Shown here: positions 1-64,000 of the stretch, piece after piece | How the letters are laid out: each line of letters begins with the position of its first letter | Numbering within the stretch: position 1 is the stretch's first letter | From: Nitrospirota bacterium | GTDB taxonomy: Bacteria; Nitrospirota; UBA9217 | Length of the DNA: 64,000 bases | Assembly: GCA_963751455.1 (NCBI GenBank) | Contig: CAVVUN010000015.1 | Span: 1,344,001 to 1,408,000, forward strand | Direction of reading: 5' to 3' | The notes under the pieces: generated by a model | What the model was told of the DNA's origin: nothing | The model's input: the letters and a program-made list of their open reading frames with translations, nothing else | Databases searched by the model: none | Position numbers and translations under genes: made by a program

Positions 1-914
1 ACGCGGCCCGTGCGCTTGCAAACGGGTTGACGGGCCCAGGCGTTAAGATCAAGGGTGAACCGCGAGAAGGGAAAATCGATATTATCGCTGACCGGGATGG
101 ATTGCTAAAGGTAGATACAAACGCACTTCTTCAGCTCAATATGCTGGGCGAGGTAATGTGTGCAACGCTGCACGATAATACACTAGTAAAAAAAGGACAG
201 GTCGTTGCCGGGACGCGGGCCATTCCGCTGGTTGTGAAGAAGAGCATCGTGGAAGAAGCGGTGAGGATTTTGGTCCATAAAGGTATTATTGAGGTGAAGG
301 AAATACGCAAGCCCAGGGCCGGCGTGGTGATCACCGGTAACGAAGTCTATCATGGCAGAATCAAGGACGCCTTCGCGCCGATCATTACAAAAAAGATAAA
401 AGAACTCGGGGGGGAGCTTGCAGGAATCCATTACGCGCCCGACGATACGGCGTTCATTGTTAACAGGCTCAGGGAACTGCTGAATGCAGGAGCGGACCTG
501 CTGATTACTACCGGCGGCATGTCCGTGGATCCGGATGACGTCACGCGGTTCGCAATTCGGGAACTTGGGGCGACCGACGTAACCTATGGTTCAGCGGTAT
601 TGCCGGGATCGATGTTTTTGATAGGATACCTCGACAGGAATGGACGCGGAGACGAAATGACACGGGGACACGAGGACCGAAATAACAACGGCGGCGAGGC
701 GGACATTTCACTGCGCCCCCCCGTACCTCCCATTCCGATTTTAGGTGTTCCCGCATCAGGGATTTATGCAAAAACCACGATTTTCGACCTTGTTCTTCCG
801 AGAGTTCTTGCCGGAGAGCGGATTGGGAGAAAAGAGGTTGCGGTCCTGGGTCACGGAGGGCTGTGCATGAAGTGCGATGTGTGCCGCTATCCGATCTGTC
901 CTTTCGGAAAATAG
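1..914 (+). CDS. MoeA-like molybdopterin-binding protein (5' end outside window)
   Basis: Motifs TGNEV, TGGMSVDPDD, AVLPG and C-terminal GHGGLCxxCxxCxYPxCPFGK; frame is open from the window edge. Confidence 0.85.
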   Translation, partial: AARALANGLTGPGVKIKGEPREGKIDIIADRDGLLKVDTNALLQLNMLGEVMCATLHDNTLVKKGQVVAGTRAIPLVVKKSIVEEAVRILVHKGIIEVKEIRKPRAGVVITGNEVYHGRIKDAFAPIITKKIKELGGELAGIHYAPDDTAFIVNRLRELLNAGADLLITTGGMSVDPDDVTRFAIRELGATDVTYGSAVLPGSMFLIGYLDRNGRGDEMTRGHEDRNNNGGEADISLRPPVPPIPILGVPASGIYAKTTIFDLVLPRVLAGERIGRKEVAVLGHGGLCMKCDVCRYPICPFGK

Positions 915-1475
915 GAATCAATGAATAGAGAACGTGCGACGAAGGAGTGTATAAATTCTTGCATCTGGAAAAACTGAATTAGAAATGATCAATCCGCTCG
1001 ACAGTCACCCTCCAAACCCTCGCGCAAAGAAAGCGGGACGGCGAAGTCCGGGCCGGAGAGCATCACTGAGGAGAAATCCTGCCTTGTCGACAGCGCTTAT
1101 TTGTTTTTTTTGCTTTTTTAGCCAAACAATCCCTCCTCAACTTTTTTCAGGACAGTATTAGTCTTCTATAGACTTTCTCGGGCGACAGATTTAGTATACT
1201 TAATGCTGACGTCCCTTTTCCTCATTTTACGCCTTGCACGCCCTTCCGCCGTGTTACAAGCCGTAAACCCTACAATATCAGTCCGCGAGCACGGCTATTG
1301 CATACTTCTTGGGGCTTTAAGCTATCGCCAGCTGTCGCGTCAAGCATGGAATGCCACTGTCATATTGATTCTGTTTCGATAAGGAGGTGAGAGAAAAATT
1401 ACCGGATAAAAGGCTGTTGTGTTTTGCATCACATTTGTTTGAAATGAATCAGAACAGAATAAAAAGAGGGGGAAC

Positions 1476-4099
1476 ATGAATACCAAAAGTATTTTCAAAA
1501 ACAAGAACAGGTTTCTTGTGATTTGCATTGTGTTGCTTGCCGCGGTTTTCCTCATGGCAGGCTGTAAGGGCAGTGATGGAACGCAAGGCCAGGCCGGCGC
1601 AGCAGGCTCTGACGGCTCGGATGGCCAGGACCTGACGGCAGGGCCGGCAAATGAGCAGTGTCTGCTCTGTCATGGCACGGGTGCAGTGGCCGATATAAAG
1701 GTCATGCATGCGCCTGACGTCACGGCTGAGCCGGTAATTGCATACAATAACCTGGTAGATATCCGCAACCAGAGCGCGGCTTCGCTGTCCGGGCTTACCA
1801 TGACGGGAACCGTGGATCTCGTTACGATCACGAGCGGCACCGTGGTTGTTAATTTCACCGTAAAGGATTCGGTTAACCGGGGCGTAACAGGCCTTGCTAC
1901 AGACTACATCGCGACAACCGGCAGCAGCGCCGGACAGACCCTTTTAGCGCATTTGCGTTTTGCAATTGCGAAACTTGTACCCGGGACGAGCGGCAGCCCA
2001 GATAAGTGGGAAAGCTATATGGTGACCTCCACCTCGCGTCCTACCACTGAGAACAGAGTGGATGCCGGCTACGGCGTTATCGACGATCTCGACAACGGCT
2101 CCTACACATACACGTTCGCGAAGAATGTGACGACAGTGTCGGGAGTCACCTATGATGCGAACGCAACCCACCGAATCGCTATCCAGATTTCAGGCGGCAG
2201 TTCCGCCGGATATCCGAATATCGTGAATCCATTGAACATCATCAAAGACTTTATTCCCGCGGATTTTGCAGGCGGAACGCCTACCTCGCGCAATATCGTC
2301 ACGGCTGCTGCCTGTAACGGGTGTCATTACAAGATCGGGACTACCACGCCGCACGGCGGACGCGTCGATACGAGCTCTGCGTGGTCTGCCATACCTATCA
2401 GCGGGGGATCGGCCGTACAGCCAAGGCCCCGGATGCGAGCGGGGTGCTGTCCACGCCGACGAGCACCGGCGTTCTCGCCTCGACGTACATTGTTTCCGGC
2501 CAGACCGGCACTATCGACGGCTGGGCCGGCCCTTCGCAACTCGAATTTGTCACCTATATCCACAAGATCCATAGAGGCAAGGAACTCGGGTTGCAAGGTT
2601 ATAATGTCGGCGGCGTTTATTTGAACGAGATCACCTTCCCCCAGGATATTCGCAACTGCGTCAAGTGCCATAACGGGACCGAGGGCGACAACTGGAAGAC
2701 AAAGCCCAGCCGGAAGGCATGCGGCTCCTGCCACGATACTACCACCTGGATCAGCCCTGCCCCTGCCGGATTCACGCTCCACAGCGGCGGAGCAATGACG
2801 GATGATTCGACATGCGCTGTTTGCCACGGGGCTACTACTGGGCTTGCGCCAATCGTGGACAACCATGTGGCTGTGGCTCCGCCGGCAACGTCGACCTTCA
2901 GCGGCAATGTCAATGCGGCGTATCTTGCCGCAGCCGGCGTAGTACCGCCCAGTGCAGACCAGATCACCTACGTCATCAGCAGCGTCACAACAACGAACAA
3001 TCGCCCCGCTATTACCTTCAAGCTGCAGAATAACGGCAGCGATGTAGTCTTTACGGCCCCGACTTCGACGACCAGTGAACTGGGTATACCCAATTTTGTG
3101 GGATCGCCGAGTGTCTACTTCGTCTGGTCTGTTCCTCAGGACGGCATCACTGCCCCGGCTGATTTCAATGTCAGTGCAAGCGGCTACATCAAGGGCATCT
3201 GGAACGACGCTGTGAACCAGGACACGAGCACAACCAACGGCGCCACGATAACAGGTCCGGTAGGAGGGTATTATACCATCACCCTTACCCAGGTGTCCGT
3301 GCCGAGCAGCGCTAAGATGCTGACCGGCGGCATCGGTTATTCCTATAGCCTGCCCAACACTCAGCCGCTCACCCAGACCAACCTGACGGAATACCCATAC
3401 AACTCGTCAAAGATAGGCGGCCTTATCGTTCCGTCGCCTAATGTATGGAAAGTAGCCACAGGGTTTAAAGGCCGGCGTGTGGTTGTGGATACGGATAAAT
3501 GCAAGACATGCCACGGTGCACTCGGGGCCGCGCCCACGTTCCATGCCGGGCAGCGGAATGATGCTCCTACGTGTTCGTTCTGCCATACACCGAACAGAAC
3601 CAGCAGCGGCTGGTCGGCTAACGTAAGCACCTTTATTCACGGTATCCACGCGAGTGCGAAGCGTACAGAGCCGTTCAATTGGCATGCGGTTTCCGCGACC
3701 GAGGACTTCTCGGAAGTCACCTACCCAGGCCTTCTCAACAAGTGCGAGCAGTGTCACGTTTCCGGCGGTTATGACTTCAGCGGAAGCATGTATACGGCGA
3801 ACAGCGGGGCGCAGGGAGTCGCAAATATGCTCTTCAGCACCGCTGCCACCGGCACGCTTTCCTCGAGTTCCACCAGTTCGTTTGCGTTCTCGCCCTATGT
3901 GGCACTGGATACGAACTACGGCAGCGGTTTCAGCTATAACGCCACTACAGGCGTTACCACGCCGGCTGCCGGCACCACGCTGGTCACCTCACCGATCACC
4001 GCAGCATGCTTCGCCTGCCATGACAGCTCCAGCGCCGCCGCGCATATGAAGGCAAATGGCGGAGTGATCTATCAGCGGAGGAGCGTTGCTATTCAGTAA
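1476..4099 (+). CDS. OmcA/MtrC-family decaheme c-type cytochrome lipoprotein, split by a 1-nt deletion near 2371
   Basis: Lipobox MAGC; 10 CxxCH over ORFs 1476-2624 and 2321-4099; HGGRVDT joins ELCVVCH with one added base; YIHKIH and FIHGIH motifs. Confidence 0.85.
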
Positions 4100-4150
4100 G
4101 ACCGGACGGTTATTATCAGATACAATGATGGATGACCGGTAAATATGCAG

Positions 4151-4183
4151 GAGGCGGACCTTGCAAAAGGCCGCCTCTTTTTC
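4151..4183 (+). terminator. Rho-independent terminator
   Basis: gaggcgg...ccgcctc stem followed by T-tract. Confidence 0.7.
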
Positions 4184-4263
4184 TTCAAATCTTCAATCGC
4201 GACCTGGAATCCCTCGCTCGTGCCGGAGGAGACTCCTCGTGATATTACTGCAGATGCAAGGAG

Positions 4264-4623
4264 ATGAAACACATGAGACGCAGCGCAACGTTGTTTTGTT
4301 TATTATTGGTCATGTCATTCATTATGAACGTGGCCGGGTGTTCCCGGTTGTTCCAACCTTCGGATGCAGAAGTGCTCAAGGCAATAGACGATTCCGGAGT
4401 GTTAAAGGGGAGTTCTTTTTCCGTGAAATCGCCGATCGTTATTGTTGAACGCGGGCAGCGTAATCCGGACGGTTCGTGGCCGGTCAAAGTAAAAATGATC
4501 CTGACAATGGAGATGCCCGGAGGAAAAATATCGGAACCGCGGGAAAACACGACCCGGTTCAAGATTTTCAAATCGAAGGATGCCGGGGGCCGTTCTATCT
4601 GGAAGGCAAGGTTGGGCTCATAA
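4264..4623 (+). CDS. Hypothetical lipoprotein
   Basis: RBS aggag, hydrophobic N-terminus with VAGC lipobox. Confidence 0.7.
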   Translation: MKHMRRSATLFCLLLVMSFIMNVAGCSRLFQPSDAEVLKAIDDSGVLKGSSFSVKSPIVIVERGQRNPDGSWPVKVKMILTMEMPGGKISEPRENTTRFKIFKSKDAGGRSIWKARLGS

Positions 4624-4741
4624 CTTCCTTACAAAGGCCGGCAGACAGTCACATTATCAAAACAGTAAAGCAAGGAGGAGATAATTCGCTAAGTACAGAA
4701 TTGTGTCCTCACAAGCGTCAAAACAATAAGAGGTGCAGTGT

Positions 4742-5572
4742 ATGTCACACATAAAGAAAATAACAATGCCGGCCATGGTCATGGTCCTGGTGTTGGGGTT
4801 CCTGCTGGCGGCCGGATGCGGGGATCCGAACTCGAACGTCGCGTTCAACCCGGACAGTGGAGCCCATCCGGTGGGGTGGCTTCCTTCAGGCCATGCAGTA
4901 CGGGCCAAGGCCAATGCAAACTCCTGCGCTGAGTGCCACGGCTCTGATTTATCCGGGGGAATCGCGTCCGTCTCCTGTTCGCCATGCCATCAGAAGGGTT
5001 CTCCTTATGCCTTTACTGATTGCACATCCTGTCACGGCAAGCCTCCGACGGGGACAGTTGCTCCCAATAGAAGCGGGGTTCACGCTGTTCACAACGCGCT
5101 GCCAACCGTTGCGACCGTGTGCGATACCTGTCACAGCGGCGCCGGGTCTGGGACGCCGACTCATGCCGACGGCGTTGTGGAGCTCAATCTTCAGACCCTC
5201 TACAGCGCAAAAAGCGGAGCAGCAGTCCGAAACAGCGATGGCACCTGCTCCCAGGTAAGTTGCCACGGCGGACAGACGACGCCGGCCTGGTCGTCAGGAA
5301 CAACCATTGATGTAAGTACGCAATGTACAGTGTGCCACTCCTTTGGCACTTCCGAATATAACAGCTTTTCGTCCGGCAAGCATGATATACATGTGAATGC
5401 AGCTAACTTTGCCTGCACCCGATGTCACGACACCTCGAAACTCGCCCTGAACCATTTTTCGTTCCTGAATACGACGATTATGGAAGGACCTGCCTCGTCA
5501 ACGATATACAGCAATTTTAACTACAACAACGGTCAGTGCGGAACGGTTTGTCACGGAACCAAATTCTGGTAG
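4742..5572 (+). CDS. CxxxxCH/CxxCH-domain multiheme cytochrome c lipoprotein
   Basis: LAAGC lipobox; six CxxCH plus CSQVSCH and CGTVCH; start codon uncertain. Confidence 0.85.
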   Translation: MSHIKKITMPAMVMVLVLGFLLAAGCGDPNSNVAFNPDSGAHPVGWLPSGHAVRAKANANSCAECHGSDLSGGIASVSCSPCHQKGSPYAFTDCTSCHGKPPTGTVAPNRSGVHAVHNALPTVATVCDTCHSGAGSGTPTHADGVVELNLQTLYSAKSGAAVRNSDGTCSQVSCHGGQTTPAWSSGTTIDVSTQCTVCHSFGTSEYNSFSSGKHDIHVNAANFACTRCHDTSKLALNHFSFLNTTIMEGPASSTIYSNFNYNNGQCGTVCHGTKFW

Positions 5573-5740
5573 CACACAATGCAGTCTCTATTCAAAGACA
5601 CGTTATAAAAGATGGCAGGACCGCCGCCGTTTCGCGGAGGTTCTGCCATTTATGCCGCGGATAATAAGGGGGACTTTAAAACAAGCACTTGACAAAATTG
5701 GCTTTCCCTACTATCATATAAAAAATAATTGATATGAGGT

Positions 5741-6700
5741 GTGGGGTTGTTAAATGGTATTGCTCACTATCTGGTATATTCTGCGTTCGGCATGGAACAG
5801 GGCAATCGCTTGTCGAATGCCCTAGAGTTCTTTATTTACGACTCCATAAAGATATTCCTGCTGCTCTCCGTCATCATCTTCTCCGTATCCATTATACGGT
5901 CCTACTTTCCCCCGGAGCGCACCAAACGCATCCTTTCCCATAAACGACAGTTTATCGGTAACATCCTCGCTGCCCTTCTCGGCATTGTCACGCCCTTCTG
6001 CTCCTGCTCGGCGGTTCCGCTTTTTATCGGGTTCATGGAAGCAGGGGTTCCGCTGGGAGTTACTTTTTCATTTCTTATCTCGTCGCCCATGGTGAACGAG
6101 GTTGCGGTTGTGCTTCTTTGGGGGCTGTTCGGCTGGAAGATCGCTCTCATCTATATGACCGTCGGCCTTCTTGTTGCGATTATTGCCGGACTCATTATCG
6201 GCAGGTTGAAACTGGAGCACTGGGTTGAAGAGTACGTTTACAAGATCCAATCCCTCGGCATTACCCGGGAGGTCGCTAAACAGAAATTCCGGGAGCGGCT
6301 TATTTCCGCGCGCTGGAGTACGGTTGACATTCTTAAGCGTGTATGGCTCTACGTGATAGTCGCCATCGGTATCGGCGGGTTCATCCATGGATACGTGCCT
6401 GAGGACTTCCTCGTACGCTACGCCGGTCCGCAGAATCCCTTCGGGGTACCGGTTGCCGTCGCTCTCGGCGTACCTCTTTACTCAAATGCGGCAGGCGTTA
6501 TTCCCATTGTCTATGCGCTCATGGAGAAGGGGATGAGCATGGGCACGGTGCTGGCCTTCATGATGGCGGTGACCGCGTTGTCGCTTCCTGAAATGATCAT
6601 TCTCCGGAAGGTGCTCAACATCAAGCTCCTTGCAGTATTCGTTTCCATCATGACGATTACTATCATAGGCGTGGGCTATTTATTCAACGCTCTTTTGTAG
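5741..6700 (+). CDS. ArsP-like (DUF318) permease
   Basis: TPFCSCSAVP and GVPLYSNAAG motifs, multiple TM segments, in ars cluster. Confidence 0.85.
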   Translation: MGLLNGIAHYLVYSAFGMEQGNRLSNALEFFIYDSIKIFLLLSVIIFSVSIIRSYFPPERTKRILSHKRQFIGNILAALLGIVTPFCSCSAVPLFIGFMEAGVPLGVTFSFLISSPMVNEVAVVLLWGLFGWKIALIYMTVGLLVAIIAGLIIGRLKLEHWVEEYVYKIQSLGITREVAKQKFRERLISARWSTVDILKRVWLYVIVAIGIGGFIHGYVPEDFLVRYAGPQNPFGVPVAVALGVPLYSNAAGVIPIVYALMEKGMSMGTVLAFMMAVTALSLPEMIILRKVLNIKLLAVFVSIMTITIIGVGYLFNALL

Positions 6701-6922
6701 GTGATGAGAAATTAACAGCTCTACATCTGGAATTTTGAGTCAACGTAAAGTCAAATAATATTTTCGCGCAAAGGCGCCAAGACGCCAAGTACAGAAGTAA
6801 AATAATGGTCTGCGATTTTCTTTGCGCCTTTGCGGCTCAGTGTGGCCCTCTTTTTGGCCATTGCGCGAGACGTTTTTGTTTTTTATTTAGTTAAACCCCC
6901 TGGTCTGAGGCAGTGGTAAAAA

Positions 6923-7252
6923 ATGATGATAACAAAATCTATTGCGTTCTTTGTGCTTGCCGGTCTTTTTGAAATCGGCGGCGGCTACCTGATGTGGCTT
7001 TGGCTGAGAGAAGGTAAAAGCGTCTGGTACGCGCTCTCGGGAGCGATCGTGCTGGCGTTATACGGCGTTGTCCCGACTCTCCAGCCTGCCCATTTCGGAA
7101 GAGTGTATGCCGCCTATGGAGGAGTGTTCGTCGTAATGTCCATTTTGTGGGGCTGGAAAGTTGATAAAATCGCACCTGATCGCTTTGACTTGATCGGAGC
7201 CGTTGTTTGTCTGGCCGGTGTATCCGTCATAATGTACTGGCCGAGAACTTAA
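6923..7252 (+). CDS. ynfA: YnfA/UPF0060 small membrane protein
   Basis: [11 protein letters not shown] and [12 protein letters not shown] motifs. Confidence 0.9.
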
Positions 7253-7267
7253 CCTGGGAGGAAATCT

Positions 7268-7510
7268 ATGGAAATCAAAGTGCTTGGTACCGGATGTGCA
7301 AACTGTCGCAAGATGGAAGAGCTGACGAAGGCCGCTGTCAAGGAACTCGGCCTTGAGGCAAAGATTGAGAAAATCACAGACATTGGACAGATTGCCATGC
7401 ACGGCATATTATCCACCCCCGGCCTTATCATCAATGGAAAGATAAAACACTCTGGAAAGCCGCTTCCGAGCCTGCAAAACGTGAAGGAACTGATCAAGGG
7501 AGAGGCTTAG
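7268..7510 (+). CDS. MTH895/ArsE-like thioredoxin-fold protein
   Basis: MEIKVLGTGCANC and STPGLIING. Confidence 0.9.
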   Translation: MEIKVLGTGCANCRKMEELTKAAVKELGLEAKIEKITDIGQIAMHGILSTPGLIINGKIKHSGKPLPSLQNVKELIKGEA

Positions 7511-7511
7511 G

Positions 7512-8144
7512 ATGAGTTTAGAAAAGAAAAAGGATTTCGACAAAGAAGCGGCTGCCTGGGACAACAACCCGGTCAGAATAAAACTTGCCCATGACGTAGC
7601 TGACGCTATTATCGCAGAGGCGCACCCGACAAAGGAGATGGAAGCGCTGGATTTCGGCTGCGGTACAGGGCTTGTCACGCTCCGGCTTCAGCCACTCGTT
7701 AAGGGGATAACCGGCGGGGACAGCTCAAAAGGCATGCTTGCCGTTCTCGAGGACAAGACAACAAAGCAGGGGCATGCGAATGTCAAGACGCAACTTGTGG
7801 ATTTCGAGCAGGGCGGAAAAGTTTCGGGCCTTTTTAATCTCGTTGTCAGCAGTATGACGATGCACCATGTGCAAAACACAGTGGCTTTGGTCGGACAGCT
7901 CTCGGACCTGTTGCATCCGGGTGGCAGCCTCTGCATCGCCGATCTCGACAAGGAAGACGGCTCGTTCCACGGCGACAATACCGGCGTCTTTCACTACGGT
8001 TTTGATCGTTTGCACATCAAGAGTCTCTTTGAAGCGGCCGGCCTTTCCTCGGTTCGCGATATTACGGCAGCGCGAATCGTACGAACCTCACAGAACGGAA
8101 CGAGGGAATTTCCCGTGTTTCTGATTACGGGCAGAAAACCATGA
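7512..8144 (+). CDS. Class I SAM-dependent methyltransferase
   Basis: LDFGCGTG motif I; MTMHHV; EDGSFH. Confidence 0.9.
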   Translation: MSLEKKKDFDKEAAAWDNNPVRIKLAHDVADAIIAEAHPTKEMEALDFGCGTGLVTLRLQPLVKGITGGDSSKGMLAVLEDKTTKQGHANVKTQLVDFEQGGKVSGLFNLVVSSMTMHHVQNTVALVGQLSDLLHPGGSLCIADLDKEDGSFHGDNTGVFHYGFDRLHIKSLFEAAGLSSVRDITAARIVRTSQNGTREFPVFLITGRKP

Positions 8145-8156
8145 GGGAAGCGATAT

Positions 8157-8534
8157 ATGAACGAACTGGTACCCATTTTCAAAGCATTGTCCGATGAAAC
8201 AAGGCTTCGGATCATCAAGCTGCTGGAACAAGGCGAACTATGCGTTTGCGACATTACGGCCGCGCTCGACATTGTGCAGCCGAAAGTGTCTTTTCACTTA
8301 AGTACCCTGAAAGAGGCCGGATTTATCAAGGACCGCAAACAGGGCAAGTGGATACATTATAGCCTGGCAGACAAGGACTTGTTCAAAAGAATGCTGCTGC
8401 TGTCAGTCTGCGAAATGGCCGACGGGGCACTTGTGGCGGAAGACCGGAAACGCCTCGCGCGTTTTCTCAAGATAAAAACCACCGGCGCCGGTTTTGTTTC
8501 CAAAAAAGACAAGGCGTGCTCATGCGGGGTGTAA
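8157..8534 (+). CDS. arsR: ArsR/SmtB metalloregulator
   Basis: [23 protein letters not shown]. Confidence 0.9.
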
Positions 8535-8576
8535 CGGTGAAACAGCTTTTTTTCTGACAATGAAAAGAGGAGAGCT

Positions 8577-9656
8577 ATGACGGACCCGGGTAAAAAGAGG
8601 CTGTCTTTTATTGATCGCTATCTGACCTTATGGATCTTCAGCGCCATGGCTATAGGAGTCAGCCTGGGGTTTTTCATTCCGGGCACCGAAGCCTTTATTA
8701 ACCGCTTCCAGGCCGGCACGACGAACATTCCCATTGCAATCGGACTCATCCTCATGATGTACCCGCCTCTCGCCAAGGTAAAATATGAGGAACTCGGGGA
8801 AGTGTTCAGAAATAAAAAGGTGCTCGGCCTTTCGCTGCTTCAGAACTGGATCATCGGGCCGGTCCTGATGTTCCTGCTGGCAGTGGTCTTTCTTCGGGGC
8901 TATCCCGAGTACATGGTGGGCCTTATCATGATCGGTCTCGCCCGCTGCATCGCGATGGTCATCGTCTGGAACGAACTGGCATGCGGCGATTCCGAGTACG
9001 CGGCAGGCCTCGTTGCCTTCAATTCAGTATTTCAGGTCCTGTTTTTTTCGGTTTATGCTTATGTATTCATAACCGTACTGCCGTCCTGGTTCGGACTCAA
9101 GGGGGTTGTGGTCGACGTCACCATCGGTCAGATCGCGGAGAGCGTCTTTATCTATCTCGGCATCCCGTTTCTCGCGGGAATCCTGACGCGCTTCGGTCTG
9201 GTCAGGATCAAAGGCCGTCAGTGGTACGAAAAGAATTTTATACCGAAGATAAGCCCGCTGACGCTTGTCTTCCTGTTGTTTACGATCGTCGTGATGTTCT
9301 CTTTGAAAGGCAACTATATCGTCAGGCTTCCTTTCGATGTTATTCGTATAGCTGTCCCGCTGCTTATCTATTTTGTAGTCATGTTCCTGGTCTCTTTCTA
9401 TCTGGGCAGAAAGATAGGCGCGGACTACGCGAAGACCGCAACGCTTTCCTTCACTGCGGCAAGCAACAACTTCGAGCTTGCTATCGCGGTTGCCGTAGCT
9501 GTCTTCGGGATCAACTCAGGCACCGCGTTTGCGGCAGTCATCGGCCCGCTGGTCGAAGTGCCCGTGCTTATCGGGCTCGTGAATGTCGCCAGGTATTTTC
9601 AGAAAAAATACTTTTCTGTTGAATACTGCAGGATCAAAGGGGCAGAACTTCCATAA
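8577..9656 (+). CDS. acr3: ACR3-family arsenite efflux transporter
   Basis: [36 protein letters not shown]. Confidence 0.95.
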
Positions 9657-9727
9657 GTACCTTGGATAGATTTGCGGGAAAAGGTTGATTTATTGAGAAA
9701 TACCCGAAAAAGTGTTATGCTTTTATT

Positions 9728-10162
9728 ATGAAGGATGATCGGCTTAAAGTGATGTTTCTCTGCACCGGAAATTCCTGCAGGTCGCAGATGGCAGAGGGGC
9801 TCGCGCGAGAACTCGGGAAGGAGCGCCTGGAGCCGCACAGCGCGGGGCTGATCCCTGCGGGGGTGCACCCGAGGGCCATTGCGGTAATGAACGAGCTCGG
9901 GATCGACATTACGGGCCAGAAATCAAAGCCGATCGACGAACGGCTTTTGAGGACCATGGACATTATCATAACGCTGTGCGACAATGCGCAGGAGGCGTGC
10001 CCCTGGACGCCGGCGGAAGTTAAGAAACTGCACTGGTCGATCAAGGACCCTGTCGGTACGAAGGGAAGGGAAGAAACGATCATGAAGGAATTTCGGCGCG
10101 CACGTGATGAAATTGCCGAAAAAATCAGGGTATTCCTCGCGGATAATGTTCAAGTGAAATGA
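9728..10162 (+). CDS. arsC: Arsenate reductase (LMW-PTP fold)
   Basis: CTGNSCRSQMAEG; LCDNAQEACP; DP motif. Confidence 0.93.
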   Translation: MKDDRLKVMFLCTGNSCRSQMAEGLARELGKERLEPHSAGLIPAGVHPRAIAVMNELGIDITGQKSKPIDERLLRTMDIIITLCDNAQEACPWTPAEVKKLHWSIKDPVGTKGREETIMKEFRRARDEIAEKIRVFLADNVQVK

Positions 10163-10194
10163 TGTTATGACCTGAATCCCGCGACTTGTACTCG

Positions 10195-10543
10195 GCATAG
10201 ACCCGTTATAGTACCATCTCCCTGAGTAAGGCTTAGACCCTTTGTCGACCATCGCACTGAGAAACGTGCGACGGGAATCAATGACCGTAGAGACGGGAAT
10301 CAAGGGTGAAGCATAGACCCGTTATAGTACCATCTCCCTGAGAGACGGGAGACGGGAATCAAGGGTGAAGCATAGACCCGTTATAGTACCATCTCCCTGA
10401 GAGACGGGAGACGGGAATCAAGGGTGAAGCATAGACCCGTTATAGTACCATCTCCCTGAGAGACGGGAGACGGGAATCAAGGGTGAAGCATAGACCCGTT
10501 ATAGTACCATCTCCCTAGAGACGGGAGACGGGAATCAAGGACC
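10195..10543. repeat. ~90-bp dispersed element followed by a 59-bp tandem array (4 units plus a partial)
   Basis: gcatagacccgttatagtaccatctccctgagagacgggagacgggaatcaagggtgaa starts at 10311, 10370, 10429 and 10488; 10195-10286 resembles the reverse complement of ~24202-24294. Confidence 0.9.
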
Positions 10544-10645
10544 GCATAAAAAAACAGTTGCAATTGGCTGAATATGTTGGTATTATGCAATGTTTTTTGA
10601 AGTTCATATCGTTTGAGAAAGTACGCGGTTTGCAAGGAGGAAGTA

Positions 10646-10951
10646 ATGGTAAGTTTAACGGATAGCGCAGTAAACAAGTTCAAAGAAGTTGTACTGAAAC
10701 AGGGAACGAACGGCGACGGAGTTCGAATTTTCGCAGTTCCCGGCGGCTGAAGCCCCTCTCTGGCTATGGACATAGCCAAAACCGCCCAGCATGGCGATAC
10801 GACGCTTGAGATAAACGGGCTGAAGGTGTTCCTGGAAGAACGGGCAAAAGGCATGCTGCTGAACACAAGTATCGATTTTCATGAAGGGCAGGGTTTCGTG
10901 CTGACCGGTATGCAGCCAAGCTCATGCGGTTCCTCCTGCAGCACCTGCTAA
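10646..10951 (+). CDS. HesB/IscA-like selenoprotein (Sec at TGA 10748-10750)
   Basis: RBS aaggagg; MVSLTDSAVNKFKE...RIFAVPGG-TGA-SPSLAMD in one frame; hairpin tggctat-ggac-atagcca 10 nt after TGA; Cys-rich tail. Confidence 0.85.
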
Positions 10952-10972
10952 CCGGAAACCGATTGTATCCAT

Positions 10973-11010
10973 GACCGCTGTTCTCGAATTGAGAGCAGCG
11001 GTTTTTTTTT
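10973..11010 (+). terminator. Rho-independent terminator
   Basis: accgctgttctc/gagagcagcggt stem then T9. Confidence 0.85.
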
Positions 11011-11358
11011 GCTCAAGAAAAAACAAGGATCATCCTGAAAAAAGCAGTTGGACACGGATAAAATCTGATCAACACGGATTTATAGGAAGTTACGAACAGT
11101 AATGGATTCACCCAAAAGGCGAGATGGCTTTTTGCTCTATCACATTGTTTTGATCCGCTGTTTCCGTGTTCATCCGTGTTCAAATGCCGTTTTTAGGATC
11201 ATGAACTTCCTGCCAGGAAGTGCAGCCTTTGTTTTAACGATTTTTCACGCACGGCAAAGCGCGGAACTGGTCACGCCCTACTCTCGCGCTGCGCACTTGA
11301 AGTCGTTGGGTGCAGGCGGGATTCAAGGGGTTGTGGAACATCACAGGAAGTGGTGAGA

Positions 11359-11402
11359 ATAAAAAATCCGGCGGGAAGAGGGGGAGGGAACTCCCCGCCG
11401 GT
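11359..11402 (-). terminator. Terminator of the ExtKL-like gene
   Basis: ccggcggg...cccgccgg stem, T-tract on minus strand. Confidence 0.7.
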
Positions 11403-11416
11403 ATGAATAGCGGCGT

Positions 11417-12727
11417 TTATACGCCGCCTTTTTCGATTGACACCTTCCTCGTAACTTTCTTCCAGGTGAAGGCGTCGCTGTCGGCGGTGCCGAAAGGAAG
11501 GTATATCAATTCAACATCTATTGTCATGTCGTTGTCGAGGATGGTCCTCGTTGTCTTGCCGTCCTTCTTCACTTCCTTCAAAGGGAAGGGGATGTCAAAT
11601 TTCTCGAATACTGTCCGGCCGGGCGGCAGGCCGTTGTCCCTGATGATGCCGCTCTTTTCATACGGTCCGCGTCCCATCTTGTCGCCCCGTCCGAGCTGCT
11701 GCGGGACAGGCATATATATCTTCGACTGCTTGAATAGTTCCTTTCCAGTACTGTCTTTCGCGGTCACTTCCAGGACCAGCCGGTTGGGTGTTGGTCAGCC
11801 ATCCGGTATGGAGTGACCGGTCCTGTTGATCATTTCGACCTTGACCAGGGCCTGCGGCACCATCGTGGTTCCGTTGCGCCACTGGTAACCCAGGGTTTCG
11901 ACCTTGAAATCCACAGCGGCGTTTGTCATGCCGGCATCACGGTAGCTCTGCATATTGTGGCCGAGGCCGCTCTTTTTCATATGGCATTCCTGGCATGTTT
12001 CCTGGCCGCCTTCCGCGCGATATGCCCAGAGATAGCTGCCGTAGAGCGTTCCGCACTGCGAGGGATTTTCAAGTTCGAAATTGGGGCCCAGGCCGTGGCA
12101 TTGGCCGCAGAGAATCGATTCGGACATGATCGGGCTTTTCTTCATGTTTGGATGCGCCGTGTCGGGATGGGCTCCGCCTTCTTTCGAGCCGTAAACCGTA
12201 TCCCTGGCCGGGAACCCGTCGACCCATTTATGGACGATCGCATTTCGCTGATGACAGACCAGGCAGTTGATGCTCACCTTGGAAAGTTTCGAGGCCGCTT
12301 TCTCACGCGCATCATCGCTCGCTTGAGAGTCCGCATAGACGTATGCATTCTTCACGATTTCGCGGGCCACATCGTCTGTCGCATCCGCCAGCTGGGGCAG
12401 ATGACATTTCATGCAGATCATGAGATGTTTGACCGTTACATCTTCAGGTTTTTTTACCCCTGAATACTGCCATCCCATGAGTCCGACCGCCACGGTAGTC
12501 TTAATGGTGGCTGCCGTTCTGCCGGTCCCGAATACAGAACGTGAATGGATTGATTTTTCCCAGTCCTTGTAGATGGCCTCATGGCACTGCTTGCACGCTG
12601 ATGAGTCGTACATCCCGGCCAGTTCGTCGATGGATGCCGCTTTCGCGCCTTCCAAAGCGTCCGCATGCCCAGGGGCAAAGGACAGCATCGATGCAGCCAG
12701 CAATGCTATATGCAGAACAATTTTCAC
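11417..12727 (-). CDS. ExtKL-like pentaheme cytochrome c selenoprotein (Sec at 11795-11797)
   Basis: Signal peptide; 5 CxxCH; GHSIPDG-TGA-PTPNRLVLEV reads in frame into ORF 11417-11767. Confidence 0.85.
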
Positions 12728-13162
12728 AGACCCTCCTTTATAACTGATTGAAATTTTGCAAATAAAACAAGTATTAATTGAAGTTAATATAACTTATACT
12801 AATTGTAAATTTATATAGTAGGCAAAAAAATAACGCTATTGCGTAGAATGATTAATTAATGTGCTCTTATGCGTGTCCTGTTTTGGAATGGGTACGCGCT
12901 TTTTTTAATTTGAATTGTGTGGACAGATTATTTAAGGCTGCAACTGCTTGAATTACCGGGGGCTTATAAGACGGATGAGATAAGGCGATAGCAGGTGAGA
13001 TGTGCACTGATGATACTGGCCGGTCTTTATGGGCAACTGGTTTCATGGGACTTCCTCCTGGAGAGGTACATTCGGGGCGTGAAAGCGCAACTTTATTAAG
13101 TGTAATAATTCCAGCTTTAGATGTCAATCAAAAAATTAATTATTTTTATTGGGAAAACATAA

Positions 13163-14406
13163 TTAAGCAGATGCATGTTTCTTTAACAGGAGTGAGGCAT
13201 TCAAGCCGCCGAAGCCCAGGGAATTGGAAATAGCCGCCCGTACACGCTGTTTCCGCGCCGAATTCGGAACATAATCGAGGTCGCATTCGGGGTCGTTTGC
13301 TTCATAATTAATGGTCGGAGGAATGATGTCCTCTCTGAGAGCAAGGGCGGTTATCGCCGTTTCAACGGCGCCTGCAGCGCCAAGCATGTGGCCGAGCATG
13401 GATTTGGATGAAGAGACGGCGAGCCGGCGGGCATGCTTCCCGAACGTTTTTTTAAGCGCCAGCGTCTCTACCCGGTCATTCAGTACCGTAGCTGTCCCGT
13501 GTGCGTTGATGTAGTCGATCTCTTCAGGTTTCATGCCTGCATCCGAAAGAGCGAGCGCCATGGCGCGGCTCGGGCCGTCAGCAGCCGGGTCCGGCATCGT
13601 ATAATGGTAGGCGTCCGAGCACAGGCCGTATCCGGCAAGCTCGGCGTATATCTTTGCCCCCCTTTTTCCGCGTGCCGCAGCTCTTCGATTATGACCACCG
13701 CTGCGCCCTCGGACAGCACGAAACCGTCGCGGTCGCGGTCGAACGGCCTGCTCGCTTTTTCCGGATCGTTGTTCCGATGAGAGACGGCCTTAGCCTGGCA
13801 GAAGCCTGCCAGGACAAGCGGCGTAAGCGCGGCCTCGGACGCACCCGCGATCATTATGTCAGCATCGCCCCGCTGGATGATCTTCATCGCCTCGCCGATT
13901 GCATGCGTGCCTGTCGCGCACGCTGTGGATACATCCATGCACGGTCCTTTTGCGCCCAGCTTCATGGATATGTAACCGGAAGCCATATTTACGAGCGACA
14001 TCGGCGTGTAGAAGGGCGAGACAGCCCGGGGCCCTTTCTTCAGGAGCAGAGCCATGTTTTTTTCGGAAGTAACAACACCGCCCCGGCCCGACCCGACCAG
14101 GACCCCGGTCCTTACGGAAGAAGCCGGAGTCAGCGAAACGCCTGCGTCTTCCATGGCCATCAATGCGCACGCTACCGCATACTGGATAAAGGGATCGGTC
14201 CTGCTGACTTCCTTCGGAGAGAGATAGCAAAGAGCGTCGAATCCCCGGACCTCCCCCGCGATGCGGCTCGAAAAAGGGGAGGCGTCGAAGCGGGATATCG
14301 GAGCGATCCCGGAGCGGCCGCTGACAATATCGGCCCACGTGGACTCAATATTGTTTCCGAGCGGCGTCAGCGCGCCCATGCCGGTAATGACCACGCGCTT
14401 TTTCAT
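13163..14406 (-). CDS. fabF: Beta-ketoacyl-ACP synthase II, 1-nt frameshift near 13660
   Basis: [43 protein letters not shown]; frame break in an A5G6 run. Confidence 0.9.
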
Positions 14407-14646
14407 TCGAAAAGCCGCCTCGCGGCCGCTCGAGGATGAAGCTCCCTCCACGCTGGATGCAGTGCTGGATGCAGTTCATGACTATTCATGCATGCAGTAT
14501 AAATTTATTGCTGTTCATTGTCAAAAAATGATTCTCCGCGGGATTTATCCCTTTCTCGTATCCTATCCGGTTTGTACATTGCCGCTTTTTGTGCTATATT
14601 TTACCATAACATATGGAATTAAATTTATGAGGAAGGGAGTTGAGCT

Positions 14647-15561
14647 ATGAAAAAATCTGATCTGCTGACTATGGTCGTAATTGAACTCAAAGCCCTCGCC
14701 AAAAAGATGAATGTTACTTTGCCTACACGCGCAAAGAAAGCTGATATTGTTGATGTATTGTTAAATGCCTCAAAAACAAAAAAGGAGACCACGCAGGCAA
14801 AGAAAGCCTCTCCCAAAAATAGTCATACGTCAGCGTTGAAGAAGAAACCGGCAAAAAAAGAGACAACAAAACCGCTGGAACCGAAACGGATTCCAATCGA
14901 TAAAAAACCCGCTGTACCGGCCGGGGAATGGAAATTCCCACCGACGATCGAAGAACCTCTCCTGGCCCAGGAGCGCGTTGCCGATGCCAAATATTACACC
15001 GGTCCTGCCCGGGACGACCGGGCGAAGAAGCAGTATGACGATCTGCCGTTCGGCTATGGTGAAGATAAAATCACGCTGATGATCAAAGACCCCCATCTCG
15101 TTTATTCATACTGGGAGCTGTCGTCCGAGCGGATTCAGCGGGAAAAAGCCTGGTTCGGCTGGGACAGCAAGCTTACGGTGCGCATCTACGATGTGACCGG
15201 CGTCCAGTTCGACGGACGGAACGCAGTGGGGTATTTTGACCAGGAGGTAATGGAGCGGATCGGCAGCTGGTATTTCGATGTGGGGCGGCCGTCGCATTCC
15301 TTCGTTTCAGACATCGGTTTGCTTTCACCCGAAGGAAAATACCTTACCCTGTCGAGGTCGAATTATATCATAACGCCCAGGGAGGGAGTTTCCGAAGAAC
15401 TCGATAACGAATGGATGCTCGGTGATGAGGAATTCTGGAAATTGTACGGCTTTCCGGGCGGCGCTTCATCGGCGCAGATCCAGGAAATGATCCGGCTCAG
15501 GCGCATGCAGCAGGTTACCTCGCCGGGCTCGACCGTGAGGGAACGCGCAAGAAGGAAGTAA
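14647..15561 (+). CDS. DUF4912-domain protein with Rho-N-like N-terminus
   Basis: LPFGYGEDKITLMIKDP..YSYWE, RIYDVT, LSRSN; directly upstream of GH57. Confidence 0.8.
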   Translation: MKKSDLLTMVVIELKALAKKMNVTLPTRAKKADIVDVLLNASKTKKETTQAKKASPKNSHTSALKKKPAKKETTKPLEPKRIPIDKKPAVPAGEWKFPPTIEEPLLAQERVADAKYYTGPARDDRAKKQYDDLPFGYGEDKITLMIKDPHLVYSYWELSSERIQREKAWFGWDSKLTVRIYDVTGVQFDGRNAVGYFDQEVMERIGSWYFDVGRPSHSFVSDIGLLSPEGKYLTLSRSNYIITPREGVSEELDNEWMLGDEEFWKLYGFPGGASSAQIQEMIRLRRMQQVTSPGSTVRERARRK

Positions 15562-15588
15562 CAACGGTCATCAAAGGAGTCATGCAAG

Positions 15589-15621
15589 AAAGTCCATCCA
15601 TTTTGGATGGACTTTTATTTT
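15589..15621 (+). terminator. Palindromic hairpin / probable terminator
   Basis: aaagtccatcca-ttt-tggatggacttt perfect stem followed by tatttt. Confidence 0.6.
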
Positions 15622-15890
15622 GTAACAGGATCCGCAGATAACCGCCCTGCACACCCTATTCTTGCGCTGAGCACACCCTATACTCGCGGTTCAACTCGTA
15701 ATCACCGGGTGCAGGCTCGAAGGCATCGGATGCAGGCTCGCGGGGCCACTCGTCAGCGCCGGGTGCAGGCGGATTTTGCAGATAATTAAACCGGTATTCC
15801 AGCTTGTAAAATCTGTGTCAATCTCGTAATCTGCGGATTGCCTAATCTGCGATTTTTCTTGATGCCGTGAGAGGAAGCACGTGAACATAT

Positions 15891-17468
15891 ATGGATAAAG
15901 GCTATCTTGCACTCGTGCTCCATAGTCACCTGCCGTTTGTAAGACACCCGGAACACGATCAGTTTCTCAAGGAAGACTGGCTGTACGAAGCCATCACTGA
16001 AACCTACATCCCTATCCTCAACATCTTCGAAGGACTCGTGAAGGACGGAATCGACTTCCGCATCACCATGAGTCTGTCGCCCAGCCTGATCGCAATGCTC
16101 GTTGACCCCCTGCTGCAGGAACGGTACGTCGGGCACATCACCAGACTCGTCGAGCTGTCGGAAAAAGAGGTGGAGCGGACCGCAAACCAGCCCGATTTCA
16201 ACGCCTCGGCCCGCATGTACCGGGAATTGTTCGGGAACGCGCGGTCAATGTTCGAAGAGCAATACGGCCGCAACCTTGTGGCCGCCTTCAGGAAATTCCA
16301 GGACCTCGGCAAGGTAGAGCTTGTCACTTCTTCGGCCACGCATGCGTTCCTGCCGCTCATGCAGAACGACAAGGCCGTCCGCGCCCAGATCTTGATTGCC
16401 GTGGAGCAGCACAAAAAGCATCTCGGCCGCGCGCCGAAGGGCATCTGGCTTCCGGAGTGCGGCTATTACGAGGGGCTCGACGAGATTCTGAAAGACGCGG
16501 GCATATCGTTTTTCTTTACGGACGCGCATGCCGTGTTTCACGCTTCGCCGCGGCCCAAATACGGCGTGTACGCGCCGGTCTATTGTCCGTCCGGAGTGGC
16601 TGCTTTCGGCAGGGACATTGAATCGTCAAAGCAGGTATGGAGTTCGCTCGAAGGATATCCCGGGGATTTCAATTACCGGGAATTTTATCGCGACATAGGA
16701 TTCGATCTCGACTACGAATACGTAAAGCCGTATCTCCATGACGGGATGCGGGCGAACATCGGAATCAAATATTATAAAATCACGGGCACAACCGACCGGA
16801 AGGAGCCGTACATCCGCAAAGCCGCCCAGGACAGGGCCGCTGAACACGCCGCGGATTTTCTGGTTCACCGCCAGAAACAGGCGGAGTGGCTGTCGGAGCT
16901 TTTTCAGGACCGGAAACCGCTCATCGTTGCCCCGTATGATTCCGAGCTCTACGGACACTGGTGGTTCGAAGGCCCGGACTGGATCAATTTCCTGATCAGA
17001 AAAATGGCGTGCGACCAGGACCTTGTCCGGCTTACAACGCCCGGGGAATACCTGGCCGAAAACCCCAAATGCCAGGTGACCAGGCCTTCCATGTCAAGCT
17101 GGGGCCAGAAGGGCTACTCAGAAGTCTGGCTTGACGACTCGAACGACTGGATTTACCGGCACCTGCATAAGGCCGCGGACCGCATGATCGAGCTTGCAGC
17201 CTCATATCCACATGCCGACGGGGTCCGCTTGCGCGCCCTCAACCAGGCAGCGAGGGAACTGCTCCTGGCGCAAAGCTCGGACTGGGCCTTTATCCTCAAA
17301 ACAGGCAGCCACGTCGAATACGCAACCAGGAGGACCAAAGACCATATCCTCCGCTTTACCAGGCTGTACGACACCATCAAAGGAAATCATATTGACGAAG
17401 CATGGCTCCGCACTATAGAATGTAAAGACACAATTTTTCCTGATATCGATTATCGCGTTTATGCTTAA
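15891..17468 (+). CDS. GH57 1,4-alpha-glucan branching enzyme (DUF1957)
   Basis: VLHSHLPFV, ETYIP, GIWLPECGY, YDSELYGHWWFEG, AQSSDWAF. Confidence 0.93.
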   Translation: MDKGYLALVLHSHLPFVRHPEHDQFLKEDWLYEAITETYIPILNIFEGLVKDGIDFRITMSLSPSLIAMLVDPLLQERYVGHITRLVELSEKEVERTANQPDFNASARMYRELFGNARSMFEEQYGRNLVAAFRKFQDLGKVELVTSSATHAFLPLMQNDKAVRAQILIAVEQHKKHLGRAPKGIWLPECGYYEGLDEILKDAGISFFFTDAHAVFHASPRPKYGVYAPVYCPSGVAAFGRDIESSKQVWSSLEGYPGDFNYREFYRDIGFDLDYEYVKPYLHDGMRANIGIKYYKITGTTDRKEPYIRKAAQDRAAEHAADFLVHRQKQAEWLSELFQDRKPLIVAPYDSELYGHWWFEGPDWINFLIRKMACDQDLVRLTTPGEYLAENPKCQVTRPSMSSWGQKGYSEVWLDDSNDWIYRHLHKAADRMIELAASYPHADGVRLRALNQAARELLLAQSSDWAFILKTGSHVEYATRRTKDHILRFTRLYDTIKGNHIDEAWLRTIECKDTIFPDIDYRVYA

Positions 17469-18860
17469 GCCGGCTGTCGTCAAAAAACTTAAATCCATCG
17501 TCGGTTCCGACAACCTGTACACCGCACCCGAGGAACTTCTGGTCTATTCCTACGATGCCACGCGCAGGGAATCCCTGCCCTGGGCCGTGGCGCGCCCAGC
17601 CTCAGCCGATGAGATCTCGAAGATACTGGTACTGGCAAACCAGGAGCTTTTCCCCGTAGTGCCGCGCGGAGCAGGCACGGGCATGTCAGGCGGGTCCGTG
17701 CCGATCGCCGGCGGGCTCGTTCTCTCGCTCGAGCGCATGAACAGGATCCTTGAAATCGACGAACAGGACCTCATCGCTGTGGTCGAGCCGGGTGTTGTAA
17801 CCGGTGATCTGCAGCGCGAGGTGGAATCCCGGGGCCTGTTCTATCCGCCGGACCCTGCGAGCAGCAAATTCTGCACGATCGGCGGCAACGTCGCGGAATG
17901 CGCGGGCGGACTCCGGGCCGCAAAGTACGGCGTTACCAGGGACTATGTGCTTGGGCTGGACGTGGTGATGCCTGACGGAGAATTCATCAAAACCGGCGCC
18001 CGGACGCTCAAGACCGTGGCCGGCTACGATCTCACGAGGCTCATAGTAGGTTCCGAGGGAACCCTGGGCATCGCCACCCGTATCATCCTGAGATTGCTGC
18101 CGCTGCCTGAAACAGTGCGCACGCTCTCTGCTTTTTTCAAGACAGCCGGAAACGCGGCTTCCGCGTCTGCGGACATCATCCGGAACCGGATCATCCCGCG
18201 GGCCATGGAATTCGTGGACAAAGAGGCGCTTCGGGCCGTGGAGAATTATTTAAAGGAAGACATCAGCAACGGCGCGTCTGCTCTGCTGCTGGTTGAGGTG
18301 GACGGACCCGCGGAAGCGGCCAGCCGGGAGATTTTGCGCGTGGAAGAGGTCGTGAGGCAGGCGGGCGCGGTGCGAATCGAGAAGGCCGAGACCGAAGAGC
18401 ACCGCCAGCGGCTCTGGAAGGCGCGCCGCTCGATTTCGCCGGCGCTGTACGCGATCAAGCCGAGAAAAATCAACGAAGACATTGTTGTCCCGCGAAGCAG
18501 GCTTCCGAGGATACTGGAAGCGATCGGGAAGATTGCCGACCGGCACAAGCTGCTTATCGTAAACTTCGGGCATGCGGGCGACGGAAACATCCATACGAAC
18601 ATCATGCTTGACGAAGGCGACCAGGCAAAGGCAGAGGCAGAGGAGGCGGTGCGCGAATCTTCCAGGCAGTGCTGGACCTTGAAGGAAGCATCTCCGGAGA
18701 ACACGGGATCGGGCTTTCCAAAGCGCCGTACCTGGAAATGGAATTGGGGGCAGGGGAGATCCGGACGATGAAGAGGATCAAACAGGCGCTGGATCCGAAT
18801 AATATCCTGAATCCGGGAAAGATATTTCCGGAAATGAAATCCGAAGCTCGAAATCAATAA
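17461..18860 (+). CDS. glcD: FAD-linked oxidase GlcD-like, 1-nt frameshift near 18656
   Basis: PRGAGTGMSGG, YPPDPAS, GSEGTLG, GHAGDGNIH; ISGEHGIG and LDPNNILNPGKIF in the shifted frame. Confidence 0.85.
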
Positions 18861-18863
18861 AGA

Positions 18864-19140
18864 TTTTTATCCGCAGATTACGCCGATTTTGCAGATTGAA
18901 GCCGAGATTAATCAAGCTTTAAAATCTGCGCTTATCTGCGAAATCTGCGGATAAAAGTTAGATAATGCCTATCAACCTCCAAAGCATAGGAACTGTATTT
19001 GCTATTATACAAATTTCGCCGATTGAAGATTAAACCAACGCCTAAACAAGCTTTTAAAAATCTGCGCTTATCTGCGAAATCTGCGGATAAAAGTTAAAAT
19101 AATGCCTATCAAACTCCAAATTATAGGAACTCTTTTTGCT
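18864..19140. repeat. Palindromic 9-nt-unit repeats plus ~85-bp direct duplication including the start of the downstream gene
   Basis: ttttatccgcagatt...aatctgcggataaaag; aaaatctgcgcttatctgcgaaatctgcggataaaagtta..taatgcctatcaa at ~18921 and ~19057. Confidence 0.75.
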
Positions 19141-19734
19141 GTCATATTCAGCCTGACGGCTTTCCCCGCATGGGCAGGCGATCACCCGTCGATCGACGAG
19201 CTCAGGACCCGCGTCAATGAACTACAGCAGGAAGCCGCGCTGCTGGAAGAAGAGAACCAGGGGCTCAGGAACCGGATCAAGGCATTCGAGGACAACGCGG
19301 TCTACCTGGTCGTTGACACGGAAAGCAACAGGCTGACCATGAGGCAGGCTGGAAGCGTTCTGCTGCGCGCGAAAGTGGGGACCGGCAGCAGGCAGATCGT
19401 GAAGGAAGAAACCGGACGGAACTGGTATTTTGAAAGCCCCATGGGATCGCTCGCTGTTCTCGGCAAGGAGCGGAACCCGGTCTGGATCAGGCCTGACTGG
19501 TCCTATGTCGAGGAGAACATGCCCGTGCCGAAGCCCGAGGACCCGGACAGGATCGTGCGCGGAGTGCTTGGGAAATACGCGTTGCTCCTCGGGAACGGCT
19601 ACAAAATACACGGAACCAAGTGGACGAACCTGCTCGGTACGCATTTTACGCACGGGTGCATATCGTTGGACGACAAGAACCTTGAAACACTGTACAAATC
19701 CGTAAAGATCGGGACGAAGGTTTATATTTATTAG
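19102..19734 (+). CDS. L,D-transpeptidase (YkuD family), secreted
   Basis: Signal peptide, coiled coil, IHGT...THGCISL, VKIGTKVYIY. Confidence 0.9.
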   Translation: MPIKLQIIGTLFAVIFSLTAFPAWAGDHPSIDELRTRVNELQQEAALLEEENQGLRNRIKAFEDNAVYLVVDTESNRLTMRQAGSVLLRAKVGTGSRQIVKEETGRNWYFESPMGSLAVLGKERNPVWIRPDWSYVEENMPVPKPEDPDRIVRGVLGKYALLLGNGYKIHGTKWTNLLGTHFTHGCISLDDKNLETLYKSVKIGTKVYIY

Positions 19735-19899
19735 GGCACGAAAAGAAATTGGACGCAGATGAACGCAGATACTCGCAGATAGAATAAAAGCTTTTTGCTT
19801 GAAGCAAAATTACCTGTTTTAATTAAAAAATTATTTTGTGCAGACTTTATCCACTCTTATCCGTTTTTTCTGCGTCCGAAATGGTTTTAAAAATTGAGC

Positions 19900-20415
19900 A
19901 TGAAAAAATTAATGAAAATACTACACCTTTATTTTATGCTTTTCGTCCTGCTGCTGCTCACCGGCTTCACTATCGGGGGAGGCTCTGACGACGAACGCTC
20001 ATCGCTTCTGCAGCAGGAAAAAGAGCTGAAAGTCCGGATCGAAACGCTCATGCGTGACCAGGAATACCTTCGCTTCCAGAAGGTCATGCAGGCTCTGGAT
20101 TCGAAGTACCTTCTTCTCGACTTCAAAGGAGAAATCGGCCAGCTTAGATACAAGAACCGGATACTCAAGCATTTCAGCTTCAAAACAGGAAAACCGGCTG
20201 TCCGCCAGGAGGGCATCATTACGGTTACAGAAAGAGTAGAAGGAATAAAAGGCCGGCATGCAATCGTATTCGGCTCATCTCTCATTCTCCACGGCAAGCG
20301 CACGCCCTCCGAAAAACTCGACCCCGCCATCCCGCGCATTTCGCTTGCTCAAAAGGATTTTCTTTCCGTTTACTACGCCCTTGAAAAAGGCTCCCAGGCG
20401 TATATCCTCCGTTAA
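19900..20415 (+). CDS. Exported hypothetical protein, possibly a degenerate YkuD-like paralog
   Basis: Signal/coiled coil, YLLLDF, ILHG, RISL...LEKGSQAYIL without catalytic Cys. Confidence 0.65.
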   Translation: MKKLMKILHLYFMLFVLLLLTGFTIGGGSDDERSSLLQQEKELKVRIETLMRDQEYLRFQKVMQALDSKYLLLDFKGEIGQLRYKNRILKHFSFKTGKPAVRQEGIITVTERVEGIKGRHAIVFGSSLILHGKRTPSEKLDPAIPRISLAQKDFLSVYYALEKGSQAYILR

Positions 20416-20575
20416 CGTTGCTCAGCAGCATGTCAGGATGCAAAGCGGCAAAACGGATTAGCCTGCAAGTCAGACAGTAGCAAAAACCTGAATTAATTCG
20501 CATCATGGTAATAGTATTGCAATCCTACCGAATATATGTTATGATCGGAATGCAATACTATCGGAGGCGCGGGGC

Positions 20576-21811
20576 GTGATCGAGGAACTTGTTCGGTTGA
20601 GCCAGGACTTCATCCGGCTCTATAACCGTGACTATGTACGGTACTTTTTGAAGGAGAACAGGCTGGACAGCCGGTTCTCCCTCATCGTTGGCCAGCGGGG
20701 TGTCGGCAAGACTACGGCCATCATCCAGCACCTTCTTGCATCCTACCGAAACGACCCCTTTACCGACAAGGCGCTCTATATCCAGGCGGACCATTTCCTG
20801 CTCGGCAAGCGCAGCCTCTATGAAATCGCGGAAGAATTCCATTACCTGGGCGGAGAACTGATCTGCCTCGATGAAATTCACAAGTACCCGGACTGGGCGG
20901 CACACCTCAAAAGCATCAACGACACGTTTCCCAAGCTCAGAATCGTCTCGTCCGGAAGCTCCGCCCTGGAAATCCATCGTGGGAGCCATGATTTGAGCAG
21001 GAGGGCCGTAGTGTACCGGATGTACGGCATGTCGCTACGGGAATTCATCGAAATGACGCAGGATGTCGCACTTGGGAGCTTCAAGCTCGAGGATATCCTG
21101 AAAAGCCACCAGCGGATCAGCCAGGATGTCATTGGGGCGCTTGAAAAGAAGGATAAAAAAATCCTCGCGCTCTTTCGCGAATATCTTGAATATGGCTACT
21201 ATCCGTACTTCCGGGAATATAAGAACAAGAAGCTCTTTCACATCACCCTGGAGCAAAACGTCCACACGACACTTGAAAGCGATCTGATCACCATCTATCC
21301 TTCCTTGAGCGGAGCGAGCATCAAGAAGATCAAGAAGCTCCTGGCCATCATCGCCGTGTCCGTTCCGTTCACCCCGGATCTTAAGAACCTGAAGACCGCG
21401 CTCGACATGGGCGACGAACGTACGCTGAAGAATTATCTGAAATACCTTGAGGATGCCGGCATCATCCTGACTATATCAAAAAGCGGCAGGGGACTCCGGG
21501 AACTCGAGAAGCCGGAAAAGATATACCTGAATAATCCGAACCTGATCCACGCGATTGCGGGCCGCGCGCCGGCAGAAACCGGCAATATCCGCGAAACGTT
21601 CTTTCTCGCCATGATCCATGCGCAGCATAAAGTAACTTCGCACACTGATGGTGATTTTTTTGTAGACGGGAAATATGCCTTTGAAGTCGGTGGAAAAAAT
21701 AAAGGCCCCGGCCGGCTCAAGGCGGCTAAGAACGCATATTTGGCCGTCGACAATATAGAAATTGGCGTTGGAAACAGAATCCCTCTCTGGTTATTCGGGT
21801 TTCTGTATTAA
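20576..21811 (+). CDS. AAA_14/DUF4143-type ATPase
   Basis: GQRGVGKTT Walker A, CLDEIHKY Walker B, KPEKIYLNNPNL, RETFF, FEVGGK, IPLWLFGFLY. Confidence 0.9.
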   Translation: MIEELVRLSQDFIRLYNRDYVRYFLKENRLDSRFSLIVGQRGVGKTTAIIQHLLASYRNDPFTDKALYIQADHFLLGKRSLYEIAEEFHYLGGELICLDEIHKYPDWAAHLKSINDTFPKLRIVSSGSSALEIHRGSHDLSRRAVVYRMYGMSLREFIEMTQDVALGSFKLEDILKSHQRISQDVIGALEKKDKKILALFREYLEYGYYPYFREYKNKKLFHITLEQNVHTTLESDLITIYPSLSGASIKKIKKLLAIIAVSVPFTPDLKNLKTALDMGDERTLKNYLKYLEDAGIILTISKSGRGLRELEKPEKIYLNNPNLIHAIAGRAPAETGNIRETFFLAMIHAQHKVTSHTDGDFFVDGKYAFEVGGKNKGPGRLKAAKNAYLAVDNIEIGVGNRIPLWLFGFLY

Positions 21812-21917
21812 GAGTTTTGGCGAGGATCTGCGAACAATAATCTGGTATTGACAATGACTCTAAAAGGTAGTACATTTATTAATAGTAATGCTTTATTGAA
21901 AGGTAAGGTAAATTACA

Positions 21918-22172
21918 ATGACGACGTCAGCAGTGAAAATCACCCGGAAGGGACAGGTTACGATTCCTAAGGAAATCCGGGATAAATTGCAGGCAAATGC
22001 CGTTTATTTTGAGGTGAAGAACGATATCGTCATGGTAAAGCCGGTACGGGACGCTGCCGGTTCACTCCGGGAATACGCTCGAAACGTCAAACCCGGCGTC
22101 TCCATGAAACAGATGAAAGAGAAGGCGTGGGGGGAAGCCATACGTGAAAAAGCCGGCAAGAAGTCTGCCTGA
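21918..22172 (+). CDS. AbrB/MazE/SpoVT-family antitoxin
   Basis: KITRKGQVTIPKEIRDKL. Confidence 0.9.
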   Translation: MTTSAVKITRKGQVTIPKEIRDKLQANAVYFEVKNDIVMVKPVRDAAGSLREYARNVKPGVSMKQMKEKAWGEAIREKAGKKSA

Positions 22173-22545
22173 TACGAACGTCATCATCAGGTATCTGGTC
22201 GAAGACGATACCGCTCTATACGCAAAAGCGAAGGAATTCTTTGACAAAGTGAAACAGGGCAGCGTCAAAGCCGTGATCCTCGAAAGCGTCATTGCCGAAT
22301 GCGTTTATGTTCTCACGAAGATCTATAAAGTTCCCCGTGATCGGGCCGCATCGAGTCTCATTGATGTCCTTCGCTATAAGGGGATTGCCAATGGCGACCA
22401 GCAGGAACTAATCCGTGCGCTGTCAATGTTCTCGGACCAGGGCCTCGATATCGTTGATTGCATCTTATGCTCCAAAGCATCAGCCACCCAAGGCCAGCTC
22501 TTTTCTTTCGATGCAGATCTGAACAAAACCATGCGACGTACGTAA
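22144..22545 (+). CDS. PIN-domain (VapC-like) toxin
   Basis: DTNVIIRYL, E..YVL, DIVD, FSFD; overlaps the antitoxin. Confidence 0.9.
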   Translation: MKKPARSLPDTNVIIRYLVEDDTALYAKAKEFFDKVKQGSVKAVILESVIAECVYVLTKIYKVPRDRAASSLIDVLRYKGIANGDQQELIRALSMFSDQGLDIVDCILCSKASATQGQLFSFDADLNKTMRRT

Positions 22546-22649
22546 CAATTGAGAATTACAGCCTGCTCCATTCTCCAAGATTATAACCCCTGTTCTCCTA
22601 GACTGCTGTAATGCTGTCATCCTGAGCGAAGTGAAGGATCTAAAATCTT

Positions 22650-24038
22650 GGTAGCGTTGTCAAGTGGAGACCTGACAAAAGCCCCCCATTTTACGCGCAT
22701 TATGCATCAAATCCGTTATAGTAATAAGCCAGCCGGACTTTCATGACATTCAGCGCTCCGGCCTCGGTCCACTTGCTCACGTTTACCCGCATATTGACCG
22801 TGCGCATGAGTCGCTCCACCTTGCTCGTGGTCTTACCGTCTAATCTCTTCTTGATCGCCGTAAACATATCCGGGCGGGCATTTTCAAGATAAGCGGCTGT
22901 GTGAGTATATTCTCTCTCAGCGCACCGCTTTATCAGTTCATCCAGCCGGGCCTTCTTCGAAGCGATCATCGCGGCTATCGTCTGCTTGTCGTCTACAAAC
23001 GGCCGTATCGCGCAGATTTCCATCAGCTCCACGATCACATACAACCAGTCCTCGCTCTTACGCTTCACTTTGTCCTGCCACAACACATACTTCGCTTGAT
23101 AGGGAATATGCCACAAGCAGCGCTGAACAATTATCTTCACCTTCCCCTTAAGAGCATCCAGGATGGAGGTGTCGCCGTCGGTGATTAAGGAAAACGGACG
23201 GGTGAAGCTCCCCAGAGCCTTGAGACTCTTCTTGAAAAGGTTGTCCCAGGACCCGTTATAATTCCCGATATCAAGGCCCGCCACCCGCACGCCGCCACCC
23301 TTCTTGTACTGTATGAACGCCTTCAATTCCTTCCCGCGCTTCTTGATTCCCTTGATGCCGATCCCGGTCCCGTCAGCCTCGCCCTGGGGAAGCTCCTTTT
23401 CATCAACCTTGAACTCTATTTCCGACCCCGTCTTTTGGACAGCGCTCCAGACCGTCATCTTGTCCACGGCCCAGCCGAACATCTTGCCGATCTTCTCCGC
23501 CACACGAAAGGTTGTCAAGGAACCCAGAAGCCCAAGCTTTCGATAAATTTCTGCCGCTATTCGCTTTTTCGGCTTCATTCCGAGCAGCTTTCGGGTGATG
23601 TAGAGCTTACTCCCACAGCGTTTGCAAACAACCTGGAGCTGCTGTAACCAGACCCATTGGTAAAAGGCATGAATCTTAGTCTTTTTCCCGTGCCGCGTCT
23701 TCCATGTGAATTCCCGATCATTGCCGCACCCGCAGGCAAAAGGCTTTTTCTTAAGAGCCATCACATGCTCGCCAAAGCCTACAAGCACTTTCTGAATGAA
23801 GTCCGTCAAAATCTGCGGCAAAAGCTCGGCAAAGGCGGCGAGTATTGATGAAAGAGAGCTGTCCTTCAAATGCACTTCAAATTGACAATCAAAACTGATG
23901 GTGATACCTTTCCTTTGTGGGGTAACACCCATATTGCCCTCCTGTTTTATGGTTAGTTTCGTCCAAAACTATTATCCATAAAATGGAGGGCAATTTGTTG
24001 TTACTTCATGTCCAAAGTCTCTCCTTTTCTACACTACC
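22650..24038 (-). mobile_element. Insertion sequence, ISH6-like
   Basis: Imperfect IRs ggtagcgttgtcaagtggagac / ggtagtgtagaaaaggagagac; 8-bp target duplication aaaatctt at 22642-22649 and 24039-24046. Confidence 0.85.
22700..23932 (-). CDS. DDE transposase (ISH6-like)
   Basis: EADGT, ITDGD, QRCLWH, VERLMRTVN; fills the IS. Confidence 0.85.
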   Translation of the reverse strand: MGVTPQRKGITISFDCQFEVHLKDSSLSSILAAFAELLPQILTDFIQKVLVGFGEHVMALKKKPFACGCGNDREFTWKTRHGKKTKIHAFYQWVWLQQLQVVCKRCGSKLYITRKLLGMKPKKRIAAEIYRKLGLLGSLTTFRVAEKIGKMFGWAVDKMTVWSAVQKTGSEIEFKVDEKELPQGEADGTGIGIKGIKKRGKELKAFIQYKKGGGVRVAGLDIGNYNGSWDNLFKKSLKALGSFTRPFSLITDGDTSILDALKGKVKIIVQRCLWHIPYQAKYVLWQDKVKRKSEDWLYVIVELMEICAIRPFVDDKQTIAAMIASKKARLDELIKRCAEREYTHTAAYLENARPDMFTAIKKRLDGKTTSKVERLMRTVNMRVNVSKWTEAGALNVMKVRLAYYYNGFDA

Positions 24039-24118
24039 AAAATCTTTGGAAATGCGAGATTATTTCATGTGCTCAGAATGACATTTCGCCGGCTAATCGT
24101 AATATTTCAATAGCCCGG

Positions 24119-24160
24119 TACGCCCTTGAACAAGGCTCCCAGGCGTATATACTCCGCTGA
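24119..24160 (+). repeat. Diverged copy of the last 42 nt of gene 19900-20415
   Basis: 38/42 identity to 20374-20415; reads YALEQGSQAYILR*. Confidence 0.85.
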
Positions 24161-24536
24161 TCCGCACCCATTTCCTCAACCCGTTTACACCCGCGTTTAT
24201 GAGGTCCTTGATTCCCGTCGCGCGTTGCTCAGTGCGATGGTCGACAGAGGGTCTAAGCCTTACTCAGCGAGATGGTACGACAATGAGTCTAAGCAGTGTG
24301 GCGCGAGCCTGTACTCGATGCCTTCGAGTGCTCAGCGCGAGAATAGAGTATGCAGAGTGCATTCCGCAATTCGCAATTGAATGTCCCTAAAACCACATAC
24401 CCTTAAAATACCCTTATTTTGTCCTTTATATTCAAATCAAATGTAACTATAATTTGCCACGATTGCGGTTTTTCGATAAGAATCTGTTGTGCGAATCAAC
24501 AAGTCAATAACCCAGACAGAATCCACGGAGGATTAT

Positions 24537-24761
24537 ATGCTTTACAAGGAACTTCTGAACAGTTTGGTCGGCAAAAAAGGCATATTGTATTCAAGAAACG
24601 AAGGAACAAGCATATTCATATTTCATGTTTCAGACTCACCGCGAGATGATGATCAGATAACTGAAGTGCATGATGATTATGTTGTTATTGCAAAAAAAAT
24701 GGCTTCAAGCGTTCTAAAAAATGTCATACCGATGTCTTTGTTCATTGTTGAATATTATTAA
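24537..24761 (+). CDS. Small hypothetical protein
   Basis: RBS ggagg, 74 aa, AT-rich. Confidence 0.6.
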   Translation: MLYKELLNSLVGKKGILYSRNEGTSIFIFHVSDSPRDDDQITEVHDDYVVIAKKMASSVLKNVIPMSLFIVEYY

Positions 24762-24896
24762 TTTCTTCATCTTCAGTAAAGGGACATATTACGTTAATGT
24801 AACAATCCGTAAAATACCAGAGAACTTGTAGTCCGATATGAATTAACGGAGCAAAAAAACCATCCGTCCAATTAATCGGAGGCACAAGGTGCACTT

Positions 24897-26594
24897 ATGA
24901 GAAAAAGTAACGCAACATACCTGGCTGTTGCACTGCTCATCCTCATAGCGTTTGTCCTGATCGTCCGCCTCTGGGCAAGCGGACGGGCCGCGGCCGTTGT
25001 CGGGCCGACGCAAATACGGCTTGGGGAAAACGGCATTATTTATCTGCTGAGCGACAGAAAGCTCTATCTGCATGACAAAGACGGAGATCTCGTTGATATA
25101 ATACCGATTGCAAAATTCGGGATCAGCGGTCTCGTCATCGGGGATTTCTGGGTCTACAAAAACGGAGATATTCTCCTGCGGCGGCAGGTTGACCGGGCGC
25201 TGACGGTTTCAGGAGAAGCTGAAATGTTTGCAAGGACCGGGGCGGGCGTAAATGACAGACTCGGCACCGGTGAAAGCATCCTGCAGCGCTGCAGTACGAC
25301 AACGTTTGCGTGCGAAACATTCGGCAAGGGCCGCGACGTCTTCGACAGGATCACGACGTACCGTCTCGCCGTGGACGAGGAAAAAGGATTGACCTATCTG
25401 TCCGACACCATCGGCCATGAGTTGCTGATGCTTGACGATCACGGCATTGTAGCTGCAAAGTCCGGCGCTTCCTTTCAATTCCCGAACCAGATACTCCTGG
25501 AAGAGGGCGGCCTCCTCTATGTCGCGGACACCAACAACCACAGGATAGCAGCGGTAAAGACGAATAGAAATGCGTTCGGCGCGCTCGAGAGAGAGTTCAA
25601 GATAGTGCATCCCCGGATTCCTGGCAAGATGACGTGGCCCATGGCAATTGCCCATACGCCTGACAGGAAATGGTGGGTCATTAATGCAGATGACAATATG
25701 GGAGACGGGATCGTGATGATCCACAACGAGAAGGGAAGCTTCGAGAAAATCGTTTCCCTGCCGCCAAACGCGGACCCGCTCTGTCTTGCTGTTGTCGGCG
25801 ACCGTATTTTGCTTACGGACCGGACGCTCATGAGAGTCTACCAGGCGGACCTGAACGGCCAGTTACTCGATGATTTCGGTTCCCTGCTTTTAAAGCTCGA
25901 TTTATCCGAGCTTCGAAGAAAGCAGCGGCTCTACGATTCGCTGGCGCAAATTTCTATGTGGCTGCTGCTCGTTCTTCTGGTGTCCTCATTTTTCGTGGCG
26001 CGACAGGCGCGGCTTGAGCAGGCTACGCAGCCACAGAGACAGCCGGATCAGCGGCTGGCAGCGGGTGCATTGTCCAGCGGGGCACTACTCAACAAACAAT
26101 ATGACTATCACAGCATCCTTGGACTGCATAGAATACAATTCGTTGTTCTCACGATTATGCTGCTCACTGCGTTTGCATTCTTCATCATGATCAGCAGGGG
26201 TATGACTGTTGTCCATAAACAATTCATGCCTCTTGTATTAGTTGCGCACGTCGGGTCCTCGCTCGCAACGTATTATAAATTAAAACACTCCTCCGTAGAA
26301 TTAACCGAACAGGGCATCACCTGTAATGGATGGAAGAAAAAAATCACTTCGCCCTGGATGGCTGTAAAAAAAATCAATGTGTATGGCAGGAACGTGAAAA
26401 TAACGACTGATTACGGCAATTTTTCGATAGGCATGGTTGAGCCTGCGGATAGTCCAGCGCGGGGCTGGCTGGACCTGCTCAAACCAGAGCGTGCGAAGTT
26501 TCTGAAACAGCTGGTCAATGAGATCCAGAAACGGGCACCCGGCGCAAAGGTAACCATTTCACTATTAGTGAGGCGGCAGTGGAATCGGCTTTAA
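24897..26594 (+). CDS. NHL-repeat membrane protein
   Basis: FPNQI..LYVADTNNHRI repeats; N-terminal anchor and C-terminal TM helices. Confidence 0.8.
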   Translation: MRKSNATYLAVALLILIAFVLIVRLWASGRAAAVVGPTQIRLGENGIIYLLSDRKLYLHDKDGDLVDIIPIAKFGISGLVIGDFWVYKNGDILLRRQVDRALTVSGEAEMFARTGAGVNDRLGTGESILQRCSTTTFACETFGKGRDVFDRITTYRLAVDEEKGLTYLSDTIGHELLMLDDHGIVAAKSGASFQFPNQILLEEGGLLYVADTNNHRIAAVKTNRNAFGALEREFKIVHPRIPGKMTWPMAIAHTPDRKWWVINADDNMGDGIVMIHNEKGSFEKIVSLPPNADPLCLAVVGDRILLTDRTLMRVYQADLNGQLLDDFGSLLLKLDLSELRRKQRLYDSLAQISMWLLLVLLVSSFFVARQARLEQATQPQRQPDQRLAAGALSSGALLNKQYDYHSILGLHRIQFVVLTIMLLTAFAFFIMISRGMTVVHKQFMPLVLVAHVGSSLATYYKLKHSSVELTEQGITCNGWKKKITSPWMAVKKINVYGRNVKITTDYGNFSIGMVEPADSPARGWLDLLKPERAKFLKQLVNEIQKRAPGAKVTISLLVRRQWNRL

Positions 26595-26789
26595 GTTACG
26601 ACTTTGCATCCGTGTACTAATCAACTACAACTATAATCCCAGCATCTCTATTTCCGAAGGGCTTTCTCCGCGTTGTATACCCGATTCCTGCCTCATCGCT
26701 GATATCATATCCTGGGTTAAGTTTATCCACTTTAGTTCGCTTGCCCTCAAATTATAAATTTAATACCCCGAAAATACCCCTTTTTTTGA

Positions 26790-26825
26790 ATTGACGAGAA
26801 ATCTTAGTCATGCTACAAAAGTATC
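26790..26825 (+). promoter_or_regulatory. Sigma70-like promoter conserved upstream of carrier genes
   Basis: attgacga...atgctacaaaagtat recurs at ~44374-44408. Confidence 0.55.
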
Positions 26826-27029
26826 ATTCATAAAGTAAACCTTCCTCAAGTTACCCGCTGGTCCAGCGAATCCCAGCATGCAGATCTGGCCAGTTCGAAG
26901 CTACGATTGCGAATTAGCCAATACAGATCCTTCTTCGCATTTTTGCGTGGAATGTACTTTTTTAACGGCGTGAAACGCATTAAGTCTCAATCGACCAATT
27001 GTAATAAAACTGAATACATGGAGTGTGCC

Positions 27030-30000
27030 ATGCGTGTAAAGACCTTCTTTCGTTTTTTAAGAATCGTCTCGGCAGTGGTATTATTTTTCTTCGTTTGGAC
27101 TTTCAGCGAAATCTGGCAAGCAGTGGCTTGGGCGGCTGCGCCGGCGCAGGTTAAGACGACGCAGGCCCGGAGCGAAAAGCCGAAACCGGCATCCGCTGCG
27201 GAGCAATTCGAGGCAGCGCTTGAGGGGCTGATGGAACGAATCGGCAAAACCGGCGAAAAGGCCGCGCGCAATGAAGACATCACCGAAGATCTCGGACAGC
27301 TCAAAACCGTTAAAGCCGCTATCGAAGCGCTCGATGGGGAATTGAGAAAAGAATTTTCAAACACGGAAAAGCGCCTCATTGATTCAAAGCTCCCAAAAGA
27401 AATACTCGCCAGACATGCTGCATTCGTGAAAAATTGTGAGAACAATCTTTCCCAGCTTAAAACCGAAATAGATGACCTCGACAAGGCAAAGACTAAGGCA
27501 GACCGCAAGTCGAAGATCGAAAAGGTTCGTCTGCACCTCGAAAAAACCAAAGCCCCGTCGCGTCATCAAAAACTCGACCCCGAAAATTTACCGTTCAGGG
27601 CAAGGAAGGCCGCAAAAGCCCGCGAACCGCGACTTAAAAAGGAAGACTTCAAAGAGTTCGGGCCGCAGAAGCGCACGAATTTGGCCGCAGATGAACACAG
27701 ATTGACACAGATTGCTTCGGGGATGCAAGATGCAGGATTTAGGATGCATGATAAAAATATTTCATATAGATCCGTTCAAAAGCCTCTCCTCCTCGCCTAT
27801 AACGCAGAGACCGCCACCGACGCTCCTCTGTCTTTTTATCAAAAACCCGAAACTCGAAACGCTGAACTCGAACCGTTTTCTACTATCGCTTTCTCCGAAC
27901 CAATTTTGAATATTGAATCCGGCACTTTGAATTTGGCGCAAGCCGTAGGCGCGCCAACTGCAGACGATCTCGCGCAAACGCCTGATGTTCAGTTTACTTC
28001 TGAAATCCGTGCGAAGGCTCAGGAACTCGGATACAATCCGGTCAAAATCTACGAGTATGTCAGGAACAACATTGAATATGCCCCTCTATACGGGTCCATC
28101 CAGGGAGCAGACCAGTGCCTTCAGTCGAAGATTTGCAATGATTTCGATACGGCGTCCATTCTAATCGCCCTTCTTCGAGTATCGGGCATATCAGCGAGAT
28201 ATGTATATGGAACAGTCGATATCCCTATGGAACAGGCAATGAACTGGGTTGGCGGCGTGACCGACCCCAAGATGGTCGGAACGATCCTCGCTACAAATGG
28301 GGTTCCCGTCACGCTCCTTAAGACCAGCTCTGGTGTCTACAAATACGTGAGGATGGAGCGTGTCCTCGTCAGCGCATTCATCGACTATATCCCAAGCCGC
28401 GGGGCGGTCCACAAACAGGGTGATACATGGATTCCGCTCGATCCGAGCTTCAAACAATACGACTTCAAACATGGTATGGATTTGTATACCGCAATGGGGA
28501 TTAATGGCGAGCAATATCTTCAGAGTTACATTACGGACACATCGTCTCTTACAATCCCAACAGAATTACAAGCATCATTTCCAGCATATACCATAAGCCC
28601 GTATCAATATTACAGCAAAAGGCTGTTCAATTACCTCGACACTAATTTTCCTTCCGCAACTTATCAGGACGTATTTGGTGCAGACACGATTGAGGCTTCA
28701 AGAGCAATAATCAAGAAAGAATATCCGTATCTTATGGGTACTCTGCCCTACAGCGTAGTTACGCAAGGCGCATCATTCGCATTCATCCCGGACAGTCTTA
28801 GACACAAAGTAAATTTCCTGATTGGAGACACGACCTTATCTGACGCAAGCTTAACCTACACGGCAAGCTTGCCCGAAATCGCCGGTAAAAGAATAACCCT
28901 CTCATCTGTTCCTGCGACGGCATCAGATGAGTCACTCGTGAACCAGTATGGTACAATGCTGAACGTTCCGCCATATCTTCTCTCTGTGAAAATGGCGTTG
29001 AAAATCAATGGGATTGCCGTGGCGACTGGTAGCCCTGCTGGTCTCGGCAAGGTGCAGACATTTAACATGAGTTTCACCATCCCCAACATAGGAACGGAAA
29101 TCGTTATAAACACGGTAACTGCGGGAGATTACTCAGCAATTCCAATTATCTCCTGCAACGTTCCCTTTACTTTGGTAGGGGATAAAATGGAAACTCTTAT
29201 CAACAACATCGGAAGCTCTGATCTCGATGATCTGTTAGGCCAGATGCTTTACAACGTCGGAGTATCGTACTTCCATCATCTTAATTTTGAGGAAGAGCTG
29301 TATGCCAAGAACTTCAAGATGATCATAACCAAGGGTCTCTCAGAGGCTATCGTAACCTCTCACGCTGAAACCGATTCGCTTTGGGGTGTGCCATATAAAA
29401 TCTCAGAAGGCGGAATAGGGATCGATGTAGGCAAGAATGAATACTTCCCCTTCCCTTACGACGGCAGCAGCAATCGGGCACGCGATTTCATGATAGTATC
29501 AGGCCTCGGCAGCTCAGCATGGGAAGATAGAGTGCTTCAAGCTTTCTATGATGTACCGTCCGTCTCGGCAGCACGACTTCTCAGATATGCCAGTCAGCAA
29601 GGCGTGCTGATTTACACAATTGATGGAACTAACATTAGCGATATTCTGCCGCAACTTCTGGTTTCTTCACAAGTACTAGACGATATTAAAAATGCTGTGA
29701 ATGCCAGCAAAAAAGTAATCATCTCGAAAACCGGTGTCCAATATGAGGGGATGGACAGTATAGGCTATATTGTGCTCGATCCGGGAACAGGAGCGGCTGG
29801 TTATATGATTAGCGGTGGGCTCGCAGGGGGCATGAGCAGCCAGCCAGATGATATGTCGGTAAGAGATATTACTCAATATTTGCGTGATGGATCAGCACTC
29901 AGAACAATTTATGGAAGATCGATGGTTGTTATGTATGCTTTAGCACAATTAGGCACTCCGTATCGTACCGGGTTTGAAGACCCCGGTCCCATGGGTGGGG

Positions 30001-30380
30001 CAGATCCAGACAAGGGGTTTGATTGCTCGGGGCTCATATATTATTTATTCACGACTGTTTACAATAAACATATTTTTGGACCTGAGAGATTATGGACAGT
30101 AGACCGTCAACATAGATATTTATTGGAAAAGAAAATGACTCATCTTTATGAGGAAAAACTCGACGGCGATATACTGTGGAGCGATAACTACGGCCATACT
30201 GGAATATATTATGGCATTCATGCACTTCTGCCAGGGGAAACTCTTGTTACAGACTCTGTAATTCACGCAAATCGCGGCAAATGGTTTAGCGCGGTTATTA
30301 TTACATCTACAAATAACGCAGCCTTTACGGGTGCGCCAAGTGGCAGTCGTATGCCTGATATAGGAAGACCAGTTCCTTAA
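27030..30380 (+). CDS. Transglutaminase-like carrier 1 with C-terminal NlpC/P60-like domain (candidate polymorphic toxin)
   Basis: Signal peptide; ALLRVSGISARYVYG, WIPLDPS; junction GAAGYMISGGLAGG; C-terminal LGTPY, GFDCSGL, GDIL, GHTGIY, VIHA. Confidence 0.8.
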   Translation: MRVKTFFRFLRIVSAVVLFFFVWTFSEIWQAVAWAAAPAQVKTTQARSEKPKPASAAEQFEAALEGLMERIGKTGEKAARNEDITEDLGQLKTVKAAIEALDGELRKEFSNTEKRLIDSKLPKEILARHAAFVKNCENNLSQLKTEIDDLDKAKTKADRKSKIEKVRLHLEKTKAPSRHQKLDPENLPFRARKAAKAREPRLKKEDFKEFGPQKRTNLAADEHRLTQIASGMQDAGFRMHDKNISYRSVQKPLLLAYNAETATDAPLSFYQKPETRNAELEPFSTIAFSEPILNIESGTLNLAQAVGAPTADDLAQTPDVQFTSEIRAKAQELGYNPVKIYEYVRNNIEYAPLYGSIQGADQCLQSKICNDFDTASILIALLRVSGISARYVYGTVDIPMEQAMNWVGGVTDPKMVGTILATNGVPVTLLKTSSGVYKYVRMERVLVSAFIDYIPSRGAVHKQGDTWIPLDPSFKQYDFKHGMDLYTAMGINGEQYLQSYITDTSSLTIPTELQASFPAYTISPYQYYSKRLFNYLDTNFPSATYQDVFGADTIEASRAIIKKEYPYLMGTLPYSVVTQGASFAFIPDSLRHKVNFLIGDTTLSDASLTYTASLPEIAGKRITLSSVPATASDESLVNQYGTMLNVPPYLLSVKMALKINGIAVATGSPAGLGKVQTFNMSFTIPNIGTEIVINTVTAGDYSAIPIISCNVPFTLVGDKMETLINNIGSSDLDDLLGQMLYNVGVSYFHHLNFEEELYAKNFKMIITKGLSEAIVTSHAETDSLWGVPYKISEGGIGIDVGKNEYFPFPYDGSSNRARDFMIVSGLGSSAWEDRVLQAFYDVPSVSAARLLRYASQQGVLIYTIDGTNISDILPQLLVSSQVLDDIKNAVNASKKVIISKTGVQYEGMDSIGYIVLDPGTGAAGYMISGGLAGGMSSQPDDMSVRDITQYLRDGSALRTIYGRSMVVMYALAQLGTPYRTGFEDPGPMGGADPDKGFDCSGLIYYLFTTVYNKHIFGPERLWTVDRQHRYLLEKKMTHLYEEKLDGDILWSDNYGHTGIYYGIHALLPGETLVTDSVIHANRGKWFSAVIITSTNNAAFTGAPSGSRMPDIGRPVP

Positions 30381-30397
30381 TCAAAGGAGAAATTATT

Positions 30398-31384
30398 ATG
30401 GTTATCAGAATTATTATTAGCGTGCTGCTAATGTTGGCATGCGCAACATCTTCAAGGGCAGAAGAGTTTTCCGTCAGAAAGGTCATACTATCTCGATTTA
30501 AAGTAAAAAACGACGTGATAGTAGATTTGCCAAAGATGTCACCCTATTGGCCTGAGGTAAATAGAGGTATTCTCGCCATAGATAATCAGGGGCGGATATA
30601 TATTTTGAATTTATGGAATAATGAAATTCTCGTTTTTAACGATCAGGGGAAGTTGCGAGATAAAATTAGTTTGCCAATGAGATTGTATAGATTTGAACAT
30701 ATGAATGGAGAAATAGAAGTCTCTGGTGATGGTAAACGATTATTTGTGGAAGGATATGACCAATCCAATAAAATGAATCAAATTCTTTTAGATCAAAATG
30801 GCAAAATTGTTAGGCAATTTATTAGTGATAATGAAATCATTTGGAACTTTCCTGATGCTCGCCTTTGTAATAAGCCTTATTATCTCTTCAAAAAAGGTGG
30901 TCTTCTTTATGATGAGAATTTTTATAAATTAAGCGGTCAGTATCAAGGATTTGTCGACTCAGAAGGAAAATATACATTTGATTTCGAGAAACGGCTGCTG
31001 ATTAAGCTTCGACAGGATGGTGGGAGAATATGGGAGAAACAGTTTAACACTAATATTGAAATCGTCGGTCTTGATGCAAACAGTTTCCTTTATATTGTTA
31101 CACGTCTAAAAAATGACGATCCTGATTATTTATATAAACTCAATTCAAAGGGTAAAATTCTGGCAAAGGTTCCCATTCCTAAACCATTTCCCCTTCTGAC
31201 ACAAGAAGAAAAGGAAGACTTTTATGCGCTGATATCTGAGGAGCCGTTTGCCTCTTTCAAGCTTACTTGCAATGGCGACGTATATTTGATATTTCGTCTT
31301 AACAAATTGCCTGAGCCTGCATTCAAACGTTGGCTAAAGGGCGGAGAATATTTTATTTATAAATTCGAGACACTTGGTAAATAG
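30398..31384 (+). CDS. Secreted beta-propeller-like protein (candidate immunity 1)
   Basis: Signal peptide; LAIDNQGRIYI NHL-like repeat; AT-rich; 17 nt after carrier 1. Confidence 0.65.
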   Translation: MVIRIIISVLLMLACATSSRAEEFSVRKVILSRFKVKNDVIVDLPKMSPYWPEVNRGILAIDNQGRIYILNLWNNEILVFNDQGKLRDKISLPMRLYRFEHMNGEIEVSGDGKRLFVEGYDQSNKMNQILLDQNGKIVRQFISDNEIIWNFPDARLCNKPYYLFKKGGLLYDENFYKLSGQYQGFVDSEGKYTFDFEKRLLIKLRQDGGRIWEKQFNTNIEIVGLDANSFLYIVTRLKNDDPDYLYKLNSKGKILAKVPIPKPFPLLTQEEKEDFYALISEEPFASFKLTCNGDVYLIFRLNKLPEPAFKRWLKGGEYFIYKFETLGK

Positions 31385-31642
31385 TAAAGGATATGGTTTT
31401 TTATGGCTATGGTGCTACCTGTACCTTAATTTGTTTCATTATGGCATTAATCTTAAGGAAAATTAACATCAAAGGAAAAACGACAACCATTAATCTTCGA
31501 TTCACAAGATAACGTTTAATACTTGGTGCGGCAAACAGAGCTAGGGATCATACGTGCTGACTAAGCGATTGAGGCGTGGTATCAATGCAAAATCTTACAA
31601 GTTTCGGCATGTAGTGCTCACTGTCTGAGACCCGGAGGAGCT

Positions 31643-34393
31643 ATGCGGAAAAGATCACTAAGCTGTATCGTTTTCATCATCTTCTCTATCGTTAGTTCTT
31701 CAGTCTTCGCCCAATCTCCGCAAATATCGACCGGCCTTACCTGGCTCTACTCTGCTCAAACATCGAGCGGTAACTGGCCGGAAGTGGCGACCACCGATTA
31801 TTACTCCACTACCACAGCGCTTGATGCGGTTTATGCACTCGATTCCTCAAGCCCGGCATACTCTGCGGGCTTCCAGTGGATGACCGGCCAGATCTTTTCT
31901 CCGGTGGATTATCTCTCACGCCGGGTCATTGCACTCACGCGTTCAGGGCAGGATATATCAACCGAATTATCCGGACTTATTCTTTATCACAATTCCGATG
32001 GCGGTTTTGGAGGTGCTGACGGTTACCCCAACAGTTACACCCTCGACACCGCCCTCGCCCTGCAAGCCCTCAAGGCCGCCAATTATTCCGATACGACCGT
32101 TATCGGTCAGTCATTGAACTATCTCACTAAAAATCAAAACTCAGACGGTGGGTGGGGATTCAGGTCCGCGACCGACGCTAGCCCTGCTGATGATAGCAAT
32201 GCGTACGTAACTGCAATCGTTCTCCGTACGCTTGCATTATACGATTCAACATTCAAAATGACAGATTCAATATTAAGGGCATCGGAGTACCTCATTGCCA
32301 AACAAAATGCTGACGGAGGTTTTGGATCTAGTCCTTCCAACATCTATGAAACTGCTCTCTCGATCTTGTCATTAATCGAAAGCGGAAAAGGAAGTAGTTC
32401 GATCATTCAGAACGGGATTCAATATTTGACATCGACGCAAGCATCCGACGGTAGCTGGGGTCAGGACCCATATTATACTGCTCTTGCGCTTCAAGCGCTT
32501 GCTGCTGCAAGGCCGAATCTTACTATTTCCTCAATTTCACTTTCGAATCCGATGCCGAAAGAGAATGTAGAAACAACCATTTCTGCTACGATAAAGAACG
32601 CCGGGTATGATGACGCCTCTAACATTATCGTTCGATTCTTTCTTGGCGACCCGGCAAACGGCGGCATTCAAGTCGGGTCTGATCAAATTATTCCATCTCT
32701 TACCCCGAACTCCTCAACTCCTGTCTCCGTAACTGCTTCATTCACCGGTATTGGCGGCAAGACGATATTCGTTGTCGTTGATCCGGACGGTGTTATCTCT
32801 GAAACATCTGAATCAGACAACAAATCTTCCGCCCGTGTTTGGATTGCAACCGGACCTGATCTTGCTGTTTATTCCGAAGACCTGAAACCATCCACTTATG
32901 TTCCTGTATCAGGAACCGCGTTTACTCTCGGATATAAAGTCCGAAACCTTGGTGAAAGTGCGACAGGAGCATTCACTGTCAGTCTCTACGAAGGCGATCC
33001 TTCGCAATCCGGAGTTCTTTTGCAGACCGTCAATATCTCGGGTCTTGCAGGAACGGAAGTACGCTCAGGATCAATAGGTGTTACCCTTACCGGGAACGGT
33101 TCTCACACGCTTTACCTGACAGCTGACCCCGGAACCCTGATCCCTGAATTATCTGAGACGAACAACACCGGCTCGGTCACTGTCCAGGTAGGAGGCACGC
33201 AGCAGTTTGCGGACCTTATGGTAGGGATGATACAGATTACCCCAGCCCGGCCGACTACTGGTGAGATGGTGCAGATAACCGCGCCGATCCGGAACAAAGG
33301 GTCTGAAGCGGCGTCGTTCTTTACTGTAGAGATATTCGACGGCCTCCCAGATGCCGGAGGCACGCTGATTAACGCGCAAACGATTTCACTTGCGTCTGGC
33401 GCTGAACAGATCATTACCGCGAATTGGGCAATCGCGTCAGGTATTCACGAGCTCTATCTGATCGTGGACCGCTCCAACCAGATCAGCGAGACAAACGAAA
33501 CGAACAATCAAACAACGCTGCGCGTCATGCCTGACATGGTCGACATTTCGATCTCCGCAACAGATTTGACATTTACTCCTGAGCATCCGGTGAACGGGGA
33601 TATTGTGCTTTTGTCAGCCGAACTGCATAATACCGGGATCAAGGACACTGGTGCATTCAACTTTGCACTCTATGACGGAGATCCGGCAGCAGGAGGCACA
33701 CTTTTACAGACCTTCTCCATCGCGAACCTTGCCGGCGACGCAAGCACGACCCTAACCTACAATTTTACCGCTGTTCCCTGGACCTACCGTTTCTATGCAA
33801 TAGCTGATACTGAAAACATTGTCACCGAACTCTACGAGGCAAATAACCAGGCAATCAGCTCGTTAAAGATTAAAGCGCCCGGCGAAATCCTTGGTCCTGA
33901 TAACGTCCCAACAGCGCCGGACCTTACAAGCATGCCCTTCAGCAGCCCGACTTTGACCATCTCCGGTAACGTGAAAACAGCATTCGAAAACACCGGCGAC
34001 ACAAAGATAGCCGATTCCTCCGGCATTATCATCTTCGAGGACAAAAACAACGACGGCAGGTACACGGCAGGAGTGGATACGCTCTTAGGAACAGGCACAT
34101 ATACAATCGCAAAATTCAATGACGATCCCATGTCCGAGTTCGTTCTGCTTATTACCCAGGTTTATTACCATGCACTATATATGAAAGGAAGCGTTTATTT
34201 GATCGAACACGACGGAAAAATAAAATGGGGACCGGTGTATCTGAACGATCTTGCGCCCTATGCCCTGTCCGCGTCATACGACAGTGAGACCATCAAGACC
34301 GGCCTCGATGAAGCCGGTGAGCCGATCATTAACATCCGCATAAACGACAAAGATGTAATTCTGGACAGAGACGGATATCTGAAAAATAAATAG
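31643..34393 (+). CDS. Secreted prenyltransferase-like repeat / CARDB protein (short paralog 1)
   Basis: QNSDGGWG repeats; four CARDB-type repeats ending E..E.NN/DN. Confidence 0.85.
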   Translation: MRKRSLSCIVFIIFSIVSSSVFAQSPQISTGLTWLYSAQTSSGNWPEVATTDYYSTTTALDAVYALDSSSPAYSAGFQWMTGQIFSPVDYLSRRVIALTRSGQDISTELSGLILYHNSDGGFGGADGYPNSYTLDTALALQALKAANYSDTTVIGQSLNYLTKNQNSDGGWGFRSATDASPADDSNAYVTAIVLRTLALYDSTFKMTDSILRASEYLIAKQNADGGFGSSPSNIYETALSILSLIESGKGSSSIIQNGIQYLTSTQASDGSWGQDPYYTALALQALAAARPNLTISSISLSNPMPKENVETTISATIKNAGYDDASNIIVRFFLGDPANGGIQVGSDQIIPSLTPNSSTPVSVTASFTGIGGKTIFVVVDPDGVISETSESDNKSSARVWIATGPDLAVYSEDLKPSTYVPVSGTAFTLGYKVRNLGESATGAFTVSLYEGDPSQSGVLLQTVNISGLAGTEVRSGSIGVTLTGNGSHTLYLTADPGTLIPELSETNNTGSVTVQVGGTQQFADLMVGMIQITPARPTTGEMVQITAPIRNKGSEAASFFTVEIFDGLPDAGGTLINAQTISLASGAEQIITANWAIASGIHELYLIVDRSNQISETNETNNQTTLRVMPDMVDISISATDLTFTPEHPVNGDIVLLSAELHNTGIKDTGAFNFALYDGDPAAGGTLLQTFSIANLAGDASTTLTYNFTAVPWTYRFYAIADTENIVTELYEANNQAISSLKIKAPGEILGPDNVPTAPDLTSMPFSSPTLTISGNVKTAFENTGDTKIADSSGIIIFEDKNNDGRYTAGVDTLLGTGTYTIAKFNDDPMSEFVLLITQVYYHALYMKGSVYLIEHDGKIKWGPVYLNDLAPYALSASYDSETIKTGLDEAGEPIINIRINDKDVILDRDGYLKNK

Positions 34394-34436
34394 AGCCAGA
34401 ATATATGGCATAAGAATAAATTGAGGGAAGAGGGTT

Positions 34437-34889
34437 ATGCCGGAAATCTATCTGCTGAACGCGGAACACCTGATCCAGGATTACCTGGACACCGCGCATG
34501 CTATCGGGCGAGAACCGAACTACACGCATTTTCATACCAGGCACCGCCATTGTCTGAAAGTCCTCGTTCGCGTGTTCGGCAAGCCCGGCTGGAGCAATCT
34601 CCAAAAAGCCGCAGCCGGAAAAAAGTGGAGAGCGGGCCTCCGCAAGCATGGACTGCGCACCGGCGCAGTGGCAGCAGGACCGAGGAGGACATTGAACCCG
34701 GTAAGAACAGAAGGAGAGATACTCGAAGAGATATGGGCGATCTACCGCGCACTTATAGCGGCAAATCAGGCCGGAAAAAAGAAAAAATCATCGAAAGAAC
34801 AGAGAAATGTATGGAAACTGAGTAACAGGCTCAACGACTTGTTCTATGAAACCGGACGCGTTATCTCACTGAAGGAAGCATTTAAATAG
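34437..34889 (+). CDS. Hypothetical protein
   Basis: 150-aa ORF with RBS gaggg; basic. Confidence 0.55.
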   Translation: MPEIYLLNAEHLIQDYLDTAHAIGREPNYTHFHTRHRHCLKVLVRVFGKPGWSNLQKAAAGKKWRAGLRKHGLRTGAVAAGPRRTLNPVRTEGEILEEIWAIYRALIAANQAGKKKKSSKEQRNVWKLSNRLNDLFYETGRVISLKEAFK

Positions 34890-34928
34890 AAAACTATCAA
34901 AAGAACCGGCGAGAACAAAATGGAAGGA

Positions 34929-35276
34929 TCATACTTTCTGAAATGTTTTGCTTAACAATTTCAGAGCTTGCTTGATGAGGCGCAAATCGGGCTTTGATAA
35001 TTTTGCTAACGGATTTTTCTCTTTAACAGAAATACGCTTGATTTGCGGCTTTGCCTTGGAAAAGAAGCTACCCAGCTGCACTCCCAGTGCAGAGGCAATT
35101 TTTACTATGGAATCGAGGCTCACATTGACCCGGCCGCGTTCCAGTTCGCCGATAAATTTATAATTCAAGGAGGCCTTTTCGCCAAGCTCTTCCTGCGTGA
35201 TCCCGGCGGCATTCCTGAGTTCCCGTATCCGCTCGCCGATTATTTTTCGCGTGGCCTTGATCTTACCGATCTTCAT
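34929..35276 (-). CDS. XRE-family HTH regulator
   Basis: IGERIRELRNAAGITQEELGEK...IGELERG..NVSLDSIVKIASALGV. Confidence 0.9.
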   Translation of the reverse strand: MKIGKIKATRKIIGERIRELRNAAGITQEELGEKASLNYKFIGELERGRVNVSLDSIVKIASALGVQLGSFFSKAKPQIKRISVKEKNPLAKLSKPDLRLIKQALKLLSKTFQKV

Positions 35277-35740
35277 GAAGCTGATTATAGGCAATCCGTG
35301 AAAAACAATAAACCATGCATATAAGGTCAATATTGAATACGATATAGCCGTATATGTAGGGTATTAATCAAACTCTAGTTTGAAGCGGGAGCGCCGTTAT
35401 TAAGCATCATGGGTTTACGCATTAAACAAAAGAAAAGACAATAGTTTGATTTTATTACTATTTATATTTTTTCTGAGTTGCGCCGTTTAAATGTTACTAA
35501 AGTTGTAATTTTACGTTGACACGAAAAAGACTTTTATGCTTAAATGAATATGTATTTCCATCCGCCTTTCAGCTTTATCTTTCTTCTTGCGCGTTTAGCT
35601 CGTAAAAAACTTAACCGTTCAACTTCAAAGGGTCGCAGTTAGATCAGTATCCTGTTCGTATTATTGCTGCAAACAAAGAAACGCGAACCAAAGTTCGCGG
35701 CTGCCTATAGGCTTTAAAACCTGAACACAGGAGAGCAATT

Positions 35741-38700
35741 ATGCGCGTCTATACTTTCGGCTTCCGAATTACGGTCTGGGCTGTACTCTCGCTATTTTTA
35801 TGGTGCTATGGGCCTTTGTTCCAGATACAAATGGCCTGGGCCGCTTCGCCGGAGCCGCGTAAGACGCCGCAAGCGCAGAACGAAAAGCCGAAACCGGCAT
35901 CGGCATCGGAACGATTTCAGGCCGCGCTTGAGGATATCCGCGAGTCAGCCGGTAAAGCAGGTGACAGGGTCGCGAAAAACGAGGACACCTCATCGGAACT
36001 CGAGACTATAAAGACAAAGCGGACGGAACTCGATTCTCTTCGGGCTGAACTCAAAAAAGAATTCGATAGTACAGGCAAACGTCTCAGGGACGGGAAGCTT
36101 CCAAGCGAAATCATATCCCGCCACGAAAAATTCGTCGAGAATTTTGAACGCAATTACAAGGAACTGCAGGATGCGCTCAGTGCAGTAGAGCAGGCGAAAA
36201 AGAAAGAAGAGAAGCAGCGAGCATACCAAAAAGCAAAAGCATTCCTGGAAAAGACCAGGCCGCAGCGGAAAAATATTCCTCTCGATCCGAGTCGCTTGCC
36301 GCATCGCGCTATCAAGGCAAAACCAAAAGCCCCGCGATTGACCGCCGAAGAGTATCAGCGCGATTTTCCGAAGCAAAAGTTGCGGAGCAAACAGAAGGTT
36401 GCGGAAACCCGCTTATTGCCAGATCTCTTGGCAAGCAAACAACAACCTAAACCGGTTCTCTTGGCTTTCAATGAAACCGCCAGCGATATTACTTTTTCAG
36501 TCGGCTCTGACGCAATCACCCTGCAGCCCGATCTTTCCGTCACTGCATTCGAACCGCTGCTGCTCGCGCAAGCCGCGTCTAACCTTCCGACGCCGGAGGA
36601 TCTCGCCTCCACCCCCGAGATAAATTCCGATTCGCCGCTCATTCGCGCCAAGGCAGAGGAACTGGGCTGTGCGCCTGCACGCCTGTACACTTGGACCAGG
36701 AACACCATAGAATTCGTACCCACCTACGGCTCAATTCAAGGGGCCGAGATGTGCCTTCAGACAAAGCAATGCAATTCCATCGATACAAATTCTTTATTGG
36801 CCGCGTTAATGCGTTCATGCAATATCCCCGCGCGCCTGAATATCGGAACAATCGAGGTCCCGATTGAGAAACTGATGAATTGGGCGGGTGGATTTAGTGA
36901 CCCGACCGCAGCTTTGAATTATCTTGCCAGCGGCGGAATACCCGTCACCGGGTTGCGGTCGGGCGGCAAAATATACGCGGCGAGACTCGAAACCGCATGG
37001 CTCCGCGTTTTCGTCGACTATATCCCGTCACGAGGGGCTGTACATAAAGAAGGCGACACTTTCATCCCCCTTGACGCCAGTTTTAAACAATATACCTACA
37101 AAACAGGTCTCGATGTTCAGCAAATAACAGGCTTTGACCCTTCCGCTTTTGCGAATTCCTTAATAAACAGCGGTGTCACCGACCCTGCCACTGGGTCGAT
37201 CACAGGAATAAACGCTACCTTCATTCAAACGCAGATTGACGCAGCCAAAACTTTACTCGAAACACATATAGAAACATTACAAGATCCTACCGTTGGCGAT
37301 ATCATAGGCGCCAAAAATATTATACAGGAAGATCTTGAGCTTCTTCCCGCGAGCCTTCCCTATAAGACCATTCTAACAGGCTCGGAATTCGCTGACATTC
37401 CCGATTCTCTTCGGTATAAAGTCGGGATATCGATATACGATCCACAGACAATGGCACAATCGATGAGTGTCACTTATTCAACCGCGTACTTGGCGGGCAA
37501 ACGGATAACTTTAGCGTACATGCCTGCCACACAGACAGATGCACAGACTTTAGAAACTTATGGATATTACAACACCAAGCCATATCTCGTAAATCTCAAG
37601 CCTGTTCTCAAGATAGATGGTATCACGGTCAACAGCGGTGGCAATACAGGCATGGGTATGATGCAGGACCTGACTGTTACGTTTATACCTCCCAATGGTT
37701 CAACGGATATGGTTACTCACAAGATACCTGCATCAACATACGCCTCGCTCGGGCTCGACTTGCAAAGAGTATCTAAAAGTCTTCTTGACAACAGGAATGC
37801 GCAGCTCAGCGCCGCTGTAAACCTGCTCGGACAGCAAGACGTTGCCGTGGATGATATCCTCGGTGAGACTCTTAATCTGCACAATCTTGGTTATTTTTCT
37901 CAGGTAGAGACCACAAACCGAATGCTCGCGACAGGCAAGGTAGCATACTCAAAACAACCTGCCGAGATGCTCACAACCTTGGCGCCGACCATTTCGTATC
38001 TCTACGGAGTCCCGTACAGCATCGGCTCTATCGGAACCAATATAGATGTTAAACGCTATCCCATGAATGTGATCTCGCTACAGGGTAACATGAATGACGA
38101 AATAGCTTTTATGACCGCGTCCGGAACAAGCGGGTCTGCATATGAACATACGATTATTGAAGAACTTCATCAAGATGCGCAGGGCGTCTCTGCGGTAAAG
38201 ATTATTAGCATCGCAAATCAACAGGGCATCCCAATATATACAATAGATTCCAGTAACAGCGCGACGGTACTGCCAAGACTGCGGATATCCTCGGAAACCA
38301 TGTCAAATATTCAGAATGCGATTGCCGCTGGAATGCGGGTCATTATTCCTGAACAATCAATTCAATATTTTGATTGGCACGGTGAGGGGTTCATTGTCAC
38401 TGATCCCTCCAGTGGTGCTGCTGCATATATGCTTTCAGGCGGATTGGCAGGGGGTGGAACTTCTTCACAGCTTGACCAATTGAGCAGTTTTTTTAGTGAC
38501 ATGCTGAAAAACTTTGCTTTCGATTTCACTAAAGCGCTAATCACTTTTCTTTTCAAGGCAGGCGCCGGAGTAGCTTCAAAGTTGGCAAGCATAGCCGGGT
38601 ATATTACTATGGGTCTTTCCGCAATTAAGACATATAATGATATGTTTGACGCTACAGGAGGAGATTCATTGAAGGCCAAATCTGCAGCTGTTCTTGATCT

Positions 38701-38920
38701 CGCTATGAGTGTGATGGCCTCGATATACATTGGGGCTATAATGTTTGCAGCAACAGGATTTGGGGCAGCTGTTGCTGGAATTCTCCTTGTCGCTATAATT
38801 GCAACCCTAATAGAAATGCTTTTCTTGGCATTGATCGAGTATGCAAGCGTCCCAAGTATATCTCGAAAAAAGTACTTTGCTATGATAACGTCACCGTGGA
38901 GGTATTGTTATGCTGCGTAA
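35741..38920 (+). CDS. Transglutaminase-like carrier 2 with hydrophobic C-terminal domain
   Basis: Paralogous to carrier 1 up to GAAAYMLSGGLAGG, then Ala/Gly/Ile-rich hydrophobic helices. Confidence 0.8.
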   Translation: MRVYTFGFRITVWAVLSLFLWCYGPLFQIQMAWAASPEPRKTPQAQNEKPKPASASERFQAALEDIRESAGKAGDRVAKNEDTSSELETIKTKRTELDSLRAELKKEFDSTGKRLRDGKLPSEIISRHEKFVENFERNYKELQDALSAVEQAKKKEEKQRAYQKAKAFLEKTRPQRKNIPLDPSRLPHRAIKAKPKAPRLTAEEYQRDFPKQKLRSKQKVAETRLLPDLLASKQQPKPVLLAFNETASDITFSVGSDAITLQPDLSVTAFEPLLLAQAASNLPTPEDLASTPEINSDSPLIRAKAEELGCAPARLYTWTRNTIEFVPTYGSIQGAEMCLQTKQCNSIDTNSLLAALMRSCNIPARLNIGTIEVPIEKLMNWAGGFSDPTAALNYLASGGIPVTGLRSGGKIYAARLETAWLRVFVDYIPSRGAVHKEGDTFIPLDASFKQYTYKTGLDVQQITGFDPSAFANSLINSGVTDPATGSITGINATFIQTQIDAAKTLLETHIETLQDPTVGDIIGAKNIIQEDLELLPASLPYKTILTGSEFADIPDSLRYKVGISIYDPQTMAQSMSVTYSTAYLAGKRITLAYMPATQTDAQTLETYGYYNTKPYLVNLKPVLKIDGITVNSGGNTGMGMMQDLTVTFIPPNGSTDMVTHKIPASTYASLGLDLQRVSKSLLDNRNAQLSAAVNLLGQQDVAVDDILGETLNLHNLGYFSQVETTNRMLATGKVAYSKQPAEMLTTLAPTISYLYGVPYSIGSIGTNIDVKRYPMNVISLQGNMNDEIAFMTASGTSGSAYEHTIIEELHQDAQGVSAVKIISIANQQGIPIYTIDSSNSATVLPRLRISSETMSNIQNAIAAGMRVIIPEQSIQYFDWHGEGFIVTDPSSGAAAYMLSGGLAGGGTSSQLDQLSSFFSDMLKNFAFDFTKALITFLFKAGAGVASKLASIAGYITMGLSAIKTYNDMFDATGGDSLKAKSAAVLDLAMSVMASIYIGAIMFAATGFGAAVAGILLVAIIATLIEMLFLALIEYASVPSISRKKYFAMITSPWRYCYAA

Positions 38921-39803
38921 TAAAATTTACATTAGGCCTTCTTTTCTTGTAGCCTTATGGTATGTTTTGTTTTTTGTGTCGATAATGATAATGACATTGC
39001 CAATAACTTTTTTTAAGAATATCTATCGTTTTCATCGGCATCCTGGAACATATCTCATGGTAGACGCTGTCAGCTCGGTATTGATCCTCTTCATCGGTTG
39101 GATACTTTGGCGAAAGGCTACTTTTGCCAAAAAAGATCTTGTTGAACTAGCATATGACCTGGGGGTTCGTTTCATAAAAAAAAGAACGAAAATAAGTCTG
39201 CGTTATTATGGAAAATATCGTTTTGCCTATGGATGGTTAGATGACATCCATGTTACTGCACTTATCCTCTCGCCGTTCTTCTCGTATTTTCCAGGAGAAG
39301 GATCAACTGGTTTAGCTTTCTCAAAGCAGCAGGACTCGTCTGTTGCTTCGGAATCTGCGATCAGAAACCGAACAAGATGGGAAAAATTTCAGGCGTACAT
39401 GTTTAGCGGCCGAAAGGGTGGACCGAGCGGACAGGAAAGTCATGCGGAACTATTTGCCCTCATCAAGGGTCCATATAATATTGATGCTGTTATTGAGTTA
39501 GAGGAAGGTAAAGGCAAAATCCCTGCGACAGGCTGCCCGGAGATTGATGAAGCTCTCAAAAAGCATCTTTCGGGTGCGCCTTATTTTAATGCCAGACTGA
39601 TATTCAATAAGGACTGTTTGAGAATGGCTATTATTGGTGGATCATGGGAGGGAAAACGGTTCGGTGACAAGATTCAAAAGGGTTTTGAAATGTTCAAGCA
39701 GATGCACGATGCGCTCAAGACAAAATATCCTGCCGAGCCCTGGGATAAATATCAAGTCAAATGGAATAGATCGGAAGAAACTTTTTATTTGGCAGGTAAG
39801 TGA
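38910..39803 (+). CDS. Membrane protein (candidate immunity 2)
   Basis: Overlaps the carrier 2 stop; two N-terminal TM helices; AT-rich. Confidence 0.65.
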   Translation: MLRNKIYIRPSFLVALWYVLFFVSIMIMTLPITFFKNIYRFHRHPGTYLMVDAVSSVLILFIGWILWRKATFAKKDLVELAYDLGVRFIKKRTKISLRYYGKYRFAYGWLDDIHVTALILSPFFSYFPGEGSTGLAFSKQQDSSVASESAIRNRTRWEKFQAYMFSGRKGGPSGQESHAELFALIKGPYNIDAVIELEEGKGKIPATGCPEIDEALKKHLSGAPYFNARLIFNKDCLRMAIIGGSWEGKRFGDKIQKGFEMFKQMHDALKTKYPAEPWDKYQVKWNRSEETFYLAGK

Positions 39804-39871
39804 TTGAGTAAATAATATTGCGTTGATTAGCTGGTGCATCTCAATAAAACAAGATTGCCGAGGTATAAGCC

Positions 39872-42646
39872 ATGAGACGAGCATTATTGATTGCTTTAAT
39901 ACTTTTCTGCTTTGTGACTGTGAATAAAGCAATTGCACAGAGTCAGACTGTAACAAATGGACTCAGCTACCTATCAGCAACGCAGAATCCTGACGGATCG
40001 TGGAGTGGCCCTGCTACCTCTGCTGTTTACAACACTTTTACATCACTTGAGGCTCTATTGGCTTTCAATAAAATTGATGCCAATTACGGTGTAGGCCTGC
40101 AATGGTGCCAATCGTATCCTGCCGTCAATGTCGATTATCTATCGAACAGAATCATGTTGCTGTCCAGAAGCAATCTCAGCTATACGGATGATTTAAATAC
40201 TTTGCTTTCCCTCTGCAACACGGACACCGGTGGATGGGGGTTGAAATCTTATTCAAACGACCTTCTCGATACTGCTCTTGCTCTCCAGGCGCTTAAGGCT
40301 GCAAACTATTCCGACTATTCGATACTGGCTCAAGCAATCAACTTTCTCACCTCGACTCAAAATTCAGATGGGGGTTGGGGCAGTACTGTTGGCGGTGAAA
40401 GTACTAATTATGTCACGGCACTGGTGCTGAAAGCATTGAGTGAATACAGCCGAGTCATTATCATGCAGGAAACAATCAGCAAGGCCTCTTCATATCTTCT
40501 CTCCAAACAAAATACTGATGGTGGATTTGGCAACTCGCCTTCCACCGTCTACGATACGGCATTATCTGTTATCTCTTTAATAGACAGTGGCAGCAACAGC
40601 ACGCAGTCAATTGTGAACGGGATAAATTATCTCGCATCATATCAGTCTCCGGACGGTAGCTGGGATCAGGACCCGTATTATACGGCGCTTGCTCTTCAGG
40701 CATTGGCTGCTGCGCGACCAAATCTTACTGTTAGCAATATCTCTCTCTCCCAACCCATGCCCAGGGAAGGGGAGGAGACGATAATTACGGCGACAATAAA
40801 GAATGCCGGTTTTGAAGACACTTCCAATGTAGTGGTGCGTTTCTATATTGGTGACCCTTCGGCGGGAGGGGTTCAGATCGGTGTTGATCAAATAATTCCG
40901 TCTTTATCTGTTAATTCAACAGCGCAGGTCTCAGTAAATTCATCTTTCTCAGGAACAGGCGGCAAGACAATATTCGTTGTTGTTGATCCGGACAACAGCA
41001 TCTCCGAAACATCTGAATCCGACAATAAATCCTCCGCCCGTATTTGGGTGGCGACGGGGCCTGATCTGGCGGTTTATTCCGAAGACCTGAAACCGTCCAC
41101 GTATGTCCCGGTATCGGGAACTCCGTTCACTCTTGGATATAAGATCAGAAATTTGGGTGAGTCGGGTACAGGTGCATTTTCTGTAGCGCTCTATGATGGT
41201 GCGCCGGATGCAGGCGGTACTCTTCTTCAAACCGTCAATATTTCCGGTCTTGCAGGGACGGAAGTACGAAGCGGGAGTGTCGGCGTTACATTGACCGGCA
41301 ACGGTTCACACACCCTATATCTTGTCGCAGATAAGGATAATGCGGTCACTGAAATATCCAAAACCAACAATACCGGCTCAGTTACCGTCCAGGTAGGAGG
41401 TACGCAGAAGTTTGCGGACCTTATGGTAGGGATGATACAGATTACCCCAGCCCGGCCGACTACTGGTGAGATGGTGCAGATAACCGCGCCGATCCGGAAC
41501 AAAGGGTCTGAAGCGGCGTCGTTCTTTACTGTAGAGATATTCGACGGCCTCCCAGATGCCGGAGGCACGCTGATTAACGCGCAAACGATTTCACTTGCGT
41601 CTGGCGCTGAACAGATCATTACCGCGAATTGGGCAATCGCGTCAGGTATTCACGATCTCTATCTGATCGTTGACCGCTCCAACCAGATCAACGAGACAAA
41701 CGAAACGAACAATCAAACAACGCTGCGCGTCATGCCTGACATGGTCGACCTTTTGATCTCTGCAACAGATTTGACATTCACGCCTGAGCATCCGGTGAAC
41801 GGGGATATTGTGCTTTTGTCAGCCGAACTGCATAATACCGGGATCAAGGACACTGGTGCATTCAACTTTGCACTCTATGACGGAGATCCGGCAGCAGGAG
41901 GCACACTTTTAAAGACCTTCTCCATCGCGAACATTGCCGGTGATGCAAGCACGACCGTAACCTACAATCTTACCGCTGTTCCCTGGACCTACCGGTTCTA
42001 TGCCATTGCCGACACGGAAAACGTCGTCACCGAACTTTACGAGGCAAACAACCTCGCAATCCGCTCCCTCAAGATAAAAGCCCCCGGGGAAATCCTCGGC
42101 CCGGACCTTGTCCCAATTGATATCGATCTTACAGAAGCAACCACCAACTCCCAGACCCTTGCACTATCCGGCAAAGCAAAGGTCACGTTCCAGAATAAAG
42201 GAAATGACAAAGTCATCATATTCGACGATAAAGACAACGATAATCGTTACACGGCAGAAACGGACACATTACTCGGCACGGGCGCTATTGCAATAAAGAA
42301 TCTCGATGATGATCAATATTCCGAGATCGTTCTCCTCATTACCCATGTACAATCCCAGCCTGTATATATGGAAGGAAGCGTCTATCTGCTGGAACACGAC
42401 GGCAACGTCAAATGGGGGCCGGTATATCTCAACAATCTTGCGCCCGATGCGCTGTCCGCGTCGTATAATGGTGCGAAGGTCAAGACCGACCTCGATGAAG
42501 CCGGTGAGCCGCTCATCATCATCAACATAAACGATAAAGACGTAATTCTGGACAGGGACGGATATTTGTGGCAGCGGTCCGAACAAAGAAGATCGCCGCT
42601 CAACCAGATAAACAAGTCAAACGTGACGAACAATACCTCACGATGA
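39872..42646 (+). CDS. Secreted prenyltransferase-like repeat / CARDB protein (short paralog 2)
   Basis: Same architecture as 31643-34393 with a near-identical central block. Confidence 0.85.
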   Translation: MRRALLIALILFCFVTVNKAIAQSQTVTNGLSYLSATQNPDGSWSGPATSAVYNTFTSLEALLAFNKIDANYGVGLQWCQSYPAVNVDYLSNRIMLLSRSNLSYTDDLNTLLSLCNTDTGGWGLKSYSNDLLDTALALQALKAANYSDYSILAQAINFLTSTQNSDGGWGSTVGGESTNYVTALVLKALSEYSRVIIMQETISKASSYLLSKQNTDGGFGNSPSTVYDTALSVISLIDSGSNSTQSIVNGINYLASYQSPDGSWDQDPYYTALALQALAAARPNLTVSNISLSQPMPREGEETIITATIKNAGFEDTSNVVVRFYIGDPSAGGVQIGVDQIIPSLSVNSTAQVSVNSSFSGTGGKTIFVVVDPDNSISETSESDNKSSARIWVATGPDLAVYSEDLKPSTYVPVSGTPFTLGYKIRNLGESGTGAFSVALYDGAPDAGGTLLQTVNISGLAGTEVRSGSVGVTLTGNGSHTLYLVADKDNAVTEISKTNNTGSVTVQVGGTQKFADLMVGMIQITPARPTTGEMVQITAPIRNKGSEAASFFTVEIFDGLPDAGGTLINAQTISLASGAEQIITANWAIASGIHDLYLIVDRSNQINETNETNNQTTLRVMPDMVDLLISATDLTFTPEHPVNGDIVLLSAELHNTGIKDTGAFNFALYDGDPAAGGTLLKTFSIANIAGDASTTVTYNLTAVPWTYRFYAIADTENVVTELYEANNLAIRSLKIKAPGEILGPDLVPIDIDLTEATTNSQTLALSGKAKVTFQNKGNDKVIIFDDKDNDNRYTAETDTLLGTGAIAIKNLDDDQYSEIVLLITHVQSQPVYMEGSVYLLEHDGNVKWGPVYLNNLAPDALSASYNGAKVKTDLDEAGEPLIIININDKDVILDRDGYLWQRSEQRRSPLNQINKSNVTNNTSR

Positions 42647-44130
42647 AAAAGAAAACAAAGCCATCACTAGCCAAAGCGAACAGGCCGCTCGCCCGAGAGT
42701 GGCACCCGACAAAAAACACGCCGCTCACGCCCAGGGACGTAACGCCGGGCTCCAGCAAGAAAGTATGGTGGCTGTGCAAAAAAGGCCATGAATGGGAAAC
42801 CTACGTAAAATGCCGAAGTAAAGGCTATGGATGTCCCTATTGTTCAGGACGATATCCAACAGACAGTAACAACCTTGAAGCTGTAAATCCCCAGCTTGCA
42901 AAGCAGTGGCACCCGATAAAAAACGCTCCACTGACACCAAGGGATGTAAAATCCTGTTCTAGAAAAAAGGTCTGGTGGAAATGCAGCAAAGGCCATGAGT
43001 GGGAGGCCGTTATCTCCGACAGAGGTCGGAACGGCTGTCCTTACTGTTCAGGGCGCCGGGTCTCTAAAGATAATTGCCTTCAGGTCGTCAAGCCACGGCT
43101 TGCCCGGGAATGGCATCCGGTAAAAAATGCTCCCCTAACGCCGAAGACCGTAACGACCAGTTATTTCAGGAAGGTCTGGTGGATATGCCGAAAAGGCCAT
43201 GAGTGGGAAATGACCATATACAACAGGAGTGAAGGCCAGGGCTGTCCTTATTGCTCAGGGCGTAGGGTATGTAAAGAGAATTGCCTTCAAACGATAAACC
43301 CGCTGCTCGCCCGCGAATGGCATCCGACCCGGAACATACCATTGACGCCAAGGGATGTAACACACGGGTCAGCAAAAAAAGTATGGTGGATGTGCGAGAA
43401 ACACCACGAATGGGAAGCAGAAATAGCGAGCAGAAACAGCGGAGTCGGCTGTCCTTATTGCTCAGGCCGAGCGGCGGCCGAAGACAACTGCCTTCAGACC
43501 ATAAATCCGAAACTTGCCTGCGAGTGGCATCCAACCAGGAACAGGCCGTTGACGCCAAAGAACGTAACCGCTTTTTCCAATCGACAAGTGTGGTGGAAGT
43601 GCCCTAAAGGTCATCAATGGGAGGCTGTGATAGGTGAGAGAAGTAGAAGCCGGGCCGAGTGTCCCTACTGTTCAAGGCAGCGGGCGAGCAAAGAATATTG
43701 TCTTCAGAGCATAAATCCCGGACTTGCGCGGGAATGGCATACAACGAAGAACGGTTTGTTAACTCCGAACGATGTAACTCCTTTCTCAGCCAAGAAAGTA
43801 TGGTGGAAGTGCAGAAGGGGTCATGAATGGAAAGCCGTTATTAACAATAGAAACCGGGAAAGCCTCGGATGCCCTTACTGCTCGGGGTACCGGGCTACGA
43901 AAGAAACCTGTTTACAGACGGTTAGCCCGCGGCTCGCCAAAGAGTGGCACCCAACAAAGAACGCCGCGTTGACTCCGAAAGAAATTGCTCCTTTTTCTTC
44001 GCGACTGGTGTGGTGGAAGTGCAGGAAGGGACACGAAGCGCAGGAACGAGTCATCGATAGATATAAACGAGGAGGCTGCCCTGTATGTACACTGAAGGCC
44101 AAAGTGCCCTGGTTGTTTGAGGCAACGTAG
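42643..44130 (+). CDS. Zinc-ribbon (treble-clef, DUF4379-like) repeat protein, 7 repeats
   Basis: Seven LAxEWHPxKN...VWWxCxxGHEW...GCPYC units; ATG overlaps the upstream TGA. Confidence 0.9.
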   Translation: MKKKTKPSLAKANRPLAREWHPTKNTPLTPRDVTPGSSKKVWWLCKKGHEWETYVKCRSKGYGCPYCSGRYPTDSNNLEAVNPQLAKQWHPIKNAPLTPRDVKSCSRKKVWWKCSKGHEWEAVISDRGRNGCPYCSGRRVSKDNCLQVVKPRLAREWHPVKNAPLTPKTVTTSYFRKVWWICRKGHEWEMTIYNRSEGQGCPYCSGRRVCKENCLQTINPLLAREWHPTRNIPLTPRDVTHGSAKKVWWMCEKHHEWEAEIASRNSGVGCPYCSGRAAAEDNCLQTINPKLACEWHPTRNRPLTPKNVTAFSNRQVWWKCPKGHQWEAVIGERSRSRAECPYCSRQRASKEYCLQSINPGLAREWHTTKNGLLTPNDVTPFSAKKVWWKCRRGHEWKAVINNRNRESLGCPYCSGYRATKETCLQTVSPRLAKEWHPTKNAALTPKEIAPFSSRLVWWKCRKGHEAQERVIDRYKRGGCPVCTLKAKVPWLFEAT

Positions 44131-44548
44131 GATTTGTCATGGTGACGGACCGGCTGGCTGGGAATTAGAGTCATAGCGAAATTGCAAAATGCTGCAAAAG
44201 ATGGCGCTAAAGTTCAAATTTTACGTTGACATTTAACACAACTTTTATAATAATGCTTTTGCAACTAATGGTTGTGTATGGCTGATTGGAAGAGCCAAAG
44301 CTGCAAATTCATAAGACCTCAATTTTCGATTACATACCCCATGCGGGGTATTTGGGGTAGTCAAAGATTTCTCATTGACGACATGCGCCCTTTATGCTAC
44401 AAAAGTATTCATAAACAAAACCCTTCCTAAATTCACTCACTGGTCGAACGAATTGTTGTTTGGCCGGATAAATAGCATTTCTGTTTTTGCTTCAAAGTAA
44501 CCTCGCTTTCAGATACTGCTTTAAAACCTGAATAAACGGAGAGATGCC

Positions 44549-47500
44549 ATGTGTGTGAAGACGTTTTATCGGTTTTTGCGACCCATAACGTATTTCGTAT
44601 TATTCTTTTTTTGCTGGTCTTATATGGAATTGTTCATGATTCCTACCGCGATCGCCGCTCAACAGAAGACAGAGGCCGGAACACAGACAATAGAGGATAG
44701 CCGCAGACTTCAGTCTGTGGAAGGGCAAAAGCCGGAAGAACGGTTCGAGCGGCTGCTGGATGATATCCGCGAGACGGTCGGCAAAGCTGGGGATAAAGCC
44801 GCGAAAGGCGAAAATGCCTCCTTGGAACTTGAGATGATAAAAAGCAGAAAGGCAGAAATCGCAAATCTCCGGGATGAACTGAACAAAGAATTCGATGCTA
44901 CAGCCAAGCGTCTCAGGGACGGGAAGCTACCGAGCGTCATCATTTCCCGTCACGAAAAATTCGTGGAGAGTTTTGAGCGCAATTACAAGGAACTGCAGGA
45001 TGCGCTGAATTCAGTACAGCAGGCTAAAACAAAGAACGAGAAGCAGCAGGCTTACCAGAAGGCAAGGGCGTTCCTCGAATCGGTCAGGCCCAAAAGTCGC
45101 CATCAAAAGCTCGATCCTGAAAACATGCCGTTCAAGGCAAGGAAGGCCGCGAAGTGGCGCGAGCCGCGACTTAAAAAAGAAGAGTTCAAAGAATTTGGGA
45201 CGCAGAAAAATAAGAACACTCTGCGAACTGCTTTAATTGGCCACAAAGATGCACAAAAAGCACAAGAGGTTAGTGGTGGAGATATTTACTCTGAACTAAG
45301 CCTGTCCTCGAATGTTCCTGTCGGGGCAACTCTGAACTCTCGGCTGAAGGCCTCACCGATTTTACTTGCATACAACGACATTGCCAGCGACGCTCCGTTC
45401 ACACTCCCTCGACCCATCGTGGGAGAGGGTGGGGGTGAGGGGGCCATTCCGCAAATCGCCTTCTCCGACCCAATTTTGAATATTGAATCCGGCATGTTGA
45501 ATTTGGCGCAAGCCGTAGACGCGCCAGCTGCTGCCGATCTTGCCGAAAATGGAATAGACGTTCAGTTCGCAGACGCGATAAAAGTCAAGGCGCAAGAACT
45601 TGGGTACTCCCCGGTCAAAATTTATGAATGGGTCAGAAACAACATTGAATATATTCCCACCTACGGCTCAATCCAGGGCGCAGATATGTGTCTCCAGACG
45701 AAGCAGTGTAACGACTTCGATACCGCAAGTCTGCTTATTGCGCTTCTCAGAGTATCAGGAATACCGGCACGGTATGTATATGGCACTGTTGAAATATCGA
45801 TTGACAAAATCAAGAACTGGACAGGTGGATTTAGCGATTCCACGGCAGCATTGACGTTGATGGCTTCCGGCGGGATTCCCGTTGCCGCAGGCATGTCAGG
45901 AGGAGCAATTACCAAAGCCAGATTCGAGCATACATGGGTAGAAACGTACATACCCTACGGCAACTACCGGGGCAGCATGCGAGACGACAGTTTGAGAACC
46001 TGGATTCCCATGGACGGGAGTTACAAAGAATTCACATACACGAACGGTTTCGACGTCACGGGAGCTGTGCCGTTCAACCAAGACGAATATCTTAGCCAGG
46101 TACAGAGCCAGAATGCAGTCCATTACTATCAGAGCAAAATACAGGCATATCTCGACGTCAACATGCCGGACAAATCTATCATAGACGTCAAAGGCTACCG
46201 GGAGATCAAGCAGGAAAAGTATCCGTTCCTTCCTTCAACGTTGTCATACAAGGTCATGACACTGGGAGGTAAATTTTCGAGCATTCCGGCGAATATGCAG
46301 GCAACGGCAACATTCACTCTGTCTAATCCGTCCACCGGTTCAAATATTTCATACATGGCATCTTTGCCTGAACTCGCCGGGAAGAGAATAACCGTTTCGT
46401 ACATCCCCGCCACCCCCGATGACGAGGCCCTGATAGCGAAATACGGAGGTTTCCTCTACGATGTGCCTGCGTATATGCTGAACCTTAGAGCCATACTCCG
46501 CGTCGAGGGCGTCATCAAACTCACGAGTGACGTAACCACGCTCGGTTCTGAGCAGGGCCTGACCATGCAGTTCAGTCAGCCGAACGGGAACAGTGAAACC
46601 GTGAACAAGATGCTGATTGCCGGCGCATACTACGCTGTTGGACTGGATACTCAAGGAATAAATGAAAACGTGCTCGGCAAGCGGAATTATCAATTAAATA
46701 CAAACGTCCTGACACAAACCGCAGGAACACTAGGTAACGATGATCTTATCGGAGAATATCTCTATATTCGTGCGATAACATATTTTCTCGCGAACAACAA
46801 ACTATACAAAGGGGCAGCAAAGCTTTATAACACTGCAATGATGAGGGCGATTTCGGAAGGAATAACGTCAACGCCTCTCAAGGTTTCATACGTGTTTTCA
46901 ATTCCGAAAACTGCTACTCCTTCAGGAGTCGAGATAGACGTCGCCATGGACCGGATTGTCGCTGTTGCGAAAGACGGCAACGTTAACAAAGAAAAAGCAT
47001 TTATGAATATATCAGGTTTGGTTAGTTCCTACGACGAGCATGATGTATTTGAAAAATTAGACGAGTTTCCTTCGGTTTCTGCGGTACGGGCACTACAAAT
47101 CGCCGCGACAAATGGTATCTCGATTTATACAATAAACTCAGCGAATATTGCACAGGTTTTGCCAACAATCCAGGTCGATCAAGAAGTTAGAAAGGATATT
47201 CAAAATGCAGTAAATGCCGGCAAGGAAGTGACAATATCTCAAACGAATGTCCGGATCGGCGATTGGCTTGGTGTCGGATATATAGTAAAAGATCCAATAA
47301 GCGGCTCCGGAGCCTATCGAATAAGCGGCGGGCTGGGCGGAGCACTTAGCACAGCGGTTTTTGTCGGAGTTGCAATAGTGGCGTTATATAAAGGGCCGTA
47401 TGGGTGGATAAAAGACCAGCTTGATCCACAGACAAGACGCAATATTGTAACAGCAGCGGAGCTTGAGGTTGGAAATATGATTATAGGGATCACAGAACAA

Positions 47501-48022
47501 ATTGTCGATATGAGTTATGATACGGTAGATTGCTCACATTTAGTGAGAATTGCATATTGGGCGGCAGGTATTTGCTTAGATGACGGAGTAGGTAGCGATT
47601 GTACCAGAAATAACCTCGTAAGAAAACATCATGTTCCTGGAACAGGTGGAGCTTCATATTTTTTCAATTTGGCCGACCATATAAAATTTAATAATAGCAT
47701 TAGACAGTCCAATGACCCTTTAATTGGCGATATGGTTTTCTTTAGATATGGTACAAGAATAGGTCATGTAGGGATTGTGATTTCTGTCCCTAATGACAGA
47801 GGCACGATACAGATAATTGATTCGACTGGCAGTCGAGGCGTGGATTATAGAAAGATGAATATTAATCTCATTAATTGTGACGAAAACTGGCCACCATTAA
47901 CGAGAAGAACTTCAACTGACCCGCCTGCGCCAACTTGTTGTACATCCTGTACCGCTGGAAATCTATTTTCTGGATTTGGTACAGTCCGGGATGTTCCCTG
48001 TGATGATATCTCTCATCAGTGA
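44549..48022 (+). CDS. Transglutaminase-like carrier 3 with NlpC/P60-like C-terminus
   Basis: Paralogous core; junction GSGAYRISGGLGG; VDCSHLV, GDMVFF, GHVGIV. Confidence 0.8.
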   Translation: MCVKTFYRFLRPITYFVLFFFCWSYMELFMIPTAIAAQQKTEAGTQTIEDSRRLQSVEGQKPEERFERLLDDIRETVGKAGDKAAKGENASLELEMIKSRKAEIANLRDELNKEFDATAKRLRDGKLPSVIISRHEKFVESFERNYKELQDALNSVQQAKTKNEKQQAYQKARAFLESVRPKSRHQKLDPENMPFKARKAAKWREPRLKKEEFKEFGTQKNKNTLRTALIGHKDAQKAQEVSGGDIYSELSLSSNVPVGATLNSRLKASPILLAYNDIASDAPFTLPRPIVGEGGGEGAIPQIAFSDPILNIESGMLNLAQAVDAPAAADLAENGIDVQFADAIKVKAQELGYSPVKIYEWVRNNIEYIPTYGSIQGADMCLQTKQCNDFDTASLLIALLRVSGIPARYVYGTVEISIDKIKNWTGGFSDSTAALTLMASGGIPVAAGMSGGAITKARFEHTWVETYIPYGNYRGSMRDDSLRTWIPMDGSYKEFTYTNGFDVTGAVPFNQDEYLSQVQSQNAVHYYQSKIQAYLDVNMPDKSIIDVKGYREIKQEKYPFLPSTLSYKVMTLGGKFSSIPANMQATATFTLSNPSTGSNISYMASLPELAGKRITVSYIPATPDDEALIAKYGGFLYDVPAYMLNLRAILRVEGVIKLTSDVTTLGSEQGLTMQFSQPNGNSETVNKMLIAGAYYAVGLDTQGINENVLGKRNYQLNTNVLTQTAGTLGNDDLIGEYLYIRAITYFLANNKLYKGAAKLYNTAMMRAISEGITSTPLKVSYVFSIPKTATPSGVEIDVAMDRIVAVAKDGNVNKEKAFMNISGLVSSYDEHDVFEKLDEFPSVSAVRALQIAATNGISIYTINSANIAQVLPTIQVDQEVRKDIQNAVNAGKEVTISQTNVRIGDWLGVGYIVKDPISGSGAYRISGGLGGALSTAVFVGVAIVALYKGPYGWIKDQLDPQTRRNIVTAAELEVGNMIIGITEQIVDMSYDTVDCSHLVRIAYWAAGICLDDGVGSDCTRNNLVRKHHVPGTGGASYFFNLADHIKFNNSIRQSNDPLIGDMVFFRYGTRIGHVGIVISVPNDRGTIQIIDSTGSRGVDYRKMNINLINCDENWPPLTRRTSTDPPAPTCCTSCTAGNLFSGFGTVRDVPCDDISHQ

Positions 48023-48087
48023 TAATAATCTGCCAAACTGATGATGTTTCAGATAAAGAGATGTAGAGATGATTATTGGAGGAGACC

Positions 48088-49044
48088 ATGAAGAAATGTA
48101 ATGCAATTTGGATTCACCTATTAGTTATAGTTGTATTCGGAGTGCATACGTTTGCGAATGATGTAAATGCCGAAGCGAAAATTGTCATAAATGCCTCTAT
48201 CGGTGCATCTGATGGACAGTTTGGATATAAGGTATTCGAAGATGGTTCGTGGGTTGAACCATCCGCTATAGCAATAGATTCAAAAGGAAACATCTATGTT
48301 GCTGATCCTGTAAACAATCGTGTCCAGAAATTCAGCAAAGATGGCAAATTTATATTTAAGATTCAAATTAATGTTCCCGCTAAGCGCTATGCGGAAATTA
48401 TAAATGATATAACGGTTGATAAAGATGATAACTTGTATGTCTTAAGCCGACATGAGAAAGCAATATTCATATATGCTCAAAAGGGCAACCTTGTAAAGTC
48501 AATAAATTATGAAACGTCAATTGTAGTCGATAAAATTGCTTTTGTTGATGAAAATTATATTTATTTATATCATCACGTCAGCGAGAAGTTAATTAAACTA
48601 AACAAAATAGGGGGCTTGGATAATAAATGGGATGCAGTAACTGCATACTTTAACGTAGATGGGGATTTATATATCTCCGGCAATAAGGGTGATTGGAGAA
48701 AATATGATAAGAATGGAAAATTAATCGGCTTAACCTCTTGTGAAAAAGAAAATATCAAGGTGTATTTCCCGGTTTCAGAAGGTAGCGGATGTCAGTTTCC
48801 GCCACAATTTATAGATCGAGACGGGAAACGATATTATTTAAAAATTGAATTGCATCCCAAGAAGTTGACATCTGTTTTGATTTTTGATCGTGCAAGTAAA
48901 TTTATAAAAAAAATTACTTTGCCTTTTGCTGCTGAATTATATTCAAAATCTAATTTAGTTAAATTTGGTAATGATGGCAACTTTTATTCCGTGTATGGTC
49001 ATCCTCAAAGTGAATTTCAGCTCATGCGAATTGATTTAATTTAA
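48088..49044 (+). CDS. Secreted NHL-repeat protein (candidate immunity 3)
   Basis: Signal peptide; PSAIAIDSKGNIYVADPVNNRVQKF; AT-rich. Confidence 0.75.
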   Translation: MKKCNAIWIHLLVIVVFGVHTFANDVNAEAKIVINASIGASDGQFGYKVFEDGSWVEPSAIAIDSKGNIYVADPVNNRVQKFSKDGKFIFKIQINVPAKRYAEIINDITVDKDDNLYVLSRHEKAIFIYAQKGNLVKSINYETSIVVDKIAFVDENYIYLYHHVSEKLIKLNKIGGLDNKWDAVTAYFNVDGDLYISGNKGDWRKYDKNGKLIGLTSCEKENIKVYFPVSEGSGCQFPPQFIDRDGKRYYLKIELHPKKLTSVLIFDRASKFIKKITLPFAAELYSKSNLVKFGNDGNFYSVYGHPQSEFQLMRIDLI

Positions 49045-49063
49045 ATTAATGTCTTGGAGCTTA

Positions 49064-50171
49064 ATCGCCGTTGCCAAAGACGGCGATGTAGGCAAAGAAA
49101 TACATGCAGCTAGCAGGACTTGTAAGTTCATACGATGAGCATGATATCTTTGAAAGGTTAGATGAATTTCCTTCGGTTTCAGCAGTAAGGGCATTGCAGG
49201 TTGCCGCGACGAACGGTATTCCAATCTATACAATAAATTCAACAAATATCTCGCAGCTATTACCAACGCTTCAGGTAGATACCGAAATAAAACAGGAAAT
49301 TTCTAACGCAGTAAATGCTGGAAAAGAAGTAATGATATCCAAGACAAATATTTCGATAGAGGACTTTGTCGGGGTAGGCTATATCATTAAAGACCCGATC
49401 ACTGGTTCTGGCGCTTATCTAATTAGCGGTGGCTTGGGCGGTGTGCTCAGTGCAGCTATCTTCGTTGGCGTAGCCATTGTTGCCTTATATAAAGGTCCCT
49501 ATGGCTGGATTAAAGACCGGCTCGATCCGCAAACGAGAAGGACTATTGCTACAGCTGCAATATTGGAATCATTCGAATATGCCCCAAACGAGGGTGAAAT
49601 TCAAAACGCAATTGCTGGCAGTATCACTTATTGCGCATCCTATTCGGGCATCGGTCAGTGTTCAGGACTGCTATATAAAGCTTACGCAGCAGCCGGAATA
49701 TATCTATTTGGGGCAGTATTGCAAAAAGAAGGTGGCAACTATAAAGATGGTTTAGATATTATATGGGGCATCCCGCAGTCAGGCAGATATCAAACTGAAA
49801 TTGCGTTTGACTTGGTAAATGCTCAGAAGGTCTATAAGGACGCCGGAGTAAGAACTACGAACGACCCGTTGAAGGGAGACATCATTTTCTTCAAAAATAC
49901 CTATACTCGTGACAAAACGAAAGACATTTCACAGCAGGGGATTACGCATGTAGGAATTGTTCTGGAAGGACCGGACTCTAATGGAAACATTACGTTTGCA
50001 CAAGCATCATCAAGTGCAGGGGTAGTGACAGATAGCATTCTCAATATTATAAACCCTTCCGCCAGCACTTTTATTAGATCGACACCGACGCCAGCTACTG
50101 CATCCCAACTTTTTGCCGGTTTTGGAACGGTCCGAAATGTTCTTCCTAATTTACTGGCAGCAGGGAACTAA
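49064..50171 (+). pseudogene. Orphan carrier C-terminal module with NlpC/P60-like domain
   Basis: Homologous to carrier 3 from IVAVAKDG onward; no signal peptide or core; GQCSGLL, GDIIFF, THVGIV. Confidence 0.75.
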
Positions 50172-50230
50172 TGAAAGCGAAACGTCAAAATATTATATGA
50201 AGCTAACAGGAGCATCAAGATGCAAGAAAT

Positions 50231-50490
50231 ATGCGTCTGTTTACGATCTGTTTGCTAATCTTACTTGTGCCACTTGCAGGATGGACACAAGAGAAGGAAA
50301 AGAGAATTCGACTTAAAGAAGAAGTTGTCGTCAAAATTAAATATGGCAATAAGGACGGTGAATTCGGCCGTAAGGACCTGGAACAGGATGGCTCTATTAC
50401 GACAGAGGCATTTGCTTTGATACGGATAATAATATTTATATTGAAGATTCCGTTCATGAATCTCCAAGGGTCAAGGTGTTCAATTCCAGT
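50231..50490 (+). pseudogene. Truncated, frameshifted NHL-type immunity-like gene
   Basis: Signal peptide, GNKDGEFG; shifted frame reads DTDNNIYIEDSVHESPRVKVF, like the start of 48088-49044. Confidence 0.6.
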
Positions 50491-50620
50491 TTTTGAGAAA
50501 TATATTTTTTTTTAAATCCGAACGTCCGTATTCGTTTATAGTCATAGATATTGCAGTTAGGGATGGACTTTAATGGGCAAGCCCCTTAGGGCAATAAATT
50601 ATTATTAATCAGGAGGGACA

Positions 50621-51097
50621 ATGCGATTCAAGTCATTTTTTGTGACATCGTCGGTTGTAGCTTTTGTAATTGCTGCTCTATTATCTTTCCAGGCTAGCGG
50701 TGCTCCCAAATCGCGTATTGAAATACGTTGGAAGAAGGACATATCCCTTTCAGGGACTTATTTTTTATCCTCCCTAGTTAATCGCAAGGCTAGAACCTTC
50801 GGTTGGACCGAAGCAATCTGGGAGTCCCCCCCTGTTTTTGCAGGATTCGAGATTGTACGCCGAGGACCGAAATACTTTTTTGCTGGCGGAAATCTCCATG
50901 AAGAAGTTGTGTGGTTCCAAATTGTTGGAAATACACTGGAGGGAAATCCATGTGATCCACGCGGTAATTTCTGTATCTCTCGGATTCAGATAATCGATAA
51001 AGACACTTTTACCATTTGTATAAACGATAAAGAAGAAAATACATATTACAGAGTCGACGGAATGACTCAAATATATCCTAAAGAAGAGAAACCCTAA
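50621..51097 (+). CDS. Secreted hypothetical protein
   Basis: RBS aggaggg, signal peptide, Cys pair. Confidence 0.7.
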   Translation: MRFKSFFVTSSVVAFVIAALLSFQASGAPKSRIEIRWKKDISLSGTYFLSSLVNRKARTFGWTEAIWESPPVFAGFEIVRRGPKYFFAGGNLHEEVVWFQIVGNTLEGNPCDPRGNFCISRIQIIDKDTFTICINDKEENTYYRVDGMTQIYPKEEKP

Positions 51098-51464
51098 TGG
51101 TTCGCCCGGTGATGAAATCCATCTGATCGGGAAAAGATTAATGGAAGGCTGAGATAGTTCTAACCGTTCGGCTCGTTGCGCCAAGATAAATCCGAAACAG
51201 AGGGGAGGTAATCTAGGAAATCTGTTATTGTCTGCTGCCCACGCTGCGTTACTATGCTTGCTCTCTGGTTTCGCTCGTGTCATAAAATATTTAAAGCAAG
51301 AATCAGTTCTTTTGGGGACCGAACTTTATGGTGATGAAACAGGTGAATATTACCAGGTGGATAAGAACGGGAATATATATACGATCAATGGCGATTTAAT
51401 AAAAAAGCGCAGAGTATCCTTATCCGATAAGCCAATGCATAATCTCAGAAGAGGCGGTGCGATT

Positions 51465-54400
51465 ATGAGAAGAGCGTTAATTATTGCTGTTATCCTGGCG
51501 TGTTTATTACAGGCATTTCCTTGCAGGGCTCATAGCGCATCAATATCGAGCGGCGCCGAATGGTTAATGTCTACTCAAAACGCTGATGGCAGTTGGGGCT
51601 CGGAAGATTTTACTCTGATCAATACATCATTAACGCTAGATGCTCTCACAGCAACCGGGAATACCGGAACAAATTTTACCGAGGGACTAAACTGGCTGAC
51701 CCTACAAACTGATATACCGACGACAGATGAATTAGCTCGGAAAATAATCACTGCGGCTAAGGCTGTCATCGATGTCAGTGAATTGATAGATAATCTCGTT
51801 GGTTACAGAAATTCTGACGGGGGATGGGGCGCAAAGATCGGCTCATTCAGTGATCCTGAAACTACCGCCCTCGCCCTCAAAGCCCTTCATGCCGCAAATT
51901 ATTCCGATACGACAGTCATCGGGCAGTCTTTGAACTACCTCACCAAAAATCAAAATTCGGACGGCGGGTGGGGATTCAGGTCAGCGAGTGAAGGACTGCT
52001 GGCGGACGAAAGCAATGCATATGTAACCGCGTTAGTGCTTCGGGCTTTGTCTTCATACAATTCCGTATTCATTAATCAGGAAGCAATTAATAACGCTTCG
52101 GCATATCTTCTCATGAAACAGAACACTGATGACGGCTTCGGTAGCTCTCCCTCAACAATTTATGAAACCGCGTTGTCGGTTATGTCTTTGATCGAAAGTG
52201 GAAAGAGCAGTTCAGAAACGATTATCAACGGAATTAATTACCTTACATCCATGCAATCACCAAATGGCTCATGGAATGATGATCCATATTCTACCGCTCT
52301 TGCTCTTCAGGCGTTGGCTGCAGCGAGGCCGAATCTCACTGTCTCCTCGATTTCGCTTTCGAATCCAATGCCGCAGGAGAATGTAGAAACAGCTATTACT
52401 GCTACGATAAAAAATGCTGGATATGAAGATGCTTCTAACGTTGCCGTTCGTTTCTATCTTGGCGATCCTTCGATAAACTCAGGACAGGTCCCTTCGACAG
52501 GTGGTATTCAAGTCGGTGCTGATCAAATTATTCCGTCTCTTACTCCGAACTCCTCAACTCCCGTCTCTATAACTGCTTCATTCACCGGCACCGGCGGCAA
52601 GACTATCTTCGTTGTCGTTGATCCTGATAATACAATATCCGAAACATCCGAAACCGACAATAAATCCTCCACCCGCGTTTGGGTGGCAACGTGTCCTGAT
52701 TTGGCGGTTTATTCTGAGGACCTGAAACCTTCAACCTATGTCCCCGTTTCGGGAACTGCGTTTACCATGGAATATAAAATTCGTAATCTCGGTGAGAGTG
52801 CTACCGGCGCATTTACAGTCAGCCTCTACGACGGTGATCCTTCACAGGCTGGCGTCCTTTTGCAGAGTGTCAATATCTCCGGCCTTATGGGGACGGAGGT
52901 AAGAACGGGAACGGTGGGCGTTACATTAACCGGGAATGGTTCGCATACCCTTTATCTGGTCGCTGATAAAGATAGCGCGGTCACCGAATTATCCGAGACG
53001 AACAACACCGGCTCGGTTACTGTTCAGGTTGGAGGCACACAGAAGTTTGCGGATCTTGTGGCAGGAATGATACAGATTACGCCGGCACGGCCGAACGTGG
53101 ATGAGACGGTGCAGATAACAGTGCCGGTCAGAAACAAAGGATCAGAAGCGGCGTCGTTCTTTACGGTAGAGATATTCGACGGCCTCCCGGATGCCGGAGG
53201 CACGCTGATTCACTCACAAACGATTTCTCTTGCGTCTGGCGCTGAACAGATCATTTCAGCGAATTGGACAATCGCGTCAGGTATTCACGAGCTCTATCTG
53301 ATCGTGGACCGCTCCAACCAGATCAGCGAGACAAACGAAACGAACAATCAGGCGTCTGTCAAAATCATGCCCGATATGGTGGATATCTCTCTCTCCGCTA
53401 CTGATCTGACATTTATACCTGAGCACCCGGTTAATGGCGATACGGTTCTCCTTTCAGTTAAGGTGAACAACGCCGGGATCAAGGAGACCGGAGCATTCAA
53501 CTTTGCACTCTATGATGGAGATCCGGCGGCAGGAGGCACACTTTTGCAGACCTTCTCCATCGCGAACATTGCCGGTGACGCAAGCACGACTGTAACCTAC
53601 AATTTCACCGCTGTTCCCTGGACCTATCGGTTCTATGCTATTGCCGACACGGAGAACACCGTCACCGAACTCTACGAGGCAAATAATCTCGCCATCCGTT
53701 CACTAAAGATCAAAGCCCCCGGAGAAATTCTCGGTCCTGATCTTGTGCCCACCAAAATCGATCTTTTGTCCATGACCACCGACACCCAGACCCTGTCAAC
53801 AGGCGACAGCGCAAAAATCACGTTCCAGAACAAGGGCGATGACAAGATCGCCAGTTCCTTCAGCGTCTTGGTATTCGACGATATCGACATGAACGGGGCC
53901 TACACGCCCGGTATGGACAACATTCTCAGTACCGGCACCAGTACAATCCCAATCTGGCCTGAAGGCGTGGGCATGGTAAGCATGACGCTTTCCGGGTCAG
54001 TGAAGTTCCTGAATACGCCGCTTTATGCCATGATAGACGCGGACGACACGATCCACGAACAGGACGAGACGAACAATATCCTTTCCTCGTGCAAGGATTG
54101 CCAAGTTGTGCCAACGAACCCATTGCAGCCGACGGTGAAGTGGAAGTGGTGGGGCCCGTACGATGAGTATTTCTATACGCCACCCTCAATTATGAACCTG
54201 AGGGACACGAACAGCGATAGTAAAATTGATCAAAACGACACTCCGGATATTATCATAAACGCCGGCGCGCGGACTGGCAATAGCATTTATGGAACCATTC
54301 GGGCGTTTAAAGGCAATATGGGCGAAAATTACATGAACCTCAAGGATGCAAACAACCGGCCAAGCGCTTATTCTTATACTGCAGCCGGTGATATCGACAG

Positions 54401-57400
54401 CGACGGAAAACCAGATATCCTTAGCGCCCGCAGTAGTGCAAGCGGGTACAGTATCGTTGCATATAATAACGACGGGACTGTTAAGTGGAACAATATCGCC
54501 AACGTCAACGCCTGGAATGCCTCCCATCTCCCTGGGACTGTCTGGAACTATTTAGATATTCGTCCTGATGGGATTCTCGCTCTTGCGGACCTCGATGGCA
54601 ACGGGACAAAGCAAATCGTCATGGGCCCGAACATTATTAATGCGGATGGTTCCATCCGGTGCGCGAGGGACCATTTTGTGTACAGTGGTGAAGGTATGGC
54701 ATATAATTACGGGGGGTTCTATGCGGTCAGCATCGCTGATCTTGATCTGGATGGCAGGCAGGAAATCATCGGGGGAAACGCCGCATATGACGGCAATTGC
54801 AACCTTAAGTGGTGGAACAGTGTCTTGCCGGACGGCGCAACCGCAATAGCGAATTTTAATGATGATGTATATCCGGAGATTGTTTTGGTGACCAATTATC
54901 AGCATCGCTCCAGTGTTTACCTCCTCGATCGCAATGGAAGCGTTAAATGGGGACCGGTGTACATCTATCGGCTGAACGGCGAAGCAACTCCAACCGGATA
55001 TAATATAAGCCAGCCGGTTGTGTCGGATTTCGACGGCGACGGCACTACGGATATAGGAGTCATGTACGACGGCAAGATTTTTATTCTGAATAGAAGCGGT
55101 CAACTAGTGCATCGGTTCCCGATCCCGGGTAAATACAATGAAGTTGGTTGGGGAAATTACCCGACTGCGCCCACGGTTTTTGACCTCGACGGCGACGGAA
55201 GTCCAGAGATAATGTTCAACTCAGCCGGTTACTTCCGCATCATGAACGGCAAAAACGGCGTCACATTATTTCAAGAGGCTTTCGGATATGCTGACGCCAA
55301 TATTCAAAATACTGTGGTTGCTGACGTGGACGGCGATGGCCATGTTGAAGTAGTCGTTGTCGGTCCTGACGTCAATAACGGCATTATGACGGCCATACGC
55401 GTGTATGGTTCATCCGACCACAGTCAGCCCTGGGTCAATGGCCGCCGCATCTGGAACCAGCCCTCCTACCACGTCACGAACGTGAACGACGACGGCTCTA
55501 TCCCGCAGTATGAAACCCCGAGCTGGCTTATGAACAACACCTACCGTACGCAGGCGGCAATCGGCCCGAATCCGAATCCGTACCTGACGCCCAACCTGAC
55601 GGTTTCTTACTTCCGGCAACAGCAGGAAAACGCCGGCCTGAACGTCACGGTCCGCGTCGGGAACGGCGGGGCCACAGAAGCTTCGGCAGGCGCGGGCGTC
55701 TCGTTCCACAACGGAACCTCGCAGGGCGGAACCCTTCTTGGTACGATATACACAACCAAAACCCTGCAGCCCGGAGAGTACGAGGACGTTTCGTTCACCG
55801 TGGGCAGCGCTTATGCAGGCAGCGCGGCAATAACCGTGGTCGTGGACGAGGCGGCCCTGGTCTCCGAATGCCGTGAGGACGACAATACCGTCACTCTCTC
55901 GTTGAGCGCGATATCCGGCATGCCCGACCTCACCATAGGCGCTGAAGATATTACGCTTTCATCAGGTCCGTATTATGAAGGCGGTTTCGTATCGATAACG
56001 GCAAACGTCAGGAATGCAGGCTATTATCCTGCTGCAAATACGCAAATCCGGCTTTATGACGGAAATCCCGAACCCGACGGGATGCAGATAGGAACACAGA
56101 CGATTTCCTGGATCGATGCAGGCGGATCAGCAACAATCACGTTTACTTTCGACACCCTCGGCAAATCCGGAACCCACGTGCTGTACGCGGTCGCGGACCC
56201 TGAAAATGCAATCATTGAGACAAACGAACAAAACAACAGCGCAGGCGCAACACTTGATGTAGAGCAGCCGATTTTGCCGAACCTGACGGTCACGTCGAAT
56301 GACATTGCTCTATCGTCGTCATCGCTCAGGGAAGGGGAGCAGCTTACAGTAAACGCAACCGTCTTGAACCGGGGAACATCGGTTGGCGCAATTCCAGTCA
56401 GACTCTCGCTTACATCTGCCGGATCAGGAACAGAATCGATCTCTCAAACGATCTACCCGGTCCTCGGCCTCGGTCAGTCTGTAACGGTGCAGGCAACCTT
56501 TGAGACAGTCGGATTGTCCGGCACACAGACGGTCCTCATAGAAGTCGACCCTGACAATGCCATCGCGGAAGGCATAGAAACCGACAACACGGCCTCCGCA
56601 TTGGTTTCAATCCAGAGCGCGGGAATTGCATCGAGCCTGAGCATCGATAAAACTCAGTATGGCTCGCATGCAGATTCGAACATAATCGTGTCTATTCACA
56701 ACAATAATTCTTCCTCCTGGTCCGGCAGCGGCTCGATATTCATAGAAGATACAGCCGGAAATCGAATCGCCTCAGCAGCAACATTCACCGTGACCGAACT
56801 CGTACCCGCAGGTCCGGCAGGCAGGGCGTATCGGATACCCGCATCACTAACAGCAGACCGGACCATGAAAGACGCACTCGCGCAGACAAACATAGATTTT
56901 GCTTCAGCTCTTTCAATCCTGGGCATACCGGATAAGTCTGTTGATCAAAACTCGCTTCGCGTCCTGGAACTGGACGGCCAAGGGAACATCGTCAATGAAA
57001 AACAGGCAAAGGCCGAATTCCAGGCGGATGGTTCGGCAAATGTTACCTGGCTTGTCGACGGGATCACCCAGGCAGACTCAACCAGAAGCTTCGCAGTCTA
57101 CTTCGATACGAGCGACCACGGTCCCAAGACTCCGTCACAAAACACAAATCTTATCATGAACGGGCAACTTATCGCTTTCACGGACGATTCAGGCAAAATC
57201 TATACCATTGAAAGCAATGGCGATGGAACATTCACGACAGCCAACCTTATCGATGACATATCGACTTCGAACGACAATATCCGGGGCGTCGTGCTCGATG
57301 ACTTCAATAACGACGCTTTCACGGACGTGATCACCGGCCGAGGCACAACCGGAGAACTCTATTATTACCAGAACAAGGCAGACGGCACGAACACATTCCT

Positions 57401-60400
57401 TGCAAGAGTCAAGATCGGCGCAATTACCGCCTCCAGTTGGATCATGGATATGGCAACCGCCGATTTCAACAACGACGGCTTTGAGGACTTTGTCGTGAGC
57501 GGCAACAATAAAAACCTCTATCTGTTCCAGGGAAATGGAAACGGCGCCTTTACCCAGACCACACTGGCCTCTCCGGCGAGCGCAGTGGCATTGAGAGGCA
57601 AGACGGCAGCCGATGTTGACCGTGACGGAAAGGTCGATCTGTTCATCGGAAACTATAGTGACGGCGCACTCTACCTCTACAGAGGCAGCGGGAACGGTGC
57701 TTTTTCATCACCGGTTAAAATCGGCACAAGCGGCGCCGATCCGTACGGCGTTATTGCCCGCGATTTTGACGAGGACGGCAGGATAGATCTGATTGCAAGC
57801 ACCAGCGCCAGTGGAGGCGCCAATCTCTTCAAAGGCATTGGCGACGGCGCCTTCGCCTCTCCGGTTTCCGTGCCGTCCCTTATCACAGGCAGTGCAATCG
57901 GATTCGACGCTGGAGATTTCAACAATGACGGTCATATGGATATAATCGCCGCAAACTGCGGCAGTAAAAACATTGCATTCTACCCGGGCAGGGGAGACGG
58001 GAGTTTCGGTCAGAAAGTACAGCTCGCTTCCACGGCCTACTGCAGTCTCGGCATCAGCGCCTTGCCGGCCCCGCCCGAGATATCCGTTGTGACGGGACAG
58101 GCCGAGCCGGTTCCCTCGCAGACGTATTCCTTTACCTGGAACACGGGCGGAACATACGCAGGCGCCTATCAGGTACATGCAATATTGTCCGAACCCGGCA
58201 AGGCCGTGTCTGAAAACCGCGCTTCTTTCGACATTCTGCCGGATATGAACGCCCAGGCAGGCGTCACCACGGACAAGATTTCGTATAATCCGAACGAGAC
58301 AATAACGCTTTCTTCGACAGTTACGAGCCTGAGCGGGAATTATGCTTTTGAAAACCTGGCAGCCCGGGTAGAGATCAGTTCAAGCGGTTCAAACAGTTTA
58401 AACGGTCTGGTCTTCGTCGAAACGAAGACCATATCCACCCTCATGCCCGGGGCCGCGTACACGTTCAAGAGTTACTGGAACGTAGGGACGAATGCGCCGG
58501 GGACATATCCGGTAACTCTCGAGATAAAAGATGCGACAGGCACGGTCATTGCCGCGGGCACACAGAACGTTGTGATCGCGAATACGCTCAAACCTTCAGC
58601 CATGCTCAAGGGCCAGATTGCCGTAGACAAGCAGAGCCTGCTGTCCGGCGAGACAGTGACGATCTCGTATGGCGTAACGAACACGGGAAATACCGATCTC
58701 GAGAACATTGCGCTCTCGGTCCTGACCGTCCATGCAGTAAACGAGTCGATATACGACACGATCACTGATCAAGCTAGCGTTGCCATGGGTGCAACGTCCA
58801 GCAATTCCGCTTCAATCAACACCACAAACTACAGCGCCAGGGATTACCTGGTTATTCTGCGGGCAAATATCGCCGGGGTGGAAGAGACCCTTGCCGGGAC
58901 CTACTTCAGGGTCGAAGGGGCGCCGTCCGCGCCGTCGCTCGCCGGGCCCGGACAGGCTGCGGATGTCCTGACCTTCTTTCCTGAGCTTTCTGTGAATAAT
59001 GCGTCAGATCCGAACGACGACAAGCTCTTGTATGAGTTTGAGGTGTACAGCGACCCCGGCTTAGCGAATCTCATCACCAGTTCCTCCGGCACGGTCTCCG
59101 AACAGGCCGGAATCACAAAATGGATCGTAGCCGTGGCCCTTTCCGAAAACCAGACCTATTACTGGCGTACACGAGCATATGACGGGAAGTTGTACGGGCC
59201 ATGGATGTCCATCGACTCTGCTCAGGACAGGCCGGCATCTTTCAGGGTCAACACCGTGAATGATCCGCCGACTGCGCCTATTCCAACGAGCCCTGCAGAT
59301 GGCACAGATGTGTCCGTTCTTACTCCAATTCTGACTGTCACCAATGCGGCTGATCCGGACAGCGCCAGCCTCACGTATAATTTCGATGTGGCACAGGATC
59401 CTGATTTTGCCGGCATCGTGATATCTGCAAAAGGCGTATTGAGCGGCCAAGGCAATACTTCGTGGCAGCCGACCCTGAGCCTTGAGGAGAATGTTTGGTA
59501 TTACTGGAGAGCGCAGGCTGATGACTGGCTGGATGAAGGACCGTGGTCAGTCACTTCCCGGTTCTTCGTGAACACGTCTAATGACGCGCCTACTGCGCCT
59601 TCGATAACCATGCCGGCCGATAATTCTACGGTGTCTGCCCTTACTGCCGATATTATTGTCGCAAACAGCACTGACCCTGATTCTGCGGTTATTAACTACT
59701 TTATCGAGCTTGATACAGCCATGACCTTCGATTCCGGTAATGTGATCAGGTCGGGCGCTGTTATGGCAGGACAGGCCTCTTCGACAGGCTCAGGGCAGGA
59801 TACGACAATGTGGCACGTGGATGGGCTCCGGGACAATACCCGATACTATCTCCGAGCGAAGGCAAGCGACGGCGCTGCCGAAAGCGCCTGGTCGTCAGTG
59901 GTATCTTTCTTTGCTAATACTGCCAACGACGCCCCGACAGCGCCGCTGCCCGCAAATCCTTCCAACAATGCCGGCGTGAATGTTTTCATGCCGACATTGT
60001 CCGTGCACAACTCGGCGGACCTTGACGGAGACGCTCTCACTTACGAATTCGAGCTCTATAGTGATGCGGCTATGTTGAACCCGGTCCGGAATGCCTCAGG
60101 CCTTGCTGAAACAGCTCAAATTACCTCGTGGACTGTGCCGGTATCGCTTATTGAAAACCAGATTTATTACTGGCGCGCCCGGTCCTTTGACGGAATAGCT
60201 GTAAGCGCCTGGACTACCCTTTCCCAATTCACCGTAAATACTGCCAATGACTCACCGGGCGCGCCGGGCCTCTCATCGCCTGCTGAAGGGAGCAGCCTTT
60301 CAACAACGACGCCCACGCTCTCGATCACGAATGCAGTGGATCCGGACAGCGATAATCTTACTTATGATTTCGAGATCTACTCGGGCGGCGTGCTTGTAAA

Positions 60401-60899
60401 CGCGGCGTCTGGAGTCGGAAGCCAGGAGTCAGGAGTAACATCGTGGATTGTATTGACGACGCTGACGGACAATACGGCGTACGCATGGCGGGCGCGCGCC
60501 TTTGACGGCGACCAATATGGTTCATGGATGGGCATGGCCACATTCTCGATCCATATTCCGAAAACGAGCATCAATGCAACAATTGATTTTGATCCTGATA
60601 CTTTGAATAAAAAGAGCAAAGGCACCTGGGTCGTCGTGTATATCGAACTTCCCGTCGGGTACAAGCCGGCTGATGTCGACATCGCCTCGATTCGACTGGA
60701 AGGGACGGTACCTGCTGAGCTCTGGCCGTATGCAAGCGGAGATCATGATAAGGACGGCATCCCGGAGCTTATGGTCAAGTTCAAGCGGAGCGACGTGATA
60801 AGCGTGATCGGAAACGGAGATAATATCCCGGTACAGGTAAAAGGCAAGGTCGGAACCATGACATTTGAAGGAGCGGATGTTATCAGGGTGATACCGTAA
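51465..60899 (+). CDS. Giant (~3144 aa) secreted protein: prenyltransferase-like repeats, CARDB, two FG-GAP/VCBS regions, five Fn3/Ig-like repeats
   Basis: MRRALII signal peptide (same start as 39872 paralog); QNxDGxWG; DxDxDG.PEI and DFNNDG repeats; PxAP...YYWRARA repeats. Confidence 0.9.
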   Translation: MRRALIIAVILACLLQAFPCRAHSASISSGAEWLMSTQNADGSWGSEDFTLINTSLTLDALTATGNTGTNFTEGLNWLTLQTDIPTTDELARKIITAAKAVIDVSELIDNLVGYRNSDGGWGAKIGSFSDPETTALALKALHAANYSDTTVIGQSLNYLTKNQNSDGGWGFRSASEGLLADESNAYVTALVLRALSSYNSVFINQEAINNASAYLLMKQNTDDGFGSSPSTIYETALSVMSLIESGKSSSETIINGINYLTSMQSPNGSWNDDPYSTALALQALAAARPNLTVSSISLSNPMPQENVETAITATIKNAGYEDASNVAVRFYLGDPSINSGQVPSTGGIQVGADQIIPSLTPNSSTPVSITASFTGTGGKTIFVVVDPDNTISETSETDNKSSTRVWVATCPDLAVYSEDLKPSTYVPVSGTAFTMEYKIRNLGESATGAFTVSLYDGDPSQAGVLLQSVNISGLMGTEVRTGTVGVTLTGNGSHTLYLVADKDSAVTELSETNNTGSVTVQVGGTQKFADLVAGMIQITPARPNVDETVQITVPVRNKGSEAASFFTVEIFDGLPDAGGTLIHSQTISLASGAEQIISANWTIASGIHELYLIVDRSNQISETNETNNQASVKIMPDMVDISLSATDLTFIPEHPVNGDTVLLSVKVNNAGIKETGAFNFALYDGDPAAGGTLLQTFSIANIAGDASTTVTYNFTAVPWTYRFYAIADTENTVTELYEANNLAIRSLKIKAPGEILGPDLVPTKIDLLSMTTDTQTLSTGDSAKITFQNKGDDKIASSFSVLVFDDIDMNGAYTPGMDNILSTGTSTIPIWPEGVGMVSMTLSGSVKFLNTPLYAMIDADDTIHEQDETNNILSSCKDCQVVPTNPLQPTVKWKWWGPYDEYFYTPPSIMNLRDTNSDSKIDQNDTPDIIINAGARTGNSIYGTIRAFKGNMGENYMNLKDANNRPSAYSYTAAGDIDSDGKPDILSARSSASGYSIVAYNNDGTVKWNNIANVNAWNASHLPGTVWNYLDIRPDGILALADLDGNGTKQIVMGPNIINADGSIRCARDHFVYSGEGMAYNYGGFYAVSIADLDLDGRQEIIGGNAAYDGNCNLKWWNSVLPDGATAIANFNDDVYPEIVLVTNYQHRSSVYLLDRNGSVKWGPVYIYRLNGEATPTGYNISQPVVSDFDGDGTTDIGVMYDGKIFILNRSGQLVHRFPIPGKYNEVGWGNYPTAPTVFDLDGDGSPEIMFNSAGYFRIMNGKNGVTLFQEAFGYADANIQNTVVADVDGDGHVEVVVVGPDVNNGIMTAIRVYGSSDHSQPWVNGRRIWNQPSYHVTNVNDDGSIPQYETPSWLMNNTYRTQAAIGPNPNPYLTPNLTVSYFRQQQENAGLNVTVRVGNGGATEASAGAGVSFHNGTSQGGTLLGTIYTTKTLQPGEYEDVSFTVGSAYAGSAAITVVVDEAALVSECREDDNTVTLSLSAISGMPDLTIGAEDITLSSGPYYEGGFVSITANVRNAGYYPAANTQIRLYDGNPEPDGMQIGTQTISWIDAGGSATITFTFDTLGKSGTHVLYAVADPENAIIETNEQNNSAGATLDVEQPILPNLTVTSNDIALSSSSLREGEQLTVNATVLNRGTSVGAIPVRLSLTSAGSGTESISQTIYPVLGLGQSVTVQATFETVGLSGTQTVLIEVDPDNAIAEGIETDNTASALVSIQSAGIASSLSIDKTQYGSHADSNIIVSIHNNNSSSWSGSGSIFIEDTAGNRIASAATFTVTELVPAGPAGRAYRIPASLTADRTMKDALAQTNIDFASALSILGIPDKSVDQNSLRVLELDGQGNIVNEKQAKAEFQADGSANVTWLVDGITQADSTRSFAVYFDTSDHGPKTPSQNTNLIMNGQLIAFTDDSGKIYTIESNGDGTFTTANLIDDISTSNDNIRGVVLDDFNNDAFTDVITGRGTTGELYYYQNKADGTNTFLARVKIGAITASSWIMDMATADFNNDGFEDFVVSGNNKNLYLFQGNGNGAFTQTTLASPASAVALRGKTAADVDRDGKVDLFIGNYSDGALYLYRGSGNGAFSSPVKIGTSGADPYGVIARDFDEDGRIDLIASTSASGGANLFKGIGDGAFASPVSVPSLITGSAIGFDAGDFNNDGHMDIIAANCGSKNIAFYPGRGDGSFGQKVQLASTAYCSLGISALPAPPEISVVTGQAEPVPSQTYSFTWNTGGTYAGAYQVHAILSEPGKAVSENRASFDILPDMNAQAGVTTDKISYNPNETITLSSTVTSLSGNYAFENLAARVEISSSGSNSLNGLVFVETKTISTLMPGAAYTFKSYWNVGTNAPGTYPVTLEIKDATGTVIAAGTQNVVIANTLKPSAMLKGQIAVDKQSLLSGETVTISYGVTNTGNTDLENIALSVLTVHAVNESIYDTITDQASVAMGATSSNSASINTTNYSARDYLVILRANIAGVEETLAGTYFRVEGAPSAPSLAGPGQAADVLTFFPELSVNNASDPNDDKLLYEFEVYSDPGLANLITSSSGTVSEQAGITKWIVAVALSENQTYYWRTRAYDGKLYGPWMSIDSAQDRPASFRVNTVNDPPTAPIPTSPADGTDVSVLTPILTVTNAADPDSASLTYNFDVAQDPDFAGIVISAKGVLSGQGNTSWQPTLSLEENVWYYWRAQADDWLDEGPWSVTSRFFVNTSNDAPTAPSITMPADNSTVSALTADIIVANSTDPDSAVINYFIELDTAMTFDSGNVIRSGAVMAGQASSTGSGQDTTMWHVDGLRDNTRYYLRAKASDGAAESAWSSVVSFFANTANDAPTAPLPANPSNNAGVNVFMPTLSVHNSADLDGDALTYEFELYSDAAMLNPVRNASGLAETAQITSWTVPVSLIENQIYYWRARSFDGIAVSAWTTLSQFTVNTANDSPGAPGLSSPAEGSSLSTTTPTLSITNAVDPDSDNLTYDFEIYSGGVLVNAASGVGSQESGVTSWIVLTTLTDNTAYAWRARAFDGDQYGSWMGMATFSIHIPKTSINATIDFDPDTLNKKSKGTWVVVYIELPVGYKPADVDIASIRLEGTVPAELWPYASGDHDKDGIPELMVKFKRSDVISVIGNGDNIPVQVKGKVGTMTFEGADVIRVIP

Positions 60900-60998
60900 G
60901 GCGGGAAAAATTGTAAATTGGAAATTGAAAATTGTAAAATGCAAAGTGTACCCTGCTCTTAGGAAGACGAGACATGTTTGGTGGTACAAGGAGGCCGT

Positions 60999-61304
60999 AT
61001 GAAAAAAGCTTATACCGGATGGATCGTTCCGCTCGTTTTATGCCTTGCGCTCTTCGCCTGCACCGATGACAAGAACCCGGCGCAGCAGTACGGCAACACG
61101 ATGGTTGAGTCTCTCAAAACCGCGAAGAAGGTTGAAAAGAAGGTGAATGTGCTGACAGTGCAGAAATCAATACAGGAATACTACGCAGCCAACGGCCGCT
61201 ATCCTGCTGATCTGAACGAGGTCGCGGCGTTCAACGGTATGACCTTAGAGGGCGGCAATTATGATTACAATCCTGCGACGGGAACGTTGACAGAGAAGCC
61301 GTGA
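60999..61304 (+). CDS. Small lipoprotein with pilin/GspG-like C-terminal segment
   Basis: LFAC lipobox; IQEYYAANGRYPADLNEV; YDYNPATGTL. Confidence 0.65.
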   Translation: MKKAYTGWIVPLVLCLALFACTDDKNPAQQYGNTMVESLKTAKKVEKKVNVLTVQKSIQEYYAANGRYPADLNEVAAFNGMTLEGGNYDYNPATGTLTEKP

Positions 61305-61836
61305 ACTTAGCGCGATGTCTCCGCGGGTCCACAACAATAGACCAAGACGCATCGGAAACATCAACGCAAAGAACAATAACTGTTGACGTCGAAAAATTAC
61401 TTTAGCTCACCTCATTCTTGTTTAGCTTCGTGCCTTCGCGTGCGCCCACCTGTGCCCAGCATTTTCCTGACATGAAGCTGAAATGCTTGAGTATCCGGTT
61501 CTTGTATCTGAGCTGGCCGATTTCTCTGATAGCAAAGCGCCCGGCGAAAAGCGGAGAGATCATAGCTCTGACGTATCCTCTTACAAATCCTGTCGTCTAC
61601 TGTTCCAGCCCGTTCATTCCTGATTTTTCCATATAAATCTCGGTTTGTTACTTATATATACATATTAAAATAGCAAGAAAAGCCTAACGTTTTAGCAAGA
61701 AAAGCCGAGACAATAATTTTATTTTATGTAACAATCCGTAAAATTCCGTAGATCCCTGTAGGCCTTCCAGTATCTCAACCGTCATACGGATAAATTTCTG
61801 TAAATAGCGATTCCCAATCTATCAAGATTGTAAAAA

Positions 61837-61918
61837 GTCGTCTCCCCGGTGAAAACCGGGGTCCAGTGGTTATCGAACTTATTGAAAAGACTGGATACCG
61901 GCGTTCGCCGGTATGACG
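61837..61918. repeat. REP-like palindromic pair
   Basis: gtcgtctccccggtgaaaaccggggtccag ... ctggataccggcgttcgccggtatgacg. Confidence 0.7.
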
Positions 61919-61999
61919 AAATTGGGTGTTTTCTGACTTCTTACGAATGCATCAAAGATTGGCATAACGATTATTCAATACTAAACGGAGGATTTAATC

Positions 62000-63109
62000 A
62001 TGCAGATGGACATGCACTACTACGGAACGTATGCACTGGCAAGAGCAGCCGGCATAAAGGCAGATTCAGCAAAGATTATCGCCACAGCCGCTCAATATGT
62101 CGATGATGCCGCAGAAACGACAACGTACAAATGCAAGGACAAAAGCTGTATCCACGCGCAAGCAACCGGCCATCACGCGAGCAACATACAAAATCTCCTC
62201 CCCATAGACCAGCGGCACGTCTGGGTCCCGTTCCACTTTCTTCCGGGAAACACAGGCAATAACTTTGAAGAGCGGCTGCAATGCGGAAAGGACAGCCAGG
62301 TTGCGAAGGATATGGTGAAAACTAATCTGGCACTCGCTCTTTCAGGCACGCCGTTCGCGCTCGAACTGCTCGGAATTACCGCACATGTGTATGCAGACAC
62401 CTTTTCTCACTTCGGGTTTTCAGGCATCGGTTCGGATCTTAACCGGGTAAAAAACGACACTATTAACGTTAAAGTTGTTGACCCTGAGATTGAAAAATAT
62501 ATTAAAGACAAGGCGAAGAGTTTTTTCAGCAAGAACGGGATCAAGGGAATAAAGGCGGTCTATCAAAAGGTGGTCAGTGTTTTTGGGGGAGGCGCCGCTG
62601 AGATGCTTTCCTCAGGCCTGGGACATGGCGCTGTCGCAACATATCCGGACCGGCCGTATTTAAGCTGGGATTTTCAATACGAGCAGGGAGGCAGATCCTC
62701 GGTCAGAGACAACCGGGAGAGCTTTCTTGAAGCCTGTGAAGCGCTTCATGCCTTATTTTCCGTATTTTCAAAAATTGCAAAGAAATATTCAGATTTCAAG
62801 AGCAGATGCGAGTTCAAGGAGATCAGGGACCAGGTTTCACAAATACTTAAAACGGAGGCTGACGAGGAGGGCCGGATAGCCGCGTGGCAGGAAGCATTAA
62901 AACAAGGAAAATTGTACGACGGGACAGAAGAGAGTATTCCTGTATACAGCGGCGATACCTGGGACAGCCAGCTTAAAGACTATGATGGACTGGCAACACC
63001 CTTGGACGCTACTCAACTTCCGGTCTACCGGTTCCATCAGGCGGCAAGTTATCACCGGCATACGATTTTGCACCATTTGCTTCCTTCGCAAAAGCTGTTG
63101 GTGGTTTAA
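62000..63109 (+). CDS. DUF6765-like protein
   Basis: MQMDMHYYGTYALARAAG, AQYVDD, WVPFHFLPG, HVYADTFSH, LGHG. Confidence 0.75.
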   Translation: MQMDMHYYGTYALARAAGIKADSAKIIATAAQYVDDAAETTTYKCKDKSCIHAQATGHHASNIQNLLPIDQRHVWVPFHFLPGNTGNNFEERLQCGKDSQVAKDMVKTNLALALSGTPFALELLGITAHVYADTFSHFGFSGIGSDLNRVKNDTINVKVVDPEIEKYIKDKAKSFFSKNGIKGIKAVYQKVVSVFGGGAAEMLSSGLGHGAVATYPDRPYLSWDFQYEQGGRSSVRDNRESFLEACEALHALFSVFSKIAKKYSDFKSRCEFKEIRDQVSQILKTEADEEGRIAAWQEALKQGKLYDGTEESIPVYSGDTWDSQLKDYDGLATPLDATQLPVYRFHQAASYHRHTILHHLLPSQKLLVV

Positions 63110-63173
63110 AGAAACGTCTCGGGGAGAATATACCAAAACGACAGAATCTCACTTTACGATACAAGGAGAGAAT

Positions 63174-64000
63174 ATGGCGAATACTGATGGGCCTAAAACC
63201 AAAAGCGGGCGAAAAGTGAACGTGAGACCGGACACATTCGATTTCCGTGACCGTATGTTCGAACCGACCCTTGCCGAAGTCCCGGAGTCAATCGACCTCG
63301 CAGGGTACCAAAAAATCAGAGTGCCGGTCCTTGATCAGGGATCGGAAGGGGCCTGTACAGGATTCGGTCTCGCTACGGTAGTAAATTATCTTCTCCGGAC
63401 CCGCAAGCACGATCCGGATAAAAAACAGGTAAGCCCGTGGATGCTCTACTACCTGGCCAAACGGTACGACGAATGGCAAGGCGAGAATTATGAAGGATCA
63501 AGCGCACGGGGCGCCATGAAGGGCTGGCAAAAACACGGAGCCTGCACTTCTGAACTCTTCAACAAGAGCGACGCAACGTTGAAGCCGGCGGCTGCAAAAG
63601 AAGCAACGAAGCGTCCGCTCGGCGGTTATTTTCGTGTCAATCATAAAGATCTCGTGGCCATGCATTGCGCAATCGCGGAAGTGGGCGTGCTGTATGCAAC
63701 CGCAAGCGTACACGACGGGTGGGACGAAGTGAAAGCTGACGGCATCATCAAGTACCGCGAGCGCAATCTCGGAGGCCATGCATTCGCCATCGTGGCCTAT
63801 GACGATGAGGGCTTCTGGATACAGAATTCCTGGGGCCCGAAGTGGGGAAAAAAAGGGTTTGCCCGGATCAATTACGACGACTGGCTCGCAAACGGCACCG
63901 ATGTCTGGGTAGCCCGTCTCGGGGTTCCGGTAAAACTGCAGACTGCGCGAGGCGTTGCGGCCCGGCATTCCGCAGTTGCAGTGACTTCGGATGCTTTTGC
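63174..64000 (+). CDS. C1 (papain-like) cysteine peptidase, runs off window
   Basis: Own translation: PVLDQGSEGACTGF, GGHAFAIVAYD, IQNSWG; RBS aaggagag. Confidence 0.88.
   Translation, partial: MANTDGPKTKSGRKVNVRPDTFDFRDRMFEPTLAEVPESIDLAGYQKIRVPVLDQGSEGACTGFGLATVVNYLLRTRKHDPDKKQVSPWMLYYLAKRYDEWQGENYEGSSARGAMKGWQKHGACTSELFNKSDATLKPAAAKEATKRPLGGYFRVNHKDLVAMHCAIAEVGVLYATASVHDGWDEVKADGIIKYRERNLGGHAFAIVAYDDEGFWIQNSWGPKWGKKGFARINYDDWLANGTDVWVARLGVPVKLQTARGVAARHSAVAVTSDAF

Follow-up and report, generated by a model that had tools for sequence, protein, structure and literature searches.

The stretch of DNA analysed here (the window) comprises 64,000 nt of the forward strand of a Nitrospirota bacterium (UBA9217; assembly GCA_963751455.1, contig CAVVUN010000015.1, positions 1,344,001-1,408,000), and the genes listed below are probably best explained as encoding a polymorphic toxin system that is secreted, directed against bacteria and built from two partners, comprising a predicted carrier with its tip, an immunity protein and a giant toroid/CARDB protein. 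It is very likely that the carrier cassettes represent a polymorphic toxin system, with toxicity, immunity and binding as predicted properties. The further proposal that the giant is a physical display partner of the carrier is held less firmly but is still somewhat favoured. The features involved are as follows.

26791..26824, + strand: putative promoter-like motif TTGACG-N17-TACAAA with TG before it, recurring in cassette C at 44375-44408
27030..30380, + strand: carrier A, 1116 aa; NlpC/P60 tip with Cys999 and His1056
30398..31384, + strand: putative immunity A, 328 aa; hydrophobic segment at the N-terminus, weak similarity to immunity C
31643..34393, + strand: shortened partner 1, 916 aa; toroid and four CARDB domains, truncated and internally deleted when compared with the 3223-aa giant
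35741..38920, + strand: carrier B, 1059 aa; 155-aa tip with three hydrophobic helices, predicted to act on membranes
38910..39803, + strand: putative immunity B, 297 aa; two predicted TM helices, overlaps the carrier B stop
39872..42646, + strand: shortened partner 2, 924 aa; toroid and four CARDB domains, deletion as in partner 1
44549..48022, + strand: carrier C, 1157 aa; NlpC/P60 tip with Cys995 and His1073
48088..49044, + strand: putative immunity C; N-terminal hydrophobic segment and NHL/beta-propeller
49104..50171, + strand: orphan module, 355 aa; the final ~113 aa of a carrier joined to an alternative NlpC/P60 tip (Cys186, His282)
50231..50515, + strand: frameshifted, truncated homologue of a propeller-type immunity gene, after the orphan module
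50621..51097, + strand: AT-rich ORF, 158 aa, hydrophobic at the N-terminus and lacking any family match; by its position, a possible extra immunity gene
51465..60899, + strand: full-length giant; ORF from 51228, likely ATG at 51465

The carrier body and its junction

Carriers A, B and C share a body of ~930 residues that begins with a hydrophobic segment seen in the sequence and ends at a YxISGGLxG junction, with 38-40% identity (~39%) from the N-terminus onward. The alignment extends, as an earlier sequence-only reading of this DNA had claimed, up to the motif DPxxG..Y.(I/L)SGGLxG, which is located at nt 29778-29828 in carrier A, 38402-38452 in carrier B and 47291-47341 in carrier C. That reading also described a repeated cassette order, and the succession of carrier, a different AT-rich gene each time (GC 0.36, 0.41 and 0.33) and a prenyltransferase-toroid/CARDB gene is indeed present, although at 297-328 aa the middle gene product is not small as it had been called. 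Regarding the promoter assigned to each cassette, a common motif is found for A and C only, and a promoter scan gave no enrichment (32 sites versus 25.9 +/- 5.7 in shuffles).

The domain order in carrier A is a signal-peptide-like N-terminus, a helical bundle, a Cys-less transglutaminase domain, a middle/pre-tip region, the junction and then the tip; the AlphaFold2 model of carrier C has a pLDDT of 81.6 and a pTM of 0.82. Alignment to 3ISR shows Ala, Asp, Ser or Gly in the column of the transglutaminase catalytic Cys, with Cys observed in 0 of 61, while the other columns of the triad contain His in 58 of 61 and Asp in 61 of 61. On account of the residue at the Cys position, the idea that the carrier is an active transglutaminase or an autoprotease is rejected. 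Function of DPxxG as an Rhs-type cleavage site is also unsupported, given that the motif has Asp in 83% and Asn in 15% and that the RHS core motif is absent from all 243 homologues, a set obtained by protein searches that favour carriers of window length. The 372-residue middle/pre-tip region is modelled with a pLDDT of 90.9, and its best structural match has a Z of 7.2 and an rmsd of 3.7 Å with only 82 residues aligned. Foldseek at E<=0.001 returned no match to the whole carrier or to this region, and VIA-align returned none to the region at Z>=8, results that do not by themselves prove a new fold; the ESM Atlas contained no usable match to the pre-tip region.

Base composition changes abruptly at the junction. 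Specifically, GC3 in the window carriers falls from 0.51-0.53 before the junction to 0.31-0.37 after it, and a drop is observed in 71 of 72 full carriers of relatives (median -0.16), whereas in 68 unrelated long ORFs located at these loci the median is -0.012.

Exchangeable tips and the genes that follow them

The GC3 values bear out the claim that the C-termini are AT-richer, but not the claim that they are unrelated, as the tips of A, C and the orphan module are all NlpC/P60 domains with Cys and His intact. The Pfam score of tip C is above the cut-off, that of the orphan tip is 24.4 versus 23 and that of tip A is 22.7 versus 23; a fold comparison pairs tip C with autolysins of the NlpC/P60 type (best Z 13.9, rmsd 2.5 Å, 115 aligned). 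The remaining window tip, that of carrier B, is a hydrophobic helical bundle with marginal similarity to the tip of locus L161 (27% over 49 aa, E 0.001). Among relatives, tips include NlpC/P60, M15, M23, SLT, PLA2-like, AHH, weak HNH, NucA/NucB and Tox-REase-5 domains and many membrane bundles, as well as a weak Tox-ART-HYD1, PT-HINT with AHH, PT-HINT with a weak HNH, and DUF6310 followed by DUF5953. The occurrence of canonical polymorphic-toxin domains as tips agrees with the organisation that had been proposed; overall, what the sequence-only reading observed is confirmed, and proves stronger than it had described, and its interpretation is supported. The C-termini are highly variable among homologues, with 102 tips (99 from 100 homologues plus 3 from the window) forming 43 clusters and 147 tips from loci forming 71.

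Near-identical carriers in relatives also bear unrelated tips. Locus L165 has two carriers that are 98% identical over the last 300 residues before the junction and that have non-homologous tips, loci L035/L036 contain five carrier pairs with 92-96% identity and swapped tips, and tip homology is absent in 410 of 506 carrier pairs with at least 60% identity. The orphan module of the window exhibits 71% nt identity to carrier C over 499 bp, which constitutes a homology arm, and orphan tip modules are present at other loci as well (L021, L027, L050, L061/L063, L071, L184, L187). This module and the frameshifted immunity-like gene after it were not listed in the sequence-only reading. The prevalence of NlpC/P60 domains in the window (three of four tips), their best fold matches to autolysins and the YARHG proteins that follow some tips would also be expected if the carriers were housekeeping envelope-remodelling enzymes with neighbouring regulators. 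We regard this as very improbable given the patchy distribution of the carriers (34 of 301 genomes examined), the nuclease and REase tips, the swapping of tips on 92-98% identical carriers, and the orphan modules and AT-rich tips.

The largest tip class consists of short hydrophobic bundles (81 of 136 tips), and pore formation by these bundles is something that we infer, since this commonest class matches no toxin family. The same class could be read as one side of a variable ligand-receptor pair, formed by the tip and the adjacent protein, that serves kin recognition or adhesion and not killing. The adhesin-like character of the giant is in line with such a role, which has been raised as an option for the hypervariable Ig modules termed VARTIG in Thermococcales (PMC8416519). 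The VARTIG arrays resemble the present one in being hypervariable and in combining CARDB/Ig proteins with matched membrane proteins; however, according to that report it is the Ig protein itself that varies and toxins were not found, whereas here a separate carrier holds recognisable toxin domains. Kin recognition is accordingly an improbable reading of this system, in that established toxin or lytic domains, their catalytic residues intact and in some cases accompanied by PT-HINT, account for many of the tips.

Under the polymorphic toxin reading, the gene after each tip is likely to code for a matching, putative immunity protein that protects the producer. A linked gene that varies, and co-varies with the tip, is in fact present, and among 128 cassettes with a complete next gene its type fits the predicted compartment of the tip. 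After NlpC/P60 tips the gene has a single hydrophobic segment at its N-terminus in 26 of 28 cases, and after short hydrophobic tips it is a multi-TM gene in 69 of 79. Both the tip cluster and the next-gene cluster are common to 86 pairs versus 5.5 in shuffles (maximum 24), which ignore relatedness. A hydrophobic helix ahead of the enzyme is present in 13 of 14 cytoplasm-acting versus 4 of 25 wall-acting tips, in a set picked by hand. Regarding the window genes, ~50% homologues of immunity A adjoin other NlpC/P60 tips downstream, and a 38% identical homologue of immunity B follows the hydrophobic tip of L161; the ESM Atlas gave only scores under 0.8 for immunity B. The pairing is not strict, as the three homologous tips nearest to tip A (L155, L065 and L040, at 55-57%) are followed by DUF4424/YARHG-cluster genes and not by homologues of the 30398 gene.

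The putative toroid/CARDB partner and its distribution

The sequence-only reading assigned a prenyltransferase-repeat/CARDB gene to each of its three cassettes. All three genes are present, but two of them, at 31643 and 39872, encode shortened versions of the 3223-aa giant, which contains a toroid, seven CARDB domains, FG-GAP propeller repeats and Ig/Fn3-like domains. The toroid lacks the DxDD motif that is catalytic in squalene-hopene cyclases (0 of 38 at the aligned position), and its NCBIfam scores are far under the cut-offs. Among the window paralogues the toroid N-half is only 33-35% identical, versus 81-85% for the stalk.

Several observations are relevant to whether the giant would bind the carrier, or whether it is merely a linked adhesin that holds cells together, or a co-exported passenger, in a polymorphic toxin system whose shortened copies were left over from tandem duplication. 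The latter is an unlikely but not negligible alternative. Giants differ greatly from one another in size and in the domains they contain, with some full-length ones reaching 5000-7000 codons, and between cassettes some toroid genes are reduced to broken pieces of 124-251 aa, from which it follows that shortened partners may be duplication remnants; many shortened copies nevertheless retain a whole toroid (279-540 aa). The toroid is also the domain that giants retain while the remainder varies. Its divergence tracks that of the carrier (Spearman 0.40, 0 of 300 permutations in a Mantel test that ignores relatedness), with a weak correlation of 0.21 (17 of 300 permutations) in the 15 cassettes having a CARDB stalk, a co-divergence that may come from simple linkage. 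Co-occurrence favours the display partner, as the toroid is likewise found in 34 of the examined genomes and 32 contain both genes versus 3.8 by chance, and in the archaeal protein P0082 carrier and toroid form one fusion.

At the level of loci, a toroid gene is present in 50 of 71 and in 34 of the 41 with at least 5 kb of room, a match being missing in the other 7, and it is present in 22 of 27 metagenome cassettes with at least 3 kb of room. Clusters (50% identity) matched by the pre-tip profile number 2,516 at E<=1e-30 and 5,643 at 1e-3; these counts, which include a share of RHS-bearing relatives, indicate that the family is large. Scans with a single query sequence gave 0 confirmed relatives in viral contigs and in GTDB genomes, whereas an alignment-based scan found relatives. 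The system, which likely serves to kill bacteria, has a wide distribution among environmental bacteria.

No conserved secretion genes were detected beside cassettes among 895 neighbouring ORFs. The top neighbour clusters outside the cassettes are a GAF-like protein recognised by eye (10 loci) and a transposase-like gene (8 loci), and a T2SS-like assembly protein cluster is present near cassettes at 3 loci. The source genome has five secretin systems, and the C1 relic in this genome adjoins a secretin cluster.

Relation to known systems and a possible mechanism

Polymorphic toxins with an inactive N-terminal transglutaminase were described by Zhang 2012 (PMC3482391), with RHS repeats always following the domain. 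The window carriers resemble them in the predicted signal peptide, the broken-triad transglutaminase, the variable, likely toxic tips and a proposed Sec/T2SS route, but run directly from junction to tip without RHS; a toroid/CARDB partner gene, and short hydrophobic-bundle tips paired with membrane proteins, do not appear in the portion of that description drawn on here. The claim that the system is uncharacterised can thus be retained only in part. Full-text searches, with subscription journals outside their scope, found no literature that joins transglutaminase carriers to CARDB/prenyltransferase partners, but the N-terminal module, with RHS, is in Zhang 2012. The ~900-aa carrier module is also fused to PKD/PASTA/DUF6531/RHS in longer relatives (L043, L073), is joined to an RHS-type tail in the source genome itself (C15:1230155-1236205) and occurs in its RHS form in Geomonas anaerohicana.

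Rhs, CDI (CdiA/CdiB/CdiI) and MafB systems combine a constant body and a variable, AT-rich tip with an adjacent immunity gene and orphan modules. The window cassettes share all of these characteristics, their adjacent immunity gene being putative. As the sequence-only reading had noted, hallmark domains are missing, with no Pfam match in window proteins to RHS, FHA/TPS, VENN, MafB, PAAR or LXG; CDI-type TPS/FHA repeats and CdiB likewise have no Pfam or NCBIfam match in cassette proteins, and the partner differs from that of CDI in being a toroid/Ig giant and not a beta-barrel transporter. The TcdB/TcaC route of Zhang 2012 combines an SpvB domain, an integrin-like propeller and RHS; in the giant, FG-GAP repeats are present while SpvB and RHS gave no match. 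Amidase effectors of the T6SS include NlpC/P60 types with periplasmic immunity such as Tse1/Tsi1. The NlpC/P60 tips of the window have the same warhead superfamily and an exported, often propeller-type neighbour protein; in contrast, they form the end of a carrier whose N-terminus resembles a signal peptide, and the T6SS core proteins Hcp and VipB gave 0 matches in the 100%-complete source genome, with a positive E. coli control.

We propose that the carrier would be exported by Sec and then cross the outer membrane, possibly via one of the five secretin systems. The N-terminal toroid of the giant would dock the cognate carrier at the cell surface, and the CARDB/Ig stalk and FG-GAP propellers would project from the cell and adhere to neighbours. 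Once the tip arrives at the target envelope, NlpC/P60, M15, M23 and SLT wall hydrolases would already be at their site of action, the inner membrane of the target would take up short hydrophobic bundles by insertion, and nucleases and ADP-ribosyltransferases would cross by means of hydrophobic helices that they carry themselves, in some cases together with a HINT protease. Immunity would fit the compartment, with exported propeller/YARHG proteins matching wall enzymes, membrane proteins matching hydrophobic tips and soluble proteins matching cytoplasmic tips. Recombination at the pre-tip region would bring in new tip-immunity pairs.

Whether these components form a contact-dependent killing machine that has not been described before and differs from CDI, Rhs and T6SS is in our judgement evenly poised. 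In such a machine a non-catalytic prenyltransferase-fold toroid on a giant Ig stalk would dock a cognate carrier, composed of a dead transglutaminase and a domain without a clear solved match, and would deliver to the envelopes of neighbouring cells a range of exchangeable warheads, among them a very large class of small toxins that insert into membranes and have so far gone unrecognised. The machine would span Nitrospirota, Desulfobacterota/Geobacterales, beta- and gamma-proteobacteria and some archaea, and would comprise thousands of sequence clusters. Cultured organisms with a carrier among the loci, namely Geothermobacter hydrogeniphilus, Methylobacter luteus and three Undibacterium, make the model testable.

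The RHS-free carriers raise the question of what role the inactive-transglutaminase module of Zhang has without an RHS shell. The YxISGGLxG junction provides a ready marker for mining toxin-immunity pairs, chiefly many unrelated hydrophobic tips. If the model is true, antibacterial toxins would have a further route of delivery in lineages for which few weapons are known, here in a source genome in which no T6SS core was found.

Carrier bodies and the junction

As the sequence-only reading had claimed, the window holds three cassettes; the ORF map and translations put all of them on the + strand. The list in that reading lacked an orphan module.

Carriers and orphan module in the window
27030-30380, + strand, carrier A, junction at nt 29778-29828
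35741-38920, + strand, carrier B, junction at nt 38402-38452
44549-48022, + strand, carrier C, junction at nt 47291-47341
49104-50171, orphan module, last ~113 carrier residues plus a different tip (the variable part after the junction)

The carriers are 38-40% identical in pairs across ~930 residues, ending at DPxxG..Y.(I/L)SGGLxG, and the AT-richer C-termini noted earlier hold up as well: GC3 falls from 0.51-0.53 before the junction to 0.31-0.37 beyond it. Among 72 full carriers of relatives with tips of at least 80 aa, GC3 is lower past the junction in 71 (median -0.16; fall >0.1 in 52), whereas 68 other, unrelated long ORFs taken from these loci gave a median of -0.012 and such a fall in 7. 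The gene right after the tip (next gene) has a lower GC3 than its carrier in 65/66 cases. The carrier-derived part of the orphan shares 71% nucleotide identity with C across 499 bp, and 3' of the orphan lies a frameshifted homologue of a propeller-type gene. A promoter heading each cassette is only partly borne out: an upstream TTGACG-N17-TACAAA motif is common to A and C, and a short motif 5' of the ribosome-binding site to all three carriers, but a promoter scan of the window returned sites at chance level.

In the AlphaFold2 model of carrier C (pLDDT 81.6, pTM 0.82), a disordered linker follows a helical bundle, then come a transglutaminase fold and the middle/pre-tip region. The latter, 372 aa long, gave a confident model of its own (pLDDT 90.9); structure searches with it reached a best Z of 7.2 (rmsd 3.7 Å, 82 residues aligned). 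In alignment to 3ISR the catalytic Cys column holds Cys in none of 61 sequences, with His and Asp kept. An N-terminal hydrophobic segment is present in 110/133 full-length homologues. The middle/pre-tip profile matched 2,516, 4,237 and 5,643 clusters at E<=1e-30, 1e-10 and 1e-3, respectively; named relatives come from Nitrospirota, delta-proteobacterial lineages, Gallionellaceae, Methylobacter, Undibacterium and one archaeon. By its best matches, the host of the window probably also belongs to Nitrospirota.

Other elements adjoin these cassettes. Just 5' of A, an NHL-propeller membrane protein (24897-26594) has homologues adjoining carriers at three other loci (L006, L047, L048). Between A and B (34437-35330) are a fragment resembling HNH repeats and, on the reverse strand, an HTH-like regulator, and a similar small reverse-strand regulator stands between cassettes in L006/L032. 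Between B and C (42643-44130) is a DUF4379 treble-clef zinc-finger protein of 7 repeats, with homologues at all three own-genome toxin loci (contigs C1, C4) and two other loci. A transposase-like ORF of 410 aa (22700-23932; no match in a Pfam scan) has a seemingly identical copy that splits the giant partner gene on C1.

Exchangeable tips and the genes that follow them

Tips A, C and the orphan's are NlpC/P60 by Pfam, each with Cys and His, and modelled tip C resembles autolysin/endopeptidase domains (best Z 13.9, rmsd 2.5 Å, 115 residues). Tip B (155 aa) has three hydrophobic helices. The claim that the C-termini are mutually unrelated thus holds for B but not between A and C. Drawn from at least 100 homologues of 636-2025 aa only, plus the window, 102 tips of at least 60 aa form 43 clusters, with NlpC/P60 in 39 tips; from 143 further representatives, 136 tips form 96 clusters, 81 of these tips being short with at least two hydrophobic helices. 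Pfam scans of three sets of chosen proteins found M15, AHH, NucA/NucB and weak Tox-ART-HYD1 (33 proteins), PLA2-like and DUF6310 with a DUF5953 neighbour (23), and M23, SLT, PLA2-like, PT-HINT+AHH, PT-HINT+weak HNH and Tox-REase-5 (19); many had no match except the transglutaminase domain.

Tip exchange between carriers is seen directly, which bears out the swappable C-termini proposed earlier. Two carriers at L165 are 98% identical in the 300 residues preceding the junction and have non-homologous tips, and tip homology is absent in 410/506 carrier pairs with at least 60% identity. One genome (L035/L036) holds five carrier pairs with 92-96% identity before the junction and likewise non-homologous tips.

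For next genes, the candidate immunity genes, we mapped 71 genome loci, taken from the 80 best-ranked of 500 confirmed stretches, and 79 metagenome loci (best 80 of 508), giving 147 tips once identical ones were removed, 128 of them with a complete next gene that is neither carrier nor partner. In 26/28 cases an NlpC/P60 tip precedes the gene for a protein with a single hydrophobic segment, at the N-terminus; those scanned are beta-propellers or DUF4424/YARHG, some without a match. Where the tip is short and hydrophobic, the next gene encodes a multi-TM protein in 69/79. After ART-like tips come soluble proteins, one with HEAT repeats. DUF4424/YARHG proteins occur at NlpC/P60 cassettes of eight loci (L014, L020, L040, L065, L071, L119, L128, L155), mostly directly 3' of the tip.

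The expected variable gene linked to the tip was recovered: 86 cassette pairs share both tip and next-gene cluster, against a mean of 5.5 (max 24) in shuffles that ignore relatedness, and 25 against 0.6 in like shuffles with the largest cluster left out. Pairing is not strict at A-type tips, since the nearest homologues of tip A are followed by YARHG-cluster genes; homologues of gene 30398 stand after other NlpC/P60 tips. The sequences suggest that YARHG proteins may be a second, unrecognised immunity family against wall hydrolases.

The putative toroid/CARDB partner

The giant partner (3223 aa) comprises a prenyltransferase-type toroid, seven CARDB domains, FG-GAP repeats and Ig/Fn3-like domains; genes of 916 and 924 aa are copies of it with an identical internal deletion. 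The toroid resembles squalene-hopene cyclase, with DxDD missing at the aligned position in 38/38. Its link to carriers, as first proposed, is upheld: carrier and toroid each occur in 34/301 genomes of the phylum and together in 32 (3.8 by chance), and the four with one alone are fragmented assemblies of 90-450 contigs. The positive genomes span 10 families, though kin among them do not count as independent. A toroid gene is present at 50/71 genome loci, at 34/41 with at least 5 kb beyond the first carrier (either side counted), and downstream in 22/27 metagenome cassettes with at least 3 kb. The order carrier, gene, short toroid and, further on, giant recurs in other genomes.

Window paralogues are 33-35% identical in the toroid N-half and 81-85% in the stalk. 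Carrier and toroid identities correlate across 39 cassettes (0.40; reached in 0/300 permutations); when just the 15 cassettes that include a CARDB stalk are taken, carrier against stalk gives -0.19 and carrier against toroid just 0.21 (17/300). All five relatives clearly nearest one window carrier (margin at least 0.16) have a toroid nearest that carrier's own; in three leaning to A by 0.08-0.12 it is not nearest A's. In the archaeal protein P0082, carrier and toroid are fused. This pattern suggests that the carrier may dock on the toroid. Linkage alone could also produce it, and among the short toroid genes some are broken. With docking as our reading, the giant is moderately likely to be the physical display partner of the carrier.

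The giant's final ~113 residues (60560-60899) have counterparts elsewhere in the genome, where they form a C-terminal-type domain of its own (73% for the copy at C15:315700, with a weaker match on C2), possibly for sorting or anchoring. Just 3' lies a predicted lipoprotein of 108 aa (60978-61304), its C-terminal half pseudopilin-like by eye with a weak ComP_DUS match; no homologue was found beside other cassettes.

A second, divergent locus (contig C4, 30172-69000; L001, L002) has two long carriers, one as two ORFs, with Ig domains and phosphodiesterase/alkaline-phosphatase-like tips, next genes that are tandem paralogues of ~295 aa, exported proteins of 141 and 152 aa, and a toroid giant with an open frame of 7054 codons. 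A decayed cassette (C1, 697000-713700; L003) retains a carrier 5' fragment, a giant disrupted by an IS and an AT-rich gene of 430 aa.

Export and relation to known toxin systems

Neither Hcp nor VipB was found in the window's own genome (100% complete, 5.4% contamination), which has five secretins; one secretin cluster, with pilM/N/O-like and pseudopilin genes, lies directly 3' of the C1 relic. Secretion genes were not found as conserved neighbours of cassettes, so that carrier export by Sec and then a type II-like route is a guess. Tips would be delivered to the outer face of the inner membrane; this fits a hydrophobic helix ahead of the enzyme in 13/14 cytoplasm-acting tips against 4/25 wall-acting ones, in a hand-picked set where about half of the former were assigned by eye without a Pfam match.

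In Zhang et al. (2012; PMC3482391) an 'inactive transglutaminase' is listed as one of the Sec/T2SS toxin leaders and is said to have RHS repeats after it in every case; PMC3239186 names it together with RHS, FN3 and Ig. The window carriers, in contrast, lack RHS, as the sequence-only reading had said. At L043 and L073 the carrier module is joined to PKD/PASTA/DUF6531/RHS, and in one own-genome protein (C15, 1230155-1236205) the dead-transglutaminase module occurs together with a domain that by eye is a papain-like peptidase and with an RHS-type tail, a distant RHS-bearing form of the window module; 3' of it is an AT-rich gene for a 159-aa membrane protein. These RHS-bearing forms place the module in Zhang's inactive-transglutaminase lineage. 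No description of such a toroid/CARDB partner gene alongside transglutaminase carriers was found in full-text searches of the literature outside subscription journals. Judged from their sequences, the cassettes are very probably a polymorphic toxin system, which would work in like manner to CDI, Rhs and MafB.

Follow-up and report, generated by a model that had tools for sequence, protein, structure and literature searches.

The window analysed here, a stretch of 64,000 nucleotides from a Nitrospirota bacterium (UBA9217; assembly GCA_963751455.1, contig CAVVUN010000015.1, positions 1,344,001-1,408,000), probably carries a polymorphic toxin system exported by the Sec route; NHL-type beta-propellers, one of at least four unrelated partner families, would block the toxin tips in the producer's periplasm. 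The tips are NlpC/P60 (C40-type) domains with intact catalytic residues, predicted to cut bacterial cell walls (peptidoglycan). The propellers behind them are likely immunity proteins, as candidates and not as a uniquely matched class. Coordinates below are window positions, all features lie on the forward strand, and signal peptides were called from hydrophobic N-termini and inspection by eye.

Carriers and their NlpC/P60 tips

Carrier 1 (27030-30380; open frame 26907-30380, with the ATG at 27030 as the likely start) consists of a signal peptide, a transglutaminase-like domain without the catalytic Cys, a conserved body ending in GGLxG, and then a C40-type NlpC/P60 tip (29829-30380). Carrier 3 (44549-48022) ends in an NlpC/P60-CHAP tip (47342-48022). 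Carrier 2 (35741-38920) shares the body of the other carriers and has a hydrophobic helical tip that is not NlpC/P60; its partner (38910-39803), membrane-anchored and with no propeller, serves as an internal control. The carrier bodies in the window are 38-40% identical while the tips differ. An orphan module (49104-50171) holds the last ~115 residues of a carrier body and an NlpC/P60 tip, and its DNA is 71% identical with that of carrier 3 over 499 bp. The window also bears two shortened copies of an alpha/alpha-toroid and CARDB protein (31643-34393 and 39872-42646), and a full-length giant protein with toroid, CARDB, FG-GAP and Ig-like parts (51228-60899) is the candidate surface scaffold of the system. 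The carriers start with a signal-like N-terminus. No linked secretion apparatus was found in 20 extended regions (0/20). A type II-like export link did not generalise: it adjoins the system at this genome's C1 locus and has matches at four other loci, but was seen in 0/20 extended regions.

The carrier family comprises 905 proteins at E 1e-20, and 191 modules share one carrier body bearing many different tips. Among 187 tips, which form 29 multi-member clusters plus singletons, 35 are NlpC/P60 and 152 are of other types, with weak or single matches to SLT, M15 peptidase, phospholipase A2, colicin pore and Ntox16. In a crude scan, 120 of the 137 short non-NlpC tips show a hydrophobic segment, and 93 of the 137 have partners with at least two such segments. 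The transglutaminase-like domain is PF01841; the expected Cys column, as placed by the G-x-C-x-D-x-A motif, holds D, A or S in 53/53 sequences, and the domain keeps its His in 50/53 and its Asp in 53/53. RHS was not found in the three window carriers; it is present in a long-tailed carrier paralog elsewhere in the genome (L003). Hallmarks of polymorphic toxins are present: carriers that are conserved on the N-terminal side and vary in their C-terminal tips, a directly downstream gene specific to the tip type (partner clusters mostly track tip clusters), and an orphan tip cassette with carrier homology, namely the module at 49104-50171. No description of the carrier family was found in the literature searched, and the supplements of Zhang et al. 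(2012) may list such carriers.

The six motifs claimed in the preliminary description are all found in place: DCSGL at 30021 and GHTGIY at 30192 in carrier 1, DCSHL at 47528 and GHVGIV at 47762 in carrier 3, and QCSGL at 49656 and THVGIV at 49944 in the orphan. The Cys-His pair lies at 30024 and 30195 in carrier 1, at 47531 and 47765 in carrier 3, and at 49659 and 49947 in the orphan; the third triad residue of the carrier 1 tip is probably His at 30264, as judged from the alignment. The proposal that these C-termini are NlpC/P60-like is borne out by profile searches. Scanned alone, the tips of carrier 1, carrier 3 and the orphan match NLPC_P60 with E values of 5.3e-6, 2.1e-9 and 1.6e-5 (26.8, 37.8 and 25.2 bits, all above the curated cut-off of 23 bits), and the carrier 3 tip also matches CHAP (E 8.1e-8). 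All aligned tips keep the Cys, the His and an Asp between them (33/33); the third triad position is H in 21/33 and D in 6/33, the window's three tips having H, D and Q. A predicted model of tip 1, the only tip folded (pLDDT 88), adopts a papain-like NlpC/P60 fold and matches the C40 DL-endopeptidases Acd24020, SagA, LytE, MepS and RipA (best structure matches 7cfl, 6b8c, 8i2d and 8xud; TM ~0.5-0.6 by query length). As for the earlier comparison with Tae/Tai, the tips resemble C40 DL-endopeptidases, there is no Tae1-4 among the structure matches listed, and the 39 sequence matches and listed structure matches are all C40-type with no label Tae. Tse1 is likewise absent among the tip structure matches listed, and kinship with Tse1 and Tae may still exist.

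The partner slot and toxin-free copies

Partner 3 (48088-49044; GC 0.33) is a signal-peptide protein with a clear NHL/DUF5128 propeller (PF01436, E 6e-8). Partner 1 (30398-31384; GC 0.36), also with a signal peptide, has a weak Pfam match (DUF5128, E 0.01), but NHL propellers are the best matches of its predicted model (pLDDT 88), which makes it an NHL-type propeller of ~310 residues. NHL domains rank first for this model in Foldseek (TM 0.51) and in VIA (Z 11.4, rmsd 5.5, 246 aligned), in the latter tied with WD40 propellers; Tsi1 is absent from the structure matches listed for partner 1, and kinship may still exist. Partners 1 and 3 align over 228 columns with 19% identity (HHalign 95%). The partners are AT-rich (GC 0.33-0.36, against 0.51 for the genome). 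It had been proposed that each of the three tips is followed by a signal-peptide NHL-like protein, which holds for carriers 1 and 3 and fails for the orphan. The intact propellers number two of three because the orphan's partner (50231-50515) is a frameshifted, truncated remnant of about one blade: its 94-codon ORF has a signal-like start, covers positions 9-44 of the 295-position NHL profile, shifts frame for 41-65 and then stops, with the frameshift as read in the assembly. Further downstream, a 158-aa signal-peptide protein of no known family (50621-51097) is a possible further partner; atlas leads for this ORF, staphostatins included, are all below 0.9.

We surveyed 176 related modules, 34 with NlpC tips and 142 with other tips, the NHL-type partner class having come from blind clustering. 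An NHL-type first partner stands behind 13/34 NlpC tips and 0/142 other tips, a contrast that is no independent evidence because the NlpC carriers are nearly one lineage. On the carrier tree they are explained by only 3 changes, give one independent pair and may have a single origin. Because the modules are kin, Fisher p values for the partner classes (6e-11 and lower) were discarded as evidence. The NlpC slot is also filled by TolB-like propellers (8), DUF4424 proteins, often with YARHG (9), and a fourth family (2). The suggestion that NHL propellers are the matched class is thus not upheld, since they take only 13/34 slots and the other three families 19 more. Together the four soluble signal-peptide families fill 32/34 NlpC slots versus 1/142 other slots. 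An N-terminal hydrophobic segment is seen in 31/33 first partners of NlpC tips (crude scan or eye), and among these partners two long hydrophobic segments occur in the broken stub only. Stacking is also evident: in 11/34 NlpC modules the first partner is followed by more genes from these four families.

Some NHL-type genes have no toxin. The NHL-partner profile finds 8 genome matches in 401 genomes, 4 of them without a tip in front; in a second phylum, where 401 genomes were scanned with at most 5 candidates scored in each, it finds the seed genome only. One toxin-free NHL gene forms an array of three genes together with partners of another tip family (G190). Two more, both in genome G173, adjoin attC-like hairpins, and an integron integrase is 2.6 kb away from one of the two. 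A strict attC scan found no hairpin and a looser version found four, the looser one missing a hairpin seen by eye just before the G173:C5 gene. In being stacked or toxin-free, these NHL genes resemble orphan immunity genes. The immunity role proposed earlier for the propellers agrees with their genomic behaviour (directly downstream, low GC, hydrophobic N-terminus, stacked, toxin-free), and its matched-class part is not supported.

Alternative roles of the propellers

In the reading we favour, export of the carriers would pass through the periplasm, where the producer's own wall would lie open to the tip. The tip would be delivered to a target cell, in neighbouring cells the NlpC/P60 enzymes would cut the stem peptides of peptidoglycan, and the NHL-type propeller would directly inhibit the tip enzyme in the producer's periplasm. 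If the propellers were instead a dedicated one-to-one immunity class for NlpC/P60 tips, with the other slot genes as passengers, one could explain why NHL-type first partners are confined to NlpC tips, why an NHL gene is second in 3 TolB-first modules, and why NHL subfamilies track tip clades. For the last point, tip-partner similarity gives a Mantel value of 0.70, no better than the 0.78 for carrier-partner similarity, so co-evolution cannot be separated from linkage. Such a class is very improbable, as 21/34 NlpC modules have another first partner and no NHL gene is seen in 18/34 (some of these loci are cut short), there are 12 switches of partner class on the tree of 33 tips, and the tips nearest to that of carrier 1 (57-58% identical) have DUF4424-type partners whereas partner 1 is ~50% identical with partners of more distant tips. 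It is possible, though doubtful, that the system goes further than our favoured reading: an undescribed Sec-exported family of inactive-transglutaminase carriers without RHS, with giant toroid/CARDB scaffolds, may deliver C40 wall-cutting tips, and the four unrelated periplasmic folds may be interchangeable, cross-protective inhibitors stockpiled in arrays and integron cassettes.

The tip could also remodel the cell's own wall, opening the peptidoglycan of the producer so that a large surface assembly of the carrier and the giant toroid/CARDB protein can form, with the propeller as a regulator or adaptor comparable to the NlpI-MepS and IseA-LytE pairs. A toroid/CARDB gene does lie within 6 kb downstream in 25/25 NlpC modules whose flank reaches 3 kb or more, housekeeping autolysins, some in complex with NlpI or IseA, give the best structural matches, and the NlpC carriers are nearly one lineage. 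IseA and NlpI are not known to be NHL propellers. We consider remodelling unlikely, because it leaves unexplained the 152/187 tips that are not NlpC/P60, most short ones being hydrophobic helices with membrane partners, and because orphan modules, stacked partners and toxin-free integron-cassette copies fit conflict systems. There is an equally small chance that the tips are toxins and the propellers not inhibitors: they may act as chaperones, help in delivery or receptor binding, or be AT-rich cargo genes inserting at a recombination-prone site. Partners are swapped without regard to the tip and turn up as mobile cassettes next to unrelated genes, and the NHL propeller is a common fold (47,155 representatives match the NHL-partner profile at E 0.001, most of them through a single blade and chiefly as generic NHL repeats). 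Slot content nevertheless follows tip type, and a free-standing chaperone would be useless in a toxin-free cassette.

Should the partners prove to be inhibitors, this would give full NHL propellers and DUF4424 proteins a first testable function, and the NlpC/P60 toxin class, listed without an immunity protein in the available part of the 2012 survey, would gain four candidates. Near-identical enzymes with unrelated partner folds offer a test of one-to-one versus class-wide wall-hydrolase immunity, and new protein inhibitors of C40 endopeptidases, if real, would be tools for cell-wall biology.

Comparison with known systems

A literature search, which covered few subscription papers, found no NlpC amidase effector with a beta-propeller immunity protein, no tie of DUF4424 to immunity or of NHL repeats to peptidoglycan-toxin immunity, and nothing useful on YARHG. 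According to the available part of Zhang et al. 2012 (PMC3482391), some polymorphic toxins have a signal peptide, a transglutaminase-like domain without catalytic residues and variable C-terminal tips, together with a downstream immunity slot, orphan cassettes and polyimmunity arrays, all of which are also seen here. In those toxins RHS repeats follow the transglutaminase domain, whereas here an unannotated ~450-residue body leads directly to the tip. The same part of that survey lists Tox-NLPC/P60 as a toxin domain without an immunity protein, states that beta-propellers were not found among immunity proteins as of 2012, and has no occurrence of CARDB (PMC3482391).

The tips have the same fold and Cys-His-polar triad as LytE and MepS in the LytE-IseA and MepS-NlpI pairs (PDB 8i2e and 8xud), but LytE and MepS are housekeeping autolysins in fixed contexts, unlike the tips here. 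The toxin-free copies recall rAID-1, as far as the accessible text describes it, in being AT-rich immunity-like genes without a toxin that adjoin a tyrosine recombinase with integron-like repeats (bioRxiv 10.1101/471110). That system is XerD-like, belongs to Bacteroidales and holds T6SS immunity genes, whereas the NHL-type genes here stand singly between unrelated cassettes, close to a true integron integrase (TIGR02249).

Proteins with a propeller-like shape that inhibit wall hydrolases have been described before, namely Tsi1, X-TfiXAC2610 and PliI (PMC3391265, PMC10933484, in the parts available). Tse1/Tsi1 (Tae1/Tai1) of the Pseudomonas aeruginosa T6SS likewise pairs a papain-like peptidoglycan hydrolase with a periplasmic propeller-like immunity protein. 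T6SS delivery would go with T6SS genes and the lack of a signal peptide, but the carriers have a signal-like N-terminus and VipB was not found in this 100%-complete genome. As those sources describe them, Tsi1 is a partial three-sheet propeller and Tse1 a small T6SS cargo, whereas partner 1 is modelled as a larger, ~310-residue NHL-type propeller and the tips here end 1,100-residue signal-peptide carriers (PMC3391265, PMC10933484).

Carriers and their NlpC/P60 tips

Three large carriers (27030-30380, 35741-38920 and 44549-48022), one orphan module (49104-50171) and three toroid/CARDB copies occupy positions 27030-60899 on the forward strand. The three carrier bodies share 38-40% identity across ~950 residues and begin to diverge past a GGLxG motif, where the C-terminal tip starts; all three have a signal-like N-terminus and a transglutaminase-like domain (PF01841). 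The position that should hold the catalytic Cys of this domain, as assigned from the known motif, is D, A or S in all 53 relatives aligned, and the His and Asp are kept. The carrier body matches 905 proteins at E 1e-20, and within the phylum 42 of 401 genomes contain it; its named relatives are for the most part from Nitrospirota and deltaproteobacteria, with some from beta- and gammaproteobacteria. The loci analyzed (L numbers) yielded 250 junction matches representing 191 distinct modules, 187 with a tip of at least 60 residues and 176 also with a downstream ORF. All 187 tips and the longest 115 of 178 partners (genes directly downstream of a tip) were scanned with Pfam, and all 178 partners were clustered.

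The six motifs that the preliminary description had claimed for tips 1, 3 and the orphan are all found in the sequence, and each of these tips exceeds the NLPC_P60 cut-off when scanned alone. The predicted model of tip 1 (pLDDT 88) matches the C40 endopeptidases Acd24020, SagA, LytE, MepS and RipA. The tip profile matched 39 PDB sequences, every one of the NlpC/P60 kind and none labeled Tae. NlpC/P60 tips account for 35 of the 187 family tips, and all 33 related tips that were aligned keep the Cys, the His and the Asp between them. Among the 137 other short tips, 120 are hydrophobic and 93 have membrane partners (crude scan); the tip of carrier 2 consists of hydrophobic helices, with a gene for a membrane-anchored protein next downstream. 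Weak or single matches to SLT, M15, phospholipase A2, colicin pore or Ntox16 occur in a few non-NlpC tips. One six-member tip cluster (L047, L042, L073, L048, L071, L051) shows a single weak caspase-like Pfam match (Raptor_N), with one family of membrane-anchored partners behind most members. Two long-tailed carriers on contig C4 of the source genome (L001 4173-11658 and L002 74-4085) have C-terminal parts matching phosphodiesterase/nucleotide pyrophosphatase, and three related signal-peptide proteins come after them.

Partners in the window and in the family

The observation that each NlpC/P60 tip is followed by a propeller is partly confirmed: NHL-type propellers lie behind carriers 1 and 3, and the orphan's partner is broken. 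Pfam identifies partner 3 (48088-49044) as an NHL propeller. The sole Pfam match of partner 1 (30398-31384) is a weak DUF5128, and its predicted model (pLDDT 88) ranks NHL domains top in two structure searches (TM 0.51 in one; Z 11.4, rmsd 5.5 and 246 aligned in the other, where WD40 propellers tie with them). Partners 1 and 3 are 19% identical across 228 aligned columns, have hydrophobic N-termini and are AT-rich (GC 0.36 and 0.33 vs 0.51 for the genome). The third partner (50231-50515), as read in the assembly, covers ~65 of 295 NHL profile positions, split over two frames, before a stop. Behind it on the forward strand is a 158-aa signal-peptide ORF (50621-51097) of no known family; staphostatins, a group of cysteine protease inhibitors, are among its weak atlas leads (0.83). 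A membrane-anchored NHL-repeat protein just 5' of carrier 1 (24897-26594) is dissimilar to the partners.

As to whether NHL propellers are a matched class, 21 of the 34 NlpC modules with a partner have a different type in first place. The first slot holds an NHL-type protein in 13 (including the broken third partner and one near-duplicate pair), a DUF4424-type in 9, a TolB-like in 8, a fourth family in 2 and others in 2, whereas in the 142 other modules it holds no NHL-type and one TolB-like protein. The NHL type thus occurs with NlpC tips only, but these tips also pair with other types. Weak propeller matches also occur behind SLT-like and M15-cluster tips among the 115 longest partners. A tree of 33 tips, which omits one truncated and one partnerless tip, shows 12 switches of partner class, against a mean of 16.9 when the labels are shuffled (none of 200 shuffles was as low); the NHL label requires 7 changes, at least 5 of them forced by well-supported branches. 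The partners of the tips nearest to tip 1 (57-58% identical) are of the DUF4424 type with YARHG, and partner 1 is ~50% identical to partners of tips more distant from tip 1. Two results limit these tip-partner statistics: on the carrier tree the NlpC carriers require just 3 changes, which leaves one independent pair, and carrier-partner similarity (Mantel, 0.78) is no lower than that between tip and partner (0.70).

DUF4424 proteins, some with YARHG, lie directly 3' of NlpC/P60 tips in 9 modules (for example L069:2314-3390, L076:2797-3849, L044:8373-9656 and L212:3978-5099), and up to three are consecutive (L184); this place suggests a candidate function for DUF4424.

Stacked and toxin-free copies

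In 11 of 34 NlpC modules, the first partner is followed by additional genes from these four families. A reverse search with the NHL-partner profile, scoring no more than 5 candidates per genome, gave at least 8 matches, spread over 6 of the 401 genomes; among the 8 listed, 4 are behind NlpC tips and 4 have no NlpC tip in front. A gene closely related to partner 1 sits in genome G190 with housekeeping genes on one side and, on the other, two partners belonging to a different tip family; this locus (L241, contig C4, 3665-7385) thereby carries three consecutive candidate immunity genes, toxin-free, adjoined by a probable toxin-antitoxin pair identified by eye. In genome G173, one copy has an attC-like hairpin directly behind it and lies in an array of attC-like cassettes (L243, contig C5, 2811-7842), at a distance of 2.6 kb from the integron integrase (TIGR02249, 364 bits vs cut-off 265); another, in a second array (L242, contig C3, 6922-10654), has an attC-like hairpin before it and a group II intron gene after it. 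The fourth, in G188, is cut off by the end of its contig. Such toxin-free copies have the appearance described for orphan immunity genes (PMC3482391; 10.1101/471110), although mobile cargo with another function would look similar.

Neighborhood, proposed mechanism and known systems

Two shortened toroid/CARDB copies (31643-34393 and 39872-42646) and a full-length one with FG-GAP and Ig-like parts (51228-60899), all on the forward strand, share 76-78% DNA identity, and no thioester motif was seen in them by eye. Where the flank suffices, a toroid/CARDB gene lies within 6 kb downstream in 71 of 107 modules overall and in every one of the 25 NlpC modules. Several source-genome loci (window 42568-44130 and 34437-34889; L001 14998-16236; L004 16610-18741) have DUF4379 zinc-finger repeat proteins and an HNH-associated-repeat ORF, possibly mobile elements, at break points of shortened copies. 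A short ORF directly after the giant gene (60978-61304) has weak pseudopilin-like Pfam matches (E 0.009-0.07).

The source genome has five secretins, and no T6SS sheath gene was found in it. A broken copy of the carrier system on contig C1 adjoins one type II-like operon: in L004 and L244, the PilM/N/O-like, secretin and pseudopilin genes come directly after a broken carrier and a giant protein that an insertion interrupts. The link did not generalize, being missing in 20 of 20 extended regions.

The analysis establishes how the carriers are built, which family the tips and which fold class the partners belong to, the order of the genes and the switching of partners. The signal peptide would carry the carrier across the producer's own periplasm, and because of this transit a C40 tip, if active, would have to be inhibited there in cis as well as when it comes from sister cells; the toroid/CARDB protein may be a surface scaffold. 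Base composition, hydrophobic N-termini, stacking and toxin-free copies are signs that the propellers are candidate immunity proteins, and the preliminary interpretation is partly supported: the NHL propellers are likely periplasmic immunity proteins, but not a uniquely matched class.

A Xanthomonas pair provides a documented case of such cis protection (PMC10933484), and the topology of Tsi1 is common to X-TfiXAC2610 and PliI (PMC10933484). Inhibition of a wall hydrolase by a propeller therefore has precedents. The literature searched contained no full NHL-type propeller inhibitor of a wall hydrolase, RHS-free carrier or four-family slot. In Zhang et al. 2012 (PMC3482391), Tox-NLPC/P60 is described without an immunity protein, propellers are said to have been absent from the immunity proteins found until then, and inactive transglutaminase domains occur in RHS toxins, whereas the carriers here are RHS-free. 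Tsi1, the inhibitor of the amidase Tse1, is a partial propeller (PMC3391265), whereas partner 1 here is modeled as a full NHL-type propeller.
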